NCBI GenBank assembly: GCA_016432425.1
Contig: CP066688.1
Coordinates: forward strand, 276,368 to 340,367
DNA: 64,000 nt
Source of the DNA: Candidatus Daviesbacteria bacterium
GTDB lineage: Bacteria; Patescibacteriota; Microgenomatia; Daviesbacterales; UBA10151
Reading direction: 5' to 3'
Under the pieces are notes generated by a model. That model did not search any database and had not been told where the DNA came from. It saw only the letters and a list, made by a program, of their open reading frames with translations. Position numbers and translations under genes: made by a program. This document shows positions 1-64,000 of the stretch, piece after piece (the stretch's first letter is position 1; each line of letters starts with the position of its first letter).

Positions 1-1968
1 CAACGCATTAATAATTGTGTAATTACCTCTTTTTTCTGATCCTAAAATCTGGGCCCTTTTAGAAGATAAATCTCCAATAATATCCCCCATAAACTCATCC
101 GGAGTGGTAACTTCCACCTTCATGATAGGCTCCAGCAGGATCATGTCTGCTTTTTTGGCCGCTTCTGAAAGCCCCAACGATCCGGCAATTTTAAAAGCAA
201 TCTCGGATGAGTCCACCTCATGATAAGAACCGTCATAAACTACTACCCTAATATCAGTTAGTGGATACCCTGCCAAAATCCCCGTATCTTCTTTTTCAAT
301 CACTCCTTTTTCAATAGGTGGAATAAACTCCCGGGGAATGGCCCCTCCCACAATCTCGGAAGCAAACTCTCTCCCAGTTCCACGGGCCAGTGGTTCAATC
401 CTTAGGAAACAATGCCCATATTGACCGCGTCCACCGGTTTGACGAATATACTTACCTTCACCTTGGGCCTCTTTAGTAATAGTTTCTTTATAAGCTACTT
501 GAGGTTGTCCCACATTGGCTTCCACTTTAAATTCCCGTCTCATCCGATCCACCAAAACTTCCAGCTGCAGCTCTCCCATGCCGGAAATAATAGTCTGATT
601 TGTTTCAGCATCTACTTTGACCCGGAAAGTCGGATCTTCTTCCGCTAAACGGTTTAGAGCCAAACCTAATTTTTCCTGATCGGATTTGGTTTTTGGCTCA
701 ATAGCTAAAGAGATCACCGGATCAGGGAAAGAAATATTTTCCAGCACCAAAGGCTTACTCTCCTCAGCCAGGGTATCTCCGGTAATAGTATCTTTAAGTC
801 CCACTGCCGCCACAATCTCCCCGGCAAAAGCTTCATCAATTTCTTCCCTGTCGTTAGCATGCATCAGCAACAGGCGGCCAATCCGTTCACTAACCTGTTT
901 AGTGGCATTGTAAACATAAGAACCGGATTTTAAAGTTCCGGAATAGACCCGAATATAAGTTAATTTTCCCACATGGGGATCAACTTGAATTTTAAAAGCC
1001 AAAGCAGCCAGGGGCTCTTTGGGATCAGATTTTCGCAGTTCCTCTTCACCAGCCGGGTTTATCCCTTTGACTGAAGCAATATCCTGGGGAGAAGGTAAAT
1101 ATTCTACAATAGCATCCAAAACCGGTTGTACCCCCTTGTTACGAAGAGACGAGCCAGTAAACACCGGTACAATTTTGTTGGCAATCACTGCTTTGCGCAA
1201 AGCTTTTTTCAAATCATTAACTTCTAATTCCTCTCCCCCCAAATACTTTTCCATCAACTCATCATCATTCCCGGCAATTTCTTCTACTAATTTTTCTCGG
1301 GCAGCCTCTACTGCTGATGACATCTCCACTGGAATTTCAACTTCGGTAAAATTTACCCCATCACCTTCCCACTTAAAGGCTTTTCTGGTCAGTAAATCCA
1401 CTACCCCCACAAAATCATTTTCCCGGCCAATGGGTAAATTGTAAGCAACTGCATTAGCTCCCAACCGATCCCGGGCAGATTTGATAGTGGCCATATAGTC
1501 TGCTCCCACCACATCCATTTTGTTGGCAAAAGCCAAAAGTGGGACGCTGTATTTGTTGGCCTGGCGCCAGACAGTTTCAGTTTGGGATTGCACGCCGGAT
1601 GAAGCATCCAACACAATCACTGCTCCGTCCAGCACCCGCAAGGATCGTTCCACCTCGGCAGTAAAATCTACGTGCCCCGGGGTATCAATTAAATTAAGTC
1701 TGGTTTCTTGATTTTCAAATGGCCCGGATTTAGGGGTCCAAAAAGTGGTAACGGCGGCAGAGACGATGGTGATGCCCCGCTCGCGTTCTTGTTCCATCCA
1801 ATCAGTGACGGTGGTGCCTTCATCAATATCACCGATTTTATAAGTCCGCCCGGTGTAGAATAAAATCCGCTCAGTGGTAGTAGTTTTACCAGCATCAATG
1901 TGGGCAATAATACCAATATTTCTGATTCTATCTAAGGGAAAATCCCGTTTAGTTTTTAAATTAGCCAT
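1..1968 (-). CDS. fusA: Elongation factor G (3' end runs off the window)
   Basis: Read manually on the minus strand from ATG at 1968: [40 protein letters not shown], later [10 protein letters not shown] and GGRGQYGH. Absent from the ORF track because the stop lies outside the window. Confidence 0.97.
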
Positions 1969-2185
1969 TTTGTTCCAATTCCTTAATCATTTTTTGAATA
2001 TTATTTAAACGGGCAGATAGCAAATCTGCTTGTTCCGCTGCATCTTGATATTTAGCATTTTCCCGCAAATCCCCTTCTTGAGCTGCTTCGCCTTTTTTAA
2101 CCATGGCAAGAGAAAGCTGCTCTTCTAGCTCAGCCTGCTGTTTTTTCCATAATTTCAGTTTTTCTTGTTTAACGTTTTTATTCAT
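1961..2185 (-). CDS. GreA/GreB N-terminal coiled-coil-only protein (74 aa)
   Basis: [17 protein letters not shown] matches the Gre-factor tip motif GDLxENxEY; the C-terminal domain is absent; stop overlaps the fusA start. Confidence 0.75.
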
Positions 2186-2294
2186 ACAATTTTCCTTTTT
2201 TTTCTTAACGTAAGAAACTACTTCGCGCTTCCCTTGAACTTAATTCAGGGTCGCGCTCGCAGAACCTTGCCTTTTTGACTAACGTCAAAAACGT

Positions 2295-2322
2295 AAAAAA
2301 GCCTCCTCAAATTGCGGAGGCT
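2295..2322 (-). terminator. Intrinsic terminator-like hairpin downstream of rpsG
   Basis: Minus strand AGCCTCC-gcaatttga-GGAGGCT followed by a T tract. Confidence 0.6.
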
Positions 2323-2369
2323 AAGCAAATATTAGCTTTTTTGAACCTAAAAGTCAAACGGAATTTTCT

Positions 2370-2402
2370 CTACCATCTGAAGTGGGCAAAGGCGCGGTTG
2401 GC
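2370..2402 (-). repeat. Synonymously recoded duplicate of the rpsG 3' end (ANRAFAHFRW*)
   Basis: GCC AAC CGC GCC TTT GCC CAC TTC AGA TGG TAG versus in-gene GCC AAT AGA GCA TTT GCA CAT TTT CGT TGG TAA. Confidence 0.95.
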
Positions 2403-2422
2403 CCTTCGACTTCGCTCAGGAC
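2402..2422. repeat. REP-like hairpin, CCTTCGAC-N-GCTCAGG family
   Basis: cccttcgacttcgctcaggac; related copies at 37594, 39119, 41584, 42915 and 47160. Confidence 0.85.
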
Positions 2423-2432
2423 TTCATAGAGC

Positions 2433-2909
2433 TTACCAACGAAAATGTGCAAATGCTCTATTGGCTGCTGCCACTTTTTGCATATCTTCTTTTTTCTTGA
2501 AAGCTCCACCTGTCTCTTTGGCGCCGTCCATAATTTCGGCTGCTAATTTTTGATCAAAGCTATGATACTCTTTATTGGATCTGTCGCGGGAAGCTAAAAT
2601 TAGCCAGCGAATAGCCAAAGTTTCTTTTCTGTCCCCCCGCACCTCCATTGGGACTTGATAGGAAGCTCCCCCCACTCTTCGGGGCCTTACTTCCATTTTG
2701 GGAGTAATGTTTTCAATGGCTTTTTCTAAAACTGACAGTGGCTCGGATTTTGTTTCTTCCTTTACTTGCTCCAAAGCTTTATAAACTAAACTCTGGGCAG
2801 TAGCTTTTTTCCCATCCATCATCACTCTGTTAATCAATTTTGCCACTAAAACAGAATGGTAAAGTGAATCTGGTTTAATTAATCTTTTAGTAGTTTTTCC
2901 TGATCTCAT
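2433..2909 (-). CDS. rpsG: 30S ribosomal protein S7
   Basis: RRVGGASYQVP and C-terminal ANRAFAHFRW motifs; str operon position. Confidence 0.99.
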   Translation of the reverse strand: MRSGKTTKRLIKPDSLYHSVLVAKLINRVMMDGKKATAQSLVYKALEQVKEETKSEPLSVLEKAIENITPKMEVRPRRVGGASYQVPMEVRGDRKETLAIRWLILASRDRSNKEYHSFDQKLAAEIMDGAKETGGAFKKKEDMQKVAAANRAFAHFRW

Positions 2910-2914
2910 TTGTA

Positions 2915-3382
2915 TTATCCTTCTGAAGTTGGTGCTGGAGTAGCGGCCGGAGCAGCAGTTGGACGAGGAGTACTGGCGCCTCTTTTGGTACCATAGCGGC
3001 TGCGGCTAGTTTTTCGCCCTGATACTCCCTCCAGGTCATATTTCCCTCTGACTAAATGGTATTTTACTCCCGGCAAATCTTTCACCCTACCCCCTCTAAC
3101 CAAAACAATTCCATGTTCAGCCAGGTTGTGGCCAATCCCTTGAATATAAGCTGTCACCTCAGTCCTATTGGATAAACGCACTCTGGCTACTTTACGAAGA
3201 GCTGAATTGGGTTTTTTGGGAGTCATGGTTTTGACCAAAGTAACTACTCCCCGTTTTTGGGGGTTAAAATTAGTAACATAGCGGCGGTCTTTGGCATTAA
3301 AGCTGCGCCGCAGCGCAGTGGCCTTGACTTTGCGCATGACTTTTTTTCTGGGATGCCTAATTAGTTGATTAATAGTTGGCAT
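2915..3382 (-). CDS. rpsL: 30S ribosomal protein S12
   Basis: [17 protein letters not shown] and RVKDLPGV motifs; Pro/Ala-rich C-terminal extension. Confidence 0.99.
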
Positions 3383-6300
3383 TAGCTTTCCACCTTTGCT
3401 CTTTCAATGCTGGTAGGAATGAGCCGGCCAATTATAACATTTTCCTTGAGTCCCAGCAATTTATCGACCTTGCCGGCAATAGCTGCATCAGAAAGAACGG
3501 AAGTTGTTTCCTGGAAACTGGCAGCCGACAAAACACTTTCTGTTTGCAAGCTGGCCCGGGTGATACCCAAAATAATCACCTCTCCTGTAGCCGGCTCACC
3601 GCCACCTGCCAAGATACGGTTGTTTTCTTCTTCAAAACGAATCCTATCCACCACTTCACCAGGTAATAGATTGGTATCCCCCTGGGTTTCAATTCTGACT
3701 TTATCCGACATTTTTCTGACAATCACTTCAAAATGTTTCTCATGAATTGGCACCCCCTGTGATTCATAAACTTTTCTGACCTCTTCAATAATATACTCTT
3801 GAGCTTCCTTCAAACCTTTAACCCGCAAAACTTCTTTGACATCTAAGTGTCCGGAAGAAAGTGGAGTACCAGCCCCAATCAACTGACCGTCTTCCACCAA
3901 AAGAGTGGCTGTCACCGGAATAACATATTCCCGCTCATCTGCGGGTTTTTGAGTGGTTTTGACCCGGACTTTAATACCCTGGTCAGTTTCCGACACAGAA
4001 ACTTTACCGGCAATTTCCGAAATAGAAGCAATCACTTTAGGGGTCCTGGCTTCAAATAACTCCTCCACTCTAGGCAAACCTTGAGTAATATCTAGCCCCA
4101 AAATTCCCCCGCTGTGGAAAGTCCTCATGGTCAGCTGTGTTCCCGGCTCACCAATAGCTTGAGCTGCCACAATTCCCACTGGCTGACCTACTTCGACTGG
4201 TTTATTGGTGGTTAAACTAAATCCATAACAAGCAGCACACAAACCATATTTAGATTCACAGGTTAGGGGGGAGCGCACTAAAATTTTCTCTACTCCAGCT
4301 TCAACCAACTGTTTAATAGCACTTTCAGTTAAATATTGGTTTTCTTTGACAATCACCTTACGGCTCTTATCAGTGACATTTTTCAAAGTTTTTCTACCTA
4401 AAAATCTCACCCGGGCATTACCAAAATTGTCCGGCACCGAGAGTTCTAAGCCAGCTTGCGTTCCACAATCCTCGGAGCGAATAATCATGTCATGGGCCAC
4501 ATCAACCAAACGACGGGTTAGATATCCGGCATCAGCAGTTTTTAGGGCCTTGTCCGCCACTCCCTTACGAGCTCCCCGGGCACTGGTAAAATATTCAAAA
4601 ACTGACAAACCTTGGCGATAATTGGATTTAGTGGGCAACTCGACGATCCGTCCGGTTGGATCAACTGACAAACCCCGCATACCGGATAATTGTTTAATTT
4701 GTTCGGAACTGGCCCGGGCGGAACCGGAATCCGCAATCACCCGCACCGGATTATCAGCAGCCAAAGATGCCCAAGTAAGTTTATAAATATCTTCTGTCGC
4801 TTTAATCCAAACCTCTTGAGAAAGCATCTTGCGCTCATCGTTGGTAATTAAACCTTTCTTGAAGTTATCCTCAATCTCGGCCACTTTTTTGTCAGCTTCG
4901 GCAATCAGATCATCCTTTTCTTCAGAGATTTTATTATCAAAAATACCTACGGACACTCCGGCAATTTTTGCTCCCCAAAAACCTAAATCTTTGATGTTAT
5001 CAATCAAATCTACAATCTCCTCCCGGGAGAAACTATTAAAGGCCTCGGTGATTAACCTTTTAATGCCGGCCGCACTTACTGCCTCATTCACAAAACGGAG
5101 CTCCTCTGGCAAAATATTATTGAAAATAATCCGTCCGACAGTAGTTTCTATATTACCTTGTTCAGTCTTAATTTGGGCTAGCTGCCTTAAATTGAGCTTA
5201 TTAACTTGGAAAGCTAAAATGGCCTCCTCCGACAAATAAACCTTCTCTAATTTTTCTAATCTTTCGTCTGCTGAAGTAATGTAAAAGATTCCCAAAGCCA
5301 TTTCCCGGTTAGGCAAAGTCACCGGGGAGGCATCAGCCGGTTTTAAAATATTCTCTCTGGCCATCATCAACTCTCTGGCCTCTTCTTGAGCTTTGGCTGA
5401 CAGAGGCACATGAACCGCCATTTGGTCACCGTCAAAGTCGGCGTTGAAACCGGCACAGATACAAGGATGAATTTGGATGGCATTACCGTCTACCAAAACC
5501 GGATAAAAAGCCTGGATACCCAACCGATGCAGGGTCGGAGCCCGGTTAATCAAGATGGGATGTTCTTTAATAATCTCTTCTAAAATATCCCAAACTTCCG
5601 GAGGGCGAGAGTCCAAAGTATTTTTGGCTCCTTTGACATTAGAGGCCAAACCCTGGGCAATCATTTCCCGCAAAACAAAAGGTTTAAACATCTCCAAGGC
5701 CATCTCTTTGGGCAGCCCCACTTGATTAAGTTTTAATTTTGGCCCTACCACAATCACTGACCGGCCAGAATAATCAACCCTTTTACCGAGTAAGTTTTGG
5801 CGGAAACGTCCTTGTTTACCCCGCAGCATATCGGATAAAGATCGCAAAACATGGCCTATCACCCGGCGAGAATTTTTAGCAGATGAGTCTATCAAAGCAT
5901 CAACTGCTTCCTGTAGCATCCGTTTTTCATTGCGCAAAATAATCTCCGGCGCCCCCAAATTAATTAAACGGTGCAGACGATTATTGCGGTTAATTACTCT
6001 TCTGTAGAGATCATTTAAATCAGAAGTGGCAAAACGACCCCCTTGTAGTTGCACCATCGGCCGCAAATCCGGTGGCAATACCGGTAAAATTCGCAAGACT
6101 AACCACTCCGGCATAATTTGGGCTTGCCTCATACCTTCTACAATCCGCAGTCTTTTGGTAACCTTGATGTGCTTTTGGCCGGTGGATTTGCGAACTTCTT
6201 CCCTTAAAAATGAAGAAAGTTTATCTAAATCAATTTTCTTGAGGATTTCTAAAATGGCCTCTGCCCCCATTCCTACAGTGACAAAATCCGCCACTCCGTA

Positions 6301-7068
6301 TTCTTCTAATTTATAAAATTCATCCTCAGAAAGTAACCGCAGGGGAGTGACACTTTTAACCAAATCAGCCACTGCTTTATAAATACTTTCCAGCTGAGTT
6401 TGCTCTACTACTCCGCTGTCACGCAAGCGTTGGACTTCTTGGCGGTTTTTTAGCTCCAGTTCCTCTCTGGCCAGCTCCATCTTTTCTTTGCTTTCAGCTG
6501 ATTTAGTGTCTTTTTTGCCTTTGGAGAGTGTTTGTTTAAGAGAACTTTCCAACTCTTTGACTCCCTTATCCAAATTTTTCCTGGACTGGTCAATTTTGGC
6601 GGCCAGATCTTTTTCCAATCTTTCCAGACTCGCTTGCTTTTTAGCAGAATCTACCTCAATGGTAATAAAAGAGGCAAAATAAATTATCGCTTCCAAATTT
6701 TTGGGGGAAATATCTAAAATTAAAGATATCTTGGAAGGTGCACCTCTCACAAACCAAGTATGAGCTACCGGAGCAGCCAAAGTAATGTGGCCCATCCGCT
6801 CCCGACGCACTTTACTTTGGGTCACTTCTACTCCGCATTTATCACAGATCACTCCCCGATAGCGAATTCTTTTGTATTTACCACAATAACATTCATAATC
6901 TTTGGTGGGGCCAAAGATATTTTCCGAAAAAAGTCCGTCTTTTTCCGCTTTAAGTGTCCGGTAGTTGATAGTTTCCGGTTTAGTGACTTCCCCAAAAGAC
7001 CAGCTGCGGATTTGCTCCGGGCTCGCCACGGTAATTTTTAAAGCTTCAAAATCCAATAAATCGTTCAT
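3382..7068 (-). CDS. rpoC: RNA polymerase beta' subunit
   Basis: Catalytic NADFDGD motif, N-terminal CYCGKYK zinc finger, [12 protein letters not shown]. Confidence 0.99.
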
Positions 7069-10000
7069 TATTCCCCTTCCTCTTCTTTCTGTTTCATTTC
7101 AGCTACAGACTCTATCTCAAAATCTTCTGATTTTTCTACTTCTGATAAATCCCCACCGCTACCTACTTCCAAAACTTGTTGCATCTGGGCTACTTCTTGT
7201 TTTACTTTCGCAGTCTCTTCTACTTCCACAGCAGAAACTATTTTGGCCCCTAAAGTTTCCACATTCAAGCTCAAAGCCTGCAATTCTTTCACTAATACTT
7301 TAAACGACTCCGGAATCAAGGCTTGGGGGATGTCAGTTCCTTTCACGATCGCCTCAAAAGCTTTGGCCCGCCCGACTACATCATCTGATTTAATGGTTAA
7401 CATCTCTTGTAAAATATGCGCTGCACCGTATGCTTCCAGCGCCCAAACTTCCATCTCTCCTAAACGCTGCCCTCCCATTTGGGCTTTTCCACCCAAAGGT
7501 TGTTGGGTAACCAGCGAATATGGCCCAGTGGAACGGGCATGCATTTTATCTTCCACCATGTGGATCAGTTTTAAAATGTAGGAACGGCCCACTACAATGG
7601 GCTGGTCAAATTTTTCACCGGTTCGGCCGTCAATTAAAACTGATTTACCTTCTGCCGGGAGCCCAGCTTTTTTCATTTCGGCAGTCAAGGCCTCTTCCGG
7701 AATTTTCTCAAATACCGGAGCGGCGATTTTGTATCCCAAACGATGGGAAGCCAAACCCCAATGAGTCTCTAACAGTTGTCCCAAATTCATCCGGGACAAT
7801 ACCGACAAAGGAGAAATAATAATATCTACCGCCTCCCCATTTTCCAAATGAGGCATATCCGCTTCCGGCACAATTTTAGAAATGACTCCTTTGTTGCCGT
7901 GACGACCGGCTAACTTATCTCCCTCGGTCACTTTTCGTAGCTGAGCCACTTTGACTTTAATCCGTTTAATTGTCCCAGTGTCGAGTTCGTCGCCCTCTTC
8001 CCGGGAGAGAATTTGCACTCCAATCACGGTTCCCCTCTCTCCATGAGGCATGCGCAGCGAAGTATCCCTCACTTCCTTGGCTTTTTCCCCGAAGATGGCC
8101 CGCAGCAACCTTTCTTCCGCAGTCAGTTCGGTTTCCCCTTTTGGTTGAACTTTACCCACCAAAATATCATTGGGTCCCACTTCTGCTCCGATCCTGACAA
8201 TACCCTCCTCATCCAAGTTTTTTAGTGATTCCTCAGACACATTGGGAATATCCGGAGTTAACTCTTCCGGACCCAGTTTAGTCTCCACTACGTCAACTTC
8301 ATATTCCTCAATATGAATAGAGGTTAGTAAATCTTGTTTGACTAATTTATCAGAAATGACGATCGCATCCTCATAACCCAAACCATCAAAGCTCATATAA
8401 GCAATGGTCAGGTTTTGTCCCAGGGCCAACTCCCCATTTTGGGTAGCTGCTCCATCAATCAGTAAATCTCCTTTTTTGACTTTTTGGCCGACTTTGACAG
8501 CGGGATGTTGAGAGTAACAGGTTCCTTGAGTAGAATGGACAAATTTTTGGATTTGATATTTATACTCCTCTTGGCGTGAATTTAGCGTCAACCTTTGACC
8601 ATCCACATAAGTCACAGTCCCATCAGCCGGGGCTCTGACCACCCGGCCCATGTTATTTCCCACCACTTTTTCCATCCCCGTCCCCACTACCGGAGCAGAA
8701 GGCAACAGCAGCGGTACTGCCTGACATTGCATTTGAGTGCCCATTAAAGCCCGGTTGGCATCATCATGGGCCAAAAAGGGGATCAGTGAAGCTGACACTC
8801 CAAAAATTTGTTGGGGAGAAACATCCATAAAATTGACATTTTTAGCTTCAGTTTCAAAAAAGTTTCCCTGCTGCCTGACCGCTACCCGTTTTCCCATAAT
8901 ATAACCTTTCGGATCAGTTAAAGTGGTAGCTTCGGTAATTACATAATCCTCCTCATCATCAGCAGTCAGATAGACAATCTCCTCAGTTACCCGCGGCTTA
9001 CCTTTGTCTAAAATGATTTTGCGGTAGGGAGTTTGCAAAAATCCATATTCATCAATCTTGGCATAAAGGGCTAAATAAGTGACCAAACCAATATTTTGTC
9101 CCTCAGGGGAACGGACCGGATCAATCCGGCCGTATTGGGAATGGTTAATATCACGGACGGAAAAGGAAGCTCGGTCACGGGTGATACCACCCACTCCCAT
9201 GACTGACAATCTTCTTAAATGATCCACCTCGGAAAGAGGATTAACTTGGTCTAAAATAGAGGACAGCTGGGAAGTTCGGAAAAATTCATTAATGGCGGCA
9301 ATTACCGGTTTGGCATTAATTAACCCACCGGGGGTGGGTTCAATGTCAGGAGCAATTAAACTCATTCTCTCTTTAATAATCCTCTCCAGGCGTAGCACTC
9401 CAATTCGAAAAGCATTTTGCTGGACTAACTCCCCGGCACAACGGACCCGGCGGTTAGCCAGATGGTCAATATCATCCAGCTTTCCCTCACCTTTAGTTAA
9501 ATTGATTAAATATTTCAAAGTTTCAATGATATCTTGTTTAGTTAAAATTAAGTTTTCCTCACTGTTAGCAATATCCAAACCCAATCTTTTGTTAATTTTG
9601 AAACGGCCCACTTTGGTTAAGTTGTATCGGCGGAAGCTAAAAAACATACTTTCCAAAAGACTGCGGGCGTTCTCTAACACAATTGGGTCACCCGGGCGCA
9701 TTTTGCGGAAGATTTCTGTTAAAGCCTCCTCGGTGCTGGTGGTTTGGTCCTTAGCTAAAGTTAGCTCAACAACTTTTTCTTCCCCCGTATTCACATCTTT
9801 AAATAATTCCACAATTTCTTCGGAGGAAGAAAAACCCATGGCCCGCAGCAAGGTAGTGGCGGCAAATTTGCGTCGGCGGTCAATTTTGGCAGTAATAACC
9901 CCGGTCCGGGAAACAGAAAACTCCAGCCAAGAACCCCGGTATGGCCTAATCTCAGCTTGATACAATCTTTTACCGGAAATGGGATCATCAGTGGCAGAGA

Positions 10001-10433
10001 AAAAAACTCCGGGAGAACGGACTAGCTGGTTGATAATAACCCGCTCAACTCCGTTAATAATAAAAGTCCCTTTCTCTGTCATTTGAGGGATGTCACCCAA
10101 AAAGACTTCCTGTTTGTAGACTTTGCCTGTTTGTTTGTTGGTTAATTTAGTTTCCAGTTTAAGTGGGGCATCATAGGTGACTCCTTTTTCTTTAGCCTGG
10201 TCAGGAGTGTATTTTGGTTTACTAAAAGAAGATTGCCCAAATTCTAAAACCCAGTTTTTGCCGGTAAAATCTTCAATGGGGGAAATTTCTGCTAAAATTT
10301 GTTTAATACCTTGATCTAAAAACCATTTATAAGAGTCGAGTTGGAGTTGGATTAAATTAAGTTGCTCTAAAGGAGTTTGAGTTTTTCCCCAGTTTTTTCT
10401 ATTATCAGTGTTTTGTGCTACCTGTGTTTGCAT
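7068..10433 (-). CDS. rpoB: RNA polymerase beta subunit
   Basis: GDKLAGRHGNKG, HARSTGPYSLVTQQPLGGK and GEMEVWALEAYG motifs. Confidence 0.99.
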   Translation of the reverse strand: MQTQVAQNTDNRKNWGKTQTPLEQLNLIQLQLDSYKWFLDQGIKQILAEISPIEDFTGKNWVLEFGQSSFSKPKYTPDQAKEKGVTYDAPLKLETKLTNKQTGKVYKQEVFLGDIPQMTEKGTFIINGVERVIINQLVRSPGVFFSATDDPISGKRLYQAEIRPYRGSWLEFSVSRTGVITAKIDRRRKFAATTLLRAMGFSSSEEIVELFKDVNTGEEKVVELTLAKDQTTSTEEALTEIFRKMRPGDPIVLENARSLLESMFFSFRRYNLTKVGRFKINKRLGLDIANSEENLILTKQDIIETLKYLINLTKGEGKLDDIDHLANRRVRCAGELVQQNAFRIGVLRLERIIKERMSLIAPDIEPTPGGLINAKPVIAAINEFFRTSQLSSILDQVNPLSEVDHLRRLSVMGVGGITRDRASFSVRDINHSQYGRIDPVRSPEGQNIGLVTYLALYAKIDEYGFLQTPYRKIILDKGKPRVTEEIVYLTADDEEDYVITEATTLTDPKGYIMGKRVAVRQQGNFFETEAKNVNFMDVSPQQIFGVSASLIPFLAHDDANRALMGTQMQCQAVPLLLPSAPVVGTGMEKVVGNNMGRVVRAPADGTVTYVDGQRLTLNSRQEEYKYQIQKFVHSTQGTCYSQHPAVKVGQKVKKGDLLIDGAATQNGELALGQNLTIAYMSFDGLGYEDAIVISDKLVKQDLLTSIHIEEYEVDVVETKLGPEELTPDIPNVSEESLKNLDEEGIVRIGAEVGPNDILVGKVQPKGETELTAEERLLRAIFGEKAKEVRDTSLRMPHGERGTVIGVQILSREEGDELDTGTIKRIKVKVAQLRKVTEGDKLAGRHGNKGVISKIVPEADMPHLENGEAVDIIISPLSVLSRMNLGQLLETHWGLASHRLGYKIAAPVFEKIPEEALTAEMKKAGLPAEGKSVLIDGRTGEKFDQPIVVGRSYILKLIHMVEDKMHARSTGPYSLVTQQPLGGKAQMGGQRLGEMEVWALEAYGAAHILQEMLTIKSDDVVGRAKAFEAIVKGTDIPQALIPESFKVLVKELQALSLNVETLGAKIVSAVEVEETAKVKQEVAQMQQVLEVGSGGDLSEVEKSEDFEIESVAEMKQKEEEGE

Positions 10434-10536
10434 CAGTAAATAGCCTCTGGCAGTTTTCTCTAGGTTATGTTAGTTAATACCACAAAAAGAAGCATACCAG
10501 CTGTACGCCTCCAATATTTGTTATTAAACTAAAGGT

Positions 10537-10565
10537 AGGATATCAAAAATAAACAAGTATGTCAA
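10537..10565 (-). promoter_or_regulatory. Sigma70-type promoter upstream of rpoB
   Basis: TTGACA-N17-TATCCT on the minus strand. Confidence 0.55.
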
Positions 10566-10594
10566 CCCCAATTTAATCGGGGTCAACCCTTAAG

Positions 10595-11155
10595 TTAGAA
10601 TAAATTTAATAGTGCGTCTGGTTGTTCTTGAGGCATGTTATTAAAGTGGCCTTTGTGGTGTTCAATAAAAACTTGAGCTCCTAATTTTTCCTCAAAAAGT
10701 TTTTTATTCTCCTCAAGGGGCACAAAAGGATCATTATCAGAAAAAATCGCTGTAAAAGAATTAGCATGAGTTTTAATTTTGTCTAAATCAAGCGGGGTAT
10801 TGATCCAAGGTTTAGCAATCTGCCACTCTTGCTCTGTTAATCCTTTTAGAAAAGGACCGAATCCAGCCACCAAAATAATTTTATCTACCTTCTTGCCTTC
10901 TGGTAAAGATTCCAGAAAACGCAAGATAGTCTGGCATCCCATGCTATGGCCAATCAAAATATCGTTTTCATTCACTTTACCAATTATCCGGGAAAGATAT
11001 GGCACCCAATTTTCAATTTTAGGGTTGTCTGAATCCGGCAAATCAGGAACCAAAACTTCATATCCCCTCGTTTCAAGTTCTGCCTTTGCCCAGGGTAACC
11101 AATCTTTTTGAAAGCTACCACTCCATCCATGTACAATAATGCCTCTTTTTGCCAT
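10595..11155 (-). CDS. RBBP9/YdeN-family alpha/beta serine hydrolase
   Basis: IIVHGW, nucleophile motif GHSMG, SDNDPFVP and GHF. Confidence 0.9.
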   Translation of the reverse strand: MAKRGIIVHGWSGSFQKDWLPWAKAELETRGYEVLVPDLPDSDNPKIENWVPYLSRIIGKVNENDILIGHSMGCQTILRFLESLPEGKKVDKIILVAGFGPFLKGLTEQEWQIAKPWINTPLDLDKIKTHANSFTAIFSDNDPFVPLEENKKLFEEKLGAQVFIEHHKGHFNNMPQEQPDALLNLF

Positions 11156-11208
11156 CCCCTTGGTTATACCATGTTACAGATTATTTTCCAAATCTATTTC
11201 TTGGTAAA

Positions 11209-11451
11209 TTAGGGCCTCTTCCATACACACTTTCCCGCCCTGGCATTGTCTGCTTGATCAACAGCACTACGAGTACAGCACTGAATACCATCGCTAGCAG
11301 TAAGACTACAACCTTGGCACACTGCTCTAACATTATCCGCCGGAACTATTTCTCCTCTAGAAGATTTAAAAACTGGTGCAGTTGGGGCACTTCTAACATC
11401 AGTTTGTGAATCTACTGGTTTTGGTTGCTCAAAACTTCTTTCTCTGTGCAT
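11209..11451 (-). CDS. Small Cys-rich hypothetical protein (80 aa)
   Basis: ATG at 11451 is preceded by an AGGGGGTGA RBS and a TTGACA-N17-TATGAT promoter at 11497-11525; contains CxxC...CC...C. Confidence 0.55.
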   Translation of the reverse strand: MHRERSFEQPKPVDSQTDVRSAPTAPVFKSSRGEIVPADNVRAVCQGCSLTASDGIQCCTRSAVDQADNARAGKCVWKRP

Positions 11452-11533
11452 TTTTAACAACTCACCCCCTTTCAAACTTAAGGGCAAAAGTACCCCATCA
11501 TAATGTTTCTTGGGAAAAGTGTCAATCAGGCAG

Positions 11534-12175
11534 TTAGAATTTGAGGCTGTGGATAATATCCCAGTTGAACTGATGGTAATTATTAAAACGGACCGGATCG
11601 GCAATCCCTGGCAAAATACAGCCGCCAAAATTATTGACCACATTAAAAATTTGCATTAAATAAACCTGCTCTCCTTTTTTAAAAACTGCCTTGGTAAAAG
11701 CTAGCGGCGGATAACCTACCGCTATTTCAAACCCTTCTTTTAATCTCAGTAACACTAGCGCCTCATCTGCCCCGCTACCTTCTAAACTTTTAGTTTCATA
11801 AGAATCCTTGGCTCCAACTTGAATTAAATAATCATCCAAAGTTCCAGCCCACTCTACAGTTTTGATTTTATAAAAATTATCTACTAAAAGCAGCCCATCC
11901 TTATTTTTAACTTCCTTTCCGCATTCTCCCCAGCTATAATCATGTTCTTCTACCACCACCCCTTCTCTAGGATAAGTTAAACTAAAACCGGCTGGGTCAG
12001 AGTATGTTTGCCAGGGAGAGGGGGTTGGAGAAGGAGTAGGGTTGAGAATTTGAGCTAAGGCAGGGGTAGACTCAGATTTTGGTTGAATAGAATAAATTAA
12101 AAATCCCGAGAGTCCAGCGAAAATAACAAATAATAATAAAACAATTGTGACACTTCCATTTTGTCTGGGCAGCAT
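11534..12175 (-). CDS. Membrane-anchored hypothetical protein (possibly PsbP-like)
   Basis: N-terminal TM helix, PTPSPTP linker, and WQTYSDPAGFSLTYP motif typical of CPR surface proteins. Confidence 0.7.
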   Translation of the reverse strand: MLPRQNGSVTIVLLLFVIFAGLSGFLIYSIQPKSESTPALAQILNPTPSPTPSPWQTYSDPAGFSLTYPREGVVVEEHDYSWGECGKEVKNKDGLLLVDNFYKIKTVEWAGTLDDYLIQVGAKDSYETKSLEGSGADEALVLLRLKEGFEIAVGYPPLAFTKAVFKKGEQVYLMQIFNVVNNFGGCILPGIADPVRFNNYHQFNWDIIHSLKF

Positions 12176-12190
12176 AAATTTATTATAGCA

Positions 12191-12520
12191 TTAGATTATA
12201 TTAAATTTAATAGTTTCACCTCTAAGTAAAGCTTGCTGAACACTACTAAATTGTCTTTCTGTAAAAGACTGCTGCATGGCTGCTGCTATTCTGTCAGGAA
12301 AAAGGAGCGCGAGCATCAGTGCTTGATCGAAATCTTCTAACATTTGCTGACGAGGAGGTAAAATATTTTGTCCTCGAGGATGAACAGTTATTATCCCTTC
12401 TGTGCAAAGACCAATCAATTTAAACATTCTTGTTCGGGAAATAGGGATTTCCATTTGCTCTCCACCAGGATCATAAACAGTCACTGAATCAAACTCTAAA
12501 GTTTCTTTTTTATCTGCCAT
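12191..12520 (-). CDS. Hypothetical protein
   Basis: 109-aa ATG ORF packed 5 nt after the mltG stop; no recognisable motif. Confidence 0.55.
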   Translation of the reverse strand: MADKKETLEFDSVTVYDPGGEQMEIPISRTRMFKLIGLCTEGIITVHPRGQNILPPRQQMLEDFDQALMLALLFPDRIAAAMQQSFTERQFSSVQQALLRGETIKFNII

Positions 12521-12525
12521 TTTTA

Positions 12526-13491
12526 TTACGGGTAGTTTGCTACATTTTGGTTGTGTTCATCCAAGGTTTTGGCATAGTGGGATTTCCCTTTACTATCATG
12601 GTAATAATATAAGTAAGGAGTTTGAGGGTTAGCATTAGCCACTGCCACCAGAGCAGATAAAGAGGGATTAGAAATTGGGGTGGGAGGCAATCCCACATTC
12701 AGATACGTATTGTAAGTAGATGCTATTTTTAAATCATCTTTAGTTAAATGCCTTTTCCACCAAGATTTCTCACCCGGCTGATACCCCAAAATATATTGAA
12801 TAGTGGCATCAGCATTTAATCCCATATCAATTTTATATCTTTTTAAAAGAATTGATGCCACCATTTCTCTGGCACTATCCGAGCGGGCTTCCCGTTCTAC
12901 AATCGAAGCTAAAATTATTCCCTCCTCGCTACTTAACCCTAGTTTTTTAATTTTGGCTTGCAAATCAGCGCTATATCTACTGGCAAAAGTAGCCCGCAAA
13001 GTTTTAATGATCCCTTCAGTGGTTATTTCTTTGGGAAAAAGATAGGTATCAGGGAAAAGATGGCCTTCATATTTTTTAGCTTGTTTTGTAAACTCTTCCC
13101 TGTTCCCTAATTCCTGATCACTTATTTTCTCCGCCATCTCTTCTACCCGCCAACCTTCTAACAAAGTTACCCAACTATCATCTGGCTTACTGGTTAAGGT
13201 GGTGGCAATTTTAGTGGCAGACATATTAGGGGAAAGTTTAAAAGTTCCGCTTTGTACCTTATTGGTTAATCCTTTGGTTCTTAGATAAATTTTAAAAAAT
13301 GTAGCTGATTTAATTAAACGATCTTTTTCTAATCTAAAACTTACACTATCCAAAGATTCCCCTTTGGCAATAATAAAACTTTGGACCTGATTTTCAGAAC
13401 TCACCGGCGAGAGGTTTCCTTCCCACCAACCCTTGGCCAAAAAAAATACCAACAATAATATTAATATTAGTGGCCCAATTTTTTTTCTCAT
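12526..13491 (-). CDS. mltG: Endolytic transglycosylase MltG
   Basis: EGHLFPDTY, LASIVERE, YNTYLNVGLPPTPISNP; N-terminal TM helix. Confidence 0.95.
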   Translation of the reverse strand: MRKKIGPLILILLLVFFLAKGWWEGNLSPVSSENQVQSFIIAKGESLDSVSFRLEKDRLIKSATFFKIYLRTKGLTNKVQSGTFKLSPNMSATKIATTLTSKPDDSWVTLLEGWRVEEMAEKISDQELGNREEFTKQAKKYEGHLFPDTYLFPKEITTEGIIKTLRATFASRYSADLQAKIKKLGLSSEEGIILASIVEREARSDSAREMVASILLKRYKIDMGLNADATIQYILGYQPGEKSWWKRHLTKDDLKIASTYNTYLNVGLPPTPISNPSLSALVAVANANPQTPYLYYYHDSKGKSHYAKTLDEHNQNVANYP

Positions 13492-13871
13492 CCTGTTAGC
13501 TCATCCAAATAATTTTGTAAAATCAAAGCAGCAGCGACAGCATCATCACTTTTTCGCTTTTCCTTACCTTTGCCGGTGGTGATCATCAACTTAAAGGCGC
13601 CTTTAGAGGTGAGGGTTTCATCAGCACTTACTACATCCAAACTTTTTTTTAAAAGTAAGTTAATAAACTTTTGTACTTTCTTGCCCATCTGACCTTCCGG
13701 CAGTCCTACCACTATCTTTTCAAAATTTTCTTCCGAGACAATTTGGGAAATTTTTTCTGCTAAATCTAGCCAACCCTTACCCTCAACTGTTTTCCAAGGA
13801 GTAGCCAGTTGCCCCTGCGAAACTGCTAACCCCGCTCTCTTCATCCCAAAATCTACTCCTAAGTATTTCAT
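13488..13871 (-). CDS. ruvX: YqgF/RuvX pre-16S rRNA nuclease / resolvase-like protein
   Basis: YLGVDFGMKRAGLAVS, VVGLP, DETLT and DAVAAALILQ; start reassigned to MKYLG at 13871. Confidence 0.92.
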   Translation of the reverse strand: MKYLGVDFGMKRAGLAVSQGQLATPWKTVEGKGWLDLAEKISQIVSEENFEKIVVGLPEGQMGKKVQKFINLLLKKSLDVVSADETLTSKGAFKLMITTGKGKEKRKSDDAVAAALILQNYLDELTG

Positions 13872-13873
13872 TT

Positions 13874-14512
13874 TTATATTAATTTTCCTACCACTATAAA
13901 CCTTTTGGTATTTAACCCCGGGGGAACGCAAGTCATTAAAGTAAGATAGCGCCCAGTATTATCCGGCGGAGCAATAATTGACAAATTTTTGGGGTCCACA
14001 ATTTTAATATCAAAAATTTGGTAAGTAAAGTCTACCCCTGCAGCAGAAATTTTAATTAAATCCCCTTTTTTTAAATTTGTTAAATTGGCAAATGGAGCCA
14101 CCCCGGAAGATGAAAAAACCGGCAGAGCTGAATGTCCGGAGATAAATAAATTTCCCTTCTCTCCCGGCAAGGCTGAACCGGGTAATTGTACTGGACCAGA
14201 ATCTAAATCATTACTATCTACCCCCACTAAAAAATTTTTTTTGAGCCGGAGGATCTCCAAAGAAAAGTTACTGTAAGGGGCACTGCTTACTCTGTTTAAA
14301 CTAGAAACTATCGCTGGAAAATTACTGCGATTTTCTACAGTTACTCCCCAAACCGGACTATTAATGTCAGGCGGTTGTGGGCTCGTTAAATTAATCCCGC
14401 TCAAAATTACACTCTCCCAAACTTTAAAACCTATTAATGGCAAGCTCACCTGGGCTAAAAATAGCGCTCCCAATAATAGGAAAATTAAGGATACGTGCTT
14501 AATGGTAATCAT
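13874..14512 (-). CDS. Sortase
   Basis: PGEKGNLFISGHS (His) and LTLMTCVPPGLNTKR (Cys, Arg) catalytic triad; N-terminal TM helix. Confidence 0.9.
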   Translation of the reverse strand: MITIKHVSLIFLLLGALFLAQVSLPLIGFKVWESVILSGINLTSPQPPDINSPVWGVTVENRSNFPAIVSSLNRVSSAPYSNFSLEILRLKKNFLVGVDSNDLDSGPVQLPGSALPGEKGNLFISGHSALPVFSSSGVAPFANLTNLKKGDLIKISAAGVDFTYQIFDIKIVDPKNLSIIAPPDNTGRYLTLMTCVPPGLNTKRFIVVGKLI

Positions 14513-16815
14513 TTTAAGCCGACTTCTATTTTAATATTCTGCTCTAAAATGGGCAGGATTTGTAGCGGTGGCGGGAGACTGGGAGTAATTTTAATCTCTG
14601 ATCCCAAAACATTTTCATAAGATTTTAAAGTATCTGCTGCAGCTGCGGGAGTTCTTCCCTTGACGGCACCTTTAATTTTGTTAATATCTAATTTGGGCAT
14701 TAATTTGGCATTAAAGCGAGCAAGAAAAACTAATTTACCATCTTTTTCCAGTTTGGAGACATCAGCCAAGGTTTCTGTTTGGGCCAAATTGAGTTCAAAA
14801 TCAGAGGGAATATCAGTACTGACTAATTTGGAAACAATTAGCTTAAGGTCTTCATCAGAATAAGCCGTGCCTTTATAATGAATAGTCAAATTTAAGGAAA
14901 ACTCGCTGGCTTGATCGCCCACTCTTTTGTTAAAGGTCTTTTTGGTAATTTCTTCAGCCAAAGCTTCCGGCAAAATCTTTAACTTTTGATTCTGACTGTT
15001 CAATTTATTTTGCAGATCAGCCTGGGCTTGGGTACGCAGAGTTGCTGCCAAGCTAGCCAGCAGTTTTTGCTGGTCTGAGTCGGTAACTACCGTTACTTCC
15101 TTACTAGATCCCCCCGAGAAATTTCCATTGGCTTTGGCTGAAAACTGGCTGGAGGGAAAGTTCGCTACAGAAAACTCCGTTCCGGAAGGTAAATTACTAT
15201 CCGCCCCTACCTCACTAGCGCTCACCGGAACATTGGCTTTTCCATAATTAATTCCCCCTTCCACTGCTGACTGGGAAGCAATAGTCATTGAAGAATCTAA
15301 AGTAAACTTAAGGCCGGAACTGGCAGAAATGGTCGTTCCTTTAGAAAAAGTTTTACTGTCATCAGTTTTGTTATAAAGAGTCACTGAACCTTTGGCCGGA
15401 TCTCCCACTGATTTTTTGCCGGTAGCAGAAGCTTTGTCTGAGCTGGAAACAGTAGTTTCAATAATCTGCCCGGGAATTTTATTTTCATTTTCCTCCACTT
15501 TTTTTAAAGTAGGGTCCGCTACTACCTGAGTATCTTTTTCTAAGACTCTCGGCTCAACAAAAATTAAAATTTGAGCTTTGGGTAAAATCAAAAAAGCTAC
15601 CGCTATTAAAACCAGCGCCAATACCGGAATAACCAGTTGGATTTTCCCTAATTTAATTTTGGAAATTAGAGTGTTAACTTTAAGCAAAATTTGACGGAAA
15701 ATTACCTGGGCAGTAAAAGTTTTCCCTCCGGCAGAAAGTTTGACAAAATCATCTCCTTCAGGCACAGCAACTTTGGTGGGGGGTAATCGTTCATCTGAGT
15801 TCGACTCTGGGGTAAACTCTAAGTTAGATTCTTCCGGGGCTGCCTGCTCTGTTGGTGAGCTTTCGGGATTTTGTAATTCTGTAGTAACGTCCCCCACCAC
15901 AAAACCAGAGTTGGCTGGAGCAGAAACGATACCATTAGTTTCCTGGACAATTTCTGTTACTGGTTCCTCTGTGGTTGAGCCGATATGATCTTCTTCTTTT
16001 GGCTCTTGCGGTATTTCCTTGACTGCAGAACTAACTTTAGGAACATTCCTATTATTAACTAATCTAACTTGAGGGTTTAATTCTACTCCTCCCGCCAAAC
16101 TAACAGCTGAAATAGTTAAATCTTTTTCCAGCGTTTCTATTTTAGGTAGATGCAAGAAGGGCAATTTTGACATCCAAGAAAAGCCTGTTAAAACTTCTTT
16201 TTCTTTAGCTAAATTCACCTCCGGGGAGGAGTAGATTAAAATTCGTGAAGGCAAAACTTCAATATTGGTGAGTGTTAGCAATAATTTTTCTACGTCTGCC
16301 CCCAAATCATCTCCCCGTTTGGCAGTTCTTACTCCCTCAATGCGGGCCACTTTGGACACATAAACAGTTACAAAATTTTTCTCAATACCCACCAAAATTG
16401 CCGTGGGAGGAGTATTTTCCTTTTTTTCTAAAAAATGAGCCACCGCCCGGGTGGTCGCTACATAAGCCAAAGGTTCTAAATCCAATTCTTTCACCACCGA
16501 GCGAATAGTTTTTAAATATTCTTCTTTTAAATCTCCTTCTGAAAGCCAACTGTCCGGCACACCAAATAAAATCTTTTTCGGTTCAATCTGTAAATCCCCC
16601 AAAACTTTATCCAAAATTAAATCAGCTGCTTTGACCAAATCATCTTCTTGAGAAAAAGACTGAGAAATGCTGCTATGAATCTGTAGATTATTGCCCATGA
16701 TGGACCAAACAGCCGCTTCCAGACTTTCTTGAGAAATCCCCAGGGTAAAAAAGTATTCTACTTCCTCAGGTTTACTTAAGAAAGGAATTTTATTAGCCAG
16801 GTCAGACAGATTCAT
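14509..16815 (-). CDS. Large single-pass membrane protein (actin/FtsA-like N-terminus, baseplate J-like C-terminus)
   Basis: Cytoplasmic N-terminal domain, acidic linker and TM helix, then AKGSVTLYN...FSGGS region resembling CPR proteins annotated as baseplate J-like; recognised by eye. Confidence 0.6.
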   Translation of the reverse strand: MNLSDLANKIPFLSKPEEVEYFFTLGISQESLEAAVWSIMGNNLQIHSSISQSFSQEDDLVKAADLILDKVLGDLQIEPKKILFGVPDSWLSEGDLKEEYLKTIRSVVKELDLEPLAYVATTRAVAHFLEKKENTPPTAILVGIEKNFVTVYVSKVARIEGVRTAKRGDDLGADVEKLLLTLTNIEVLPSRILIYSSPEVNLAKEKEVLTGFSWMSKLPFLHLPKIETLEKDLTISAVSLAGGVELNPQVRLVNNRNVPKVSSAVKEIPQEPKEEDHIGSTTEEPVTEIVQETNGIVSAPANSGFVVGDVTTELQNPESSPTEQAAPEESNLEFTPESNSDERLPPTKVAVPEGDDFVKLSAGGKTFTAQVIFRQILLKVNTLISKIKLGKIQLVIPVLALVLIAVAFLILPKAQILIFVEPRVLEKDTQVVADPTLKKVEENENKIPGQIIETTVSSSDKASATGKKSVGDPAKGSVTLYNKTDDSKTFSKGTTISASSGLKFTLDSSMTIASQSAVEGGINYGKANVPVSASEVGADSNLPSGTEFSVANFPSSQFSAKANGNFSGGSSKEVTVVTDSDQQKLLASLAATLRTQAQADLQNKLNSQNQKLKILPEALAEEITKKTFNKRVGDQASEFSLNLTIHYKGTAYSDEDLKLIVSKLVSTDIPSDFELNLAQTETLADVSKLEKDGKLVFLARFNAKLMPKLDINKIKGAVKGRTPAAAADTLKSYENVLGSEIKITPSLPPPLQILPILEQNIKIEVGLK

Positions 16816-16863
16816 GGATATTTAGTATCTTAACAAATCTGAGGGGTCTTGAAAAGTACAAGG

Positions 16864-16897
16864 AAAATCTCATCTCAACTTTTAAGACGAGATTTTC
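16864..16897 (-). terminator. Hairpin downstream of the DUF378 gene
   Basis: aaaatctcatct...agacgagatttt inverted repeat. Confidence 0.45.
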
Positions 16898-16918
16898 TTC
16901 GGTTAAGACCAAAATTAA

Positions 16919-17128
16919 TTATTTCTCACCACACACTCGGCAATCACCTTTGTGGGTTAAAATTACATAAACAGCCGACAACCCTACTAGAATATAAACC
17001 ACCTTCTCTAAAGCACTCCCTGCACCTAGTAAAGCAGCCACCAAATTCGTATTTAAAAACCCCACTAATCCCCAATTCAAACCGCCAATCCACAGCAGTA
17101 GGTAGGCTAACATATGCAATGCTTTCAA
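16919..17128 (-). CDS. DUF378-family small membrane protein
   Basis: IGGLNWGLVG...VYILVGLSA; TTG start at 17128 preceded by a GAGGGGGTG RBS. Confidence 0.88.
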   Translation of the reverse strand: MKALHMLAYLLLWIGGLNWGLVGFLNTNLVAALLGAGSALEKVVYILVGLSAVYVILTHKGDCRVCGEK

Positions 17129-17193
17129 AATTATCACCCCCTCTACTAATTTAAGCATTACAAAGATTAAAGAAGTTGTCAAATTGAAGAAAA

Positions 17194-17682
17194 CTAATCT
17201 TTGATCCCGTATTTTTCTTTTATTCTTTTTTCAGCTTCAGCCAATGGCGGAACCCCATACTTAGCTCTTTCTTCATCAGTAATATTTGGATCAATTGGTT
17301 GACGAAGTTTCCATTCTTGAAATTGGGTACCATATTTTTGGGGTTGACCAGTTTCTAAAAGATAACGATCTAAAGATGCGGCATATAACCACTTAATCTC
17401 CCGATCATCTGGATCTAACTCCATTGCTTTTATAGCTAATTCATTTGCTAACTTAAAATCTTCTGGCAATTGACCATGTTGAAATACCATTGCCGCATGA
17501 TAATAATCCGTCGCTTCTTTTAATTCACCCTTATCAATTAATTCTCTAGTTTTAGCCATTCTTTGATGAATTCTTTCTCCACGCTCTTTTGCTATTTTCG
17601 GATCTTGTAGCTTTTCCCAACTTATCTTTGGAGGTTGATCATTCTGATCTGCTTCATAAATTTCTTTTAATTCATTATTCAT
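17194..17682 (-). CDS. Hypothetical helical (TPR-like) protein
   Basis: DYYHAAMVFQHG, WLYAASLDRYL...PQKYGTQ and ERAKYGVPPL pattern of a conserved hypothetical family. Confidence 0.75.
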   Translation of the reverse strand: MNNELKEIYEADQNDQPPKISWEKLQDPKIAKERGERIHQRMAKTRELIDKGELKEATDYYHAAMVFQHGQLPEDFKLANELAIKAMELDPDDREIKWLYAASLDRYLLETGQPQKYGTQFQEWKLRQPIDPNITDEERAKYGVPPLAEAEKRIKEKYGIKD

Positions 17683-18184
17683 CTTGCTGTTTTTTCTTTA
17701 AGTATTCATCTTTTAGCTCTACCGCTCTTCTGACAATTTCATCCCCAATTTCTCCCCAATTAAAATAATTTTTATAATCCTTTGGATCTACTAATTTAAT
17801 TTCTGCAGTATTCCCTCCTGGATCAGATATAAACTCTCCGTATGGCCTGACAATACACCAGACTCTTAGTTGGTTGTATTCTTTGCCGGCTGAATTAGTG
17901 CAATGTTGGAAACCAACTGGCCCCCAAGATAAAATCTCCATATTGGATTCTTCTTGAATTTCCCTCTTCAAAGCTTGCTCAAAATTTTCTCCTTCTTCTG
18001 GTTTTCCTCCAGGTAACATCCAAGTATTGGTCTTACCATCCCTCACAATAACTATTTTATTTCCCATAAAACAAACTCCATAAATTTGTCTCCAATTTTC
18101 TACACCCCCAAAGCTGTTAACATTTTGATATTCATAAAGAACGGACAAATTACCATCCTGAACTCTATTTCTTAAAATTGTCAT
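17675..18184 (-). CDS. NUDIX hydrolase
   Basis: Nudix box GGKPEEGENFEQALKREIQEES. Confidence 0.9.
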   Translation of the reverse strand: MTILRNRVQDGNLSVLYEYQNVNSFGGVENWRQIYGVCFMGNKIVIVRDGKTNTWMLPGGKPEEGENFEQALKREIQEESNMEILSWGPVGFQHCTNSAGKEYNQLRVWCIVRPYGEFISDPGGNTAEIKLVDPKDYKNYFNWGEIGDEIVRRAVELKDEYLKKKQQDE

Positions 18185-20034
18185 TTTAATACTGCTCTAA
18201 TTCTGCGGATGCCGGCAGAAATTGCTTCTTCTTTTTCTATCTTAATTCCACCTATCTCATTAGTAGAGTCAACATGTGGACCACCACAAAATTCCAGAGA
18301 ATAATAGCCCGCCCGGTCACGCTGATCCAGGGCCGCTGGGTCTAATTTTAATCCCGGACCTATCCCGTAAACTGAGACTTTCTCAGCATATTTTTCCCCG
18401 AACAATCCAATCGCATTCATTTTCTTAGCTTCCTCTAAATTTAAAATTAGATGATCTACTGTCAAATTTTGTTTAATTTTGTCATTAATTAAATCCTCCA
18501 CTCTTTGGATTTCCTCTGCAGTCATTTTCTGTTTATATGAAAAATCAAACCTCAGCCGCTCACTGGTAATATTCGATCCCCGCTGAAAAACTTCCGGGCC
18601 CAATACATCCCTTAAGGCTTGATGCAGCAGATGGGTAGCAGTGTGGTATTTGGTCACTGTTTCAGAGTGATCTGCTAGCCCTCCTTTAAACATCCCTGCG
18701 GAGCCGGAGCGTGATTTTTCCTGATGCTCCTTGCTGACTCTTTCAAAACCTGCTCTATCAAATTCTAAGCCCAGTTCTTGAATTACATCTTCTGCTAAAT
18801 CAGGTGGTACTCCATAAGTTTGATAATTTTCAAAAATATATTCTCCTGAGGCTTTTTCTTTTTCCAGAATAGGAATTTGACCAATCTTTTTGATAAAACC
18901 CTGCTCTTTGGCGGCGATTAAATCTTGTCTGTATTGTTCTAGCCAATTAATGGGTTCACGGAAACGGGTTTCCTCATCTGCTAAAGTTTGCAAAATATTT
19001 TTTTCCTGTTCTTTTAGCTCCGGATAAACATCAGACATTTTAACAATGATGAGTTGAACAATCTCTCCGGTAAAGCCAGCTTTGATACCACTGCGATGGG
19101 CCGATCTAATGGCTCTTCTAATTAACCGGCGCAAGACATAACCCCGGTCAGAATTACCGGGTTGCACTCCTGCAGCAATTAAAAAAGTGGCTGCCCTTAA
19201 ATGATCAGCAATCACCCTGATGTAGCGCACCTCGGAAGTAGTGGTCAAACTTTCAATTTTTTGATAAATTTCCTCGAATAAATCTGTCTCGTAGTTACTT
19301 TTTTTGCCATTGATTACTGCCAAAGCCCGCTCCAACCCCATGCCGGTATCCACATTTTTTTGTTGCAGCTCTTCAAAGCTTCCATCTGCTTTTTTGTTAT
19401 ATTGCATAAAAACATCGTTCCAAATTTCCACCCAATTGTTATCCTCTGGATCAAATTTTTCCGGAGCAGCTCCCTCTCCAACCCAATAAAACATTTCAGT
19501 ATCCGGGCCACAAGGACCACTATTTCCTACCGGTCCCCACCAATTATCTTTTTTACTTAAGTGAGCAATCCGGCTTTCCGTAATTCCTAAACTCTGCCAA
19601 ATTTCATAAGACTGCGAGTCAAAAGGAGCATCCTTGTCTCCCCCAAAAACGGAGACAGCTAATTTTTCTTTGTCTAATCCCAGCTCTTGAGTTAAAAATT
19701 CCCATGACCAGCCGATCGCTTCCTTTTTCCAATAATCACCCAAGGACCAATTACCCAACATTTCAAAAAAAGTATGATGAGTGGCATCTCCCACTTCATC
19801 AATATCATCAGTCCGCAAACTTTTTTGGACGTTTGTTAAACGTTTGCCTGCTGGGTGATCTTCTCCCAACAAATAAGGAATTAAAGGATGCATCCCGGCA
19901 GTGGTAAATAGAACTTTTTGAGTCCCGGAAAGTTCCACTGTCTCTGTTGGGATTAGTGAAGCCGAGGGAATAATTTTGTGTCCCTTACCTTCAAAAAATT
20001 TTAAAAATTTCTCTCGTAAAGTTTTTGAATCCAT
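18181..20034 (-). CDS. alaS: Alanine--tRNA ligase (short form without C-Ala domain)
   Basis: HHTFFEMLGNWS, VDTGMGLER, editing-domain HTATHLL and EFCGGPHV. Confidence 0.97.
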   Translation of the reverse strand: MDSKTLREKFLKFFEGKGHKIIPSASLIPTETVELSGTQKVLFTTAGMHPLIPYLLGEDHPAGKRLTNVQKSLRTDDIDEVGDATHHTFFEMLGNWSLGDYWKKEAIGWSWEFLTQELGLDKEKLAVSVFGGDKDAPFDSQSYEIWQSLGITESRIAHLSKKDNWWGPVGNSGPCGPDTEMFYWVGEGAAPEKFDPEDNNWVEIWNDVFMQYNKKADGSFEELQQKNVDTGMGLERALAVINGKKSNYETDLFEEIYQKIESLTTTSEVRYIRVIADHLRAATFLIAAGVQPGNSDRGYVLRRLIRRAIRSAHRSGIKAGFTGEIVQLIIVKMSDVYPELKEQEKNILQTLADEETRFREPINWLEQYRQDLIAAKEQGFIKKIGQIPILEKEKASGEYIFENYQTYGVPPDLAEDVIQELGLEFDRAGFERVSKEHQEKSRSGSAGMFKGGLADHSETVTKYHTATHLLHQALRDVLGPEVFQRGSNITSERLRFDFSYKQKMTAEEIQRVEDLINDKIKQNLTVDHLILNLEEAKKMNAIGLFGEKYAEKVSVYGIGPGLKLDPAALDQRDRAGYYSLEFCGGPHVDSTNEIGGIKIEKEEAISAGIRRIRAVLK

Positions 20035-20086
20035 GAAGCTATTTTAACAGATATCATTCTTAGAGCGAAGCGAGAAGGTGATTCAA

Positions 20087-21181
20087 CTAATTAGAAATCT
20101 TAGGATAATCACATCTTTCTGTAGTTAGTTTTATTGGGTTATCATCCTTAACAAATCTTGAGAAACAAACAATTGGCTCTTTGGTTTCATCATGAGTACC
20201 TGATCGTTGAGTATAAACAATAAAACTATTATCTGGAGATAAAGAAACATAATTTGGTCTATCATTAAAAATTTGCTTAACAATCATTGTTTTTTGTCCA
20301 GAAGTGTAGTGAGATAAATAACACTGAACCCAACCAACTTCTCTGCAATAAAGTAAATATGTACCATCCTTAGAAACCTGTAAATTGGAAATTCTACCTG
20401 GATTATTAACATGTTCAATAAGATCGTTATCTTCTAAAATCTTGCTTTGCTCTAAACCATCTGAATTTATTGTCCATATCTCATTTCCATTACGGGTAAA
20501 AATAATTTTATTCTGTAACCAACCATGAAGAGTCAAATCTTGACCTTCTAAGATTATCTTTTTAGATTTATTTTCTAAATTATAAACATAAAGTCTTGGT
20601 TCAAACATAGGCCCTTCGCAACAAGGCTTTTCATCAAATGCTAACCACTTAAGTTCAGGGGAAAACTTAAGTGTAGACTCTCCATAAGCATCTTCTAGCT
20701 CAGGAATATCCTTTGGCCATGTTAGCAAAGTCCTAATTTTGTTACCTTTTAGAGAAAACACCTCCACCTTATTGGTTGTCCCATCTCTACATTGTGGTTC
20801 TATTGCCAAAATCTGATCATCTGATAACCACTGATATTGGCCTAAAAGACACTCTGATTCTTCCAAAGCCTGTATATTGCCTGTGGCTACTTCTACAACC
20901 GAAATATTTTTTCCCTGACTAATAAGAATCATCTTATTATTAGGAGACCAACCATGGATAGAGTATATTACATTATTTTTTGTAATTTGCTTTTTACTAG
21001 TCCCATTAGGATTCATAATCCATAAATTCCCCCCTGTAATAGCATCCCCTCCTATTTTGACTGCAACTTTATATTTAGATTCTGATATTTGGGTATTTTT
21101 AGTCTGAGTCAAGAATACTAATAATCCGATTGCTAAAAGCATAACTACCAAAATCGGGGTAAATCCTTTTTGATTATTCAT
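20087..21181 (-). CDS. Secreted TolB-like beta-propeller protein
   Basis: Repeated WSP/FSP/LSPD blade motifs; N-terminus MNNQKGFTPILVV followed by a hydrophobic helix. Confidence 0.7.
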   Translation of the reverse strand: MNNQKGFTPILVVMLLAIGLLVFLTQTKNTQISESKYKVAVKIGGDAITGGNLWIMNPNGTSKKQITKNNVIYSIHGWSPNNKMILISQGKNISVVEVATGNIQALEESECLLGQYQWLSDDQILAIEPQCRDGTTNKVEVFSLKGNKIRTLLTWPKDIPELEDAYGESTLKFSPELKWLAFDEKPCCEGPMFEPRLYVYNLENKSKKIILEGQDLTLHGWLQNKIIFTRNGNEIWTINSDGLEQSKILEDNDLIEHVNNPGRISNLQVSKDGTYLLYCREVGWVQCYLSHYTSGQKTMIVKQIFNDRPNYVSLSPDNSFIVYTQRSGTHDETKEPIVCFSRFVKDDNPIKLTTERCDYPKISN

Positions 21182-21224
21182 TAAATTCGTTAAATTCAGT
21201 ATACCACTTCCCGCTAACTTCCCG

Positions 21225-21932
21225 ATATCACACCCCCGAGGTGTGATATTATAAAAGTATGCCGTATAGATTAATCCCTTTCACTAACCAAAACTTCTAT
21301 CATATTTATAATCGTGGGGTTGAGAAAAGAAAAATTTTCTCTTCTGAAAGAAACTACCAACGTTTCCTTCAAGCTCTTTACTATTATCAATTCAGCGGTC
21401 CCAAACCACGCTTCTCTACTTACAACAGATTTCATCTAAAAGAATTTAATAAAAATCCGAAAATTGTCGATATTATCTGTTACTGCCTTATGCCTAACCA
21501 CTTTCACTTATTAGTTAGGCAACTAAGTAAAAATGGAATACAAGAATTTATGAGTAAAATCCTAAACAGCTATACCAAATACTATAATACAAAAAATAAA
21601 AGGGTTGGTCCTTTGTTTCAAGGCACATTTAAGGCTGTAAGTATAGATTCAGATGAACAGCTTTTACACTTGTCACGTTACATCCACTTAAACCCGTATG
21701 TTTCTGATCTAGTAAAAGATTTATCAAATTATTATTATTCCTCTTATCATGAATTCCTAGATTCTACAAAACAACTAGTCTGTATTACACAACCTATTTT
21801 AGATTTTTTCCCCAGAAAAGATGGTTACAAAAAATTTATTAATAACCAACAAGATTACGGTAAAACTCTACATCAAATTAAAGATGCATTAATTGACGAG
21901 GATTAATATCACACCCCCGAGGTGTGATATTA
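21225..21932 (+). mobile_element. Y1/HUH transposase element bounded by identical 27-bp hairpin direct repeats
   Basis: atatcacacccccgaggtgtgatatta at 21225-21251 and 21906-21932, directly flanking the transposase ORF. Confidence 0.85.
21259..21906 (+). CDS. REP-associated / IS200-like tyrosine (Y1, HUH) transposase
   Basis: YHIYNRG, YCLMPNHFHLL (HUH), LFQGTFK and catalytic-Tyr region YIHLNP. Confidence 0.93.
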   Translation: MPYRLIPFTNQNFYHIYNRGVEKRKIFSSERNYQRFLQALYYYQFSGPKPRFSTYNRFHLKEFNKNPKIVDIICYCLMPNHFHLLVRQLSKNGIQEFMSKILNSYTKYYNTKNKRVGPLFQGTFKAVSIDSDEQLLHLSRYIHLNPYVSDLVKDLSNYYYSSYHEFLDSTKQLVCITQPILDFFPRKDGYKKFINNQQDYGKTLHQIKDALIDED

Positions 21933-21971
21933 GAATAATCTTGCTGGCATAAAATATCTTTATAATGGAAA

Positions 21972-22247
21972 CTAGCTACGCTTGAAAAATCTTTTTTGAA
22001 GAACCGGAGGTTTTTTTATTTGCCCCGATTTAATCTGAACTTGATTTACTCGTAGAGAAGCTTTGCTTACTCGCAGAGAAGCTTTGCTTACTTTTTCCAC
22101 CACCTCCTCATTACCTATTACCACATTGAACCTGTCTAAAGCTTTCTTTAAATCTTTTAAAATAAAAAACACTTGTACTCCGGTGATAGAGAGGAAAATT
22201 CCTAAGACAATGATTAATAAAATTAAGGCAATTGATAAAAAATCCAT
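21972..22247 (-). CDS. Small membrane protein, hypothetical
   Basis: N-terminal TM helix; contains a 21-bp tandem duplication (SKASLRV twice). Confidence 0.7.
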   Translation of the reverse strand: MDFLSIALILLIIVLGIFLSITGVQVFFILKDLKKALDRFNVVIGNEEVVEKVSKASLRVSKASLRVNQVQIKSGQIKKPPVLQKRFFKRS

Positions 22248-22262
22248 TAGATTATATTAACA

Positions 22263-22901
22263 TCATTGCTGCAAAAAAACAGTCCGTTTAATTAGTGTTG
22301 ATTTCCCGGACTTACTAGTGGCTGTAACAGTAATGGTATTGCTGCTGCCTTCCAATTGGATTTCTTGCGAGAAACCACCATTGGGAGAAACATTAATTTG
22401 TTGATCATTAATGGTAACTTGATCTTCTGGATCAGTTTTCCCGACCACCCTCACTGTGGGGCTGCTGACAGTAATTTTATCTTGGGGGGAATCTACTTCC
22501 AAAAATGGAGCGGAGGTCAAGAAACGGTATTCAAACCAAAGATAGGTAAAAAATACTAAAATTAAAAATATGACTACTCCAGAAATTACTTTGGTGGGAG
22601 TCAAGGAAAATTTTTTCTTGTCCACCGGATTAGAAAAAGATTCCAGGACTCGGGGAGGATTTTTAACATCAGAAAACTCCCGCCGGAAAATAGCCAACAA
22701 CTTTTCGCTATCCAGTTTTAAAAACCGGGCGTAATTTTTAATAAAACCTTGAATAAAAGTCGGTGGTGGCAGTTTTTCAAAATCATCATTTTCTAAAGCT
22801 TCCAGTAGTTCTTTGCGGATTTTAGTGGCTTTTTCGATCTCTTCCAGAGAGTAAAATTTTTTTTCCCGTTCTTCTTTAAGGATTTGTCCCACAGTTCTCA
22901 T
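22263..22901 (-). CDS. RodZ-like HTH membrane protein with C-terminal Ig-like domain
   Basis: TVGQILKEER...TKIRKELLEALE...FIQGFIKNYARFL, then a TM helix; near ftsK. Confidence 0.85.
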   Translation of the reverse strand: MRTVGQILKEEREKKFYSLEEIEKATKIRKELLEALENDDFEKLPPPTFIQGFIKNYARFLKLDSEKLLAIFRREFSDVKNPPRVLESFSNPVDKKKFSLTPTKVISGVVIFLILVFFTYLWFEYRFLTSAPFLEVDSPQDKITVSSPTVRVVGKTDPEDQVTINDQQINVSPNGGFSQEIQLEGSSNTITVTATSKSGKSTLIKRTVFLQQ

Positions 22902-22945
22902 AGCTGTGAAATTATACAATATCCAGTTGATTTTATTTAACTTAA

Positions 22946-23407
22946 ATGCTTCAATACAATCAAATTATGCTTACAGAGAAAGAAGCCGCCTACTATATTG
23001 ATAGAGTATTTTCTGCAGCATATCAAAAACTGCGAAAAGGTAAAAAACCAGGTGAATTTAGCTGGGATAAAATTATTATAGATCAGACAGAATTTAACTT
23101 AAACGGATTAGCGCTTAGAGCTGGAGAAGACCCTTTAAATGGACGCAATTCTTTAACTGTAGATGACTACTGCAGAAACAGTCTTCCTTGGTCTATTATA
23201 TTTGTAAAACATATTAAATTTGAAGGCGATCAACCAATAAAAAGACACTATTATTACGATATTATCTTTGATACAACTTCAGTAGTACACTATGGAAATA
23301 AAGAACCATGGAATATAGCCTTGAAGTTAGGTTTCAAAAATGAACTTGATCATTTACTAAAACTAATTTCTCCCAATAATGAGCGCAGAGAACTGTCTAC
23401 TAATTAA
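22946..23407 (+). CDS. Hypothetical protein inserted on the opposite strand between ftsK and the rodZ-like gene
   Basis: 153-aa AT-rich ORF filling the gap; true start may be ATG 22967. Confidence 0.55.
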   Translation: MLQYNQIMLTEKEAAYYIDRVFSAAYQKLRKGKKPGEFSWDKIIIDQTEFNLNGLALRAGEDPLNGRNSLTVDDYCRNSLPWSIIFVKHIKFEGDQPIKRHYYYDIIFDTTSVVHYGNKEPWNIALKLGFKNELDHLLKLISPNNERRELSTN

Positions 23408-25515
23408 TTTTGGGTTGCTCCACCGGTTCTTTGATTTAAATATTCTTCTGCATTTCTGACCAGCACATCCCGCGGTTTGGCTCCCTCCCCCACTCCCACA
23501 ATTCCCGCTTCTTCCAGCTCATCTAAAATCCGGGCCGCTCTGGCATAACCAATGCGCAGTCTCCGCTGCAACAGTGAAGCGCTGGCCCGATCGTATTGGC
23601 AAACCGTTCGAACTGCCTCTTCAAATAAATCATCTTCTTCACCACCACCGCCATTTCTACTCCCAATTCTACCGAGCGGCATTTCAGTAACTTCGGTCGT
23701 ATATTGTGGGGCAATCCCTAAATCTTTTAAGTATTTAATTAAATTATTCAGCTCAGCATCTTGAACAAATACTCCCTGAATTCGCATTGGTTTACTGGCA
23801 TCTGGTGGTAGAAAAAGCATGTCACCCCGACCCAGTAGTTTTTCAGCTCCCGGAGTATCTAAAATTACCCGGGAATCAATCATGGAAGAAACATTAAAAG
23901 CAATCCGGCAGGGAATATTGGCTTTAATTAAACCGGTGATTACATCTACACTGGGCCGCTGGGTAGCCACCACCAAATGAATGCCGGTGGCCCGGGCTAA
24001 CTGGGCAATTCTGGTAATGGCATCCTCTACTTCCACTGGGGCGAACATCATCAAATCCGCTAACTCATCCACCAAAATCACAATATAGGGCAAGGCCTGG
24101 AAACCAGACATCTCATTATAACCGGCAATGTTTCGAACTCCCACTGACTGAAATAGTTTGTAACGGCGATCCATTTCTGCCATTGCCCATTTTAGGGCCG
24201 AAAGGATTTTTTCCGGCTCGGTAATTACTGGAGTCAAGAGGTGTGGAATTCCGTTAAAGTTAGTTAACTCTACACGTTTGGGATCAATCAAAATTAATTT
24301 GAGCTCATCCGGAGAATTTCGAAAAAGTAGAGATGCGATAAAAGAGTTGACCAAAACTGATTTACCGGAACCGGTGGTCCCGGCCACCAATACATGAGGC
24401 ATTCGGTCAATATCTACCACCAATGGTTTAGAAGAGGTGTCACGACCCAAAGCTACTGCCAATTTAGATTTGTGTTTGGACATCTCATCTGAAGATAAAA
24501 CTTGTTTCAGCCCCACCACCTCCAGGGAGCGATTAGGAACTTCAATTCCCACCAAAGATTTTCCCGGAATAGGGGCTTCAATTCTGACTGTACCGGTGGG
24601 AGTAGCTAAAGCCAAAGCCAAGTCGTGTTGCAGATTAGCGATTTTAGAAATTTTAGTGCCGGCTGAAATTTCCAGAGCATATTGGGTTACGGCCGGTCCA
24701 CCGTTTACTTCGGCTACTTTGGCGGCAACACCAAACGATTCCAAAGTTTTTTCGATAATGGCGGCGGATTTTTTAACATCTCCCCGCTCAGCAGCAGAAC
24801 CTACCTTATCTGAAAGTAGCGACAAAGGCGGATATTTCCAAACCCGAGTTTGCCCAGCCACATTTTGCACTAACTGGTCAGCCATTAAAGCTTCGGGTAC
24901 TGCAGTTGTTTTAGTAGCCGGTTTATTAGCCCGGCCTTCTTCCATTCCCGAAATCCTAATCGGCATATTTTTAACTTCAAAGCTTTTTTGGCGGCTAAAA
25001 ATTGGCTTAAAAATTTTGTTAGAAATCAACTCATAAATTTTGGCAAACAAAGCAAATATTTGTCCCAGGGAAGTATTAAATAGTACCACCAAACCCACCA
25101 AAAATACTCCCGACAGCACCAGCACTGCCCCGGGGTTGGTCACAAACTGAGACAGTTGCAGCCATAAATTAAGACCAATATCACCAGCTAAGGCGCTACT
25201 GACTGCCCCGGTTAATCCCGCCAGTGACAATACTATTAAAATTAATCCCAACAGGACATTAGTCTGAGCGAAACTCCATTTCACTTTTTGTAGCACTAGC
25301 CCGGATAAAATTAAAATAAGGGGAGCAAAATAATAGGTCCAGCCCAAAAGTTGGTAAAGAAACTCTCGCCAAAACTCTAAATAAGCAGCATCAGTGACAA
25401 TGGAGACTGCTGAAAGCCCTGCCAAAACAAAAGCCACCAAAGAGGCCACTGCATTAATGGTTTTGGTCTTTAATTTTAATCTGGGCATGCTGTAAATTGA
25501 TCTTCTGCGGGGCAT
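23404..25515 (-). CDS. ftsK: DNA translocase FtsK/SpoIIIE
   Basis: N-terminal TM helices, GTTGSGKS Walker A, ATQRPSVDV, gamma domain LQRRLRIGYARAAR. Confidence 0.97.
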   Translation of the reverse strand: MPRRRSIYSMPRLKLKTKTINAVASLVAFVLAGLSAVSIVTDAAYLEFWREFLYQLLGWTYYFAPLILILSGLVLQKVKWSFAQTNVLLGLILIVLSLAGLTGAVSSALAGDIGLNLWLQLSQFVTNPGAVLVLSGVFLVGLVVLFNTSLGQIFALFAKIYELISNKIFKPIFSRQKSFEVKNMPIRISGMEEGRANKPATKTTAVPEALMADQLVQNVAGQTRVWKYPPLSLLSDKVGSAAERGDVKKSAAIIEKTLESFGVAAKVAEVNGGPAVTQYALEISAGTKISKIANLQHDLALALATPTGTVRIEAPIPGKSLVGIEVPNRSLEVVGLKQVLSSDEMSKHKSKLAVALGRDTSSKPLVVDIDRMPHVLVAGTTGSGKSVLVNSFIASLLFRNSPDELKLILIDPKRVELTNFNGIPHLLTPVITEPEKILSALKWAMAEMDRRYKLFQSVGVRNIAGYNEMSGFQALPYIVILVDELADLMMFAPVEVEDAITRIAQLARATGIHLVVATQRPSVDVITGLIKANIPCRIAFNVSSMIDSRVILDTPGAEKLLGRGDMLFLPPDASKPMRIQGVFVQDAELNNLIKYLKDLGIAPQYTTEVTEMPLGRIGSRNGGGGEEDDLFEEAVRTVCQYDRASASLLQRRLRIGYARAARILDELEEAGIVGVGEGAKPRDVLVRNAEEYLNQRTGGATQN

Positions 25516-25591
25516 TTTACTCTCTAATTATACCATACACTATAAGATATTTTACTGGGTAAAATTCTTTAGTACTTCGTACTTGTGGTTA

Positions 25592-27283
25592 TTATACTTC
25601 CACTATTACTGGTAGAATTAAGGGCCTCCTTTCCGTAATTTTATAAAAATATTCTCCTAAATTATTTTCGATATTGTGCCGGATAAAACGCCAATCAGCT
25701 ATTACCTTGCTATCCTTGGCCAAAGCTGCACTCACAATTTTCTTGGCTTCTTCCAGTAACTCTGCCGAGGTTTTTTCAAAAACAAATCCCCGGGAAAGAA
25801 TATCAATTTCCCCTTCTAAATGACCACTGTTTTGATCCACCGGTACCACCACAATTACTACGCCGTCTTCGCTCATCACTTGGCGATCGCGCAAGACCAC
25901 ACTACCTATATCACCAATCCCCAATCCGTCTACAAAAACATTCTTGGCCTCTACTTTTCCATCTTGGCTCACCCTATCTTTACTTACTACCAACACATCC
26001 CCATCTTCCGGTATTAAAATTTTATCCTTAGCATACCCCATCTCTTGAAACATACTGGCAAAAACTTTCATATGCCGAAAAGTACCGCCAATAGGCAGTA
26101 AATACTCCGGTTTAATTAAATTAACCATTAATTTAAGCTCATCAGAGGCGCCGTGCCCCGAAACATGCAAATCAGAGGTAATGGCAGAATAATAAACGTC
26201 AATATTCTGGCGGGTCAGGGAGTCAATCAGGGCATTTTGGGCTGATTCAGTGGAAGGAATGGGATCAGCGCTAAATAACACCGCATCCCCTGGCATTAGC
26301 TTAACTTGTTTATGTTCACCATTGGCCGCTCGGGAGAGTGAGGATCCTGGTTGACCCTGCGCTCCCGCAATTAAAACCAGCACTTTGCTCGCTGCATAAG
26401 ATTTAATAGCTTCAGATGCAATCACCACTCCCGGGGGAATATGCAGATAGCCTAAATCACGCGCTACTTGAAAGTTATTTTCAAAACTGCGCCCAGCCAA
26501 AGCTACTTTACGACCACTGCGATAAGCGACATTAATGGCCTGCTGCATTCGGGAAACATTGGTAGAAACTGTAGTAACCAAAAGTTTGCCTTTAGTTTCC
26601 AGGGCGGCTTTTTCAAAAGTGGCCTCAATTGATTTTTCTGATTTATTAAAACCGGGTTTTTCCACTCGCAAACAATCAATTAGCAGTAATTTAACTCCCT
26701 CTGCCCCCAGTCTGGCTGCAGTGGAAACATCCGTCACCTGGCCGGAAACCGGGGTCCAGTCAATCTTAAAATCAGCCTGGTGGATGATTGTTCCTATTGG
26801 TGTTTTAATAACTATGCCAGTGGAGTCCGGCACTGAATGAGATACTTGATAAAAAGAAATTGTAAAGGCTCCTAGTTTCAAAACATCATCTAATTTAGTT
26901 TCAAAAATTTTGTCTTTGGGTAAGTTATGCTCAGTAAATTTGGCGCGAATAAAACCAGCTGTCAGCCTTTGTGTATAAATTGGCACTTGCAACTCTGGCC
27001 AGATAAAGGGTAACCCTCCGATATGGTCATCATGACCGTGGGTAATAATAATCGCCCTAATTTTTTCTTTTTTAGTGCGCAGATAAGTAATATCCGGTAT
27101 TACCAAATCTACTCCCGGCATAGCTTCATCAGGGAAGCCCACCCCGCAATCAACGATAATAATATCGTTATCCAACTCATAAACATACATATTTTTAGTT
27201 ACATCACCCACTCCTCCCAAAGGGATCAGTTTCAAAGCTTGACTTTTCTGATTTAAGCTAAATTTTGGCGCAAAAGATTTCAT
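25592..27283 (-). CDS. rnj: Ribonuclease J
   Basis: LIPLGG, THGHDDHIG metallo-beta-lactamase motif, HVSGH. Confidence 0.96.
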   Translation of the reverse strand: MKSFAPKFSLNQKSQALKLIPLGGVGDVTKNMYVYELDNDIIIVDCGVGFPDEAMPGVDLVIPDITYLRTKKEKIRAIIITHGHDDHIGGLPFIWPELQVPIYTQRLTAGFIRAKFTEHNLPKDKIFETKLDDVLKLGAFTISFYQVSHSVPDSTGIVIKTPIGTIIHQADFKIDWTPVSGQVTDVSTAARLGAEGVKLLLIDCLRVEKPGFNKSEKSIEATFEKAALETKGKLLVTTVSTNVSRMQQAINVAYRSGRKVALAGRSFENNFQVARDLGYLHIPPGVVIASEAIKSYAASKVLVLIAGAQGQPGSSLSRAANGEHKQVKLMPGDAVLFSADPIPSTESAQNALIDSLTRQNIDVYYSAITSDLHVSGHGASDELKLMVNLIKPEYLLPIGGTFRHMKVFASMFQEMGYAKDKILIPEDGDVLVVSKDRVSQDGKVEAKNVFVDGLGIGDIGSVVLRDRQVMSEDGVVIVVVPVDQNSGHLEGEIDILSRGFVFEKTSAELLEEAKKIVSAALAKDSKVIADWRFIRHNIENNLGEYFYKITERRPLILPVIVEV

Positions 27284-28299
27284 ACTCCTAAATATTCTCC
27301 CACATTTTGACTGGTAATTTTAAATGGACCCGACTTTCCTTCTACTATTTCTTTAGCGACTTTGCGAGCTATGGTCGCCAAGGTGCGGGAAAGTGACCTG
27401 ATGCCTCCATCATAACCCAAAGGACGAATAATTTGGGGCCAGACCGTATCATCAATAGCTAGTTGTTGACCCACCCCTGATTCTTTAGTAATTTGCGGCA
27501 GCAAATAATTTTTGCCAATCATAATTTTTTCCTGATCAGAATAAATTGGCATCTGGATTGGCTCCAAACGGTCCAACACTGCCGTAGCTAAATTAGTGGT
27601 GTTATTAGCAGTAGCCACAAATAATACTTGGGACAAATCCACTGGAAAATCCAGGTAGTGATCAATAAAATGATTATTTTGAGCTGGATCTAGGAGTTCC
27701 ACCAATATTCCCATAATATCAAAACGGCTATTTTCGGCTACCCGATCAATCTCATCCAGTAAAATGACCGGATTTGCCACCCCCGCTTCTTTTATCCCTT
27801 TGACAATCAAACCTGGTTCTGCCTCTGCTATGAGTCGGGACTGACCCCGAATCATGGCCACCTCTCCCAAACCTCCAAAAGGAAGGCGGATAATTTTCCG
27901 GCCCAAACTTTCGGCAATCGAATAAGCCAACGACGTCTTACCGGTTCCCACCAACCCCACAAACAATAAAATCGGCGCATGAATTTGATTGGGGCTAACT
28001 TGTTTTTTCTGTAAAATTAACACTGATAAATATTCCAAAATTCTCTCTTTGACTCCCTGCAGGCCATAATGATTTTTATCTAAAATTTGCTTGGCCCGGT
28101 TTAAATCTAAAATATCCTGGCTAAACTTACCAAAAGGCAAGCTCAAACTAAAATTTATATAAGAAATTAATTTTTCTAACTCTATTCCCGTGCCAGGAGT
28201 CTGTAAGAGACCAGTTAATTTTTCTTTAATTTCCGCAGTAATGCTGGAGGATAAAATTTTTTGTTTTAAACTTATCTTACTATCTTGGGCAGAATCCAT
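27280..28299 (-). CDS. Lon-like AAA+ ATPase lacking the N-terminal and protease domains
   Basis: LDKNHYGLQGVKERILEYL, GLVGTGKT, NPVILLDEID and LLDPAQN; ends at 339 aa before any protease domain. Confidence 0.85.
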   Translation of the reverse strand: MDSAQDSKISLKQKILSSSITAEIKEKLTGLLQTPGTGIELEKLISYINFSLSLPFGKFSQDILDLNRAKQILDKNHYGLQGVKERILEYLSVLILQKKQVSPNQIHAPILLFVGLVGTGKTSLAYSIAESLGRKIIRLPFGGLGEVAMIRGQSRLIAEAEPGLIVKGIKEAGVANPVILLDEIDRVAENSRFDIMGILVELLDPAQNNHFIDHYLDFPVDLSQVLFVATANNTTNLATAVLDRLEPIQMPIYSDQEKIMIGKNYLLPQITKESGVGQQLAIDDTVWPQIIRPLGYDGGIRSLSRTLATIARKVAKEIVEGKSGPFKITSQNVGEYLGV

Positions 28300-28314
28300 A
28301 AACTAATTCTACCA

Positions 28315-30648
28315 TTATCTATTGAATCCGCCGCGATTTCCACCTCGGGATCCCCCAAACCCGCCTCGGCTAAAACTTCTAGCTCTGCCTGGTCCACCGG
28401 GTCTTGGGCCTCTGGAAAAACCGCCTGATCGACCTCGATCTGAAAAAGATGGTCTGCCGCTTTCTCGGGGAGGTCCAGATCGACGATCAAATCTTCGAAC
28501 GCCGCCGCTTGGCCGACCCGCTTGGCCGGAGCGAAAGCGAGGCGAGCCTTCACTCTCTGGTTTTATGTCTGCCCCAAAAAGCATAGATAAACCAATTTTA
28601 CCTTCCGGAGAAACATCAGTCACTCTCACTTTTACCTCCTGTCCCTCAGATACTATATCTTCCGGTTTTTCTACTCTACCTGGAGCCATTTGGGAAACAT
28701 GGACTAACCCATCCTTACCCGGCACAATCTCTACAAAAGCGCCAAAAGGAGCTAACCTAACCACTTTCCCGGTATAGATTTCTCCCACGGCTACTTTTTT
28801 AAACATGGCCTCTATTACTGAAACCGCCTTGTCAATCGCTTCCTGAGAGGTGGAAGATACCATCACAGTACCATCATCTTCTACATCAACTTGAGCACCG
28901 GTCCGCGAGATAATACCGTTAATATTTTTTCCACCCGGGCCAATCAAGGCGCCGATCTCTGATTGTTCAATGTGCAAAATCGCAATCTTAGGAGCATGAA
29001 TTGACAGTTTTCCCACCCCTGAAATCACTTCATTCATTTTCCCCAAGATAAACTCTCGGGCCTTTTTACCTTGGCTGAGCGCTTCTTGAATAATTTCAAA
29101 AGTTAATCCTTCTAATTTAGTGTCCATTTGTATTGCCGTAATACCGTTTTTGGTACCGGAAACTTTGAAATCCATCTCACCATAAAAGTCCTCCACTGCC
29201 CGCATATCTGTAATGACCTGAAATTTTTGCTCGTTAGAAAGCAGCCCCAAGGCCACCCCTGCCACCGGCTCTTTTAAAGGCACTCCCGCATCAAGCAAAG
29301 CCAGTGTGGAAGCACAAAGTGAAGCCATAGAGGTGGAGGCATTGGCTGCCAAAACTTCTGATACTACTCTAATGGCATAAGGAAAATTTTCTTTATCAGG
29401 AATAACATAACTTAAGGCTTTCTCTACCATGGCTCCATGTCCGGTATCGCGCCGATTGGGAGAACCAATTCTTTTAACTTCTCCTGTGGAGAAAGGATTG
29501 ATACTCATATTGTAATGGTGCATAAATCTTTTTTTCTCTTCTCCTGCCATCCCTTCAATGGTTTGCTGTAGGGAAGCTGCTCCTAAAGTAACTACCGACA
29601 AAACTTGAGTATCACCCCGCTGAAACATAGCTGAACCATGGGTGCGGGGCAGGAGTTCCACTTCCGCGGTAATCGGACGGACTTCATCCATCGCCCGATC
29701 ATCCACTCTAACTCCTTTATTTAAGATGGTCTCATTCATAATCTCTTTGGCGGCTTTATCAAACACCCGGGAGACCATTTGGGGAGTTAAAACTTCAGAG
29801 TATTTAGCGGCCAGATCTTCTTTAATCATGTCTCCGGTGGCTTCGTGCCAAGCATGTTCTTTGTCAAAAAGAGCCGTTTCAATTTTCTCGTGCGCTAATT
29901 TTTTAACCTCTGCCAAAAGCGCTTCTTCTACCTCTTCAGCCACAGTGGAATAAGTTTGTTTTTCCTTACCAGCTTCTTTGGCAAACTCTTCAATAAAGTC
30001 AATTACTGACTGGGAGTGCTGGTGAGCTTCCTGGATAGCCTTGAACATTACTTCTTCCGTTACCTGGTTTCCCCCCGCCTCGATCATGACGACTTTTTCG
30101 CGGGTGGAAGCTACCAAAAGATCTAAATCCAAATGCTCCATCTCGTTCTGCTGTGGATTGACCACGAAAGTACCATCTTTCTCACCAATTCTGGCTCCTC
30201 CCAAAGGCCCATGCCAAGGCACACTGGAAATAGAAAGAGCAGCTGAGGTACCAATCAATCCCACTATATCGGGATCGTTTAACTGATCAATGGATAAAAT
30301 AGTAATGATTACTTGGACTTCCGTTTGAAAATCTTTGGGAAAGAGAGGCCTAATGGAGCGGTCAATTAACCGACCAGTTAAAATTGCTTCCTCAGAAGGT
30401 CTTGTTTCCCTTTTAATAAATTTAGAGGAAGAAATCCGGCCACCGGCATAATATTTTTCCACATATTCTACCGATAGCGGAAAATGGCCAGTAGCTTCTA
30501 CTGTAGGTTTAGTGGCCACTGTTACTAAAGCCACTGTTTCTCCCAAAGTGACTACCACTGATGAGTCAGCCTGCAGGGCAAATTTACCAGTCTCTAATTT
30601 CAGTTTTCGACCATTAAGATCGATTTCTTTTGTTATAACTTTATTCAT
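28315..30648 (-). CDS. pnp: Polyribonucleotide nucleotidyltransferase
   Basis: Two RNase PH domains (RLIDRSIRPLFP, PRTHGSAMFQRG), KH and S1 domains, RG-rich tail. Confidence 0.98.
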   Translation of the reverse strand: MNKVITKEIDLNGRKLKLETGKFALQADSSVVVTLGETVALVTVATKPTVEATGHFPLSVEYVEKYYAGGRISSSKFIKRETRPSEEAILTGRLIDRSIRPLFPKDFQTEVQVIITILSIDQLNDPDIVGLIGTSAALSISSVPWHGPLGGARIGEKDGTFVVNPQQNEMEHLDLDLLVASTREKVVMIEAGGNQVTEEVMFKAIQEAHQHSQSVIDFIEEFAKEAGKEKQTYSTVAEEVEEALLAEVKKLAHEKIETALFDKEHAWHEATGDMIKEDLAAKYSEVLTPQMVSRVFDKAAKEIMNETILNKGVRVDDRAMDEVRPITAEVELLPRTHGSAMFQRGDTQVLSVVTLGAASLQQTIEGMAGEEKKRFMHHYNMSINPFSTGEVKRIGSPNRRDTGHGAMVEKALSYVIPDKENFPYAIRVVSEVLAANASTSMASLCASTLALLDAGVPLKEPVAGVALGLLSNEQKFQVITDMRAVEDFYGEMDFKVSGTKNGITAIQMDTKLEGLTFEIIQEALSQGKKAREFILGKMNEVISGVGKLSIHAPKIAILHIEQSEIGALIGPGGKNINGIISRTGAQVDVEDDGTVMVSSTSQEAIDKAVSVIEAMFKKVAVGEIYTGKVVRLAPFGAFVEIVPGKDGLVHVSQMAPGRVEKPEDIVSEGQEVKVRVTDVSPEGKIGLSMLFGADIKPESEGSPRFRSGQAGRPSGGVRRFDRRSGPPRESGRPSFSDRGRSGGFSRGPRPGGPGRARSFSRGGFGGSRGGNRGGFNR

Positions 30649-30709
30649 AAAATAATATTCTTCTAGTGTAGCGAGAAGTTCTCACTACGTTTGAACAATA
30701 AATTCTTGC

Positions 30710-30776
30710 GGAGTTTGGAAACTGTATAAGAAGTAATTAGTCGAGCTAATTCTTTCTTTGCAATCCCCAAAACTCC
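30710..30776 (-). promoter_or_regulatory. Long stem-loop in the pnp leader
   Basis: Nested inverted repeats ggagtttgg...aagaagtaattag-tcgag-ctaattctttctt...ccaaaactcc. Confidence 0.5.
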
Positions 30777-30824
30777 TTAACTTACTTAATTTTTTATTTT
30801 CCACCCTTCATAACTTTTCTTATT

Positions 30825-30860
30825 CTAACGTGCCAAACCCAATTTTTCAATGACTAATTT
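30825..30860 (-). repeat. Recoded duplicate of the rpsO 3' end ([11 protein letters not shown])
   Basis: AAA TTA GTC ATT GAA AAA TTG GGT TTG GCA CGT TAG versus in-gene AAG CTT GTC ATA GAA AAG CTC GGA TTA TCA AGA TAA; hairpin gttagc-gaa-gctaac at 30863-30877. Confidence 0.93.
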
Positions 30861-30893
30861 ATGTTAGCGAAGCTAACTCAAGATTGTCACGGA

Positions 30894-31163
30894 TTATCTT
30901 GATAATCCGAGCTTTTCTATGACAAGCTTATACCTTGCTTCTTCTTTTTTGGCTAGATACTGCAGTAATCTTCTTCTTTTGTTGACCATGGAAAGCAGTC
31001 CTCTTCGTGAATGCACATCATGAGGGTGCTCTTTTAAATGAGCTGTCAGATTTTTAATCTGTTCTGTCAGCAGCGCCACTTGCACTTCCGGAGAACCGGT
31101 ATCACCTTTTTTGGTGGCAAACTCTTTTATTATCTCTTGTTTCTTTTTAGTATCTAGTGGCAT
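30894..31163 (-). CDS. rpsO: 30S ribosomal protein S15
   Basis: [13 protein letters not shown] and [10 protein letters not shown] motifs. Confidence 0.99.
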
Positions 31164-31257
31164 CTTTACTCCTTAAAGATCCAACCTCGGTGCCAAGACG
31201 TTGTTCTTTGTTGGGCCCAAGTATAACAGAAATTATAAAGATATGCAACCGCTTTAA

Positions 31258-32331
31258 TTAACCACCATTTCCTTTAAAAATCTTGGGGGTCAGCCAGCCT
31301 GGCTCAATTTCATTTTCCGACACTACTGTTTCCATACTGGGCCTCTCTTCCGGAGAAGAGTTGCCTGGCTGAGAAATGGGCGCAGAATTTACTCCCACTA
31401 CCGGAGGGTTGACAAACGGCTCATTAGTAATAGGGTTAATGTTTAAAGAGGGTGGAGCCGGAACCACCGGAGTAGGTTGCACAATAGGTTGAGGACTAAC
31501 TGGAGCAGGTTGATTGGGCATGAGGCCGCTTAAATCTAAACCACCAGTTTGTAGCTGTTGACTTAAGGCCGGTTTTTGACCACCTTTTTGCAGTAGCTGT
31601 GAAACAGCCATAAAAGTATCCGCGTTAACTTTATTACTTGTTAAATTAGCTGTACCATCAAAAATTCCTGCCAGCAGATTAGTCGCTACATCTTGATCAA
31701 TATTTAAACCCAAGGAATTTAACAATACAGCAACCATCTCTGAAATAGAGGCGGCAGAGGGATCAACTATATTAGTTTGACCAAAGTTAGCGTTTGCTTC
31801 GCTGTCAATATTGACTAAATGTACTCCGGAAAAAATTGTCTGGTTAGTATAAACTGCTCCTAAACTGTTTAAATTGGCTGCCCCCAAAACAAAAATTAAC
31901 TCCGGCCTACCACCTTGGTAACGGGGGACAATTTTGGTGGGCTGAAGCGGGCTGCTGTTGGTACGGAAAATTAGTTCCATATTGCCGGCTGTAGTATTGT
32001 AATCAATATTAGTTAGATTGGGCACTTTCCAGCCTGTTTCCGAAGTAGTATCCGGTACCGCTACCCCTTCCAGAGTCACTATCAAATCTCCCCCACCTAC
32101 TTCTGGCAAGGTTTGCTGTACTTGATCTACCCCAAAAAGATGAGCTTGGGATACCCGCATGGTATCTTCCCCCACAATAGAAATTTCATATCCTGCTTGT
32201 TTTAAGGATAAATATAAGGATAACCCAGCAGCCAGTTTATCAATATTTACTCCCACTGGCAGTGCAATGAGAATATTTTTGGCTGAAGGCAGTAAGTTTT
32301 TAATTTCACCCACTAGTCCCATAACTTGCAT
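31258..32331 (-). CDS. DHH/NrnA-like protein with degenerate catalytic motifs
   Basis: Layout NILIALP...LVNIDSE...ASISEMV...ATNLLAGIF resembles DHH phosphoesterases, but DHH is replaced by DSE; Pro-rich tail. Confidence 0.7.
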   Translation of the reverse strand: MQVMGLVGEIKNLLPSAKNILIALPVGVNIDKLAAGLSLYLSLKQAGYEISIVGEDTMRVSQAHLFGVDQVQQTLPEVGGGDLIVTLEGVAVPDTTSETGWKVPNLTNIDYNTTAGNMELIFRTNSSPLQPTKIVPRYQGGRPELIFVLGAANLNSLGAVYTNQTIFSGVHLVNIDSEANANFGQTNIVDPSAASISEMVAVLLNSLGLNIDQDVATNLLAGIFDGTANLTSNKVNADTFMAVSQLLQKGGQKPALSQQLQTGGLDLSGLMPNQPAPVSPQPIVQPTPVVPAPPSLNINPITNEPFVNPPVVGVNSAPISQPGNSSPEERPSMETVVSENEIEPGWLTPKIFKGNGG

Positions 32332-32362
32332 GAGGGCATTTTACCTCGCAACTTCTCTAAAA

Positions 32363-33835
32363 TCAAATCACCCGGAATGATTCTACAAAATCTCCAATAT
32401 GGAAATCTACTTTTGGATCAAAAATGATGCCACAATCACTACCTTTTTCTACCCGGTTGACTTCTTCTTTAACCTTTTTTAAAGATTTAATTTTAACTTC
32501 TGCTAAAATTTGGCTATCTCTCATCACTCGTAGTTTATGTCCTTTCGCAATCGCACCCTCTAACATCCGGCAGCCGGCAATTTTTTCTGCCTTGCCAAAA
32601 GGGAACTCAGCAATAATTTCTGCCCTGCCTAAAACCTCCTCCAATTGACCCACTTTTAACATCCCCTCTACCACATCTTCTATTTCCTCAATTAATTCAT
32701 AGATTACGTTATATACTCTGACCAAAACTTGTTCCACCTCAGCCAGCTTTTCTGCTGCCGGAGCTACTTTAACATTAAAACCCACCACAATAGCCCGCAC
32801 AGAAAAGGCCAGTTTAATATCTGATTCAGAAATATCCCCCATACCGCCACTAACAATATCCACTACAGCTATTTCTTGGTTAAATTTCTCTAAAGCATCC
32901 TCAATTGCCTCCAGTGAACCCTGTTTATCTGCCTTAATAATGATTTTCAAAATTTTAACATCTCCTTGCCTTAATTTATCTACCAAACTTTGAGATCCTG
33001 AACCAAGTTCAGGATGACCGTCTAAACGTGCCTGTTTTGATATCTCTTCTCCCAACACTGCTCCCACAGCCGGCACTGCCTCCATTCCTAACACCTCCAC
33101 CGGAGTGGAGGGACCAGCGCTCTCTACCAGCTTACCGCTATAATCGAACATCCCGCGAATTTTACCTTTCACTCCTCCCACCAAAATTTGCTCACCTTTT
33201 TTCAAGGTACCGGTCCTAACTAGAATAGTGGCCACTGCCCCCCTGAACTTATCTAAACTGGATTCAATGACTACTCCTGTAGCGGGAAAATTAGGGTCAC
33301 CTTTAATTTCATTTAGTTCTGCTACTACCTCAATCATTTCCAGTAGTTTATCTATTCCTTCACCAGTTTTAGCAGATACTGGAATGAAAGGTGTATCTCC
33401 TCCGTATTCTTCAATTAAAATCTCTTGATCAGATAATTGTTTTTTAATCCGTTCCAGTTGGACTTTTAGATCAACTCCCGGTAAATCAATCTTGGTTACG
33501 GCCACTATCAAAGGAATTTTTGCTTCTTTAATATGCTTAATCGCTTCCGTGGTTTGAGGCATCACTCCATCGTCTGCTGCTATAACCAGTACTGCAATAT
33601 CAGCCACCTTTGCCCCTCTTGATCTCATCTTCTCAAAAGCAGCATGACCAGGAGTATCAATAAAAGTGATCAGCTTACCATCATGTTCTACCTGATAAGC
33701 TCCAATATGCTGGGTAATTCCGCCATGTTCTTTAGCAGCTACAGAAGATTTGCGAATATAATCTAATAGGGTAGTTTTACCATGATCAACATGGCCCAGG
33801 ATGGTTACTATTGGTGGTCGTGAATGTTGTGCCAT
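32363..33835 (-). CDS. infB: Translation initiation factor IF-2 (short form)
   Basis: RPPIVTILGHVDHGKTTLLD, GGITQHIGAY and DTPGHAAF motifs. Confidence 0.98.
   Translation of the reverse strand: MAQHSRPPIVTILGHVDHGKTTLLDYIRKSSVAAKEHGGITQHIGAYQVEHDGKLITFIDTPGHAAFEKMRSRGAKVADIAVLVIAADDGVMPQTTEAIKHIKEAKIPLIVAVTKIDLPGVDLKVQLERIKKQLSDQEILIEEYGGDTPFIPVSAKTGEGIDKLLEMIEVVAELNEIKGDPNFPATGVVIESSLDKFRGAVATILVRTGTLKKGEQILVGGVKGKIRGMFDYSGKLVESAGPSTPVEVLGMEAVPAVGAVLGEEISKQARLDGHPELGSGSQSLVDKLRQGDVKILKIIIKADKQGSLEAIEDALEKFNQEIAVVDIVSGGMGDISESDIKLAFSVRAIVVGFNVKVAPAAEKLAEVEQVLVRVYNVIYELIEEIEDVVEGMLKVGQLEEVLGRAEIIAEFPFGKAEKIAGCRMLEGAIAKGHKLRVMRDSQILAEVKIKSLKKVKEEVNRVEKGSDCGIIFDPKVDFHIGDFVESFRVI
32995..33015. 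repeat. Palindromic element in-frame inside infB (peptide HPELGSGS)
   Basis: atcctgaac-caa-gttcaggat, a perfect 9-bp stem; related hairpin at 2231-2250. Confidence 0.75.
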
Positions 33836-33861
33836 AATATTTTTCTAAACCAGCTACCATA

Positions 33862-34944
33862 TTATTTAGACTTATCATCTTCATTGGTATCCTGATTTTC
33901 GTCAGACTGCGTGGTACTAATATCATCAGCTGGTTGAGCTCCGATTTGTGGCTGCTCTTTTTGCTCCGCAGTACCTGCCGGCTCCTCTGCTCCTTCAATA
34001 TCTATTTTCCAACCTGTTAACTTGGCTGCCAAACGGACATTTTGTCCTCCCTTACCAATCGCCAAAGAAAGTTGGTCATTGGGCACTTTGACTGTGGCCA
34101 CTTTTTGTTCCTCATTCAAAGTCACAGTTACATCCTTGGCCGGAGACAGTGCTGCAGCAATAAACCTGGTAGGGTCTTCTGAGAAAGACACAATGTCAAT
34201 TTTTTCTTCCCCCAACTCTGCCATCACTGCCTGCACCCGCACCCCCTTTTGTCCCACCAGAGAACCTACCGGATCCACTCCGTCCTGGGTAGATTTAGCA
34301 GCGATTTTGGTTCTATTACCCGCTTCCCGGGCAATGACCACCACTTCCACACTGCCTGATTGAATCTCCGGCACCTCCAAGGCAAAGAGCCCTTTGACTA
34401 AACCGGGGTCAGCCCGGGACACAATCACCTGGGGACCACGCCCTGAATCTTTAATTTCTTTAATATAAAATTTTAATCTTTGTCCTTGATGGTAAAGTGC
34501 ATCTGGCACTTGTTCTGAAGGGGGCATCACTCCTTCTGCCCGGCCTAAATCAATAAAATAAGTATTACCTTCTTGGCGCTGAATTGCCCCGGAGACGATT
34601 GTGCCCACTTTTTCTTCAAACTCCCCCATAATGGCTCCTTTTTCCGCTTCATTTAACTTTTGCATGATCACTTGGCGGGCAATGGAAGCGGCAATGCGGG
34701 CAAAACCTGGGGGAGTCACATTCTCCTTATCTTTTAAGATAGAAATCTCGCCGCTAGCTGGATCGACTGTGGCAGTGAATTCTTCAAAATCCTCTGGGAT
34801 TTCCTCGTTTCTTAAGGTTAAATCTTTACGGTAAGCAGCCAGAGCGGCTGAGCGGATCGCTTCCAAAACCACGGAAACGTCGACCCCTTTTTCAGAGGCA
34901 ATTTGATTTAATGCTGCAGCAAATTCTGTTCTAGCTTGTGCCAT
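33862..34944 (-). CDS. nusA: Transcription termination factor NusA
   Basis: S1 and KH domains; AREAGNRTKIA and LSLAIGKGGQNVRLAAKLTGW. Confidence 0.98.
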   Translation of the reverse strand: MAQARTEFAAALNQIASEKGVDVSVVLEAIRSAALAAYRKDLTLRNEEIPEDFEEFTATVDPASGEISILKDKENVTPPGFARIAASIARQVIMQKLNEAEKGAIMGEFEEKVGTIVSGAIQRQEGNTYFIDLGRAEGVMPPSEQVPDALYHQGQRLKFYIKEIKDSGRGPQVIVSRADPGLVKGLFALEVPEIQSGSVEVVVIAREAGNRTKIAAKSTQDGVDPVGSLVGQKGVRVQAVMAELGEEKIDIVSFSEDPTRFIAAALSPAKDVTVTLNEEQKVATVKVPNDQLSLAIGKGGQNVRLAAKLTGWKIDIEGAEEPAGTAEQKEQPQIGAQPADDISTTQSDENQDTNEDDKSK

Positions 34945-35048
34945 AGTTTACCCTTGTCAAAAATGATCGTTTAGATCATTTTTGCAAGCGATCTCCTTCG
35001 CAAAAAACAATTAAAATATTTTAATTGTTTTTTCCTTCAGTCCGATTT

Positions 35049-35073
35049 AAAAAAGGCGGGACAAGCCCACCTT
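35049..35073 (-). promoter_or_regulatory. nusA-operon leader hairpin / attenuator-like terminator
   Basis: Minus strand AAGGTGGG-cttgt-CCCGCCTT followed by a T run, resembling the GTGGG...CCCAC hairpin commonly seen before rimP-nusA. Confidence 0.5.
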
Positions 35074-35113
35074 GGAAACCCTTTTCAAAATGTACCGCCC
35101 TTATTTTATTCTT

Positions 35114-35746
35114 TTAGTAATTGCAAGTCAAGCTTACAGGCAATCGGCCTGTCCTAGCTAGTCTGCGCTGCTGAGGTAATTTTCTCAATGCTGCTACTAA
35201 GGTTGGTGCTGCCAATTCCGCAGGAACACTATTTCCATAAATTTCCGTGGCAACTGTATCAATTTTAAGCTTATACCCATCTTTATACTGATGATATGAT
35301 TTACCTCTGTCTGTACTTATTAAAGTTATTTCCTTAGAAAAACGGCGTCTTCTAGGTGCTGTACAACGTTTCCTTCCTCTTCCTCGACTTTTACCTTTAG
35401 TACGACTGAGAAACTCCTTTAAATTACACCTTTTATAGACGGGATTATTTACCAGATTTTCTCTAGCCACTTCTTGGCAACATTCTTCTTCATATCTTCT
35501 CATAGATTCTTGCCCAAGCTCGTACCATTCTTCCCACTGCGGATCTATTTCTTCTTCAAAATCTGCATTTAACCCTTCTTCAGGCTCAAATCCTTCCAAG
35601 GCCAGAAGATAAGACTCATCATCCATGCTCAGTAGTGGCGGGTCATACAGATCAAATCTAACCAAATTACTGGCAGTTTGGGGCTTGGGATCAAACCTTT
35701 TTAAAACTTCTACCACCATAAAATCACTTTTACTATAAAAGGCCAA
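35114..35746 (-). CDS. Hypothetical protein with acidic then basic tracts
   Basis: 210-aa ATG ORF; no recognisable family. Confidence 0.45.
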   Translation of the reverse strand: MAFYSKSDFMVVEVLKRFDPKPQTASNLVRFDLYDPPLLSMDDESYLLALEGFEPEEGLNADFEEEIDPQWEEWYELGQESMRRYEEECCQEVARENLVNNPVYKRCNLKEFLSRTKGKSRGRGRKRCTAPRRRRFSKEITLISTDRGKSYHQYKDGYKLKIDTVATEIYGNSVPAELAAPTLVAALRKLPQQRRLARTGRLPVSLTCNY

Positions 35747-35807
35747 TTACAGCATTGTAAAGATATCAATTTCGTTCAACCTCTTTACAAGATCTGTATA
35801 ATAATTC

Positions 35808-36878
35808 TTGGGTCAAAATATGCATGAGCGAGCGCTACACCACGAACTAGGATTAGATTTATTACGAGCCACTGAAGCAGCTGCCATTGCCTCAGCCCAA
35901 ACCATGGGCCAAGGAGACCGACATTTATCAGACAGAGCCGCAGTCGAGGCCATGCGGGAAGTTTTAGATACCATTTTTATGAAGGGAGAGATCGTTATCG
36001 GAGAAGGCGAACGGGACAAAGCCCCCATGTTGTATATCGGAGAACACTTAGGATTGGGTTGGAGACTTAACACTGCTGATTTAAATGGTCTTATCTTTCC
36101 AGGAGTACATATTGCCGTTGATCCTCTGGAAGGAACTAACCTCTGCGCCCTCGGCCAACCCGGGGCCATCACCACCATTGCCGCAGCTGAACCAGGAGGG
36201 CTACTGGGAGCTCCTGATATCTATATGGAAAAGCTAATTGTGGGCCCAGCAGCCAGGGGCAAAGTAGAGCTGGAAGCTCCTGTCAAACATAATTTAGGTA
36301 TCATTGCCTCTTCTTTGGACCGCAGAATAGAGGATTTAGTAGTGGTAGTCTTAGATAGACCAAGACACACAGATTTAGTTAAAGAAATCCGAGAGACTGG
36401 AGCCCGGATTCAATTTATTTCTGACGGAGATTTATCAGCCGGGATTAACGCGGCCATGGGAGAATCAGGGGTACACGCGGTTTTAGGGATTGGCGGTGCC
36501 CCTGAAGGAGTCTTAACTGCCGCCGCCATGAAATGTCTTAATGGTGAGGTATTAACTCGATTCTTGGTCAAAGAGCAACTAGTAGATAGAGACGACCGCA
36601 ATAAAGTCCCTGCTGATGCTGCTGCCCGGTTGCGTGATATGGGGATTAAAGATCCAGCTCAAGTTTATACCACCCAAGACCTAGCTCCAGGCCAAAAAAT
36701 TACCTTTGCTGCCACCGGAGTCACTGCCAGTACTAATCCCAGATTAAACGGGGTTAGGTTTTTCTCTGGAGGGGTACGTACTTGGTCTTTGGTCATGAAT
36801 ACTGAGTTTAAACAGGTTACCTATGTAGATAGGGTACATATGGATAAAGATAACCCTAATGTGGTAGTCAGACTCTAA
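35808..36878 (+). CDS. glpX: Class II fructose-1,6-bisphosphatase
   Basis: [31 protein letters not shown] and GIGGAPEGV motifs. Confidence 0.96.
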
Positions 36879-36885
36879 AAACTAA

Positions 36886-37839
36886 CTAAAACCAGCCTTT
36901 TTTCTTTTTACTTAAGTTATAAAGTTCTTCATAAAGCTGTTTTTCTTCTTTAGAAGGGTTTTGAGGTACGGCCAGGTTAACTCTGACAAAATGGTCTCCA
37001 TGGCCACTACCATTTATCTTGAGTATTCCCTTACCTTTTAATCTGACTAATGATCCAGGCTGGGTGCCTGGGGGGACTTTTACTTTTACTTTCCCTTGAA
37101 TGGTTTCTACCTCAAAAACATCTCCTAAAACCAGCTGGGGAATATTGACAGTAATTTCTGAGAAAATATCTGCTCCTTCCCGCAAGAATTTACTGCTTCT
37201 GCCCACATTAAAAACAATATCTAAATCCCCAAACCTCATTCTGGTACCATTATCCACTCCTGCCGGGACCTTAATTTTTAGTCTTTTGGTTTTAACTACC
37301 CCCTTAGCATCCCTTTCTTGGATGCCAATTTCTTTAGTGACCCCTTTGGCTGCTTCCTCAAAGGTAAGGTTTAGCTGATAAGTGGGGCGCCTCCTAAATC
37401 CGGCGCCAAATCCTCCCATGCCAAAAATTTGTTCAAACAGCTCAAATGGGTCCTCAAAACCTCCAAAATCAAACTGGATATTGGGATTACCACCAGAGGA
37501 TGACCAGGAATATTGCTGCCAGCCACCTCCAAATGGATTCCCGCCCTGAGCACCGCCGAAGGGTCCTCCCCCAAAAGGCCCACCAGTTCCGGCTTGCCCT
37601 GAGCGTGCCGAAGGGTCAAAGGCAGCATGGCCAAATTGGTCATAAGCTCCCTTTTTTTGAGGGTCAGACAAAACCTGGTAGGCTTCCCCTACCTCCTTAA
37701 ACCTTTCTGCAGCTCCGGCAGATTTATCTATATCAGGATGGTGTCTCCTGGCCAGCCTTCTATAAGCAGACTTTATCTCCTCAGCAGAGGCTGATTTATT
37801 AACTCCCAGAATCTCGTAGTAATCACGCTTAGCTGCCAT
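36886..37839 (-). CDS. dnaJ: DnaJ-family chaperone without zinc finger (class B)
   Basis: J domain with HPD, G/F-rich region and C-terminal domain; no CxxCxGxG repeats. Confidence 0.92.
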
Positions 37840-37913
37840 CTTTTACTCCTTTTAAAACTACATGGACTTTACTGTGTCCTACTTTAGTAATTATATTATT
37901 CATAAAGGGAATT

Positions 37914-37940
37914 ATAGCAGTCTATACCCAAAAGTGCTAG
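37914..37940. promoter_or_regulatory. CIRCE-like HrcA operator upstream of dnaJ
   Basis: ATAGCAGTC-N9-AAGTGCTAG versus consensus TTAGCACTC-N9-GAGTGCTAA. Confidence 0.7.
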
Positions 37941-37955
37941 TTAGTTAAATTGAAG

Positions 37956-38387
37956 TTATTTTTGTTTTTCTAAAAATTCATTGATGGCTCTAACAAATTC
38001 CCTTAAATCATCTAGACCAACATTAGCAGACTCAGTTAAAATATCTAAATCTACCTCAAGATACATATGCACTAAAACATTTCTAAGTCCAACAGCTTTC
38101 CCTAACCTTTCTGATAAATCCTCAGTAATGATATTTTTTTTATCTAACAGGGGAAATAAATCCCTAGCATATTCAGGCATACCTAAATTTAAACCAGAAA
38201 CAATATGCTCCGCTATATTGATAACCATCTCAATAGCAACCTGTATACGATGTTTAGTAGCATCAGTAAATATTAAATTTTCCTCTTCATTTAAAGCCTC
38301 TCTGGTAACATGGCTATCAGCAATTATCTTAATTTCTCCCTCCAGGTAACGCAGAATATGATCAATAGTCTTTCTATTAATAGCCAT
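37956..38387 (-). CDS. HEPN (DUF86/HepT-like) toxin
   Basis: RNVLVHMY matches the RX4HXY RNase motif; overlaps the upstream MNT gene. Confidence 0.9.
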   Translation of the reverse strand: MAINRKTIDHILRYLEGEIKIIADSHVTREALNEEENLIFTDATKHRIQVAIEMVINIAEHIVSGLNLGMPEYARDLFPLLDKKNIITEDLSERLGKAVGLRNVLVHMYLEVDLDILTESANVGLDDLREFVRAINEFLEKQK

Positions 38388-38799
38388 AGGTTCCTTCTCT
38401 AATTCTTTTTTTCATATAATCATAATCTATATCCCTCAGCCTTTGAGTGTCAAAAAACTCTCTCATAACAGCCACTTCAAATTCAATCCTTTTTGTCTCA
38501 TCCTCACTGTAGATATTTTCTCCTTGAATTACATTCATTAAAAATACCGGCGATTCTTTTAAACTTATCTCTCTTATCTCAGGTTCTGCTTTAAGACTCA
38601 ATTTTGGAAATTCTGAATATAATTTTCCTAATCTTCTATAAAGGTCAACTTCCCCGTTAAATAACACGGCAATATCCAGATCACTTCCTTGATGTGGAGT
38701 TCCAGAAGCAAATGAACCATATAAATAGACAACCACTACATCTTTTTGAGAGGCAAAATAATCTTGAATTTTTTCAATATCAGATTCATTTAATTTCAT
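38377..38799 (-). CDS. Minimal nucleotidyltransferase (MntA-like) antitoxin
   Basis: YLYGSFASG...SDLDIAV matches the GSX10DXD motif. Confidence 0.9.
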   Translation of the reverse strand: MKLNESDIEKIQDYFASQKDVVVVYLYGSFASGTPHQGSDLDIAVLFNGEVDLYRRLGKLYSEFPKLSLKAEPEIREISLKESPVFLMNVIQGENIYSEDETKRIEFEVAVMREFFDTQRLRDIDYDYMKKRIREGTYGY

Positions 38800-38934
38800 G
38801 CTTTAATTTTAACACAAAGAATTACAAATTAGTCTTCCACCATTAAAAATACACTTTTGCTACGATCGTGGGATAAATGAAAATACTTGACAAACATTTA
38901 AGAAAAACTGATACTGAAAATAGGAAATAAAATC

Positions 38935-39066
38935 GTGGATAAGCAAACAAATAAAGATATAAGGGATATGATCACTGGAACAAAATATGGACTTTATGCT
39001 TTAATGGTTGTTGTAGTTATAGCTTTAATTATTTTCTTCTTTAAGTTGATCTCAGGTAAAATATAA
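38935..39066 (+). CDS. Unannotated 43-aa single-TM small protein
   Basis: GTG start; VDKQTNKDIRDMITGTKYGLYALMVVVVIALIIFFFKLISGKI*; TTGACA-N17-GATACT at 38887-38915 and an AGGA RBS-like site upstream. Confidence 0.5.
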   Translation: MDKQTNKDIRDMITGTKYGLYALMVVVVIALIIFFFKLISGKI

Positions 39067-39100
39067 TTTAGTAGACCATTTACTGTCCATTTTTAAAGCA

Positions 39101-41053
39101 TTATTCTTCTTTTTTTCCTTGTCCTGAGCTTGTCGAAGGATCTTCTTCTATCACTTCACCTTCAACAGCCTCACTTTTGTCTTCCGACTTCTGACTTCCG
39201 TCTTCCGCAGCTTCGCCAGCTGGTTGTTCTGCTGTACCCTGTCCACTGTCGCCTGTACCCTTATTCTCATACATTGCAGAGCCTACTTTTTGTAATACCT
39301 CACCTAACGCATCACCTTTTTTCTTAATGTCATCTGTATCTTCACCCTTAAGCGCTTCTTTAAGCTCGTTTAGCTTTTGCTCAACTTCAGTTCTAACTTC
39401 AGCAGAGACCTTATCTCCATTCTCTTTCAAAGTTTTTTCTGTTTGATAAACTAAACTGTCTGCAATATTTCTGGTTTCAATTCCTTCTTTTTTCTTTTTA
39501 TCTTCTTCTGCATTAGCCTCGGCCTCTTTGGTCATCTTTTCCACTTCAGCTTTATCAAGTCCTGTGGAACCTGTGATAGTGATATTTTGTTTTTTGCCGG
39601 TGGTTTTATCATGAGCTGTGACATTTAAAATTCCATTAGCATCAATATCAAAAGTTACCTCCACTTGCGGCACGCCTCTTGGGGCTGGTGGAATTCCATC
39701 TAAGGTAAACCTGCCCAAAGATTTATTATCAGCTGCCATTTCCCTCTCTCCTTGCAGCACATTAATCTCCACAGAGGTTTGATTATCTGCAGCTGTTGAG
39801 AACACTTCAGATTTAGAAGAAGGAATAGTGGTGTTTCTGTTTATTAAAGGAGTTCGGACACCACCCAAAGTTTCAATACCCAAAGTTAAAGGAGTCACAT
39901 CCAAAAGCAGCACATCTTTAACTTCCCCACCCAAAACTCCTCCCTGAATAGCAGCTCCCACAGCCACCACTTCATCCGGATTTATACCTTTATGCGGCTC
40001 TTTACCAAAGAAATCCTGGACTGCTTTTTGAACAGATGGCATTCTGGTCATTCCTCCAACCAAAACTACCTCATCAACATCTTTAGATTCCAGCTTGGCA
40101 TCTTTCATGGCAGATTTTACAGCATCAAAGGATTTATCAATTAACGGCTTAACCATTACTTCAAGCTTGGCCCGGGAGAGTTTCATTTCCAAATGCTTTG
40201 GACCGGAATCGCTGGCAGTTACAAATGGAATACTAATTTCTGCCTCCATTGAAGAAGAAAGCTCAATTTTGGCTTTTTCAGCTGCATCCCGCAGCCTTTG
40301 CAAAGCCTGTTTATCACCCTTAAGATCAATCCCTTCAGTCTTTTTAAACTCATCTGCCAGCCAGTCTAAAATTATCTGGTCAAAATCATCTCCACCTAAA
40401 TGAGTATCACCGTTGGTGCTTTTTACCTCAATTACCCCATCACCCAGCTCCAAAATGGAGATATCAAAAGTGCCTCCTCCTAAATCATAGACAGCAATGG
40501 TATGGGCATGGGATTTATCCAGACCATAAGCTAAGGCTGCAGCTGTTGGTTCATTAATAATTCTCTGCACATTCAGCCCGGCAATTTCCCCGGCCTGTTT
40601 GGTGGCCTGCCTCCCTGCATCATCAAAATAGGCAGGCACAGTAATCACCGCATCTGTCACTTTTTCCCCTAAGTAAGATTCAACATCAGCTTTAATTTTT
40701 TGTAAAATTTGGGCAGAAATTTCCTGGGGGGTATAGTCGTGGCCTTCTACCTCCACCACAGCCATGTTATTTTTACCGGACTTGATGGTGTAGGGCAGCC
40801 ACTCTTTATCTCTTTTGACTTCCGGGTCATCAAATTTTCTACCCATTAGCCTTTTAATAGAGAAGATAGTTTCCTGAGGGTTTACCACAGCCTGCCTTTT
40901 AGCCACCCTGCCCACCACATTTTTCAGGGGATTAACCACCGAGGGGATAATATTTTCCCCCTCGTGAGAGTGGACCACTTTGGGCTTTCCGCCCTCCATC
41001 ACTGCCACAGCAGAATTAGTTGTACCTAAATCAATTCCCACTATCTTACTCAT
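39101..41053 (-). CDS. dnaK: Chaperone DnaK
   Basis: [17 protein letters not shown] and [15 protein letters not shown] motifs. Confidence 0.99.
39119..39140. repeat. REP-like hairpin in-frame in dnaK (PSTSSGQ)
   Basis: ttgtcctgagcttgtcgaagga; the same 22 bp occurs at 41584-41605 in grpE. Confidence 0.9.
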
Positions 41054-41055
41054 AA

Positions 41056-41334
41056 TTATGCTCCATATAATCTCATTAAAACCCTTGCTAAATCTGTCTT
41101 ACCCTGCAAAAAAAGCAGTTCCGCATACGCTGTAACATAAGGCTCAAGGTGCCTCATATTTGAATTCTCTTTTAGCTGCACATCTGAAAATCTTAAAAAT
41201 TCCCCCAACAAATGATGGTTCTTCTCCATAACTCCTTCTAAATGCTTAAAAACTCCAGATGGGTCATTGTTTACCTTATCATACCCACCAACACTAACTA
41301 AATATCTTCCTGGTGCTACTTTAACTTCTACCAT
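41056..41334 (-). CDS. Hypothetical protein inserted between grpE and dnaK
   Basis: 92-aa ORF with an AAGGAG RBS; fills the operon gap. Confidence 0.6.
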
Positions 41335-41346
41335 ATTTTTCTCCTT

Positions 41347-41916
41347 TTAATTGTCTCCTTCATTCTCGTCATTGCGAGGAGCCGAAGGCGACGAAGCAAT
41401 CCCTTCTGAGCCAGATTGCTTCGCTTCGCTCGCAATGACGTTACTACGTCCTACCACCACTTGTGCTGGTCTTAGGACTTTTCCGTTTAACTTATACCCC
41501 CGCCTGACTACTCTTAAAATTATATTATCATCACCCTCCTGGGTGTCAACTGCCTCATGAAGGGCCGGATCAAATTGGACGCTTTGTCCTGAGCTTGTCG
41601 AAGGACCTGCCTCAATCTGACCCAACCCCTCTGACTCCAGTACCTGTTTAAACTCTTTCACAGCCAGCTCTACCCCTCTAAACCACCCACTTTGTTTTTC
41701 TTCCTCACTTACTCCAGAAAGTGCTGTTTCTAGATGATCTAAAGTGGGGATCAGTTTTCTGATAAGCTCTGCTCCCACAAAATTAGTCAGCTCTGACCTG
41801 CCCTCAGATACCCTTTTTTCCAAATTATGATAATCCGCCACAGCGCGTTTGAGTTGGTTTTCCAAATCAATAACTTTATTCTCTAAATCTGTTATTTTGG
41901 TATCTGTTTTTTTCAT
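41347..41916 (-). CDS. grpE: Nucleotide exchange factor GrpE
   Basis: RAVADYHNLEKR, FDPALHEAV and GYKLNGKVLRPAQVVV motifs. Confidence 0.96.
   Translation of the reverse strand: MKKTDTKITDLENKVIDLENQLKRAVADYHNLEKRVSEGRSELTNFVGAELIRKLIPTLDHLETALSGVSEEEKQSGWFRGVELAVKEFKQVLESEGLGQIEAGPSTSSGQSVQFDPALHEAVDTQEGDDNIILRVVRRGYKLNGKVLRPAQVVVGRSNVIASEAKQSGSEGIASSPSAPRNDENEGDN
41367..41440. repeat. 74-bp composite palindromic element forming the GrpE C-terminal tail
   Basis: Terminal inverted repeat cgtcattgcgag / ctcgcaatgacg and inner inverted repeat cgaagcaatc / gattgcttcg. Confidence 0.9.
41584..41605. repeat. REP-like hairpin in-frame in grpE (PSTSSGQ)
   Basis: Identical to 39119-39140. Confidence 0.9.
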
Positions 41917-42000
41917 AATTTTATAGTTTTAGGTCGAACTGGCCTTTTTGCTCCCCAGACTTCATAACAGTCTTAAGAGCGTTGCAAAAATGGCCAAGCA

Positions 42001-42729
42001 CTAAAATCCTCCTAAAGCTTGGGTAACCAAATCTCTCACATATTTAACATAGGGCAAAATTAATGGAAAATTCATCCGGCTCGGCCCAATTACTCCAATC
42101 ACCCCAGTTTTATCCGGGCTGGCTGTATATCTGGCAAAGACAAAGCTGGTCGGACGCAAATTTTCAAATCCCAACTCATCCCCAAATAAAATATGTATCG
42201 GATCTGCTCCCTGGGCTTTGCTAATAATTTCCTGCAGACGAGGAAATTCATCAAATAAACTCAAGACAAAACGGGCCACATCAATATCATAAAACTCCGG
42301 CCAGTCCAAAATATTGGCTGCTCCTGCATAATAAAGTTCACCCTCATCATCAATGGCCAAACCCAGCATATCGCAACGGCTGGCTAAATTCCTGACTGCC
42401 TCTTTTAGAAGCAGTTGGTGTTTAGCTCTATTTTGCCAAAGATTTTCTTTGATGGAAACTTCAGCTGTCACCGACAGCTGTTTTTCTTTCATTAACTCCT
42501 GGATGTAGAGCCTCATACCTAAGGAAGTGGGGACTCGGCCAGCGCTAGTGTGAGGTTGTTTTAAATAACCTAGTTCAGTCAGTTTAACCATCTCAATTCT
42601 AATGGTGGCAGGGGAAACCCCCAAATTATATTTGCGCTCAATTACTTCTGACCCTACGGCCTGGGCATTTTCCGCATACTCTTCTACAATGGCTTTTAAA
42701 AGTGCTTTTTGTCTATCTGTTAAATCCAT
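42001..42729 (-). CDS. hrcA: Heat-inducible transcription repressor HrcA
   Basis: LTDRQKALLKAIVEEY, SPATIR, QPHTSAGRVPT and GVIGPSRM; start reassigned to MDLTDR at 42729. Confidence 0.96.
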   Translation of the reverse strand: MDLTDRQKALLKAIVEEYAENAQAVGSEVIERKYNLGVSPATIRIEMVKLTELGYLKQPHTSAGRVPTSLGMRLYIQELMKEKQLSVTAEVSIKENLWQNRAKHQLLLKEAVRNLASRCDMLGLAIDDEGELYYAGAANILDWPEFYDIDVARFVLSLFDEFPRLQEIISKAQGADPIHILFGDELGFENLRPTSFVFARYTASPDKTGVIGVIGPSRMNFPLILPYVKYVRDLVTQALGGF

Positions 42730-42734
42730 AAAAA

Positions 42735-42771
42735 CTAGCACTAATCTACCACGACTGCTAACCCTTGTCAA
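42735..42771 (-). promoter_or_regulatory. CIRCE operator overlapping the sigma70 promoter of hrcA
   Basis: Minus strand TTAGCAGTC-N9-TAGTGCTAG (42735-42761) within TTGACA-N17-TAGATT (42743-42771). Confidence 0.85.
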
Positions 42772-42873
42772 GAGACAATTACCAACCCAAAAGCAAACTA
42801 AAATTGGCAACAAAATTTGCGATCGTTTATTTTGTTACCACTAGCTTCTAGTTGAATCTCAGATGAATACGAT

Positions 42874-42912
42874 TTATGATTTTAAAATACTTAAAAACGC
42901 TTCTTGGGGAAT
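42874..42912 (-). repeat. Recoded duplicate of the lepA 3' end (IPQEAFLSILKS*)
   Basis: ATT CCC CAA GAA GCG TTT TTA AGT ATT TTA AAA TCA TAA versus in-gene ATC CCT CAG AAG GCA TTT CTT AGC ATC CTG AAA TCA TAA; hairpin tccttcgactacgctcagga at 42915-42934. Confidence 0.95.
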
Positions 42913-42952
42913 TTTCCTTCGACTACGCTCAGGATTATAACTGCCCCACTAC

Positions 42953-44743
42953 TTATGATTTCAGGATGCTAAGAAATGCCTTCTGAGGGATTTCTACACG
43001 TCCTATCATTTTCATTTTCTTCTTTCCCTTTTTCTGCTTTTCCAAAAGTTTATCTTTTCTGGTTCTATCTCCTCCATATAATTTAGCTGTCACATCTTTT
43101 CTAAAAGGAGAAACGGTCTCTCTGGCAATAATGGTTCCCCCAATGGCCGCTTGAACAGCGATGGCAAAATTTTGCCTGGGTAGCACTTCTTTTAATTTTT
43201 CTACCATCCGGCGTCCAAAATTTTCAGCTTTGCTTCGAACAACTATACTGGAAAGTGCATCCACTTTCTCTCCGGCCACTAAGATGTCGACTTTGGCTGC
43301 ATCCACTTCTCTAAACTCTAAAAATTCGTAGTCCAGTGAAGCAAAACCGCTTGAAGTTGATTTTAATTTATCATAAAAATCAGTTACCATCTCTGAAAGG
43401 GACATTTGGTAAGAAAGCTCCACTTGGACTCCAAAATGCTGCATATTCACAAACTTGCCTCTCTTGTTAACAACCAGATCCATGACTGGCCCAATGTAAA
43501 CCTGAGGAATAAAAATTTTTAGAGACACCCATGGTTCTTTGATAACCTGCATGCTGCTGGGGTCAAGTTCGGCTGGGTTATGGACTATTTTCCCGTCAAT
43601 TTCATATTCCACCGAAGGGACAGTGGCTATTAGATCTACTCCAAACTCTCCTGACAACCTTTCTTGAACTACTTCCGCATGAAGTAATCCCAAAAACCCA
43701 CACCTAAAACCATTACCCAAAGCCCGGGAACTCTCTAGTTCAAAAGTAAAAGCAGGATCATTTAAACGAAATTTATTTAAAGCCTCCTTGGCATCAATAT
43801 AATCATCTTGGTCAATAGGGAAAAGTCCCACATAAACCATGGGTTTAACTTCTTTATAACCAGGCAAAGGTTTTGGCATTACACCTCCGAGGTGTGATGT
43901 GATAGTATCACCCACCCTAACCTTATCTGGTTCTTTTACTCCAGTTGCTATAAATCCTATTTCGCCAGCTCTCAGTTGTTCTGTTGATGTTAGCTGCGGC
44001 GCAAAATAACCCATCTCCAAAACTTGACCTTCAGCTTTAGTTCCTAAAAACTTAATAGAAGACCCTGTTTGGGGAACTTCTCCCTCTACCACTCTAACTT
44101 GAGCTATCACCCCTTTAAATGAATCAAAGAAGCTATCAAATATCAATGCTTTGAAACTTCCACCCTTGGAGCCGACACCTGCGGATTTTGGGGGCGGAAT
44201 ACGTTCAACTATGGCTTTTAAAAGTTCCTCTACTCCCTCTCCGGTCTTTCCGGAAACTAACAGTATCTCTGATGCTGAAAAGCCAAAACTATCAACTAAT
44301 TGTTTCTTTACTTCTTCTACATCAGCATTTGGTAAATCAATTTTGTTCACTACGGGAATTAAAGTTAAATTTTGATCCAAGGCTGAGAGTCCATGGGCCA
44401 GAGTTTGAGCCTGGATACCTTGAGTAGCATCCACTAAAAGTATTGCTCCCTCCACCGCAGCTAAAGCCCGGGAAACTTCATAAGAAAAATCCACGTGCCC
44501 AGGAGTATCAATTAAGTTTAGAGTATATTCTTCCTCAATGACATTTTTTCTATATCTATACTTTAACCTTACAGGTGCCAGCTTAATAGTAATACCACGT
44601 TCACGTTCCAAGGCTAAAGAATCCAGTAGCTGAGGTTTTAATTTATCCTTAGCAACAGTCCCGGTAATTTCTAACAACCGGTCAGCCAAGGTAGATTTAC
44701 CATGATCAACATGAGCAATAATACTAAAATTCCTAATATTCAT
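42953..44743 (-). CDS. lepA: Elongation factor 4 (LepA)
   Basis: IRNFSIIAHVDHGKSTLADR, GFRCGFLGLLH and KLLEKQKKGKKKMK motifs. Confidence 0.99.
   Translation of the reverse strand: MNIRNFSIIAHVDHGKSTLADRLLEITGTVAKDKLKPQLLDSLALERERGITIKLAPVRLKYRYRKNVIEEEYTLNLIDTPGHVDFSYEVSRALAAVEGAILLVDATQGIQAQTLAHGLSALDQNLTLIPVVNKIDLPNADVEEVKKQLVDSFGFSASEILLVSGKTGEGVEELLKAIVERIPPPKSAGVGSKGGSFKALIFDSFFDSFKGVIAQVRVVEGEVPQTGSSIKFLGTKAEGQVLEMGYFAPQLTSTEQLRAGEIGFIATGVKEPDKVRVGDTITSHLGGVMPKPLPGYKEVKPMVYVGLFPIDQDDYIDAKEALNKFRLNDPAFTFELESSRALGNGFRCGFLGLLHAEVVQERLSGEFGVDLIATVPSVEYEIDGKIVHNPAELDPSSMQVIKEPWVSLKIFIPQVYIGPVMDLVVNKRGKFVNMQHFGVQVELSYQMSLSEMVTDFYDKLKSTSSGFASLDYEFLEFREVDAAKVDILVAGEKVDALSSIVVRSKAENFGRRMVEKLKEVLPRQNFAIAVQAAIGGTIIARETVSPFRKDVTAKLYGGDRTRKDKLLEKQKKGKKKMKMIGRVEIPQKAFLSILKS
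43877..43899. repeat. Copy of the transposase-flanking hairpin in-frame inside lepA
   Basis: cattacacc-tccga-ggtgtgatg versus atcacacc-cccga-ggtgtgat at the transposase ends; peptide SHLGGVM. Confidence 0.8.
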
Positions 44744-44752
44744 GAGGGAATA

Positions 44753-46387
44753 TTACACCTGCTCCGCAGTTTCCACAATCTCTTTGGATCTAATTTTGGA
44801 TTGTAATTTAGTGAGTCTTTTTAACAGCTCCACGTAAGTTTGCAGTTCCCTAACTTTTAAAAACCAGACTAAAATTATATAAATTGATAAAGCAAAGGCA
44901 GAGGCTAAACCTGTTAGGATAATTAAATTAATGGTCCTGGTGGTATCAAAAATCACCTGGTCTAACAACTTTATAGGAATGTAAAGCGCTCCGGCCATAA
45001 TTATGGTAGAAAGCAGCATCTTGGAAAACGGTCCCCACACCTGTCTTAAATTAAAACCGCCTATTTTGAAATGCAAGGTGAAAAAAAGTAACAAACCTGA
45101 CAAAACAGCTGCTATAGAATTCGCTAACCCCAATCCCCAAACCGGCAGATGCAAAATATTAATAAAATAAATGCTTAAAACAATATTTACTCCCACCACT
45201 ATAAAAGATACCAATACTGGTGTTTTAGTATCTCTGAGAGCATAAAAACCTCTCACCAACAAGAGTGAGGCAGCTTGAGCTGCCAAACCAATTGCCAAAA
45301 AAGCCAAAGTCATACCAGTTGAAACTGTGGCTGTCCAATCAAATTGCGAAGCCCCAAAGACTAACCGGACAGCTGGAATACGCAAAATTATCAAAATAGC
45401 AGTGGAGGGTAGAGACAAAAACAAAATCTGGTGTAGGGTGGTGAGCAGGGTCGCTTTAAATTCTTCTTTTTGTCCGCGGGATTTTTCCGTTGCCAGAACT
45501 GGTAGAGCGGCTTGAGCAATGGTGGCACCAAAAAGCCCAATCGGCACTACTTGTAAATGCTGGGCAAAAGTTAAATAAGTCACCGAAGCAGTTGAAATTA
45601 AAGAGGCCAACACCACTCCCACTGTTTCATTAATCTGCTCTGCAGCCAGCCCTAGAGTCCGAATACTCATCAGCTGAAAAATTTCTTTCACTCCCGGATG
45701 AATTAAACTTTTTAAAGACCCAATTCTAAACCCCAAAGACCAAACCAGGGGCAACTGAATCAAAGCATGCATGGCTGCTCCCATAATTACCCCCATACCT
45801 GCTGCCAAAATCCCCAAAGAGTCACTTAAAAAAATTACTCCCAAAATAATTCCCAAGTTATAAAATACTCCCGCCAGAGCAGGGATGATAAAACGTTGGT
45901 AGGACTGTAAAATTCCCACAAAAAAAGAACCCATCACTAAAAGAATTTGTCCCACCAAGATCGCTCTAGTTAGTTGGGCCACCTGTATTTTTTGAGCGGG
46001 GGTAAAACCTGGTACGATCCACCCGGTGACAATATCAGAAAAGAAAAAGACCAGTAGCGCCGCTACGGACAAAACTGCCAAGGCGATAATTAAAATTGAC
46101 TGGGCTAAACGGAAAGCTTCTGCTCGTCCTCTCTCTTCTAAATATTGAGTAAAGACCGGAATAAATGCCACAGACAGCGCACCAAAAATTAATAACTGAA
46201 AAATTAAATCTGGTAGGCGGAAAGCGGCAAAAAAGATGGCCACTGTGTCGGGAGGAAAAGTGTGAACCAGCAAGCGGTCCCGGATTAAACCCAATATTTT
46301 AGACAAAATAACTGTCCCCATAATGACCAAAGCCCCGGATAAAATGGAAGTTTGTTTGGCAGTGAGAAGTTGTAAGAATTTAACCAT
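44753..46387 (-). CDS. murJ: Lipid II flippase MurJ
   Basis: LSKILGLIRD, AFRLPD, GALSVAFIPVF and RGFYALRDTKTP; many TM helices. Confidence 0.95.
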   Translation of the reverse strand: MVKFLQLLTAKQTSILSGALVIMGTVILSKILGLIRDRLLVHTFPPDTVAIFFAAFRLPDLIFQLLIFGALSVAFIPVFTQYLEERGRAEAFRLAQSILIIALAVLSVAALLVFFFSDIVTGWIVPGFTPAQKIQVAQLTRAILVGQILLVMGSFFVGILQSYQRFIIPALAGVFYNLGIILGVIFLSDSLGILAAGMGVIMGAAMHALIQLPLVWSLGFRIGSLKSLIHPGVKEIFQLMSIRTLGLAAEQINETVGVVLASLISTASVTYLTFAQHLQVVPIGLFGATIAQAALPVLATEKSRGQKEEFKATLLTTLHQILFLSLPSTAILIILRIPAVRLVFGASQFDWTATVSTGMTLAFLAIGLAAQAASLLLVRGFYALRDTKTPVLVSFIVVGVNIVLSIYFINILHLPVWGLGLANSIAAVLSGLLLFFTLHFKIGGFNLRQVWGPFSKMLLSTIIMAGALYIPIKLLDQVIFDTTRTINLIILTGLASAFALSIYIILVWFLKVRELQTYVELLKRLTKLQSKIRSKEIVETAEQV

Positions 46388-46434
46388 TAAAGAAATTGTA
46401 TGCTAGAAAAGATGGGTAAAACAAGATCAAAAAT

Positions 46435-47076
46435 TTAGAAAATCTTAATATTAGCCATATTTTTTAAGACTTGGAATTTTTCAGAAAATATTTGACCTAA
46501 TTTTTGTTGTTTTAATAAATCCTCAGCTTCCTTTTTTTGTCCTGCTGAATCAGAGGCTCTTAAATTTTCTTTATTTTGCGTTATATAATCATCAACCTCC
46601 TGGGCAGACACGGTGGCGTCTTTGTTATAAAGTTTTTCGATAATCACCTGAATCCTCAGCTGCTGTTTCAAAGCTTGTCTATCTTGACCTTGCTGGGCGA
46701 GCAAACTATCGAGGGCCTGGGTACCGCCAACATTATTTTCCAATTCTTTGATTTTTTGATTTAAATCTTCCTCAGACACTCTTATCTGATTTTTGACTGC
46801 TTCCTGGTCAAGCAGTTTTTCATTGACCAGCTGAGAAATAACCTGCTCACGAAACTGTTGATTTAACTTAGTCTGCAACTGTAGATTAGTAATTGGCTCA
46901 TTGTTAACAGTAGCTGCTATTAACCAAGATCTTTTGAAAGCAAAGATTAAAAGCAGCCCAATAACTAGTAGCACCAGATAAAAACGGCGATTTTTTTTCC
47001 AAGTTTGGAAATTATCTAATAAGTTTCCTTTAAGGAAAAAACTTTGCTGTTGTGTTTTTTTAACCACTTTTGCCAT
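46435..47076 (-). CDS. SurA/PrsA N-terminal-domain foldase-like membrane protein
   Basis: TM helix, AATVNNEPIT, LVNEKLLDQEA and C-terminal ANIKIF; no parvulin domain; start reassigned to MAKVVK. Confidence 0.75.
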   Translation of the reverse strand: MAKVVKKTQQQSFFLKGNLLDNFQTWKKNRRFYLVLLVIGLLLIFAFKRSWLIAATVNNEPITNLQLQTKLNQQFREQVISQLVNEKLLDQEAVKNQIRVSEEDLNQKIKELENNVGGTQALDSLLAQQGQDRQALKQQLRIQVIIEKLYNKDATVSAQEVDDYITQNKENLRASDSAGQKKEAEDLLKQQKLGQIFSEKFQVLKNMANIKIF

Positions 47077-47121
47077 CTGGCTGATAGTAACAAAGTATCG
47101 GCCCTTTGACAATGGGGGAAA

Positions 47122-47157
47122 TCATAATAAATAGATATCAATGAAGTGTGCCCTCCA
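47122..47157 (-). repeat. Recoded duplicate of the G5/3D gene 3' end (WRAHFIDIYLL*)
   Basis: TGG AGG GCA CAC TTC ATT GAT ATC TAT TTA TTA TGA versus in-gene TGG AGA GCT AGA TTT ATT GAC ATT TAC CTC TTA TGA; hairpin acttcgccgtagctcagt at 47160-47177. Confidence 0.93.
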
Positions 47158-47193
47158 GCACTTCGCCGTAGCTCAGTACTTTCGCGCTAGATT

Positions 47194-47895
47194 TCATAAG
47201 AGGTAAATGTCAATAAATCTAGCTCTCCAGCCTGCTATTCTGGCATCATCAAAGCCTAGATCTATAATATTTCCTTTGATTGCTCCACCAGTGTCCCCTG
47301 CCACTGCCACTCCGTATCCGGGGACATAAATTTTACTTCTTAAGTTTATAACTTTGGGATCAACTGCGATCACTCCCTTACCAGCTTTCATTCCGATGGC
47401 TGTCCATTCATTACAGCCAGGGCACCTGGAATCATAGTGAGTGGCATAAACCCTCATTTTTTTCCAATATCTAATTTCACCCTCAGGAGTTTGTATACTT
47501 TTCCAGACAATTTTGGTCCCCCGCAAAATTTGTTTATCTTTGGGGATAGTCACTTCCGTGGAGATAACCTCTCTCTTCCAAGGCTTACCTTCAAAATAAG
47601 TAACTTTAGTAATGATCGTTTTTTTACCATCCACCCCTTCATCTATTACTTTTTCAATTTCCGCATCAACTTGCGGATCATCTTGATAAACAATACTTTT
47701 GGCAATAATTTCTCTACTTTCCTCCAATTTTTCGGAAAAACGAGACTCTGTATGGAGGGGCTGGCTGGCTGGCAAAGAATCATTAACAACTGGCTGGTTG
47801 CCAGGAGCCTCTGCTAAAACAACTGTCCCCATCCAACCTTGCTGGAATAAAAATGAAGTCATCACAATTAATAAGGCACCTAGATAACGTTCCAT
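47194..47895 (-). CDS. G5 and 3D domain cell-wall protein (YabE/Sps-like)
   Basis: G5-like EGVDG...ILRGTK; 3D motifs IAVDPKVI and AGDTGGAIKGNIIDL. Confidence 0.9.
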   Translation of the reverse strand: MERYLGALLIVMTSFLFQQGWMGTVVLAEAPGNQPVVNDSLPASQPLHTESRFSEKLEESREIIAKSIVYQDDPQVDAEIEKVIDEGVDGKKTIITKVTYFEGKPWKREVISTEVTIPKDKQILRGTKIVWKSIQTPEGEIRYWKKMRVYATHYDSRCPGCNEWTAIGMKAGKGVIAVDPKVINLRSKIYVPGYGVAVAGDTGGAIKGNIIDLGFDDARIAGWRARFIDIYLL

Positions 47896-49766
47896 CAAAC
47901 CTTTAACCAATCATCTTCATTTGTACTGCTAACATCTTCATCAAAGCTATCCTCATCTTGGTAATTAGTATTACTAACCACCAACTCTTGGGGAATATCG
48001 CTTAAAAAGCGAGACACTAAATTATTTGATCTTTGCCCAAAATACAATCTAGATCTGGTGTAAGTTAAATATAGTTTCTCTTTGGCCCTGGTCATCCCCA
48101 CATAACAAAGCCTTCTTTCTTCCTCCAGCTCTGCTGTATTGAGCATAGCCCGAGAGTGAGGAAATAATCCCTCCTCCATTCCCACCATAAAAACTATGGA
48201 AAACTCTAAACCTTTGGCAGAGTGCAGAGTCATTAAAGTCACCGAGTCTTGGGTCTCCTTCCTTTGATTAGGTAAGTAGCCATTTTCCACCAAGGCCACA
48301 TTCTCTAAAAAGTCCACTAAAGAGGGGAACTCTTCTGCCACAGATCTTAATTCTTTCACATTTTCCACCCTGCCTTTGCCTTCCTGGGTGCCATCATCAA
48401 GATATGTCAGATAACCTGTTTTTTGTAAAACTAAATCTAAAAGCTCTAGGGTGGAATACCTTTCCAGGGCAGGGGAAACTTCTGTGCATAGTTCCATCAA
48501 TTTCCCTAATCTGCCTTTGCCAACTTTTTCCGCTCGCTTTATTGAAACCGAATCATTTGGATTTTGTAATAATCTTAAGTAAGCCAGTACATCTTTGATT
48601 TCCTTTCTTTGGTAAAAACTGACGCCGCCGACTAATTTGTAGGGTACACCAGCTTTTAAAAATTGTTCTTCCAAAGAACGGGATTGAGCATTAGTTCTAT
48701 ATAAAACTGCATAATCAGATAGTCTTTTTTTCTCAAGTTGTGAAATAATAAATAAAGCCTCTTCCACCTCATTTCTAACTTCCACAACTTCTATTTTTTC
48801 TCCATCATCTTTGTCAGTCCACAGCTTTAAAATTGGGTGAGTTTTATTTTTAGAAATAATAGCATGTGCTGTATCTAAGATATTCTGAGTGGAGCGGTAA
48901 TTTTGTTCTAAATTAAAAATTTTAGCATTATGGTAATCTTTTTCAAAATTAACAATGTTTCTAAAATCCGCTCCCCTAAAAGAGTAAATTGACTGGCTGG
49001 CATCGCCCACAACACAGATATTTTTATGTCTTCTGGTAAGATATTTGGCAATTAAATATTGGGCCGGGTTGGTGTCTTGATATTCATCAATCAGAATATA
49101 TTTAAACTGAATTTGGTATCGGGTTAGAATAGTGGTTTCTGTTTGAAAGAGTCTGATGGTTTTCAAAAGTAAATCATCAAAATCCAAAGCAGAGTTATTA
49201 TCCAAAATCTTCTGATATTCCAGGTAAATTTTGGCCACAGTTTCCTGGAAAAAACCCCGGGCATATTGAGGGTACTCTAAGCTAGAAATCAGCTCATTTT
49301 TGGCCTGGGAGATAGTGGCCCTAACTGCAGAGGGAGAGGTTTTTTGAGTGGGGATGTTTAAATTTCCCATAGCTTGTTTGATCGCATCCAAAGCATCACC
49401 CTCATCATAAATTGCAAAACCGGGAGGCAATCCTAAAACCTTGCCTTCTCTTCTTAAAATCCTGGCGCAAAAAGAGTGGAAGGTCCCCATCACTGGTTGG
49501 TTTAAACCTGCACTCCTGGTCTGCAGGTTCGAGTCTTGAAGAAGTTTTCTGATTCTGGTCATCATTTCATCAGCAGCACGGTTGGTAAAAGTTAAAACTA
49601 AAATATTTTCAGGTGGAATTTTTTTCTCGGAGATTAAGTAGGCAACACGGTAAGTTAAAACCCTGGTTTTTCCAGATCCTGCTCCAGCTAAAATTAATAC
49701 CGGACCCTCAGTAGTTTTGGCCGCTTCTTTTTGTTGGGAATTTAAATCATCAAGCAGACTTGGCAT
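47895..49766 (-). CDS. pcrA: UvrD/PcrA ATP-dependent DNA helicase
   Basis: AGAGSGKT, DEYQDTN, LEQNYRS, TLHSAKGLEF and EERRLCYVGMTRA motifs. Confidence 0.96.
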   Translation of the reverse strand: MPSLLDDLNSQQKEAAKTTEGPVLILAGAGSGKTRVLTYRVAYLISEKKIPPENILVLTFTNRAADEMMTRIRKLLQDSNLQTRSAGLNQPVMGTFHSFCARILRREGKVLGLPPGFAIYDEGDALDAIKQAMGNLNIPTQKTSPSAVRATISQAKNELISSLEYPQYARGFFQETVAKIYLEYQKILDNNSALDFDDLLLKTIRLFQTETTILTRYQIQFKYILIDEYQDTNPAQYLIAKYLTRRHKNICVVGDASQSIYSFRGADFRNIVNFEKDYHNAKIFNLEQNYRSTQNILDTAHAIISKNKTHPILKLWTDKDDGEKIEVVEVRNEVEEALFIISQLEKKRLSDYAVLYRTNAQSRSLEEQFLKAGVPYKLVGGVSFYQRKEIKDVLAYLRLLQNPNDSVSIKRAEKVGKGRLGKLMELCTEVSPALERYSTLELLDLVLQKTGYLTYLDDGTQEGKGRVENVKELRSVAEEFPSLVDFLENVALVENGYLPNQRKETQDSVTLMTLHSAKGLEFSIVFMVGMEEGLFPHSRAMLNTAELEEERRLCYVGMTRAKEKLYLTYTRSRLYFGQRSNNLVSRFLSDIPQELVVSNTNYQDEDSFDEDVSSTNEDDWLKV

Positions 49767-49856
49767 GCCAAATATCTTAACATAAAATTGTATAAATTTT
49801 GTACAAAAAAGTAACTGCTGGACAAGAGATTGACAGGAATGCTAATATTTATCCCT

Positions 49857-50117
49857 ATGACAGTTAAATTTCTAGATTTTTGGGCTCCCTGGTGTTCTCC
49901 CTGCAAGATGATGAATCCTATTTTAGAAGAGCTCAAAAAAGAGTGGGGGGACAAAGTAGAAGTTGTTGAAATTAATGTTGATGAAAACCCCTCTGAAGCA
50001 CAAAAATATGGAGTCATGAGTATCCCCACTTATGTGATAGAAAAAGACGGTAAAGAAATTGGCCGCAAAATAGGGGTCACCTCCAAAGAAGAGCTAAATA
50101 AATTAGCCTTATCTTAA
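49857..50117 (+). CDS. trxA: Thioredoxin
   Basis: DFWAPWCSPC active site and YGVMSIPT; start reassigned to ATG 49857. Confidence 0.93.
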   Translation: MTVKFLDFWAPWCSPCKMMNPILEELKKEWGDKVEVVEINVDENPSEAQKYGVMSIPTYVIEKDGKEIGRKIGVTSKEELNKLALS

Positions 50118-50426
50118 GTGGGCTTTAAAGATCAAGTTATTCAAATTATCAAACAAATTCCTGAAGGCAAAGTTACCACTTACGGCACTATTGCCACTTT
50201 AGCAGGTCTACCCAGAGGGGGAAGACTGGTGGGAGGAATTTTACATGCCAATTCAGAAAAATTAGATCTGCCCTGGCAACGGATTATTAATCGCCATGGT
50301 TTAATCTCTACCAAATGTTTAGAACATCCCAAGCCGCTACAGAAAAAATTATTAGAAGAAGAAGGAGTCGCTGTTTCAACTGATTTCATGGTAGACTTAA
50401 AAAAATATGGCTGGTGGGGTGAGTAA
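50118..50426 (+). CDS. Alkyltransferase-like (ATL/MGMT-family) DNA-binding protein
   Basis: IPEGKVTTYGTIA; PWQRI replaces the catalytic PCHRV motif. Confidence 0.88.
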   Translation: MGFKDQVIQIIKQIPEGKVTTYGTIATLAGLPRGGRLVGGILHANSEKLDLPWQRIINRHGLISTKCLEHPKPLQKKLLEEEGVAVSTDFMVDLKKYGWWGE

Positions 50427-50431
50427 ATAAA

Positions 50432-51100
50432 ATGAAAAATATTTGGGTGATCGCGAACTGGAAGAGTAACAAAACTATCTCTGAAGCTTTAGACTGGATT
50501 TCAATAGTGGGTCCTAACTTAGAAAAAAGAGATTATTTAAAAGTAGTTGTTTGCCCAACATTTACTGACATTGAAGAAGTCAAAAAAGCTATACAGGTGG
50601 GCAATTTTCCTTTAATTGTGGGCTCACAGGACCTTTCTCCATATGAGGCAGGAGCTTATACCGGAGAAGAAACAGCTGCCATTCTGCGCCAATTTGTGGA
50701 TCTGGCAATTTTGGGGCATTCCGAGCGGCGGCAAAATTTTAACGAGACCGATGACATGGTCGCCCGCAAAGTTGAGCAGGCCCTAGAGCACAACATTACT
50801 CCTCTGGTTTGTATCCAAAGTGACCACACCCCTATACCCAAAGGGACAAAATTGGTGGCATATGAGCCTGTTGAGGCCATCGGTACCGGACACCCTGACA
50901 GCCCTCAAGAAGCAGAGAGTGTCTCCCAAAAAATTAAAGCAGACCACCCTCAAGTAGAAATTTTATACGGAGGCAGTATCACCTCGGAAAACGCCAAAGC
51001 CTATATCTGCCGAGAAGACATTAGCGGCGTCTTAGTAGGAGAAGCTTCACTAGAAGGGGAGGAGTTTGTTAAAATAGTGAATGCATGTCTGATCCAGTAA
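50432..51100 (+). CDS. tpiA: Triosephosphate isomerase
   Basis: ANWK, GAYTGE, LGHSERR, AYEP and LYGGS motifs. Confidence 0.93.
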   Translation: MKNIWVIANWKSNKTISEALDWISIVGPNLEKRDYLKVVVCPTFTDIEEVKKAIQVGNFPLIVGSQDLSPYEAGAYTGEETAAILRQFVDLAILGHSERRQNFNETDDMVARKVEQALEHNITPLVCIQSDHTPIPKGTKLVAYEPVEAIGTGHPDSPQEAESVSQKIKADHPQVEILYGGSITSENAKAYICREDISGVLVGEASLEGEEFVKIVNACLIQ

Positions 51101-52308
51101 TCCCCTCTGCCAAAGTTAATACTAATTACCCTAACCGAAAAAAATCCCGGAGGGCGACTAGAAAGTTCATTCCCATCTTAAGTTTGATGGCAGTTATTTT
51201 TTTTGTGGCTTTCGCAGTCTCTATTCTTTTTGGACCTAGCAGCGTAGTAAACTATATCTTCCATAGTAGCACTTTAAAATCCACCAATGATCGGGTAAAT
51301 GTATTGCTTTTGGGAATTGCCGGTCAAAATCATGACGGACCCAATCTAACAGATACCATTGTGGTAGCTTCCTATCATTTAAAAACTAATCAACTAGATT
51401 TAATTTCCCTACCGCGAGATTTTTGGATTGACAGCATTAAGGGCAGGGCAAACTCTGTTTATGAAATGGGCTTAAATAGGGGGGCCGGTTTAAGCAGTGC
51501 CAAACAAGTAATTGGTAATGTCTTGGGTCTACCCATCCATTACGGCCTCAGAGTAGATTTTAATGGTTTTATCAAAGCTATTGACACTGTGGGCGGCATT
51601 GACTTATCTGTAGAAACTGAGTTTAATGATTATCACTATCCTCTGGCGGGCGAAGAAAATAATCTGTGTGATTTAACTTCCAACACAGTTGATTTATCAG
51701 CCGAGGAGGCCCAAAAATACCATCTCCAACCCGGCCCCCAACAGGTTTTTGTTAATATTGATGGCACTATTGCCACTGATACCGCTGATCCTAATAAGGA
51801 ATTAGTTTATTTCCGCTGTCGTTTTGAACATCTCCATTTTGACGCTGGCAGCCAACATATGGATGGGGCCACTGCTCTAAAATTTGTCCGTTCCCGCAAA
51901 GGCACTAATGGTGAAGGTTCAGATTTTGCCCGAGCCAAACGCCAACAAAAAGTCATCGAAGCAGCCCGCAATAAGGGATTGTCTCTTCAAACCCTCACTT
52001 CACCTGATAAAATCTCTACCCTAGCCTCTACTTTCGGACAAAGCCTAGATAGCGATATTCCCCTGACTGATCTGCCCAAATTTATCCCTCTGGTAAAAAA
52101 CTTGTCTAAAACTAATAATTTAGTATTGGACAACTCTGTTCAATTGGGGCTCTTAACTCAACCCAATCCGGCAGATTTTGGCGGAGCCTTTGTCTTAATT
52201 CCCAAGGCGGGGGTTAGTAATTATGATAATATACAAAGGTATATTAAAGATGCCCTGAATAAAAAACCGAATGAAAGTACTCCTGCTGCACGGACCGGCA
52301 CAAATTAG
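51085..52308 (+). CDS. LytR-CpsA-Psr (LCP) family protein
   Basis: NVLLLG, LTDTI, SLPRD, ALKFVRSR and SDFARAKRQQ motifs. Confidence 0.93.
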   Translation: MSDPVIPSAKVNTNYPNRKKSRRATRKFIPILSLMAVIFFVAFAVSILFGPSSVVNYIFHSSTLKSTNDRVNVLLLGIAGQNHDGPNLTDTIVVASYHLKTNQLDLISLPRDFWIDSIKGRANSVYEMGLNRGAGLSSAKQVIGNVLGLPIHYGLRVDFNGFIKAIDTVGGIDLSVETEFNDYHYPLAGEENNLCDLTSNTVDLSAEEAQKYHLQPGPQQVFVNIDGTIATDTADPNKELVYFRCRFEHLHFDAGSQHMDGATALKFVRSRKGTNGEGSDFARAKRQQKVIEAARNKGLSLQTLTSPDKISTLASTFGQSLDSDIPLTDLPKFIPLVKNLSKTNNLVLDNSVQLGLLTQPNPADFGGAFVLIPKAGVSNYDNIQRYIKDALNKKPNESTPAARTGTN

Positions 52309-52960
52309 TTCCCGCTCTAAACTTTTAAACTTAAAAAAAGATTTTGAGAGCTCTGGCATTGTTACCTTTCCCACCGGCTCAAATCTACCAGATATATTAG
52401 GAGCTATCTCCACCCCCTCACTGCTGTCAAATAACCAGCTTATTATCTTAGAAAATCCTCCCGAGGATTTAGTTTTTAACTCTTCCCTTTTCCCTGACCA
52501 CTTACCCAAAGGGGAGCTTCGCTCGTCACTAATTCTGTGGTTTGATCATGAAGTTTCGACCAAAAAACCTATTTTAGAAGAGGTCAAAAAAAATAAAGGG
52601 CAGATTCTGTTTTTTCCTGCTGAAAAAGAAGCCTCTATTTTCCCTTTTTTGGATCTTTTGGCCAGTCGTGACAAAAAAGCTTTTGTAGAAATTTCAAGGT
52701 TGCAAAAAACCCATGAAAAATTCTCCGACTTACAATATTTGATGACTATGATTTTTTATTTACTACGCACACTGCTGATAACACCAGCAAATGCTGCTCC
52801 TTTCGTCAGACAAAAATTAGACAAGCAGAGAAAAAATTTTTCCCAAGATGAGCTTAAAAATCTCTATAAATTTGTACTAGTTACTGATTTCAAAATCAAA
52901 AGCGGACTCTTGGATTTAAAACAAGCCGAGTTTTTACTAATAAACAAATTTGCCAGATAA
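52271..52960 (+). CDS. Shortened DNA polymerase III delta (HolA)-like protein
   Basis: LLLHG N-terminus, TPSLLS and C-terminal DFKIKSG resembling HolA. Confidence 0.65.
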   Translation: MKVLLLHGPAQISSRSKLLNLKKDFESSGIVTFPTGSNLPDILGAISTPSLLSNNQLIILENPPEDLVFNSSLFPDHLPKGELRSSLILWFDHEVSTKKPILEEVKKNKGQILFFPAEKEASIFPFLDLLASRDKKAFVEISRLQKTHEKFSDLQYLMTMIFYLLRTLLITPANAAPFVRQKLDKQRKNFSQDELKNLYKFVLVTDFKIKSGLLDLKQAEFLLINKFAR

Positions 52961-53890
52961 CTATTTTTGCTCGCTGATTTTTTGCGACATCAAGTCCAGA
53001 TCTTTTTTATCAACTACTCCATCAGAATTTAAATCTGCCCTTTTTTCCTTGGGATTTTTGCCTAAATTTTTTACCACTATGCCATAATCAGAAGCATTAA
53101 TAAATCTATCATTATTTAAATCAAATTTATCCAGATCAGAACTTTTGGAAGAGGATGCATTGGCTATGGAGGCTGTTAGGTCTAGTTGTTCCCCAATCTT
53201 AATTGAGGGCAAAGGCTTGCCGTCATCAGTTAAATTAAAAACCATCGTGGCTGACCCAGCTCCTGAGACAATACTCAGTTTGGCTGTTGTTTGTTTGCTG
53301 GGCTGGAAAACTCCCTGCAGATTAGTTTCTCTCATTTTGGCAATAGGGATAATAAAATTCCCAAAATCCTTAATTAAACCGGCTTGTACCAACGCCCCGG
53401 AAATAGCCAGATATGCCATGCCTTCTTTCAAAGGCCTGCCACTTTCTAAAACTGATCCCACAATGGGTTTAAAACCATTTTCTGTCAAACTGGCAGCAGC
53501 CGTCTGAAACTGGGCTACTTCAGCCTTATTTTTGCCGGAGACAATTCGATATTGATAAGCTGTTGCCGGAGAAAGATTGCGGACAGTGACTAAATGCATA
53601 AAATAAAGCTGAGGCACATTTTGATCCCGATCATCTAAAATTGTCTGCTCATTGTCACTTTTTTGTCCTATGGTCACAAAACCAGGTACAGCCGTATCAG
53701 TTTGCCAAGAAATGACCGCGCTCGTATCTTCAATATTGGAAACTGTAATATTTTTAGGTTGAGTTTCCGGAGTCGCTCTAACTGCCAGATATTGATTTTG
53801 CAGCACTAAATAAACTCCAGTGCCCAAACCTCCTAAAATAATAGCCAGCCCCAAAAGAGTGGGGATACGCAGTTTAGTTAAAATATTCAT
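52961..53890 (-). CDS. Surface protein with FN3-like and dockerin-like domains
   Basis: TM helix, ITVSNIEDTSAVISWQT, NLSPATAYQYRI, and paired DLNNDRFINASD / DLNSDGVVDKKD calcium-binding repeats. Confidence 0.8.
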   Translation of the reverse strand: MNILTKLRIPTLLGLAIILGGLGTGVYLVLQNQYLAVRATPETQPKNITVSNIEDTSAVISWQTDTAVPGFVTIGQKSDNEQTILDDRDQNVPQLYFMHLVTVRNLSPATAYQYRIVSGKNKAEVAQFQTAAASLTENGFKPIVGSVLESGRPLKEGMAYLAISGALVQAGLIKDFGNFIIPIAKMRETNLQGVFQPSKQTTAKLSIVSGAGSATMVFNLTDDGKPLPSIKIGEQLDLTASIANASSSKSSDLDKFDLNNDRFINASDYGIVVKNLGKNPKEKRADLNSDGVVDKKDLDLMSQKISEQK

Positions 53891-54066
53891 GGTTGCAAAA
53901 GTTGTATAGCAGACTGGTCAAAAGTAGGCTCCAAAGGCGCAGTGGCTTCTTGGATTGTCGGATCTATTGTGACCTGCGTTCTGGTGTGGATAATATCAAA
54001 AATTACCCAAGCCATAAAGGTCAAAAAAGTAATGACTACTAAAATTAAAATTTCTTTCCTGGCCAT
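53887..54066 (-). CDS. Unannotated 59-aa membrane protein after pilO
   Basis: MARKEILILVVITFLTFMAWVIFDIIH...; start 1 nt after the pilO stop and stop overlapping the next start. Confidence 0.75.
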   Translation of the reverse strand: MARKEILILVVITFLTFMAWVIFDIIHTRTQVTIDPTIQEATAPLEPTFDQSAIQLLQP

Positions 54067-54067
54067 A

Positions 54068-54667
54068 TTATTTTAGGAAAAACGCTTTACCCACTATCTG
54101 CATTAAGATACTAGAGCTTTCAGGGTTTTTATTCAAGGTTAAGCCTGTGACAGAAATTAAACGGGAGCTATTCTTTATCCCGTTTAAGGTATTAAGCAAA
54201 TTGTTATATGATCCCTCCAAGGTAAAAGTAAATTGGATTTCAGTTAAGTTTTTAGCAGACTCTGTCGCATTAGGAATACTAATGGGGTCAATTTGTAAGG
54301 CAGAAATTGAAGCCTGATTACTCAAGGCGTTTTGCTCCAGGGCAGCAATGACTGTTTTTAGGTTAGGTACGGGCGGGATAGTTGTATCAATTTTTTGCCT
54401 AATGGCAGGATCCAAACTTTGATAATTTTTTCTGGCTTCTGAAAGATCTTTAGATTTTTGGATAATTTGAGCTAAAACTTGTTTAGAATTTTCCAGATTT
54501 TTTTGTAAAACTAAAATTGTGCCAATAGTAGGTTTAATGGCAAACAAAATAAAAATAGCCACCACCACAATACTTAAGATTAACGATCCATAAGTTTTAA
54601 CAATCGGTGCCCGCAATATCGGGGCAATATAAGTAAAATAACGCGAGTAACGATGCTGATTGTTCAT
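54068..54667 (-). CDS. pilO: Type IV pilus assembly PilO-like protein
   Basis: TM helix, coiled coil and GSYNNLLNTL...SRLISV motif. Confidence 0.75.
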   Translation of the reverse strand: MNNQHRYSRYFTYIAPILRAPIVKTYGSLILSIVVVAIFILFAIKPTIGTILVLQKNLENSKQVLAQIIQKSKDLSEARKNYQSLDPAIRQKIDTTIPPVPNLKTVIAALEQNALSNQASISALQIDPISIPNATESAKNLTEIQFTFTLEGSYNNLLNTLNGIKNSSRLISVTGLTLNKNPESSSILMQIVGKAFFLK

Positions 54668-55248
54668 AACTCTAAATTCCCCTTGGTAGAAAAGTAGTAA
54701 TTACCAGTAATAGTAAAAACTACCACCCCCTGATTTAAGCCAATGCCCCCAATATTTAGATCTTTAAAACTGCGGTCAGTTTTTAGATTATTAAAAAAAA
54801 CAGTGATATCTCTATTGCTGGCAGATTGGCCGGTGATCTTGACTTCTGCAACTCCTACCTTGGAGCTTAGGTTGAGTACGGTTAATTTAACTGCGGGGGG
54901 CACTTGAGCAGATATTTGGTTTAAAATATTAACCAAATCAGCAGAGGCCAAACGAATATCTTTAACTGTCGAAAGCTGCAACTGAGTTCGTCTGACCAAA
55001 GCCTCATCTGAGCTCAAGCTTTGAACAAAAGGTAGTTGGGCCTCTACTTCTTCTTTGGTATTTTGTAGATCAGCATCAAATTTAAAACGCGACAAAAAAG
55101 CAATTAGCACAACCGCCTCCACCACAATAACAATGTAGCGCCCGGAGGAAAGTAACCAACGGATAAATTTGGCCAAAATTGGCTCCTTTGACCCCACAGG
55201 ATGAAGCAGGTTTAAGCGGATGGCAAAACCACCTTTTTTGTCGGGCAT
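54664..55248 (-). CDS. pilN: Type IV pilus assembly PilN-like protein
   Basis: IRLNLL N-terminal motif, TM helix, coiled coil and VPPAVKLT...ITGQS. Confidence 0.75.
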   Translation of the reverse strand: MPDKKGGFAIRLNLLHPVGSKEPILAKFIRWLLSSGRYIVIVVEAVVLIAFLSRFKFDADLQNTKEEVEAQLPFVQSLSSDEALVRRTQLQLSTVKDIRLASADLVNILNQISAQVPPAVKLTVLNLSSKVGVAEVKITGQSASNRDITVFFNNLKTDRSFKDLNIGGIGLNQGVVVFTITGNYYFSTKGNLEL

Positions 55249-55294
55249 AAGTCTATTATATATTAGTAATTAGGGGAAAGGGAGAAGGGAACAG

Positions 55295-55567
55295 TTATTT
55301 TCTCTTGGGTGAAACTGGTTTTGCAATCTTGATTGGAGGAGCTGATTTAGATAATCTGGATTTTAGACGAGCAGCTTTGTTGGGATGAATCAATTTGACT
55401 TTGGCGGCCTTATCCAGGGCGGAAAAAACTGCTTTAAGGGCCGCAGGAGTTTTGGTTTGCCTGGCTTTTTTAATTAAATTTTTAACATTGGCGGACCGCA
55501 CCCGGTTACGGGCGGTTCTGATTTTATCTTTTCTTAATTTTTTAATTGCTGATTGGATTATCGGCAT
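55295..55567 (-). CDS. rpsT: 30S ribosomal protein S20
   Basis: MPIIQSAIKKLR...LDKAAKVKLIHPNKAARLKSRL; start reassigned to 55567. Confidence 0.96.
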   Translation of the reverse strand: MPIIQSAIKKLRKDKIRTARNRVRSANVKNLIKKARQTKTPAALKAVFSALDKAAKVKLIHPNKAARLKSRLSKSAPPIKIAKPVSPKRK

Positions 55568-55617
55568 GTCAGGTATCTTAGCATGACTATGGACCAAGTT
55601 CAAGCTATAATTACCCC

Positions 55618-56622
55618 ATGGACTTAAAAATTATTAGACAGAAAAAAAATCAATATAACAAATTAGTAACCCATGTTATGCAAAGTTGGCAGTGGGGAGA
55701 GTTTAGAAAAAGTTTGGGCACCAAAATTTTAAAATATGGCCTGTATAATAAAAACCAATTAAAAACTGCCTTTCAGATAACTTTTCATAAAATTCCTCTC
55801 CTTAATCAATATGTTGGCTACCTGCCTAAAGGCCCCATGCCGGATAAAAATTTAGCCCAGGCTTTAAAAAAAATTGGCCAGGAAAACAATTGTGCATTTA
55901 TTAAAATAGAGCCTAATATTGAGCTGCCAGCTACCACCTACTATCTACCGTCTGATTTCCATAAATCGCCAAAACCCTTATTTACTAAATACAACTTTGT
56001 ATTGGATTTAACCAAATCGGAGGCAGAATTACTTCAAAACCTCCATCCAAAAACCAGATATAACATTAAAGTGGCCCAAAAACACGGAGTCAAAGTAGAA
56101 GAAAGATTCGATGATGAGGCGCTAGATATTTACTTAAGATTGTATTTTGAAACAACTAAACGTCAAAATTATCATGGCCACACCCCTACTTATCATCAGG
56201 CTGTTTGGGCCAAATTAAAAAAAGAAAAAATGGCTCGATTTCTAATTGCCTTTTACCAAAATGAACCCCTAACCGCCTGGATGTTAATTAATTTTCAGGA
56301 CACCCTGTATTACCCGTATGGCGGATCTTCCAAAGCTCACCCGGAAGTAATGGCCAATAATTTAGTTGCCTGGAAAGCTATCCTGTTGGGTAAAAGATTA
56401 AAGTTAAAAAATTTTGATATGTGGGGAGCATTAGGTCCTAATGCAAGCTTAAAAGACCCTTGGCATGGTTTCCATCGGTTTAAACAAGGATATGGAGGAA
56501 AGTTAGTTGAATATATCGGCACTTATGATTTAGTTTTTAACTGGCCAATATATTTAACATTCACTATTGTTGATAGATTAACTCCTTTAAAAGTTTTTCT
56601 GTTAAAACTGGTGAGAAAGTAA
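55618..56622 (+). CDS. FemAB/FemX-family peptidoglycan bridge aminoacyltransferase
   Basis: HVMQSWQWGEFR, YLPKGP, KTRYNIKVA and GFHRFKQGYGG motifs. Confidence 0.92.
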   Translation: MDLKIIRQKKNQYNKLVTHVMQSWQWGEFRKSLGTKILKYGLYNKNQLKTAFQITFHKIPLLNQYVGYLPKGPMPDKNLAQALKKIGQENNCAFIKIEPNIELPATTYYLPSDFHKSPKPLFTKYNFVLDLTKSEAELLQNLHPKTRYNIKVAQKHGVKVEERFDDEALDIYLRLYFETTKRQNYHGHTPTYHQAVWAKLKKEKMARFLIAFYQNEPLTAWMLINFQDTLYYPYGGSSKAHPEVMANNLVAWKAILLGKRLKLKNFDMWGALGPNASLKDPWHGFHRFKQGYGGKLVEYIGTYDLVFNWPIYLTFTIVDRLTPLKVFLLKLVRK

Positions 56623-57173
56623 TGGAAATTACACTGATAATCGTTGTGGGTATTCTATTTGGTTGCCTAATAGGCCTTTCCTGGTTTGCCGGATCTGATG
56701 CACCTTTCGTCCCCACTAAAACTAACCGCATAAAAAAAATATTAAAGTTAATACCTTTAAAAAATAAAGTTTTTTATGAGTTGGGATCTGGCGATGGCAG
56801 GGTGGTAATTGAGGCAGCCAAAATGGGGGCTCAGGCTTTTGGAATTGAACAGTCATTTTTAAGGATTTTGTATTCTAAATTTATTGCCTCCAGGTTACAA
56901 CTTAGCAATACCCACTTTATCCATGGAAATATTTTTAAACAAAATTTATCTGCTGCCCAGGTGGTTTTTATTTTTCTTTTACCTAAAGGGGTAGAAAAGC
57001 TGGAAAGTAAATTAAAAAAAGAATTAAAAAAGGGGTCATTAGTTATTACTCAAACTTTCCATTTTAAAAATTGGAAGCCATTAAAAAAGATTTTAATTAC
57101 CGACAAAAAAGAACCAAATACTTTTTTGGGGCCTAATAAAAAAGAAGGTGAATTTTACCTTTACCAACTTTAA
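56622..57173 (+). CDS. Membrane-anchored SAM-dependent methyltransferase
   Basis: APFVPT and YELGSGDGR motif I. Confidence 0.88.
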   Translation: MEITLIIVVGILFGCLIGLSWFAGSDAPFVPTKTNRIKKILKLIPLKNKVFYELGSGDGRVVIEAAKMGAQAFGIEQSFLRILYSKFIASRLQLSNTHFIHGNIFKQNLSAAQVVFIFLLPKGVEKLESKLKKELKKGSLVITQTFHFKNWKPLKKILITDKKEPNTFLGPNKKEGEFYLYQL

Positions 57174-57240
57174 GTAGTTGCCTGGTAATGTTTGGAAAAT
57201 AACACTTTTTTCAATATTTTGCCAATGGTATACTACACCA

Positions 57241-58419
57241 GTGAAACTTCTTCATTTTTCAGATATTCATATTGGAATGGAAAATTATGCTAAATTAGAT
57301 CCGGAGACTGGACTCTCCAGTAGACTGTTAGATTTTTTTAATACTTTTGATTTTATTGTTGATCTGGCAATTAAAGAAAATGTTGATGCCGTAGTTTTTG
57401 CTGGGGATGCCTACAAAACTAGAGATCCTAATCCTACCCAACAGCGAGGTTTTGGTGAAAGAATTAAAAAACTGGCCAAAGCGGGAATCCCCACTATATT
57501 AGTTGTGGGAAACCATGATACTCCTAATGCAGAGGGTAAAGCCAACACCTTGGATATTTATTCCGCACTGGAAATTGATCATGTTTGGGTCTCCCGGAAA
57601 CCAGAATATTTAAAAATTCCCACTAAATCAGGTACTCTGCAGGTTATTACCTTACCCTGGCTGCATAAAAATGACTATAAAACGGTTGGGGATAAACTAA
57701 AATCTTTGTATGATAAAATTACCTCCGAGAACTCTGCTATTTTTTTATCTCATGCTGAGGTGGAAGGGTCACAGTATGGCTCTGAAAAAGGAATGGCTAT
57801 CGGAACTGATGTGACCATCCCCTTACCGCTACTGCAGGATAAAAGATTAGATTACGTGGCTTTAGGCCATATTCACAAACACCAGGTTTTATCAAAACCA
57901 GGAGATAAACCCTTGGTAGTTTATTCCGGTTCACCAGAGCGAATTGATTTTGGAGAAGAAAAAGAAGAAAAAGGAATATGTCTAGTAGAGATAACGAGTA
58001 ACGAAAAACGAGAAACGACCTTTAAATTTATTCCCACCAGTGCCAGGATTTTTAGGACTATCAAAGTTTCCCTAAAACCAGATGACCCAGATCCCACCCG
58101 GACTGTTATTGCTGAAATTGAAAAACATAAGGTTAAAGACGCTATTGCCAGAATAATAGTTGATATCCCAGCTGATCTTGATAAAGAGATTAAAATGGAT
58201 CTAATCAAAAAAGCTCTTAAAGAAGCCAATTTCATTGCCGGAATTTCCCGCAATGTGGAAAGAAAAGAAAGGTCCGCCAGCTGGCGGATTGACGGCCAGG
58301 AGGAAGTGGAAAGATTAACCCCCATTGAAGCTTTAAAAAAATATTTTGCCGCTAAAAAAATTTCCCTTGAGAAACAAAAAGAACTAGAAAAATATGCTGC
58401 CCAGTTACTGGAATCCTGA
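57241..58419 (+). CDS. sbcD: Nuclease SbcD (Mre11-like)
   Basis: HFSDIHIG, AGD, GNHD, ALGHIH and YSGSPERIDFGE; GTG start at 57241. Confidence 0.94.
   Translation: MKLLHFSDIHIGMENYAKLDPETGLSSRLLDFFNTFDFIVDLAIKENVDAVVFAGDAYKTRDPNPTQQRGFGERIKKLAKAGIPTILVVGNHDTPNAEGKANTLDIYSALEIDHVWVSRKPEYLKIPTKSGTLQVITLPWLHKNDYKTVGDKLKSLYDKITSENSAIFLSHAEVEGSQYGSEKGMAIGTDVTIPLPLLQDKRLDYVALGHIHKHQVLSKPGDKPLVVYSGSPERIDFGEEKEEKGICLVEITSNEKRETTFKFIPTSARIFRTIKVSLKPDDPDPTRTVIAEIEKHKVKDAIARIIVDIPADLDKEIKMDLIKKALKEANFIAGISRNVERKERSASWRIDGQEEVERLTPIEALKKYFAAKKISLEKQKELEKYAAQLLES
58273..58288. repeat. Perfect 16-bp GC-rich palindrome in-frame in sbcD (SASWRI)
   Basis: tccgccagctggcgga inside an otherwise AT-rich gene. 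Confidence 0.7.
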
Positions 58420-58458
58420 TTGTCAAAAGATTAAGTTCCAATTATACTTGCATCGTCC

Positions 58459-60615
58459 ATGATCCCAGTCTCCTTAAAACTTTCCAACTTTACCTCTTAT
58501 AGTGAAAATGTGCCGGAACTGGATTTTACCAAGTTTCATTTGGCGGCCATTTCCGGACCTAATGGTGCCGGGAAATCCTCCTTGCTTGATGCCATTACCT
58601 GGTGTGTTTGGGGCTGGAGCAGAGCTGGGGACAACGCTGATCAACTTGTGCGGTTGGGGGCTTTAGATATGTTTGTCGAATTCAGCTTTGAGCTAGACGG
58701 ACATATTTATACTATTAAGCGCAGACGAGCTATCAAATCTGGCTCCAGCGCCCTGGAGCTTTGGAGTAATTCCCACAACCTAACTGAGGGTACCATTAAA
58801 TCTACCCAGCAAAAAATTATTAATACCCTTCATCTATCTTTTGAAACTTTTAGCAATTCAGCCTTTTTGCGCCAGGGCCACGCCGATGAATTTACTACTA
58901 AGGGTCCTTCTGATCGAAAAAGAATCCTGGCAGATATTTTAGGTCTGTTTCACTATGATGAGTTGGAAGAAAAAGCTAAAGAAAAAATTAAGGAGATTCA
59001 AAATAAACTGCAGTTGCTAAAATATCAGCTACTGGAAATTGATACTGAACTTTCACAAAAAGAGTCTCAAGAAGAAAAACGGAAAGAGACCATTTTGCAG
59101 GTAGAAAAAATTGAAGAGGAGATTAAATCTAAAGAAGCAAATTTAAAAACTCTCCAAGTTGAGCGGGAAACTTTAAATGTAGCCGAGCAACAACGGGAGA
59201 AACTACTGCAAAATTTAACTCAAAATCAACAAGAGCTCAGGGAAATTACTGAGCAAGGAGTGGAGCGCAAAAAGAAAATTGATTCTTTACAGACAGAAAT
59301 CTCTAATCTAAAAGTTGACGAAAAATTATTAACAAATTTAAGTGATTTACAAAAGGAGAAGGAAAATTTTGAAAAAATTAAACAAGAACAATTGGAGCTA
59401 AAAAATCAATTAACTAAAACTCAATCAGTAATCGATCTAAAAAATGCTGAGCTAAAAAATTTGCAAAAACAATTAGATGAGATTGAAGAAAAATTAGCGG
59501 ATTTAAAGCGAGCCGGGGCCAAATGCCCCACTTGTGGCCAAGAGATGAATACACAACATAAAAAAACTGCCGGAGATAATTTATTAGTAGAGAAAAAAGA
59601 GTTAACAGAAAAAATGGCTTTAATTGATAAAACTGCTGAAGAAAAAGCAGTAGTTGATTTAACTAAAAAAATTACTGAGCTAGTTTTTGATAATCAAAAA
59701 TACCAACAGTTAACTGCTCAACTAACAGATTTAGTAGCTTTACAGGAGCAAAAAGAAAAACTGATTCAGCTGACTGCCACCCTGGAAACAGAACAAAAAA
59801 CTTTGGTGGAACTGCGGAGTTTTTTTGTTAATAAAAAATCTCAAGTGGATAAATTAGAAATAGAATTTAAGTCCCTACTGGATGTGAGCGGAAAACTGAC
59901 TCCCCTAAATTTGGAGCTTCAGCAAACCGAAGAGCAGTTAAATAATTTAAGGGCTGAAGAAAAGGAATTGCGCGGCATACTGGGCCAAATTACTGAATTA
60001 ATCTCCAGATCAGCTCAACTAGAAAAACTGCAAAAAGAAAAATCTAGCGAAAAACAAGATTTAGAAAAACAAAAAACTATTTTTGAGGAACTCGCTTTAG
60101 CTTTTGGTAAAAAAGGTATTCAGGCGATGATTATAGAAACTGCCATCCCCGAAATAGAAGATGAGGCCAATAGATTATTGGATAAATTATCCGAAGGCCG
60201 GATGAAAATAGCACTCATTACCCAAAAAGAAACTAAAACTAAAATGGCTGGAGGCGAGCGGGGGATTGTGGAAACATTAGATATTGTCATCTCTGATGAA
60301 ATGGGTGAACGTCCTTATGAGCTATACTCAGGAGGTGAGGCTTTTAGGGTAAATATTACCCTCCGCTTAGCGCTGTCAAAACTACTGACCAGACGGGCCG
60401 GAGCTAAGTTACAATTTTTAGTCATAGATGAGGGGTTTGGCACCCAAGATGCCCAGGGCAGAACCAGAATTGTGGAAGTAATTGATGCTATCAAAGATGA
60501 TTTTGAAAAAATCGTGGTAATTACCCATCTGGAGGAGTTAAAAGAAGAATTTCCAGTTAGGATTGAAGTTTCTAAAAATAGTGGTGGATCTACGTTTGAA
60601 CTAATCGGAGATTAG
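58459..60615 (+). CDS. sbcC: SMC-like ATPase SbcC (Rad50-like)
   Basis: GPNGAGKS, zinc hook CPTCG, YSGGE, IDEGFGTQD and long coiled coils. Confidence 0.94.
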   Translation: MIPVSLKLSNFTSYSENVPELDFTKFHLAAISGPNGAGKSSLLDAITWCVWGWSRAGDNADQLVRLGALDMFVEFSFELDGHIYTIKRRRAIKSGSSALELWSNSHNLTEGTIKSTQQKIINTLHLSFETFSNSAFLRQGHADEFTTKGPSDRKRILADILGLFHYDELEEKAKEKIKEIQNKLQLLKYQLLEIDTELSQKESQEEKRKETILQVEKIEEEIKSKEANLKTLQVERETLNVAEQQREKLLQNLTQNQQELREITEQGVERKKKIDSLQTEISNLKVDEKLLTNLSDLQKEKENFEKIKQEQLELKNQLTKTQSVIDLKNAELKNLQKQLDEIEEKLADLKRAGAKCPTCGQEMNTQHKKTAGDNLLVEKKELTEKMALIDKTAEEKAVVDLTKKITELVFDNQKYQQLTAQLTDLVALQEQKEKLIQLTATLETEQKTLVELRSFFVNKKSQVDKLEIEFKSLLDVSGKLTPLNLELQQTEEQLNNLRAEEKELRGILGQITELISRSAQLEKLQKEKSSEKQDLEKQKTIFEELALAFGKKGIQAMIIETAIPEIEDEANRLLDKLSEGRMKIALITQKETKTKMAGGERGIVETLDIVISDEMGERPYELYSGGEAFRVNITLRLALSKLLTRRAGAKLQFLVIDEGFGTQDAQGRTRIVEVIDAIKDDFEKIVVITHLEELKEEFPVRIEVSKNSGGSTFELIGD

Positions 60616-60635
60616 TTCAAAGGAAAGCGCTGTTT

Positions 60636-60659
60636 ACTTTTGAGGTAGCGGGGGTTTAA
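60636..60659 (+). repeat. Probable divergent duplicate of the sbcC 3' end (TFEVAGV*)
   Basis: ACT TTT GAG GTA GCG GGG GTT TAA versus in-gene ACG TTT GAA CTA ATC GGA GAT TAG (TFELIGD*), with the same register to the stop. Confidence 0.6.
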
Positions 60660-60725
60660 CTCTCACCTTATTTAGCTTAAGGATTATCTATATGATCTAA
60701 TTTCAAGATGCATTAAAATAAAGTT

Positions 60726-61136
60726 ATGCTAATTTTCTTTAAAATTATACCTGCTTTAATTTCCTGGGGAGTTTTTAGTTTCATCATTTTCCAGGTGCCA
60801 TATCCAGAAAGTTTAACCTCAGCTAACTTTACCCAACTGACTTTATTTTTCTTGTCCTTATTTTTAAGCTTAACTTTTACTTTAAATATTTTCTTAAAGT
60901 ATGTAACTCTATCTATTATTTTAGCTATTAGCTTAATTATGGTTTTATTGCTTCAAGCCCTACATATTTTAAATTTAGTCACTGCCAGTTTGGTCATCAT
61001 TGCTACTGTTCTCTTAGTCAGCCACTTCCAAAGAAAAAAATCCAAAAATGGACTACCCAAAGTGACCAAATCCCTCAGATTGAATTCAAAACCAGAAGAA
61101 GGTACACTATCAAAACTGAAAAAGGTGAATCTATGA
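60726..61136 (+). CDS. Multi-pass membrane protein, hypothetical
   Basis: About four hydrophobic helices and a basic tail; overlaps the metG start. Confidence 0.7.
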   Translation: MLIFFKIIPALISWGVFSFIIFQVPYPESLTSANFTQLTLFFLSLFLSLTFTLNIFLKYVTLSIILAISLIMVLLLQALHILNLVTASLVIIATVLLVSHFQRKKSKNGLPKVTKSLRLNSKPEEGTLSKLKKVNL

Positions 61137-62560
61137 CTAACCAAAAGAAATTTTATATTACAGCAGCTATACCTTATGTTAATGCCAAACCTCATATTGG
61201 TCATGCCCTAGAATTTGTCCAAACAGATACAATGGCTCGTTACCATAAATTACTGGGAGAAGATGTTTTAACGCTTTCAGGGGGAGATGAAAATGCCCTA
61301 AAAAATGTCCAGGCAGCAGAAGTGGCTGGAGAAGATACTCAAAGTTTTATCGACCGGCATACTCAACTTTTTTTAAGTTTATCGGAAAAATTAAATGTCC
61401 AATTTGATATTTTCCAAAAAGGAAGCGATAAAGAACACCATTACCCATCTGCTCAGAAATTTTGGAAATTATGTGAAGAAGCGGGTGATATTTATAAAAA
61501 ATCTTACAGCGGCCTTTACTGCGTCGGCTGTGAACAATTCTATTCTCCTGACGAGCTAAATGAAAATGGCGAATGTTTTGAACATCCCGGGAAAAAATTG
61601 GATGAGGTAGAAGAAGAGAATTACTTTTTCAAACTCTCCAAATATCAAGATCAATTAATTAAATTAATAGAATCAGAAGAATATCAAATTGTGCCTAACT
61701 TTAGAAAAAACGAGGTGTTGTCATTTTTAAAATCTGGCCTGCAAGATATTAGCATTTCCAGAAGTAATAAAAGAGCCAAAAATTGGGGAGTACCGGTTCC
61801 GGGAGATGATACTCAAAGAATTTATGTTTGGTTCGACGCTCTAAATATTTACCAATCCGGAGTGGGATTCGGTTGGGATGAAGCAAGTTACCAAAAGTGG
61901 TGGCCGGCAGATTTACATGTTATTGGGAAAGGTATTATCAGATTTCACGCTGTTTATTGGCCAGCTTTCTTGTTGTCAGCAGGACTATCATTACCCAAAA
62001 AATTATTTGTTCATGAATATTTCACTGTTAATGGGCAAAAGATGTCCAAAACTTTAGGCAATGTTTATGATCCTATCCCCCTAGTAGAAAAATACGGCGC
62101 TGATTCGCTGCGGTATTATTGTTTAGCTAAAATTTCACCTTTCCAGGATGGAGATTTTTCCGAGGATAAATTCTTTGAGGCTTATAATGCTGATCTGGCA
62201 AATGGTTTAGGAAATTTAGTGGCCCGGGTGGCTAAACTTTGTGAGCAAAATAATATTACAGCCACTGCCCCCTCCAATGTTTGGTGTGCTGATTTGGCAA
62301 AATATATGGGAGAATTTAAATTTAATGAGGCTATCAATGTAATTTGGCAGTTAATCGCTGAGGCAGATAAAAAAATAAATGAGGAAAAACCTTGGGAGTT
62401 ATCTGGAGATAAACTGACTATAGTATTGCCGGATTTAGTCAAAAGAATCCAGGCCATAGGTTTTAACCTCCAGCCATTTTTACCCCAAACCGCCGACAAA
62501 ATCTTAAAACAGTTTTCCAGCAGTATCAAATCTGCTCCAGCTCTTTTTCCTAGGATTTAA
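61133..62560 (+). CDS. metG: Methionine--tRNA ligase
   Basis: YVNAKPHIGH, YCVGCE, YVWFDAL and KMSKT motifs. Confidence 0.97.
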   Translation: MTNQKKFYITAAIPYVNAKPHIGHALEFVQTDTMARYHKLLGEDVLTLSGGDENALKNVQAAEVAGEDTQSFIDRHTQLFLSLSEKLNVQFDIFQKGSDKEHHYPSAQKFWKLCEEAGDIYKKSYSGLYCVGCEQFYSPDELNENGECFEHPGKKLDEVEEENYFFKLSKYQDQLIKLIESEEYQIVPNFRKNEVLSFLKSGLQDISISRSNKRAKNWGVPVPGDDTQRIYVWFDALNIYQSGVGFGWDEASYQKWWPADLHVIGKGIIRFHAVYWPAFLLSAGLSLPKKLFVHEYFTVNGQKMSKTLGNVYDPIPLVEKYGADSLRYYCLAKISPFQDGDFSEDKFFEAYNADLANGLGNLVARVAKLCEQNNITATAPSNVWCADLAKYMGEFKFNEAINVIWQLIAEADKKINEEKPWELSGDKLTIVLPDLVKRIQAIGFNLQPFLPQTADKILKQFSSSIKSAPALFPRI

Positions 62561-62561
62561 A

Positions 62562-63146
62562 ATGAAAAAATTACTACCACAACCAATCGGACCAGAGAAA
62601 GTTATTTTTAAAGGAAAACTCATTGAAATAGTGGAGCAGAAAATTAAAGCTGGCGATTATGAATATACACTTGAGATGGCCAAGGTTAAGAAAATTCCGG
62701 AAAAAGAACTAAAAAAAGGCGTGGATTACATAGGTGTAACTTGTGTATTTTTCTGCCATGACGGTAAAGGTAATTTACTAATGCATAAAAGAAGCCAAAA
62801 TTGCCGGGACGAAAGAGGTCATTGGGATGTGGGTGGCGGCTCTTTAGAATTTGGTGAAAGTTTTGAAGAAGGTGTAACTCGCGAAATTAAAGAAGAATAT
62901 TGTTGCGATGTTCTAGATCTTAAATTTGTGGATGTTAAAAATGTTTTAAGAGTTAATCATAACAATAAAAAAACTCATTGGATTGCCCTATTGTTTGCTG
63001 CCCATATTGATCCCTCCCAAGTTAAAATAGGTGAACCGGAAGCAATAGAAGAGTTAGGTTGGTTTACAGAAAAAAATTGGCCTGAGCCTATCCATTCCTA
63101 TTTCCATAGTTGCTACGAAATTGTCAAAACCCACTTAATACCATGA
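62562..63146 (+). CDS. NUDIX hydrolase
   Basis: Nudix box GGSLEFGESFEEGVTREIKEEY. Confidence 0.9.
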   Translation: MKKLLPQPIGPEKVIFKGKLIEIVEQKIKAGDYEYTLEMAKVKKIPEKELKKGVDYIGVTCVFFCHDGKGNLLMHKRSQNCRDERGHWDVGGGSLEFGESFEEGVTREIKEEYCCDVLDLKFVDVKNVLRVNHNNKKTHWIALLFAAHIDPSQVKIGEPEAIEELGWFTEKNWPEPIHSYFHSCYEIVKTHLIP

Positions 63147-64000
63147 TCATTGACACCCATGCACATTTGTATTGGGAGGCTTTCCAAAAAGATTTTGATG
63201 AGGTAATTGAACGAGCGCTCACAGCGGGAGTTGAAGCAATTATTAATATCGGAGTAGATCCGGAAACTTCTCAAAAAGCAGCGCAATTGGAAAACTCTCA
63301 AATCAAATTTTACTCCAGCATCGGCATTCATCCCCACGAAGCTCTTAAGTATATCCAAAATGGACAAACATTACACGGCCGTGATACTTTTGTCCAAAAG
63401 GATATAGATAATTTAGAACAAATTTATAACAGTAATCCTAAAAAGGTTGCAGCTGTGGGGGAATGTGGTTTGGATTTTTTATTTGACCACCCTGCCTTAT
63501 TGGAGACTCCCTCCAAAAAAGTCATCTCTACCACACAAGCCAAGGCTTTACAAATACAGCTTTTTCAGGCTCAAATTGATTTGGCTAAAAAACTAAGTCT
63601 CCCACTGATAGTCCACTGCCGCGATGACCGTTCTCAAAATCCTGCCAATAGTGAGGTTTGGGATAAAACCATTGATATGACTAAAAATCACCAAGGTATT
63701 TATCATTGCTATTCAGGTCTTAAGAGAACAACGAAACGCATTATTAAGGAAACGAGATTTTTAGTTTCTTTCGCTGCCACTTTAACCTATCCCCGAAATG
63801 ATTATTTAATTGAAGCAGTCAAAATGTTACCACTAGAGCGAATTGTCCTGGAAACTGACTGCCCTTTTTTACCTCCCCAGAGTAAACGCGGTACTCGCAA
63901 CGAACCGGCTGCGGTTTTAGAAATTGGGCAAAAAATTGCCGAAATTAAAAGAATTTCCCTGACAGAAGTCGCTGAACAAACTACACGAAATGTTTTGAAA
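63143..64000 (+). CDS. tatD: TatD-family DNase (3' end runs off the window)
   Basis: Read manually from ATG 63143: MIIDTHAHL, SIGIHPHE, AVGECGLD, IVHCRD and LETDCPFLPP. Confidence 0.95.
   Translation, partial: MIIDTHAHLYWEAFQKDFDEVIERALTAGVEAIINIGVDPETSQKAAQLENSQIKFYSSIGIHPHEALKYIQNGQTLHGRDTFVQKDIDNLEQIYNSNPKKVAAVGECGLDFLFDHPALLETPSKKVISTTQAKALQIQLFQAQIDLAKKLSLPLIVHCRDDRSQNPANSEVWDKTIDMTKNHQGIYHCYSGLKRTTKRIIKETRFLVSFAATLTYPRNDYLIEAVKMLPLERIVLETDCPFLPPQSKRGTRNEPAAVLEIGQKIAEIKRISLTEVAEQTTRNVLK

Follow-up and report, generated by a model that had tools for sequence, protein, structure and literature searches.

Gene-less cassettes of about 60-80 bases at housekeeping gene ends of ultra-small bacteria look like an undescribed form of inter-species DNA movement that spares the target gene

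In integrons, the left box of the attC site pairs best with the start of its own cassette, and attC has core boxes with a fixed crossover triplet. The integrative element e14 at icd/icdC of E. coli rebuilds the 3' end of its target gene and spans 15 kb, as set out in the accessible part of PMC13626634. CGTC-tagged REPs are described as being without a dedicated transposase (accessible part of PMC3733652), and SsnA cuts 5' of its repeat/tag and lowers transformation (accessible part of PMC11893778). In the 64,000 nucleotides of Candidatus Daviesbacteria bacterium analysed here (CP066688.1:276368-340367; the window), several gene ends are doubled around a hairpin in what looks like inter-species movement of gene-less cassettes. 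No description of such a unit was found in the literature searched, which was covered with strict phrases, in main texts outside subscription journals and partly as extracts.

Doubled gene ends in the window

A preliminary description of this DNA had reported that four unrelated genes, rpsG, rpsO, lepA and a G5/3D gene, each have, after their end, a hairpin and then a copy of that end with synonymous differences. This architecture was recovered at all four positions, on the minus strand, and the codon counts, stop included, were reproduced (synonymous differences at 8/11 codons in rpsG, 9/12 in rpsO, 8/13 in lepA and 7/12 in G5/3D), with no amino-acid change between the copies in rpsG and one in each of the others. 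The hairpins of rpsG, lepA and G5/3D belong, as had been noted, to one family (family A), and that of rpsO has the layout of a second (family B). At rpsG, copy 1, the putative cassette-borne replacement end, comprises the terminal 10 codons and the stop (2433..2465) and is followed by the antisense arm GCTCTAT (2426..2432), which forms 7 perfect pairs with copy 1 and 4/7 with copy 2, by a CGTC-REP/SRM-like family-A hairpin, CCTGAG...CGAAGG (2403..2422), and by copy 2, which would be the displaced host end (2370..2402). The motif TTTGACTTTTAGG stands at 2346-2358 after copy 2, and in the empty alleles L008-L010 (L-numbers are our handles for loci) the same motif directly follows the stop. The first 11 nt of rpsG copy 1 and the 14-nt arm region are common to the cassette of L059, whose rpsG is 54% identical.

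The rpsO unit has copy 1 (terminal 11 codons and stop) at 30894..30929, and the copy begins at the Lys codon, which corrects the earlier account; the arm (30880..30890) makes 9/10 pairs with copy 1, apart from a T.C mismatch at position 4 that family-B modules also have, and precedes a family-B-like hairpin (30861..30879; 2-nt loop, 6-bp stem with TTC loop, 2-nt loop) and copy 2 (30825..30860). In lepA, copy 1 (terminal codons and stop, 42953..42993) reads PQKAF, whereas copy 2 (42874..42914), which has near-modal codons and is presumed to be the host end, reads PQEAF, as do 78/78 other lepA loci; between them lie a family-A hairpin (42915..42935) and an arm with a TGGGG core (42939..42948), an exception in that its fit to copy 2 is slightly better than its fit to copy 1, with homologues in L121, L135/L136, L162 and L164. 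The G5/3D unit consists of copy 1 (terminal 11 codons and stop, 47194..47229), an arm (47184..47193) with 10/11 in-register pairs to copy 1 and 5/11 to copy 2, a family-A-type hairpin (47158..47179) one base off the first hairpin in L309, and copy 2 (47122..47157). On the plus strand, sbcC probably carries a small or decayed unit (60592..60659) made up of copy 1 (60592-60615), an arm and weak hairpin (60616-60635; 6 bp to copy 1) and copy 2 (60636-60659). Copy 2 ends GV*, as do 9/16 family orthologues, and copy 1 ends GD*, as in none; taken alone, this supposed weaker version of the pattern is at chance level (score 19, 1.7 expected).

When the ends of all 811 ORFs were compared with the next 400 nt, six genes reached a score of at least 30 against 0.0 in five shuffled pairings and four (4/811) reached at least 45 against none, these four top scorers all lying inside the window. 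A DNA-only scan, free of protein bias, gave four matches of at least 22/33 identity against 0.5 expected (lepA, rpsG, groES and G5/3D); rpsO scored 21/33, a level at which nine were observed and 1.5 expected. Scanning gene ends out to 12 kb added, past the short cases, only paralogue ends and two unconvincing distant matches. A scan for 5' start replacement showed no excess (18 versus 14 at score 25), and one for orphan cassettes found no non-local gene end adjoining a hairpin, with one 30-nt match after rpsJ.

The antisense arm and the hairpin modules

On alignment evidence, the short 'spacer' proves to be an arm antisense to the upstream copy, with which it covaries. In eight G5/3D units from six genomes, arms form Watson-Crick pairs at 79/88 positions with their own copy and at 49/88 with the downstream copy; at least two pair types occur in 7/11 columns, and the match was equalled in 6/100,000 permutations, or 2/40,320 in a free-energy version, although these p-values and those given below overstate significance because units share descent. 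L311 and the short-site units in L315 and L325 use another junction and are not part of this set. In the stacked locus L309, each arm pairs with the immediately preceding copy, 11/11 twice. When 20 units from several genes were folded, copy 1 was favoured in 15 and copy 2 in 3, with 2 ties; the window's lepA and L135 fitted copy 2 better, and the groES and GT2 cases had no clear arm. Against synonymous recodings, the combined p for copy 1 was 0.037 for the window's own four units, among which rpsO alone was individually significant (p=0.007), and 2e-5 for 13 others, and for copy 2 it was 0.18 and 0.13, respectively. The second L021 unit is left out of the folding and recoding sets, and L107 (a chance match) and L083 (a plain tandem repeat) are left out of these and of the drift and divergence sets. 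Arm pairing in automatic register used clear rows only, excluding among others the window's lepA, L135, L113, L065, L238 and L241. Its wobble tally (G.T 9, A.C 8), like folding energy, does not single out one strand as the active one. Third-position identity between the copies was not higher under the arm (24/73) than outside it (70/159; p=0.12).

The arm had been overlooked in the preliminary description; it tells which copy is the element's. Since the arm covaries with the upstream copy, the mobile unit would comprise the terminal codons, stop, arm and hairpin; the copy downstream of it is probably the host's own end, pushed out of place.

A pattern scan found 34 dispersed family-A hairpins in the 820-kb genome, many within ORFs, and as only 3/34 carry a gene end, most are taken to be ordinary repeats. 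A CGTC/TGTC tag 5' of the stem is present in some copies, including the groES unit, and is missing from the four window units, where the arm takes up its position. The same hairpin module occurs with different arms at ribosomal-protein ends and at tRNA 5' ends, where the units are antisense to transcription. Among 13 new loci chosen on the family-B hairpin alone, nine had copy and arm (two by eye), namely at rpsO, rpsS, another ORF end, five tRNA 5' ends and one intergenic site; L234, L243 and L246 had no clear copy, and L245 is 16S rRNA. A generic family-B scan of the genome itself was non-specific (5 observed, 2-5 in shuffles). RNase P RNA, which we presumed to lie at L236/L242, was not detected there by Rfam.

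Alleles among relatives and the probable displaced end

Comparison with relatives revealed empty, filled, stacked and cargo-bearing alleles, and the earlier idea of minimal gene-end replacement cassettes is thereby supported. Comparison of loci shows that one and the same codon has a cassette in some genera and none in others, that tandem stacks occur, that cargo genes are enclosed in some cases, and that the units invariably face outward from the gene interior. G5/3D is filled in 7/22 other family genomes (L318 counted by eye), rpsG in 8 convincing cases of 99 loci (L019 and L035 dropped as doubtful), and lepA at 3 minimal and 2 cargo-bearing loci of 78; rpsO yielded 0/28 in the locus comparison, yet L239 holds three copies. 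The cargo comprises a RelE/Phd-like pair in L167, a 224-aa ORF in L145 and a small ORF in L020, all unlike integrases as judged by size and sequence. A strict doubled-rpsG pattern was present in 6/401 class genomes and in 0/29 others of the same family, and an rpsG-end pattern was present in no viral contig. The metagenome scan gave no near-identical relative (best lepA 80% aa), so these sites have no precise before/after pair; none of the 15 joints listed out of 362 skips a cassette, and no circle was seen.

As to which copy is ancestral, several comparisons point to copy 2 as the host's: the K/E difference in lepA, a same-genus empty rpsG that differs from L112 by 3 nt in copy 2 and 6 in copy 1, and G5/3D, whose last copy is nearer the closest empty alleles in 6/7 loci (differences mostly 0.02-0.04). 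Host codon usage gave 12/20, the window's own rpsG is undecided or reversed, and each polarity test is weak taken singly. Downstream copies are decayed in L059 and L145. The proposal that recoding is a device was not supported, because the copies diverge as much as ordinary orthologue pairs, 6-18% of which are at least as divergent as the two copies of the window's rpsG, lepA and rpsO.

Candidate mechanism and rival explanations

The reading we somewhat favour is that the sites are gene-less, site-specific mobile cassettes of 63-79 bp, made up of the last codons and stop, a 7-11-nt arm and a REP/SRM-type hairpin, with the arm antisense to the first bases of a carried end from one particular gene. 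Such a cassette would enter where the orthologous segment begins and in register with it, the site being chosen by 65-70% homology of the whole carried end and not by the arm, so that the protein is completed by the carried copy while the end that the host had is displaced downstream; the synonymous differences would be ordinary donor-recipient divergence filtered for a working C-terminus. On single-stranded DNA, pairing of the arm with its own copy would bring both junctions together at the hairpin foot, and the unit would thereby be cut out, probably as a small circle that is later joined in. Entry might plausibly occur by natural transformation, ComEC and DprA having been found in the genome and MutS not.

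A hydrolytic nuclease cannot join DNA by itself, and the best-linked enzyme candidate, by genomic proximity, is a small stand-alone GIY-YIG nuclease acting with host repair. A family-A hairpin lies within 200 nt of 9/30 small GIY-YIG genes, the genome's own included, versus 57/3000 background windows. That own gene, single-domain and at genome position 751706, has a Pfam GIY-YIG match and no informative NCBIfam match; its product presumably has more in common with UPF0213-type proteins than with SsnA. The Y1 gene at 21259 had been put forward as mobiliser. It is RAYT-like (21259-21906 within 21225..21930, plus strand), is flanked by two identical 25-nt CACACC/GGTGTG palindromes unrelated to both cassette hairpins, and is judged to stand outside the cassettes; the accessible part of PMC6006769 does not place it.

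It is unlikely, though the best placed of the alternatives, that no free cassette exists and that transforming DNA from a relative recombines upstream in the gene, its far end being cut and joined at the hairpin foot to the displaced host strand, which strands the host end. Besides the competence genes and the undetected MutS, it gains from SsnA, whose substrates are incoming single strands and which cleaves when the two halves of the hairpin lie on separate strands (accessible part of PMC11893778), and from the window's lepA, which in its last 80 codons is nearest the cassette-bearing L121 (rank 1/66, versus ranks 4-55 elsewhere). It requires, however, pairing between arm and host copy, and this is poor (49/88); L309 and L315 share 23 identical bases across copy 1 and arm where the upstream 270 nt are only 79% identical (mean 74%), and L135 has no such tract. 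Somewhat less likely again is a Y1/HUH (RAYT-like) transposase, such as that at 21259, which would peel and paste cassettes as IS608-like single-strand circles. HUH enzymes do both break and reseal single strands, with bases on the 5' side of a hairpin as guide, the same geometry, but in IS608 the guide has 4 nt and pairs with the target, two ends are required, and no carried target copy is described (all from the accessible part of PMC5934647). The genome has three Y1 genes, yet the repeats beside all three are of another type, which none of the five minimal units contains, and the gene in the window reaches 53 bits where the RAYT cut-off is 80.

We consider it improbable that the sites are what is left of integrase-driven islands that had the gene end in their attP and have since shrunk, the hairpin marking an interior deletion. 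The cargo-bearing L167, L145 and L020 would suit such an origin, as would e14, which leaves icd and an icdC fragment with synonymous differences (accessible part of PMC13626634); random deletion, however, would not yield the fixed register of arm, hairpin and junction across genera and targets, and the three tyrosine recombinases (genome 428, 670 and 788 kb) are remote from the sites. A transcribed guide RNA or decoy formed by hairpin and downstream copy, as proposed earlier, resembles a CRISPR repeat-spacer unit in its lengths only and is very improbable: copy 2 has the sense of the mRNA, it is copy 1 that the arm matches, units at tRNA 5' ends lie antisense, copies decay, and no Rfam family reached cut-off within the window. 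Assembly chimera, or local tandem duplication followed by drift, can practically be set aside for the four strong window cases. Identical copies do occur in L111 and at tRNAs, but the rpsO, lepA and G5/3D sites are bridged by unbroken groundwater contigs (four runs of one study, three of which may be the source of the present DNA), which counts against a chimera at these three, and the same layout recurs across many independent assemblies. The last eight codons of the four cases, pooled, are 8 identical, 22 synonymous and 2 non-synonymous, and with P <= 0.001 for each case, local duplication plus drift is rejected for the four strong window cases.

Returning to the cassette reading, if the unit moves in this way, it would be about the smallest site-specific element able to enter an essential gene harmlessly, and ultra-small bacteria would have a route to swap gene ends and maybe gain cargo behind rpsG and lepA. 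CGTC-type repeats, which lack a dedicated transposase according to the accessible part of PMC3733652, would gain a way of spreading that can be tested, and cutting and joining governed by base pairing of DNA would be indicated. More tentatively, and short of an even chance, the units may be mobile DNA of a separate class, namely single-strand cassettes that have no gene and can be reprogrammed, one hairpin module acquiring a new target when its carried gene end and antisense arm are swapped. In different genera of ultra-small bacteria they would home to one and the same codon of an essential gene and to tRNA ends, build up arrays and ferry cargo such as toxin-antitoxin pairs, as an integrase-free integron counterpart driven by small GIY-YIG nucleases and host repair.

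Comparison with known systems

The unit falls outside each family tested, its hairpin itself being of a known kind, and discovery of the enzyme may show the whole to be a variant form of REP/SRM mobility. As in e14, a coding gene end is present twice, with synonymous differences and one copy a non-coding C-terminal fragment, and the replacement end would be element-borne if the polarity holds; unlike in e14, as far as PMC13626634 is accessible, the copies are 30-38 nt apart, a covarying arm and hairpin define the unit, no integrase stands beside the attachment site, and minimal units have no ORF. Reverse transcriptase PF00078 and IS110 recombinase PF02371, as expected for DGR/retroelements and IS110 bridge systems, were not found in the 99% complete genome. 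Integron cassettes (accessible parts of PMC4889954 and bioRxiv 10.1101/2022.09.11.507474) likewise have one folded site per unit, tandem accretion and cargo, and a circle as proposed here; unlike them, the present units lie scattered over orthologous gene ends, include 9-87 nt of the target gene, mostly lack an ORF and have no integrase over cut-off (best TIGR02249 score in the genome 90.5 bits, cut-off 265). By inspection, cassette junction cores vary between targets.

IS608 of the IS200/IS605 group shares a DNA guide 5' of the hairpin that pairs with cut-site sequence, but has two ends, a 4-nt target-picking guide and its own TnpA (accessible part of PMC5934647), whereas the cassettes have one hairpin per unit, a 7-11-nt arm matching their own copy, and a carried target copy; neither two subterminal hairpins, as in IS200/IS605 elements or MITEs, nor a target-pairing guide without a carried copy was found. 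The repeats flanking the window Y1 gene are not the mobile hairpin, which sets the units apart from the REP/RAYT system of that gene. For the hairpin only, there is a resemblance to CGTC-tagged REPs and NTS-SRM repeats, with which family A shares its appearance, its dispersal as a many-copy palindrome and its enrichment by small GIY-YIG genes, the genome's own gene among those flanked by the repeat; in contrast to REP/SRM-Ssn elements as described in the accessible parts of PMC3733652 and PMC11893778, the cassettes have a carried gene end, an antisense arm and putative site-specific insertion, and their junctions lie 3' of the hairpin, whereas SsnA cuts 5' of its repeat.

Doubled gene ends and their divergence

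The genome is a single contig of 820,589 bp, 99% complete, with the window at its positions 276,368-340,367, and among the named relatives of its rpsG most belong to the Microgenomates; two of the best four are Ca. Daviesbacteria. Pfam confirmed rpsG, rpsO, lepA, the G5/3D protein, SbcC and the Y1 transposase in the window. When the 400 nt downstream of each of 811 ORFs were scanned for a translated, stop-anchored repeat of the C-terminus, 6 genes scored at least 30, compared with 0.0 in shuffled pairings, and the 4 genes scoring at least 45 were exactly rpsG, rpsO, lepA and G5/3D, so that the synonymously doubled gene ends of the preliminary description are real. Next came groES, just beyond the window, and a gene at 145 kb; the sbcC case, put forward as a weaker version, is at chance level when taken alone. 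A DNA-only scan ranked lepA, rpsG, groES and G5/3D highest (4 versus 0.5 expected). Sequence spanning both copies, proposed earlier as a check, was found for rpsO, lepA and G5/3D, whose sites are bridged by contigs from one groundwater study. Inside lepA (window 43175-43223), some 220 nt ahead of the stop, six clustered bases distinguish the genome from the main contig in each of the four runs, possibly a patch of strain-level recombination. Of the six best protein-end cases, five are located at genome 279-349 kb, no more than 93 kb from the minimum of the cumulative GC skew (371.7 kb), which is likely the replication origin, and clustering of conserved genes may account for this location.

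In the final eight codons of the four pairs taken together, 8 codons were identical, 22 differed synonymously and 2 non-synonymously. Duplication followed by drift predicted 4-5 amino-acid changes per pair and was rejected (P <= 0.001 for each); because amino-acid changes are few compared with this prediction, both copies must have diverged while coding. Deliberate recoding, suggested in the preliminary description, is not supported, as copy divergence matches that of ordinary orthologues: gene ends at empty alleles, those without a cassette, differ synonymously in 51-63% of comparable codons, and 6-18% of orthologue pairs are at least as divergent as the copies studied here. Judged from these comparisons, the difference between the upstream (copy 1) and downstream (copy 2) gene ends would be that expected between two lineages.

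The antisense arm and the hairpin modules

The 10-20-nt 'spacer' between copy 1 and the hairpin turned out to be antisense to the start of the duplicated block, and copy 1, this arm and the hairpin form a cassette whose anatomy is well supported. In folding, the arm paired better with copy 1 in 15 of 20 units and with copy 2 in 3, with 2 tied; against synonymous recodings, it fitted copy 1 (p = 0.037 for the four units of the window, 2e-5 for 13 others) and not copy 2. Among ordinary genes, 1.6% have a perfect run of 7 bp, as at rpsG, and 0.4% one of 8 bp, as at G5/3D. In eight G5/3D units from six genomes, compared in a fixed register, 79 of 88 positions paired with the unit's own copy versus 49 with the next copy, 7 of 11 columns contained two or more pair types and one contained all four; permuting arms and copies gave 6/100,000, a significance inflated by kinship of the units. 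At the stacked locus L309, every arm matches the copy immediately preceding. Exceptions are lepA of this genome and L135, and groES and GT2 have no clear arm.

Hairpins of family A, the type at rpsG, lepA and G5/3D, number 34 in this genome, most of them without a gene end and about 22 inside called ORFs. Such hairpins lie in frame within dnaK and grpE (peptide PSTSSG), with a related one in infB (window 39123, 41588 and 33008); another, possibly with an arm, directly adjoins the start codon of what is probably a ribosomal-protein gene (genome 546,896), and one stands 33 nt ahead of a Xer-like recombinase gene (genome 669,904). A search of 250 genomes with the sequence of the family-B hairpin, first met at rpsG, detected it in 13 genomes at 16 loci, of which 3 had shaped the search pattern. 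Among the 13 new loci, one is 16S rRNA, three lack a clear copy and nine possess an upstream copy with matching arm. The targets of these nine are rpsO; rpsS, where the copy is 9 nt long; a further ORF end, with a synonymous copy of 18 nt; the 5' ends of five tRNAs, where the unit is on the opposite strand; and a single intergenic site. Genome G262 carries the module at an intergenic site and has an empty rpsG. The rpsO unit of the window has the family-B layout. Since units are always directed outward from the gene, a DNA-level process is favoured. Similar units, read by eye in this genome, appear to occur at a tRNA-Pro 5' end (tandem hairpins, genome 757,235-757,424), at two tRNA-Ser 3' ends with a common third module (401,350-401,520 and 403,370-403,538), and as an intergenic tandem (246,663).

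Polymorphism and polarity among relatives

Comparison of orthologous loci, as the preliminary description had proposed, revealed empty, filled, stacked and cargo-bearing alleles. Among 1,920 fetched gene ends, 13 scored at least 45 versus 0.6. Convincing extra rpsG copies were present at 8 of 99 loci and the strict doubled-rpsG pattern in 5 of 400 other genomes of the class; empty rpsG alleles lead directly into a promoter-like motif, which in the present genome follows copy 2. For rpsO, 28 loci of the family are empty and L239 is triple. At G5/3D, 7 of the 22 other genomes of the family have a filled allele, and in some of these three or four ends are stacked. A lepA unit of the same type also occurs in L121 and L135/L136, and as their copies 2 differ from that of the present genome almost only synonymously, separate insertions are implied. 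Cargo lies between the copies at L020, L145 and L167. The rpsG and lepA ends are both hot spots for variable genes: an apparent single small-protein family (start MVTIIFESHS or similar) stands behind one or the other depending on the genome (L003, L007, L012, L024, L032, L035, L155, L170). A pair RelE/Phd-like by appearance converges on the lepA end at L124, L139, L161, L167 and L190, with a second lepA end beyond it only at L167. Two further genes, rpoC and a probable rpsI, also end in the copy-arm-hairpin architecture (L077 and L270); at rpoC the copy measures 48 nt and the arm is strong.

Copy 2 is probably the host's own end. In lepA, a Lys is present in copy 1 alone and 78 loci have Glu; copy 2 of L112 differs by 3 nt, and its copy 1 by 6 nt, from an empty rpsG allele of the same genus. 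Profile scores favoured copy 2 in 9 of 13 units scored, and at 6 of 7 G5/3D loci the final copy is the one more similar to the closest empty alleles. Downstream copies show decay at L059 and L145. Host codon usage does not discriminate the copies (12/20), and at rpsG of this genome the comparison favours neither.

Possible mechanism and known systems

Third-position identity between copies was not raised under the arm (24/73 versus 70/159 outside), and therefore the arm does not serve to find the target. Rather, it may fold the unit so that the two junctions come to lie side by side at the base of the hairpin, and the orthologous site would be selected by homology of the whole carried end. With perhaps a single exception, carried ends adjoin their own gene; directly after rpsJ (genome ~273,320), a 30-nt stretch encoding MEQEGVIKK and a stop corresponds to the terminal part of an ORF at 351,160. 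The host possesses ComEC and DprA, and no MutS, reverse transcriptase, IS110 or integron integrase was found in the 99% complete genome. The Y1 transposase of the window, formerly considered as mobiliser, is flanked by its own palindromes, as are two other Y1 genes in the genome, which argues against that role. A gene for a 90-aa GIY-YIG protein (genome 751706) begins 5 nt past a family-A hairpin, behind tRNA-Gln; relatives are present in 58 of 61 genomes, and family-A hairpins lie near 9 of 30 small GIY-YIG genes versus a background of 1.9%. The small GIY-YIG genes of L250-L279 often follow immediately on a tRNA 3' end, exist in several copies and in some cases contain interrupting stops, and in these respects resemble mobile genes.

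Miniature gene-end cassettes are thus a real, polymorphic class, whose horizontal spread is probable. The class is apparently undescribed, no description of such units having been found in the open-access literature searched. The family-A hairpin beside a small GIY-YIG gene parallels SRM-Ssn, a system of a repeat and a GIY-YIG nuclease, but the characterised enzyme SsnA cuts on the opposite side of its repeat (PMC11893778). The cassette would work like e14 at icd, as a minimal attP that brings a replacement end (PMC13626634), shares the single-folded-site logic of integron cassettes (PMC4889954), and resembles IS608 in its guide geometry 5' of the hairpin (PMC5934647), but the units miss a defining feature of each of these three.

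Follow-up and report, generated by a model that had tools for sequence, protein, structure and literature searches.

Why would the last codons of an essential ribosomal protein gene be written out a second time, in different codons, just behind its stop? The gene is rpsG, encoding ribosomal protein S7, which lies intact on the minus strand of the window, the whole stretch of 64,000 nucleotides that was analysed (2433..2909; 158 amino acids; an open reading frame with a PF00177 match, E 1e-56). Its final peptide, ANRAFAHFRW*, is encoded by two copies on that strand, at a spacing of 63 nucleotides. Copy 1 (2433..2465, minus strand) is the translated end of rpsG and, from 2463 onward, probably the incoming sequence; copy 2 (2370..2402, minus strand), which has no in-frame start codon past the first stop, is probably the former gene end, displaced. 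The original prediction had noticed both copies at this spacing, and the coordinates agree with it.

Codon comparison likewise upholds what had been said of the differences. The copies differ at 10 of 33 bases with zero changes to the peptide. Eight of these differences are at third positions, one being that of the stop codon (TAA/TAG), and the other two are at the first positions of both arginine codons (AGA/CGC and CGT/AGA), the switch between AGA and CGN reported before. A base change placed at random here would be silent with a probability of 0.20–0.27, so that ten silent changes out of ten have a probability of 1e-7 to 2e-6, and the earlier argument against a decaying tandem duplication stands. 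Pairs of rpsG orthologs with the same peptide (n = 250) show a mean of 6.5 differences per 33 nucleotides, with at least ten in 10 of the 250, and the divergence of the two copies here is about that between the rpsG ends of different genera. The silent differences are therefore most likely older than the duplication. This degree of divergence favours the further proposal that one copy came from a diverged rpsG allele, but the recurrence of a structured unit speaks against a one-off import.

Contigs from two sequencing runs span both copies with zero differences (run X1, 1900–2851; run X4, 1900–3239), so that mis-assembly is excluded and the two copies do belong to one sequence, as had been supposed. 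These two runs are possibly the source samples; their evidence consists of assembled contigs rather than raw reads and is uninformative on rare alleles. No circle, empty allele or deletion joint was found in the contigs of six runs, a form of data that loses rare forms, and the rpsG pieces in contigs of X5 and X6 are those of other organisms only. The genome containing the window (G000) is a single 820-kb contig, 99% complete.

Anatomy of the 63-base unit

The unit of 63 nucleotides (2401..2463, minus strand) comprises two unpaired bases, tail copy 1 with its stop, an arm, a GAA linker, and a hairpin. Its left junction probably lies between the second and third base of the alanine codon, give or take one base, as judged from the register common to related units and from two otherwise near-identical units that differ in the first base. 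The arm (GCTCTAT, 2426..2432, minus strand) stands immediately 3′ of the stop and is a feature absent from the original prediction: these seven bases, 2432–2426, exactly complement 2461–2455 in copy 1. That stretch, ATAGAGC (2455..2461, minus strand), lies within the Asn-Arg-Ala codons and forms the 5′ strand of helix P1; in register, the arm pairs at 7 of 7 positions with copy 1 and at one base with copy 2. The linker (2423..2425, minus strand), kept as G(A/C)A in aligned related units, leads into helix P2 and the terminal hairpin (2401..2422, minus strand; GTCC...GGGC around TGAG/CGAA), which belongs to a dispersed repeat family of the genome. Thirty bases separate the rpsG copies, and the last two bases of P2 are the first two of the alanine codon of copy 2. 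The hairpin quoted at the outset, 2422–2402, does run into the second copy, its final G being the first base of that copy. Tail, arm, and hairpin together would be predicted to close into a dumbbell.

No open reading frame exists in the 63-nucleotide unit. Its circular folding energy is not better than that of shuffled sequences (z 0.3), and Rfam 15 gave no match at the gathering score between 1900 and 3000 of the window (best E 1.4), nor any match in eight array loci. Hammerhead and hairpin ribozymes were considered and rejected, as inspection by eye found no CUGA core and no GUC at the junction. The exact hairpin-plus-tail pattern had 0 matches in the genome collection and, among 301 genomes of the phylum, was found in G000 only; the short unit variant is thus private to this genome within the searched set.

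Beyond copy 2, a sigma-70-like promoter match (2328..2357, minus strand) precedes a 74-amino-acid open reading frame with a GreA N-terminal domain (1961–2185), and the same promoter and reading frame stand close behind a single rpsG tail in L008–L010. Across loci L002–L030, the DNA 3′ of the rpsG stop varies between genomes of the family; unrelated genes have been inserted ahead of fusA or a greA-like gene, and in most cases no displaced tail can be seen.

Recurrence at other gene ends and in other genomes

With up to three mismatches allowed, the 18-nucleotide core of the hairpin is matched 16 times in the genome; a looser motif is matched 44 times, compared with 7–20 in shuffled sequences. 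Members of the family stand behind genes in both orientations (4 and 4). A hairpin of the rpsG type follows the stop on the same strand within 80 nucleotides at four genes, three of which also have a recoded tail (rpsG, lepA, and groES). The fourth is presumably an intron endonuclease reading frame: at G000:C1:500457–500940, 148 codons with what we take to be a LAGLIDADG-like motif are followed by the hairpin, in an apparent group I intron of 23S rRNA. Two long reading frames, presumably uvrA-like and MurT-ligase-like, hold the hairpin in frame (C1:775239 and 726401, minus). Some 400 bases separate a further copy, at C1:669921, from a match to tyrosine recombinases (670300) on the opposite strand. 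In L333, an identical 18-nucleotide core caps the longer body of a type-A rpsG unit.

A scan for tail repeats anchored at the stop, requiring at least six identical residues within 500 nucleotides of the gene end, found 5 of 808 genes: rpsG, rpsO, lepA, groES, and a gene with a G5/3D domain. Five permutations of the 808 genes gave one match in all. The periods of the five are 63–88, with a hairpin between the copies in each. At rpsO, encoding S15 (30825..30929, minus strand), copies at 30894–30929 and 30825–30860 with a period of 69 have 13 differences, including one Ser/Ala change, and a contig of run X3 spans the whole without a difference. The lepA copies (42874..42991, minus strand; 42953–42991 and 42874–42912, period 79) have 12 differences and one Lys/Glu change, and enclose an rpsG-type hairpin at 42916–42933; an identical hairpin and junction are found behind lepA in two other genera (L254 and L267). 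The G5/3D-domain gene (47122..47229, minus strand; 47194–47229 and 47122–47157, period 72, 11 differences) carries an arm and a TGAG/CGAA hairpin between its copies. Outside the window, groES (L481, G000:C1:349028–349345) has a recoded tail 88 bases downstream with an rpsG-type hairpin ahead of it, and a family-2 glycosyltransferase (L482, C1:145175–145966) provides a weaker sixth case, with 74 bases and a different hairpin. Within lepA, the stretch 43175–43223 shows six substitutions in its 49 bases between the window and the contigs of four runs, five of the six silent and one Val520Ile; this short stretch either stems from another allele or was misassembled in the window.

A degenerate rpsG tail pattern is present in 293 of the 401 genomes of the class, and its reversed control has zero matches there. 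Two or three matches occur in 22 class genomes, in tandem on one contig in 19; in those left out (G077, G135, and G186), the paired matches lie on different contigs or strands. Two further arrays, with one residue changed, were in regions first taken as single-tail, and two further ones were found among the first 30 loci. Among 30 genomes of the family, an rpsG array is present in G000 only. Across the genome collection, the tandem pattern occurs at 58 loci, with arrays of up to five copies, under titles naming Patescibacteria, Spirochaetes, Lachnospiraceae and Eubacterium, Actinomycetota, Vicinamibacterales, Planctomycetales, and NC10. The label “uncultured Gammaproteobacteria” is borne by many records of Patescibacteria-like sequence, so the titles are unreliable for taxon counts. 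In L087, L098, L102, L112, and L122 (Actinomycetota, NC10), about 20 codons of the rpsG end are repeated around a short G+C-rich spacer.

De-duplicated and with metagenome loci included, the set holds 95 rpsG arrays with 119 units, 114 of which are 200 nucleotides or shorter. The 95 arrays have 385 silent and 12 replacement codon differences, a ratio inflated by overlap between the sets, by the non-independence of kin, and by searches that required the peptide. Both copies usually encode the peptide of the host lineage (37 of 42 units), and odd residues, present in 6 of 97 arrays, are always in a later copy and never in the first. Over all Patescibacteria units, recoding shows no general excess (3.9 vs 4.1 differences per 21 nucleotides); an excess is confined to 13 type-A units (40 of 52 third positions vs 28.5, P 0.0006). 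Hairpins differ by lineage, and the window unit is assigned to type A.

The long type-A body is itself a dispersed repeat of 117 loci, nearly all in Patescibacteria-like sequence. Among 115 usable copies, 23 are flanked by a recoded tail, compared with 3 of 342 shuffled pairs; the genes concerned are rpsG, rpsI (PF00380), secA, and others. The remaining 92 are solitary, some of them, by eye, with a non-coding hairpin replacing P1. Solitary bodies in which such a hairpin takes the place of the gene tail (L367, L383, L384, L398, L400, L417, L435, L450, and others) lie between short TCAAG-type repeats, a motif that is the reverse of the −35 promoter box. The element body was not found in viral contigs, three of which hold one tail apiece in a host-like rpsG–fusA context. 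Units of 400–1800 bases between repeated gene tails carry ordinary cargo (L274, L043/L134/L310, L020, L320, and L032), among it a TrpR-like gene in L043/L134, a DUF5678-like gene in L020, and, behind lepA in L274, a PIN-domain gene with a small upstream partner.

Pairing between a tail and the bases behind its stop was compared across 89 units of all types. The post-stop region is more complementary to its own tail in 50 units, less in 12, and tied in 27, and at least seven pairs follow the stop in 39 of the 89 as against 3 of 50 single tails. In a set of 42 distinct type-A units, two of which are probably false pattern calls, in-register pairing of the arm is better with its own tail in 28, better with the next tail in 4, and tied in 10. 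In arrays, every arm pairs with the immediately preceding tail and not with the first. Ten of 13 units fold as two unpaired bases, a P1 of 6–12 base pairs with their own tail, G(A/C)A, and P2. In L032 and L046, the junction is 4 bases further on and the arm is shifted alongside; L128 and L132 misfit the dumbbell register, and L031 gave no result in this comparison.

An alignment of 21 units, chosen by hand from the long-body units plus the window unit, pairs in 95.4% of its cells compared with 26–45% in slid controls, a comparison that favours the structure since it was drawn from the same 21 sequences. Both partners have changed in 20 of the 32 pairs, among them 5 of the 10 that make up the tail/arm helix P1; these compensatory changes support the predicted tail/arm pairing across related units. 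G-T pairs number 20 and A-C mismatches 6 in the helices, which suggests that the sense strand is the one that folds. Because the arm pairs poorly with the displaced copy, it would be a weak guide for choosing a target.

Proposed movement and competing explanations

Given the established anatomy, the conserved pairing register, the recurrence at many conserved genes, and the stacking into arrays, the reading that we prefer, at a probability of roughly 0.55, is that 2463–2401 is a protein-free mobile unit whose own synonymous tail completes rpsG while the earlier tail is left downstream. Insertion would occur at a fixed point ten codons ahead of the stop. As single-stranded DNA, the unit would form a closed dumbbell with a small GA-rich loop between its two stems; cutting and rejoining of strands at the foot of the second stem (P2) would fall to an enzyme acting in trans. 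Entry into the orthologous site of a related host may be aided by tail homology, and only units restoring the correct peptide would survive. With each further round, a tail that had lately been in use would become the downstream copy, which could explain why copy 2 is diverged yet intact.

A broader version is offered more tentatively. Gene-less dumbbell minicircles of single-stranded DNA, 50–150 bases in size, might constitute a widespread class in which about ten terminal codons of a conserved gene serve as one stem. They would home across species to that gene end by means of a host hairpin-specific nuclease in trans, stack there, and sometimes bring cargo, with rpsG as a hotspot and with different hairpin families in at least six phyla.

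For the unit family, the question of which copy is foreign is settled: the first is the incoming one. The gene bodies of L308 and L357 differ at 29 of 204 bases (14%) and their second copies at 5 of 9 codons, and yet the units are one base and one 3-base indel apart; this unit has been shared as a block between related hosts. In L309, the second copy and the DNA downstream of it are a close match to L134's working tail plus cargo; a short unit has therefore been stacked ahead of an older one. The first lepA copy carries a Lys at a position that is Glu in the working tail of the other 29 family loci, and 22 of 26 single-copy orthologs are nearer copy 2. In L356/L309 and L332/L346, the element body is common and the first tail is not. 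Divergence between related hosts is no slower in the tails than in the gene body.

The strongest competitor, which we consider unlikely but worth serious weight, accepts the unit as described and has it spread only within a larger allele, by transformation and homologous recombination as in the WHO elements of yeast. The gene body would be the left homology arm and the displaced tail the right, no free dumbbell would exist, and the hairpin would be at most a nicking signal. Such a mechanism leaves the donor tail first and the recipient tail last, according to the accessible text of PMC7282813. It is also consistent with similar units being common mainly to related hosts; no element pair at least 88% identical was found between hosts more than 25% apart in protein. 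Mosaic first copies in L309 and L046 suggest crossovers within the tail, some cargo-bearing units exist without a hairpin at the right junction (L043/L134, L020, and L274), and type-A pairs diverge more than random orthologs, as resistance or survival of diverged repeats would allow. What transformation on its own leaves unexplained is the origin of new units at many genes and the two-base register of arm and junction, which closes only when the ends of the unit meet. Nor was a nuclease or recombinase gene present between copies in the arrays read.

At the rpsG locus of the window, the sequence leaves polarity contested, and the opposite direction, improbable on the whole, finds its best ground here. 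Copy 1 would be the host tail and the hairpin with copy 2 the incoming part, the arm being a guide that reads the target or a copy made from the resident tail. Codon usage favours copy 1 as the host-like one, with lnL −7.8 against −12.0 for copy 2 by the whole genome and −7.6 against −12.2 by a gene set rich in ribosomal proteins. Twelve rpsG orthologs of the family are nearer copy 1 and 5 nearer copy 2, the corresponding figures for rpsO are 19 and 9, and by GC3 the better fit is the first copy in 17 of 30 arrays and the last copy in 10. G349, a family member, ends in a single tail identical to copy 2 at 32 of 33 bases, and type-A second copies are C-richer than single tails (P 0.006). Weighing against the reversal, C-rich tails resembling copy 2 are the working tails of the AT-rich relatives L222 and L134, which weakens the codon-usage argument. 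The arms of arrays also pair with the preceding tail and not the first, identical tail, arm, and body occur in diverged hosts having different second copies, and the lepA evidence is contrary. Empty alleles from the same genus, with 43–53 third-position differences per 100 codons, are near saturation and so uninformative for polarity; the genera of G402 and G082 are represented by two genomes each. The question raised in the original prediction, which copy continues the host lineage, has a divided answer: the first copy is incoming in the unit family, while codon usage here favours copy 1.

Just as improbable is an old duplication in place, dating from the arrival of a hairpin repeat behind the stop, passed on by vertical descent, and kept intact by occasional excision or by a function of the folded RNA. 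Identical copies in 16 of 89 units, with no difference across 21 nucleotides, would fit such an origin, as would the host lineage's peptide in both copies and a preference for folding of the sense strand, as for an RNA structure. The patchy occurrence, in G000 alone among the 30 family genomes, does not, and neither do tails that outpace the gene body when related hosts are compared, the near-identical units of two hosts 14% apart, or hairpins behind genes in both orientations and with no Rfam match. Chance, assembly artefact, or plain decay of a tandem duplication, for which the shortness of the repeat and nothing further speaks, can be set aside given ten silent changes of ten, contigs of two runs bridging the copies, recurrence in 95 distinct rpsG arrays, and a peptide-blind nucleotide scan, of low power for strongly decayed copies, in which near-identical gene-end duplicates were not above control.

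Known systems and a candidate enzyme

Mobile units that regenerate the 3′ end of their target are known from yeast. The accessible parts of two sources (PMC7282813; 10.64898/2026.08.13.744650) describe WHO elements at FBA1 whose insertion replaces the 3′ end of this essential gene and shifts the old one downstream; successive units form clusters in which the latest arrival adjoins the gene, and the gene end evolves faster than the body. These units are kilobases long, have a LAGLIDADG endonuclease, and swap about 400 bp. The bacterial units similarly replace the 3′ end, leave the old end downstream, and stack, a likeness that holds for the family and is contested at the window locus. In contrast to the WHO elements of those accounts, they are mostly 49–200 bases long, swap about ten codons, lack a nuclease gene, have an arm that pairs with the tail, and occur at many different genes; the encoded LAGLIDADG/intein-like endonuclease that defines WHO elements there is absent from the window unit. 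A WHO-like system would also have an element-borne end that resists a site-specific cut to which the displaced end is sensitive; a mere hint of this in the bacterial units is an alanine codon with final C in 4 of 42 first copies and 20 of 42 second copies. The e14 prophage of E. coli, in the accessible part of PMC13626634, is flanked in icd by the working gene end and a displaced, diverged fragment, icdC; it is a 15-kb prophage using site-specific recombination, and its excision gives synonymous changes. The window unit also lies between a working gene end and a displaced, diverged one, but unlike e14 as presented there it is a folded 63-mer without integrase, phage gene, or long identical core.

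In the Ssn system, oriented dispersed hairpin repeats (SRM/NTS) flank a small single-domain GIY-YIG gene, and SsnA cuts single-stranded DNA beside the hairpin, upstream of the repeat, and modulates integration of transforming DNA (PMC11893778, accessible part). The Ssn nucleases, a sister family of the G000 enzyme, bind these oriented hairpins. The hairpin family of the window flanks its own small GIY-YIG gene in a similar way. The SRM pattern as given in that part of PMC11893778, however, matches two other places in G000 and not the window hairpin, and gene-end duplication is not reported there. The closest solved structures to the enzyme of G000 are the UPF0213 proteins 1zg2 and 1ywl.

REP/REPIN sequences with RAYT and the peel-and-paste elements of the IS200/IS605 group are non-autonomous hairpins that move as single-stranded DNA by an enzyme in trans, with cutting and rejoining at the hairpin foot and a circular intermediate. 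The window unit shares the non-autonomous, imperfect hairpin, and the same would hold for the trans enzyme, the cut at the hairpin foot, and the circle proposed here. No known member of these groups is reported to carry a replacement gene end, and the window hairpin differs from those flanking the three Y1 genes of G000. Integron cassettes have attC hairpins with a GTTRRRY core, folded single-strand junctions, optional cargo, and arrays that grow at a fixed site. Arrays at a fixed site, optional cargo genes, and, as proposed, folded single-strand junctions are found here as well; unlike in integrons, the junctions read have no GTTRRRY core, no integrase lies beside the arrays, and the entry site is within coding sequence.

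No description of gene-less tail-replacing units in bacteria was found in the open-access literature. The unit is real and recurrent, a gene-less variant of elements that regenerate the 3′ end of their target, and apparently undescribed in print. The novelty lies in rpsG being a hotspot in several phyla, in a dumbbell register that is fixed and shows covariation, and in the pair L308/L357 with its block-shared unit. If the preferred reading of a protein-free mobile unit is true, a selfish element can live at an essential gene without intron, intein, or enzyme of its own, by carrying the last codons. This would explain rapid synonymous turnover at the ends of ribosomal and other marker genes, a turnover that would matter for phylogeny and codon analyses. 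It would also offer a concrete substrate and cut site for the uncharacterised UPF0213-like nuclease family and suggest how integrase-free cassettes gather behind conserved genes in small-genome bacteria. So small a system for site-directed insertion of single strands would be attractive as a tool, too.

The small GIY-YIG gene of G000 (102 amino acids, a PF01541 reading frame at C1:751670) starts inside an rpsG-type hairpin, with inverted copies upstream. Among 76 distinct relatives of this gene, 40 have the hairpin within 200 nucleotides upstream; the hairpin is so placed at 10 of the 808 gene starts of G000 and in 0 of 139 mostly coding control windows. The gene is thus linked to the hairpin. 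Its UPF0213-like product is the best, if weakly supported, candidate for the enzyme of the putative tail replacement; in these incomplete genomes, the gene is not enriched with arrays (9 of 19 array genomes vs 213 of 401 overall).

Other sources of mobility were considered and rejected. For an autonomous element, no tail duplication spans the nuclease gene in 80 GIY-YIG loci, the two matches being paralog-like. The three Y1 transposase genes of G000 are flanked by other hairpins, of the CACCCCCGAGGTG or CACATCGGGAGTGG type. The three tyrosine recombinase matches (C1:428417, 670300, and 787719) are far from rpsG (278800), and the reverse transcriptase family PF00078 was not found in G000. At 21260–21910 of the window (G000:C1:297626–298273), a Y1 transposase-like gene lies between identical 21-base hairpin repeats of another family, and hairpins similar to these occur inside the 414-base rpsG unit of L020.

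Of the 76 GIY-YIG relatives, 24 follow a tRNA, and a repeated tRNA 3′ end lies beside the gene in 1 of these 24 loci. In G000 itself (L061, C1:751500–751978), a tRNA-Gln-like gene is followed by nested inverted hairpins and then by the small GIY-YIG gene, and the tRNA-Gln context recurs in 22 of the 76 relatives.

Follow-up and report, generated by a model that had tools for sequence, protein, structure and literature searches.

A gene-less double-hairpin unit at a duplicated rpsO gene end in a Daviesbacteria genome

The closest described parallels to the insertion analysed here come from fungal mitochondria, where mORFs with C-terminal replacement (atp6 in Allomyces; atp6, atp9, cox2 and nad3 in Glomus) place a foreign, synonymously diverged gene end in frame and displace the native end downstream, with a homing endonuclease gene between the two copies, as set out in the available part of PMC3630166. 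Double-hairpin elements (DHEs) of the same organelles are described, in the accessible portion of PMC10085805, as small and gene-less, with two adjacent hairpins and inferred mobility across species; they are GC-rich, near-identical between copies and mostly intergenic, and that portion names no enzyme for them. Among systems that act on single-stranded DNA, SsnA, which is active during transformation, cuts immediately upstream of its hairpin (PMC11893778, sections consulted), and the Y1 enzymes of REP/RAYT and IS200/IS605 elements work on hairpins with conserved mismatches, whose foot carries a guide that selects the cut site by DNA-DNA pairing (PMC8266576, sections consulted). Insertions with long target duplication, often in competent species, likewise generate long and variable duplications without a transposase or integrase, according to the part of PMC2853133 that was available.

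We analysed a window of 64,000 nt, the whole stretch to which the coordinates below refer, from the single-contig genome (820,589 nt) of a tiny groundwater bacterium assigned to Candidatus Daviesbacteria. The gene rpsO (ribosomal protein S15, 89 amino acids; 30894..31163, minus strand) is an open reading frame matching TIGR00952 at 125.7 bits, over the cut-off; gene names other than rpsO and the searched Pfam families reflect recognition of the sequences rather than database assignments. Its functional last 11 codons and stop (copy 1, 30894..30929, minus strand), beginning T^AAG, recur as an orphan gene end (copy 2, 30825..30860, minus strand), which the direction deduced at other sites suggests is the displaced resident allele. 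A sequence-only reading had placed a duplicate of 12 codons at these coordinates, 69 nt from stop to stop, and both positions and distance were borne out, the 12 codons being strictly 11 sense codons plus the stop. Its tally of nine silent differences, one non-synonymous difference and two identical codons also holds, as eight silent changes plus a TAA versus TAG stop, one S/A replacement and two identities. The copies are identical at 23/36 nt, and the pair scored 49 against a best control of 33 among 443,010 control pairs; simulated random mutation at 12 positions of copy 1 gave a mean of 7.0 amino-acid changes and never one or fewer in 20,000 trials. Single contigs from 4/4 runs, all of one study that is possibly the source of the genome, span the site with zero differences and, as far as such contigs can tell, speak against an assembly artefact. 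The rpsO gene-end duplicate is confirmed as real.

Folding of the 69-nt unit (30861-30929) gives a pair of hairpins with an energy of -15.5 kcal/mol (z -5.24; 0/200 shuffles), and substituting copy 2 for copy 1 weakens the fold (-9.3 versus -13.9). Hairpin 1 uses copy 1 itself as left arm and loop. Its right arm (30880..30893, minus strand), assigned from the fold, is an inverted copy of copy 1 across a 10-nt gap with one mismatch, such that all 14 nt 3' of the stop mirror the start of copy 1 and the pairing reaches into the stop codon; among 212 upstream positions, the start of copy 1 is the best partner of this arm. Next come a GA linker (30878..30879, minus strand; GC in most relatives), hairpin 2 (30863..30877; a 6-bp stem whose loop reads GAA in the template strand and TTC in the mRNA strand) and an AT dinucleotide at the right junction (30861..30862, minus strand; TA in most relatives), after which the orphan copy 2 begins. 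The spacer between the copies thus measures 33 nt and holds no open reading frame. The sequence-only reading had correctly located hairpin 2 but saw only half of the element, missing the larger hairpin 1 that is its defining feature. Written generally, the design is T^[hairpin 1]-GC/GA-[hairpin 2]-TA/AT^AA; in the rpsO unit hairpin 2 takes a minimal form, with a compensatory stem swap (GTTAG/CTAAC for GATAG/CTATC) and the GA/AT junction.

Compared with mORFs, the locus shares a duplicated gene end with the upstream copy in frame and would, on the reading favoured below, also have its native end displaced, but has its short spacer where mORFs, in the account available, carry an endonuclease gene; it further differs from what the consulted part of PMC3630166 describes in having a host-templated inverted arm and in targeting many unrelated genes and tRNAs. 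With DHEs it shares small size, two adjacent hairpins without an open reading frame, a presumed mobility across species and the lack of a known enzyme, whereas the GC-rich conserved sequence of the DHEs (PMC10085805, in the portion available) is missing: hairpin 1 differs from target to target and is rebuilt from each, with long target duplications. Membership in either class was rejected, on the missing endonuclease gene and the rebuilt hairpin 1 respectively. Insertions with long target duplication differ in carrying restriction-modification genes between near-identical repeats, and the sections of PMC2853133 consulted describe no hairpin rule. We found no description of this design in the largely non-subscription literature covered.

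The polymorphism among relatives that the sequence-only reading anticipated was present. The rpsO-pnp region is mostly single-copy and in some cases stacked, and cargo-bearing duplications lie at other genes. The duplicate occurs in two of 70 genome loci (this one and L057) and in eight of 80 metagenome loci, including a triple stack, with a ninth, shorter one found later; by hand count, 149 loci comprise 134 distinct alleles, of which 11, from about 10 lineages and with L123 and L129 as deviant forms, carry the unit, the remainder being single-copy. Spacers of the relatives have YTT-GC-GATAG..CTATC-TA-AA in common. A search with this hairpin found it in 21/401 genomes of the class, 11/29 of the own family and 8/26 of one other, with zero in controls, and the records with the same hairpin include Daviesbacteria and Curtissbacteria among the matches listed. 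The sites lie behind rpsG, rpsC, rpsS, rplL and genes for an RseP-like peptidase, LemA and an EamA transporter, and also at tRNA 5' ends. When 1.39 Mb of enriched loci were scanned by structure, 25 units were recovered against 0 in reversed controls, and the unpaired 2+2 junction reads GC/TA in 22 of them. The duplicated stretch varies from 2 to about 30 codons, and its states range from identical copies (L185) through the triple stack (L057/L128) to decayed second copies (L008, L480). The system is real, recurrent and mechanistically constrained. Two loose-pattern searches were uninformative, their controls being as high as or near the signal, and a loose-pattern match in G015 was rejected for having no duplicate there; a genus search around G056 returned G056 itself alone, and most of the matches listed by whole-collection scans are chance.

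This analysis adds two rules for these units: the arm matches the upstream copy, and the target is T^AA. Read as its reverse complement, the sequence just 5' of GC gives the start of the upstream copy, and that start is the arm's best partner, among up to 212 positions, in 14/19 units with clear duplicates; at sites that distinguish the two copies, the arm is complementary to copy 1 in 32 cases and to copy 2 in one. A T precedes copy 1 in 18/19 of these units. For units found by hairpin 2 alone (26 of 27 scorable), a T stands before the best partner in 21/26 (null 23%), and arm scores reach at least 7 in 14/26 (null 9.5%) and at least 9 in 10/26 (null 1.2%), although all of these unit counts include kin and so overstate independence.

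Within this genome the design was found three times, a structure-based scan giving 3 units against 1 control match. Besides rpsO, a GA/AT unit forms a 42-nt in-frame, antisense insert inside uvrC, at a point where the proteins of five relatives are shorter, and another lies at the end of an agmatinase-like gene, where the two copies differ in residues and length. The three have a common TT-GA-[stem]-AT-AA junction and three different hairpin-2 sequences, which in part upholds the earlier suggestion that hairpin structure or position matters more than one exact sequence. The exact rpsO/uvrC stem pattern occurs in 1/96 family genomes, this one, so the donors of the GA/AT units would be unsampled. 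A genome-wide scan also revealed similar C-terminal duplicates 63-88 nt behind rpsG, lepA, a 238-aa gene with weak cell-wall-binding matches, and groES, and a weak one at a glycosyltransferase gene. Three lie in the window on the minus strand, at the ends of rpsG (2370..2465, with a 7-bp inverted arm 3' of the stop), lepA (42874..42994) and the 238-aa gene (47122..47229, with a 9-bp inverted arm). At rpsG, lepA, the 238-aa gene and groES a CCTGAG..CGAAGG repeat, of a different kind from the rpsO hairpin, abuts the second copy on the coding strand; the further suggestion that several element families use one strategy is to this extent supported. The repeat is scattered through the genome and also sits just upstream of a 90-aa stand-alone GIY-YIG gene adjoining tRNA-Gln. 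Right behind this tRNA, an ~85-nt direct repeat (L001 1340-1495 and 2540-2630; G000 about 751,550-752,840) brackets the GIY-YIG gene and a membrane-protein gene. Inside lepA (43175-43223), the assembly and the contigs of all four runs differ at six positions, reflecting either a local assembly error or a strain difference.

Like the Ssn (SRM/NTS) system in the part of PMC11893778 available, the unit has a strand-specific hairpin, a junction just 5' of it and a putative link to transformation, and both this genome and its relatives contain small GIY-YIG genes with hairpin repeats on their flanks. In contrast, that part describes no insertion or gene-end replacement for Ssn, and a by-eye comparison with the motif as given there found no NTS/SRM hairpin motif in the unit. 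From the REP/RAYT and IS200/IS605 systems the unit differs in its target-specific arm of 5-19 nt, as opposed to the fixed tetranucleotide guides and CT/CA cuts of the accessible account (PMC8266576), and the local Y1 genes have other hairpins. No enzyme gene adjoins the units in the nine neighbourhoods inspected, and the rpsO-type hairpin family is absent from all 47 Y1 and GIY-YIG loci: in five genomes that carry units, 0/24 GIY-YIG loci (10 small GIY-YIG genes inspected) have a flanking rpsO-type hairpin of the kind expected for an Ssn-type cognate gene, and 0/23 Y1 loci do. DUF559 genes gave 0/5 genomes, with no link to the hairpin. The CCTGAG..CGAAGG-type family does flank small GIY-YIG genes. 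The 2-9 Y1/RAYT-like genes noted per family genome (L488-L507, L532-L534) mostly lie between short direct hairpin repeats of their own, and in L513, L519 and L523 small GIY-YIG genes lie between a hairpin-interrupted duplicate tRNA 5' end and the whole tRNA. The latter genes are candidate autonomous relatives, and given that their loci have the geometry of the tRNA units, our first guess at the enzyme would be a small stand-alone GIY-YIG (Ssn-like) nuclease and our second a Y1/HUH enzyme. The modes of action of SsnA and Y1 would both fit the unit geometry, and the rpsO junction, 2 nt 5' of hairpin 2 on the template strand, is compatible with Ssn-like single-stranded DNA cleavage upstream of a hairpin. 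The genome has ComEC-family and DprA genes.

Evidence on direction comes from other sites. At the EamA gene, 2/19 congeners are filled and 17/19 empty; in L466 the end of the second copy resembles that of the empty alleles L473 and L476, and the downstream DNA resembles L473, supporting a resident downstream copy and a foreign upstream one. Another site is filled in one of three congeners and empty in two. At rpsO, comparison with the nearest relatives singled out neither copy as resident. Of 24 nt at the rpsO gene end, 23 agree with L092, an allele that carries a unit, and 19 with the next best allele; by its gene body L092 takes rank 57 of 123. As a sign of the donor the gene-end match is suggestive only, because fold-back forces part of it.

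To call the duplicate "recoded" overstates its divergence, which is near that of close orthologs. Paired copies have 47/134 codons in common, and this 35% falls slightly short of the 40-57% of matched ortholog pairs. Where orthologs agree at 83-84 of 84 amino acids, they mostly have only 48-67% of codons in common; most of the pattern is therefore explained by a donor from a neighbouring species, and a recoding machine is unnecessary. The deviant allele L129, with 8/27 codons in common, falls below all 17 ortholog pairs with 27/27 amino acids, and this small excess may stem from deletion loss of near-identical repeats. A tally of 105 synonymous to 13 non-synonymous differences is biased in that the pairs were found by protein similarity. 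Dedicated recoding was rejected on the near-equal divergence of close orthologs, and a diversity-generating retroelement on the C/T, C/G, T/G and T/A differences between copies, which are not adenine-specific.

We favour, at a rough probability of 0.58, the reading that a gene-less double-hairpin unit from a related species inserted at T^AA in the rpsO end, supplying a new end and pushing the old one downstream; such a non-autonomous unit likely homes between relatives. At the birth of a unit, a hairpin-2 end would be joined to a target. Synthesis by fold-back would yield a reversed copy of the gene end, and a switch of template, at the stop codon or immediately beyond it, would restore that end; only events preserving the stop would survive. 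Hairpin-primed fold-back with a switch near the stop would account for long perfect arms at new targets, often beginning at TAA. To spread, the unit would enter in single-stranded form, probably through transformation. One side would be anchored by homologous recombination, either within the gene body or within copy 1, and at the homologous T^AA a putative trans-acting, hairpin-recognising single-stranded DNA nuclease would fix the second junction, with arm-target pairing as an aid. One recombination-anchored side and one enzyme-fixed junction would together explain foreign first copies, intact second copies, stacks and spacers common to different hosts, and the apparent recoding would be the synonymous distance between donor and recipient. 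A bolder version, possible though rather doubtful, is a self-programming DNA-guided homing element in which each insertion writes its own guide by fold-back, such that one single-stranded DNA enzyme could serve any gene end or tRNA and C-termini of essential proteins would be swapped between species. The arm is well matched to the copy-1 boundary and partly matched to the copy-2 boundary; because it pairs poorly with copy 2, there is no support for long guide pairing as the sole basis of target choice. If the arm is a true guide, the enzyme would be a programmable single-stranded DNA integrase. The fixed junction and target-derived arm define concrete oligonucleotide substrates, making what moves protein-less hairpin elements directly testable.

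That the unit was instead built in the recipient while a foreign gene end was being captured, and need not pre-exist in donors, is improbable. Incoming DNA would recombine into the gene body, its free end would fold back and a resident hairpin 2 would cap onto the old end, a sequence of steps that accounts for the arm matching copy 1, for the variable duplication lengths and for the private junction subtype that this genome has at three genes. It fits poorly with rpsG, where homologous arm-plus-hairpin spacers are common to different hosts (L185, L192, L221), and with the L185 arm, which fits another host's codon better despite the identical copies of that allele and must therefore have travelled.

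Less probable again is an origin with no dedicated enzyme, by replication template switching at quasi-palindromes followed by ordinary or homology-facilitated illegitimate recombination. It is evident that the arm arose by fold-back, the neighbourhoods and Y1/GIY-YIG loci inspected link no enzyme gene to the units, and homology-facilitated illegitimate recombination is on record for naturally competent bacteria (PMC3240628, in the part available). However, the fixed unpaired 2+2 junction, the hairpin-2 stem conserved at unrelated targets and the T that lies outside the pairing all point to protein recognition.

An old local duplication, kept in place with both copies under selection, through precise excision and re-insertion or through a function in regulation, with hairpin 1 acting as an mRNA structure and copy 2 as a pnp promoter, while synonymous sites drifted, has a slender chance. 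Both copies agree in host-specific residues far above random orthologs (27/27 and 27/28 amino acids; 27/27 in 0.2% of ortholog pairs and either value in <1%), and a promoter-like site upstream of pnp (30822..30850, minus strand), resting on a 10/12 consensus match and being one of 3 found against 1.6 expected, overlaps copy 2. A promoter would not preserve amino acids, however, and decayed second copies exist; neither an excised nor an empty rpsO allele appeared in this population among contigs of the four runs, which drop rare variants. Occurrence is also patchy, and units lie at tRNAs and inside uvrC. As a separate observation on the pnp leader (30700-30780, minus strand), most of the loci L003-L060 have a conserved motif pair, TTTGGGGATTGCAAAG ... 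ACAGTTTCCAAA, around a variable centre, which is probably an RNA leader with structure; Rfam gave 0 matches at E<=1 over 30500-31300, which covers the unit and this leader. An assembly artefact or chance repeat has a negligible probability, for although the read support comes from one study, possibly the source of the genome, recurrence in independent assemblies refutes it, and the control scores, spanning contigs and mutation simulation also speak against it.

In reduced genomes, then, essential genes can take insertions undamaged and exchange their last codons across species, and this one genome holds six or seven such gene-end events. Among wider observations, C-terminal duplications of infB and dnaJ lie 410-770 nt apart in L092 (2439), L104 (4822), L117 (2506) and L088 (2104); the junction motif is not evident in these four and no nuclease was found in the cargo cases inspected, and three enclose small genes that we take to resemble toxin-antitoxin or antitoxin modules. 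In giant-virus-like contigs among the matches listed (L338, L340, L341, L407 and L409, about 1500-1570), the TT-GC-[hairpin]-TA-AA junction recurs in intergenic units arranged in tandem; their first hairpin is short, and coding copies are absent. L184 and L247 have units with a minimal first hairpin around 1500, with no transposase nearby, in sequence that to our eye resembles IS200/IS605 ends. Finally, a unit in L536 apparently lies, antisense, in what we presume to be the 3' end of an RNase P RNA gene.

Follow-up and report, generated by a model that had tools for sequence, protein, structure and literature searches.

A gene-free hairpin unit with a probably displaced lepA end in a Candidatus Daviesbacteria genome, and its recurrence at the lepA loci of relatives

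Several kinds of mobile DNA are known to use the ends of genes or the spaces behind them. Phages e14 and 21 in icd and SCCmec at rlmH are integrative elements that restore the end of their target gene. The minimal mobile elements of Neisseria sit between two conserved genes, in a slot of variable gene content, and are exchanged by transformation. Rickettsia palindromic elements and REP repeats are known dispersed hairpins, with in-frame insertion within proteins.

Three further systems are close in geometry or in parts. WHO elements at the yeast gene FBA1 bring in a divergent 3' gene end and push the old end downstream; the downstream fragment serves as a second recombination site, arrays and a chimeric gene are described, and an allele-specific endonuclease is encoded by the element, whose homing takes place in diploid meiosis and involves hundreds of bases of FBA1 (accessible part of bioRxiv 10.1101/2020.01.20.913210). 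Sequential displacement arrays at the T6SS and Rhs loci of Vibrio cholerae are attributed to homology-facilitated illegitimate recombination (accessible part of PMC5361080). Ssn nucleases are paired with SRM/NTS repeats, and the studied members cut next to the repeat and not at a gene sequence; the accessible part of that account holds no mention of gene-end duplication (PMC11893778).

The window analysed here is a stretch of 64,000 nucleotides from a Candidatus Daviesbacteria genome of 820,589 bases in one contig. It contains an intact lepA (EF4) gene of 596 aa (42953..44743, minus strand; ORF with the Pfam domains GTP_EFTU, EFG_C and LepA_C). The last 13 codons of the gene, reading IPQKAFLSILKS followed by the stop (42953..42991, minus), recur downstream as an untranslated spare end (42874..42914, minus), which consists of 2 nt of a Glu codon and IPQEAFLSILKS followed by a stop; the copy proper spans 42874-42912. 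The copies are separated by 40 nt that hold no ORF. They are identical at 27/39 nt, with 8 synonymous codon changes, one K/E change and four identical codons; 9 of the differences fall on third and 3 on first codon positions. A sequence-only reading of the window had claimed such a duplicate, 79 nt from stop to stop with 8 silent codon changes, and direct comparison confirms it. When 12 random changes were simulated on the lepA end, one or no amino-acid change was obtained in 0/200,000 runs. A MITE with a near-identical target-site duplication decaying at random was rejected, as it is contradicted by the silent changes.

Contigs from four runs of a single study, whose material may be related to the source sample, span 42874-42991 with no other letter and no joint. 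An assembly artefact is thereby excluded for both the tandem and the K codon, and the objection that reads might fail to support the tandem, raised in the earlier reading, is answered at the level of contigs. A joined form lacking the unit was seen neither among the 15 of 26 joints listed nor in the contigs of the four runs, from which rare variants are dropped. The near-identical strain in all four runs differs at six clustered letters within lepA (43175-43223, five of them within 13 nt), which looks like a short exchanged tract. An Rfam search of 40800-43300 gave 0 matches at E up to 1.

The spare is preceded by a dispersed hairpin repeat (42915..42940, minus; core 42915-42934), other copies of which are inserted in frame within genes or sit immediately 5' of small GIY-YIG genes. 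The hairpin had been placed 2 nt before the downstream copy; this position stands, while the structure is weak in standard folding (z = -0.32 as RNA; -1.5 kcal/mol with a 4-bp stem as DNA). The 2 nt are the last two bases of the lepA Glu codon, and the junction therefore lies inside that codon. No terminator-like site was found at the hairpin. The middle base of the short loop can be any of the four among distinct copies of the repeat (A 7, G 3, T 3, C 2), which fits a GNA triloop of single-stranded DNA, a chemistry we presume to apply here. The repeat lies within an open frame on one strand at 5/19 loci, and copies occur inside the reading frames of dnaK and grpE (39125 and 41590); no in-frame hairpin was found in a working lepA allele among the true pattern matches. 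By eye, GTAG directly precedes the hairpin in 4/7 lepA units vs 0/17 other copies, and in sister units the 12-nt spacer (42941..42952, minus) is similar to the codons G-R/K-V-E that lepA has immediately 5' of the junction. A second, longer type of palindromic repeat is present at 41367-41440, between grpE and a 92-aa ORF with no Pfam match. A RAYT-like gene (21259-21906) was considered as an obvious partner of the hairpin and set aside, as it has its own, different repeat, one copy of which lies in frame inside lepA (43880-43900, at SHLGGV).

lepA ends were recovered from 92/96 genomes of the family and were joined by four loci found by a pattern search and five from other families; L025, L027 and L094, whose lepA end was not recovered, were left out. 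About 1 kb of downstream DNA, less at contig ends, was covered per relative. The pattern search gave 14 matches, including 7 chance matches outside lepA and 3 repeats (L044 = L040, L046 = G015, L048 = G020). Records L046, L047 and L048 are labelled Gammaproteobacteria; the L046 and L048 stretches equal G015 and G020, and L047 falls within the family tree. L023, L026 and L028-L030 were omitted from the codon tests. A spare lepA end was identified in 8/92 family genomes, three with the hairpin only and five with genes between the copies. The hairpin unit occurs at the identical Glu-codon junction in seven distinct lepA loci (3/92 genomes and the four pattern-found loci). Its hairpin-junction pattern was present in 0/400 other genomes of the class, of which 371 represent other families; among the genomes searched, the lepA unit therefore looks restricted to the family.

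The sequence-only reading also held that the downstream copy is the closer one to the LepA family and represents the displaced original end, the working end having been supplied by incoming DNA. Both statements are supported. Glu stands at the K/E position in 95/96 in-gene ends and Lys in the window genome only. Ranked by family-typical codon use, the downstream copy lies at the 85th and the in-gene copy at the 6th percentile; the codon use of the genome itself favours the downstream copy as well (score -11.8 vs -17.6). The proposed comparison with the lepA ends of relatives was run and did not reverse the polarity, the nearest family ends being 4 nt from the downstream and 6 nt from the in-gene copy. 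The sequence behind the spare of G020 is also found immediately behind the working lepA end of G072, which belongs to a different genus.

The pattern holds at six of the seven unit loci. Across the seven, the in-gene ends lie at percentiles 4-28 and six of the seven spares at 35-85, the L008 spare being atypical. Paired copies differ at 0.80 of synonymous codons vs 0.57 for random family pairs (0/20,000 resamples, a figure that overstates the case because the seven loci share ancestry). The in-gene ends of the unit loci differ from each other at 48% of synonymous codons, all away from the consensus. Spares compared with each other show 117 synonymous vs 24 non-synonymous codon differences, a silent pattern that looks as if each had been derived from a working gene. 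The downstream copy may also be chimeric, built partly from an inherited arm and partly from the resident end. Recoding is not universal, since the two copies are nearly identical in L098, a unit with cargo; toxin-antitoxin cargo may stabilise units of this kind.

The interval between lepA and hrcA holds about 3-5 kb of changing genes in relatives and only the empty unit in the window genome. Its fixed downstream flank is hrcA (42001..42729, minus), with a promoter-like site (42735..42771, minus; first hexamer at 42771) that overlaps a CIRCE-like inverted repeat at 42735-42761. In the metagenomic locus L037 three spares are stacked around an antitoxin-like gene with a PIN toxin and a ParE/Phd-like pair, and cassette arrays bounded by direct repeats are seen in both L037 and L047; the unit nearest the gene would be the newest in these arrays. 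Cargo genes behind lepA are common to tree-distant genomes (L008/L053/L090; L037/L057/L098; L068/L078; L089/L099/L100), and L068 and L078 are 94% identical across 700 nt downstream of lepA. In L037 and L057 the antitoxin-PIN cargo is preceded by a TTGACA hexamer that shares bases with the lepA stop codon, and the gene end may serve this cargo as part of a promoter. Elsewhere in the window, a nucleotidyltransferase and HEPN-like pair, likely a toxin-antitoxin system, is located between dnaK and dnaJ (37956-38799).

A tree of lepA bodies was built without the last 75 nt (95 rows; L026 and L028-L030 from other families and the short L116 and L117 left out), with bootstrap values that had not fully settled. 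The seven unit loci require 6 changes on this tree, all forced by well-supported branches, against a mean of 6.8 when shuffled. Given this scattered distribution and the mostly silent differences among spares, one old duplication is insufficient, and repeated entry into different hosts fits. Starting near -150 nt and continuing to the stop, unit loci are more alike than the remaining loci; the junction is at -41, and the left edge of the incoming tract is thus probably well upstream of the right junction. As judged from these alignments, the replaced tract likely extends about 60-150 nt into lepA. Ten close pairs with different downstream DNA show a divergence of 0.13-0.30 in the last 60 nt, close to saturation and above the body value in 9, and the one close pair (of 11) with shared downstream DNA shows 0.067. 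Between L041 (filled) and L051 (unit-less), 0-2 nt differ per 30 in the body and 3, 3, 6 and 8 in the last 120 nt. The tree signal of the last 60 nt over all non-unit loci is clearly lost (Spearman 0.02 vs 0.15-0.26), with no clear loss in a 40-locus subset analysed by another method (0.10 vs 0.10-0.24); in the control gene rpsL the signal is also lost at the variable tail.

A scan of ORF ends across the genome identified five more genes with a lepA-like unit, each with a hairpin right before the spare end. Three are in the window, all on the minus strand. The rpsG unit (2370..2465) has the same hairpin, the spare ANRAFAHFRW followed by a stop, a 63-nt period and 8 silent with 0 amino-acid changes; the rpsO unit (30825..30929) has a different hairpin, a 69-nt period and 9 silent with one amino-acid change; the unit at a G5/3D-domain gene (47122..47229) has a hairpin variant, a 72-nt period and 7 silent with one amino-acid change. 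The remaining two are at a groES-like gene (period 88; 2 silent and 3 non-silent changes) and a glycosyltransferase-like gene (period 74), both named from reading the translation. Changes are mostly silent, the groES-like gene excepted. In the genome-wide scan four ORF ends scored 45-59 within 400 nt and nothing scored from 35 to 124 in five shuffled controls, whose few scores of at least 125 were taken for paralog matches. The rpsG and rpsO units were each found in 1/30 family genomes, where the polarity test gave no direction. A corresponding scan for spare gene starts gave three matches. An exact 11-codon duplicate of an ORF start is present 33 nt upstream of it, near position 648909 of the genome.

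The genome contains one small GIY-YIG gene (genome 751706-751975), which encodes a lone UPF0213-like domain of about 90 aa and has the hairpin just before its start. Solved matches of the protein are UPF0213 proteins only. The gene is located within a repeat-bounded island behind tRNA-Gln. This island (L031 1276-2630; genome about 751490-752840) measures about 1.2 kb, is flanked by direct repeats of about 90 nt made of nested hairpins, and carries the GIY-YIG gene and a membrane protein. The hairpin motif lies no more than 250 nt upstream of the GIY-YIG gene in 21 of the best 30 family homologues and on the 3' side in 5/30; its background is 4.4% of random 500-nt windows and 8/338 windows from relatives.

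With the icd and rlmH elements and with integron arrays, the locus shares a replacement gene end, direct repeats, cassette stacking and toxin-antitoxin cargo. Unlike integrase islands and integrons, it has no recombinase, no conserved core, repeats of variable length and a replaced tract upstream of the junction. The Neisseria elements replace cassettes via both flanking genes, whereas in the lepA slot cassettes add up and the spare end would serve as the second arm. The likeness to Rickettsia palindromic elements and REP repeats concerns the hairpin alone and not the replacement of a gene end. Like WHO elements, as far as the accessible account goes (bioRxiv 10.1101/2020.01.20.913210), the lepA unit replaces a 3' gene end, displaces the old end downstream and stacks in arrays; unlike them it is 79 nt long, encodes nothing, is bacterial and is found at several unrelated genes, and no endonuclease was found among the slot proteins scanned. 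As to the chimerism described for WHO, the close pairs and the all-loci correlation of lepA fit a decoupled end, and the 40-locus subset does not. As in the T6SS and Rhs arrays, the upstream anchor is conserved, new modules are placed in front, old ones are shifted downstream and there is no integrase; there the displaced parts, in the available description, are toxin tips and immunity genes, whereas lepA is a housekeeping gene whose new end encodes the same peptide, and its module need not carry any gene (PMC5361080). The likeness to Ssn lies in a lone, small GIY-YIG gene accompanied by an oriented hairpin repeat that is cognate to it and scattered across the genome, and in the presence of competence genes. 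The SRM pattern, as given in the accessible text (PMC11893778), is absent from the lepA unit and has two matches in the genome, and the protein, which may still belong to cd10448, has solved matches among UPF0213 proteins only. The lepA unit thus resembles WHO elements and displacement arrays and is a member of neither, since it encodes neither a nuclease nor a toxin tip. No published description of geneless units of hairpin and spare gene end was found in a literature search that mostly did not reach subscription journals.

The reading that we prefer, with a probability of about 60%, is that recombination brought a gene-free cassette of 79 bases into the 3' end of lepA, which thereby gained a recoded end while the resident end was pushed downstream. 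DNA taken up by natural competence would anchor on the long upstream homology of lepA. ComEC and DprA are present in the genome, and natural competence has been shown for another group of Patescibacteria (accessible part of PMC10633639). On the right side the exchange would resolve in the donor's spare end of about 40 nt, paired with the recipient's own gene end. The recipient would gain the donor end together with the insert, and its own end would become the new spare, so that spares would stay readable without being translated. Exchange via the spare arm would fix the junction of each unit and stack new units in front. In-gene ends unlike the family consensus would be favoured, since one with a similar spelling would cut the exchange short or allow the unit to be lost by self-deletion.

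Some observations weigh against spread by recombination. The lepA bodies of donor and recipient genera are about 25% apart, which makes homologous anchoring hard, and SsnA, in the accessible part of its account, restricts rather than promotes integration (PMC11893778). The hairpin abuts the spare at all six loci of the genome, which recombination alone does not account for. Speculatively, the hairpin might be the site of the small GIY-YIG protein acting in trans as a single-strand nuclease, the first junction might go back to a cut close to a hairpin inserted in the Glu codon, and the likeness of the spacer to the codons before the junction might be a trace of that event. No empty-site strain close to the window genome was found, and transfer is deduced from sequence comparison. 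A bolder version is offered tentatively, as something rather less probable than the entry of the cassette itself: a natural minimal gene drive, in which a selfish geneless cassette of 80-190 bases would spread between genera of one family by means of an off-consensus end and a spare landing arm, while a trans-acting GIY-YIG nuclease on the single-stranded hairpin would make new units at any gene end, amounting to integrase-free, integron-like gene capture.

Among the alternatives, nuclease-driven homing survives best, though it is unlikely. An enzyme acting in trans would cut lepA in its consensus spelling across a Val-Glu-Ile junction, the recoded end would be resistant, and the hairpin would split the site in the spare. 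In keeping with this, the in-gene ends of unit loci shun the consensus codons beside the junction (ATA in 5/7 unit loci vs 10/89 others; CAG in 7/7 vs 43/89), the hairpin motif is tied to the GIY-YIG gene, and the geometry is that of WHO at FBA1 as far as that system's accessible description goes. The recoding spans all 13 codons, however; units sit at six unrelated genes with no common target sequence, and the unit has no nuclease gene. The candidate enzyme is also a lone UPF0213-like protein, whose studied relatives, in the accessible part of the account, cut beside a repeat.

Site-specific integration comes next and is likewise improbable. A tyrosine or serine recombinase would use the lepA end as attachment site, and the unit would be a scar or minimal form. 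The stacked cassettes between direct repeats agree with this, as does a right junction that is fixed per unit type, and three tyrosine recombinases are encoded in the genome. Each of the three is over 100 kb away, however, and no recombinase was found among the 106 slot proteins scanned (69, from 144 listed ORFs, and 37). Spares begin at differing codons and are 6 to 20 codons long, the copies offer no invariant core, the replaced tract lies upstream of the junction, and the lepA-end pattern gave no match on viral contigs.

Reverse polarity is given a small chance. Here the hairpin, the spare end and the downstream cargo would be the incoming piece, joined behind the native end. The 3' halves of spares do travel with the following cargo across genera (G020/G072), but displacement predicts that link equally; the in-gene ends of unit loci are alike across the tree and unlike the ends of their sisters, and the window genome has no cargo behind its spare. 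Fainter still is the prospect that the spare is translated by readthrough, frameshift or hopping and kept by protein selection. Spares are nearly free of amino-acid changes, and the spare of G015 lies in a 25-codon frame that starts with an ATG. Against this, the periods fall in all three frames (0, 1, 1, 2, 2, 2, 2), the spare of the window genome has no in-frame start codon, and in G020 a stop interrupts the frame. Least credible is a local accident, in which insertion of a hairpin duplicated a long target stretch that then decayed, since decay is not silent in the simulations and the same junction recurs in six lineages, even though the hairpin is a mobile repeat in and between genes.

The result goes beyond the earlier claim in that the incoming DNA appears, from the sequences compared, to be a recurring mobile unit common to several genera, and the site a slot in which cassettes stack. 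What lepA contributes is a polarity test across the family, a patchy occurrence on the tree, a measured tendency of in-gene ends to avoid consensus codons, and units with and without cargo at one site. The data also connect a repeat family with a GIY-YIG subfamily, neither of them studied so far, and the subfamily is open to direct assay. Genes that carry such units at their ends are predicted to be chimeric over their last 60-150 nt, a concern for marker trees. If the preferred reading is true, it would explain how bacteria with small genomes acquire genes behind conserved ones with no integrase involved, and a gene-free stretch of DNA could act as a homing element.
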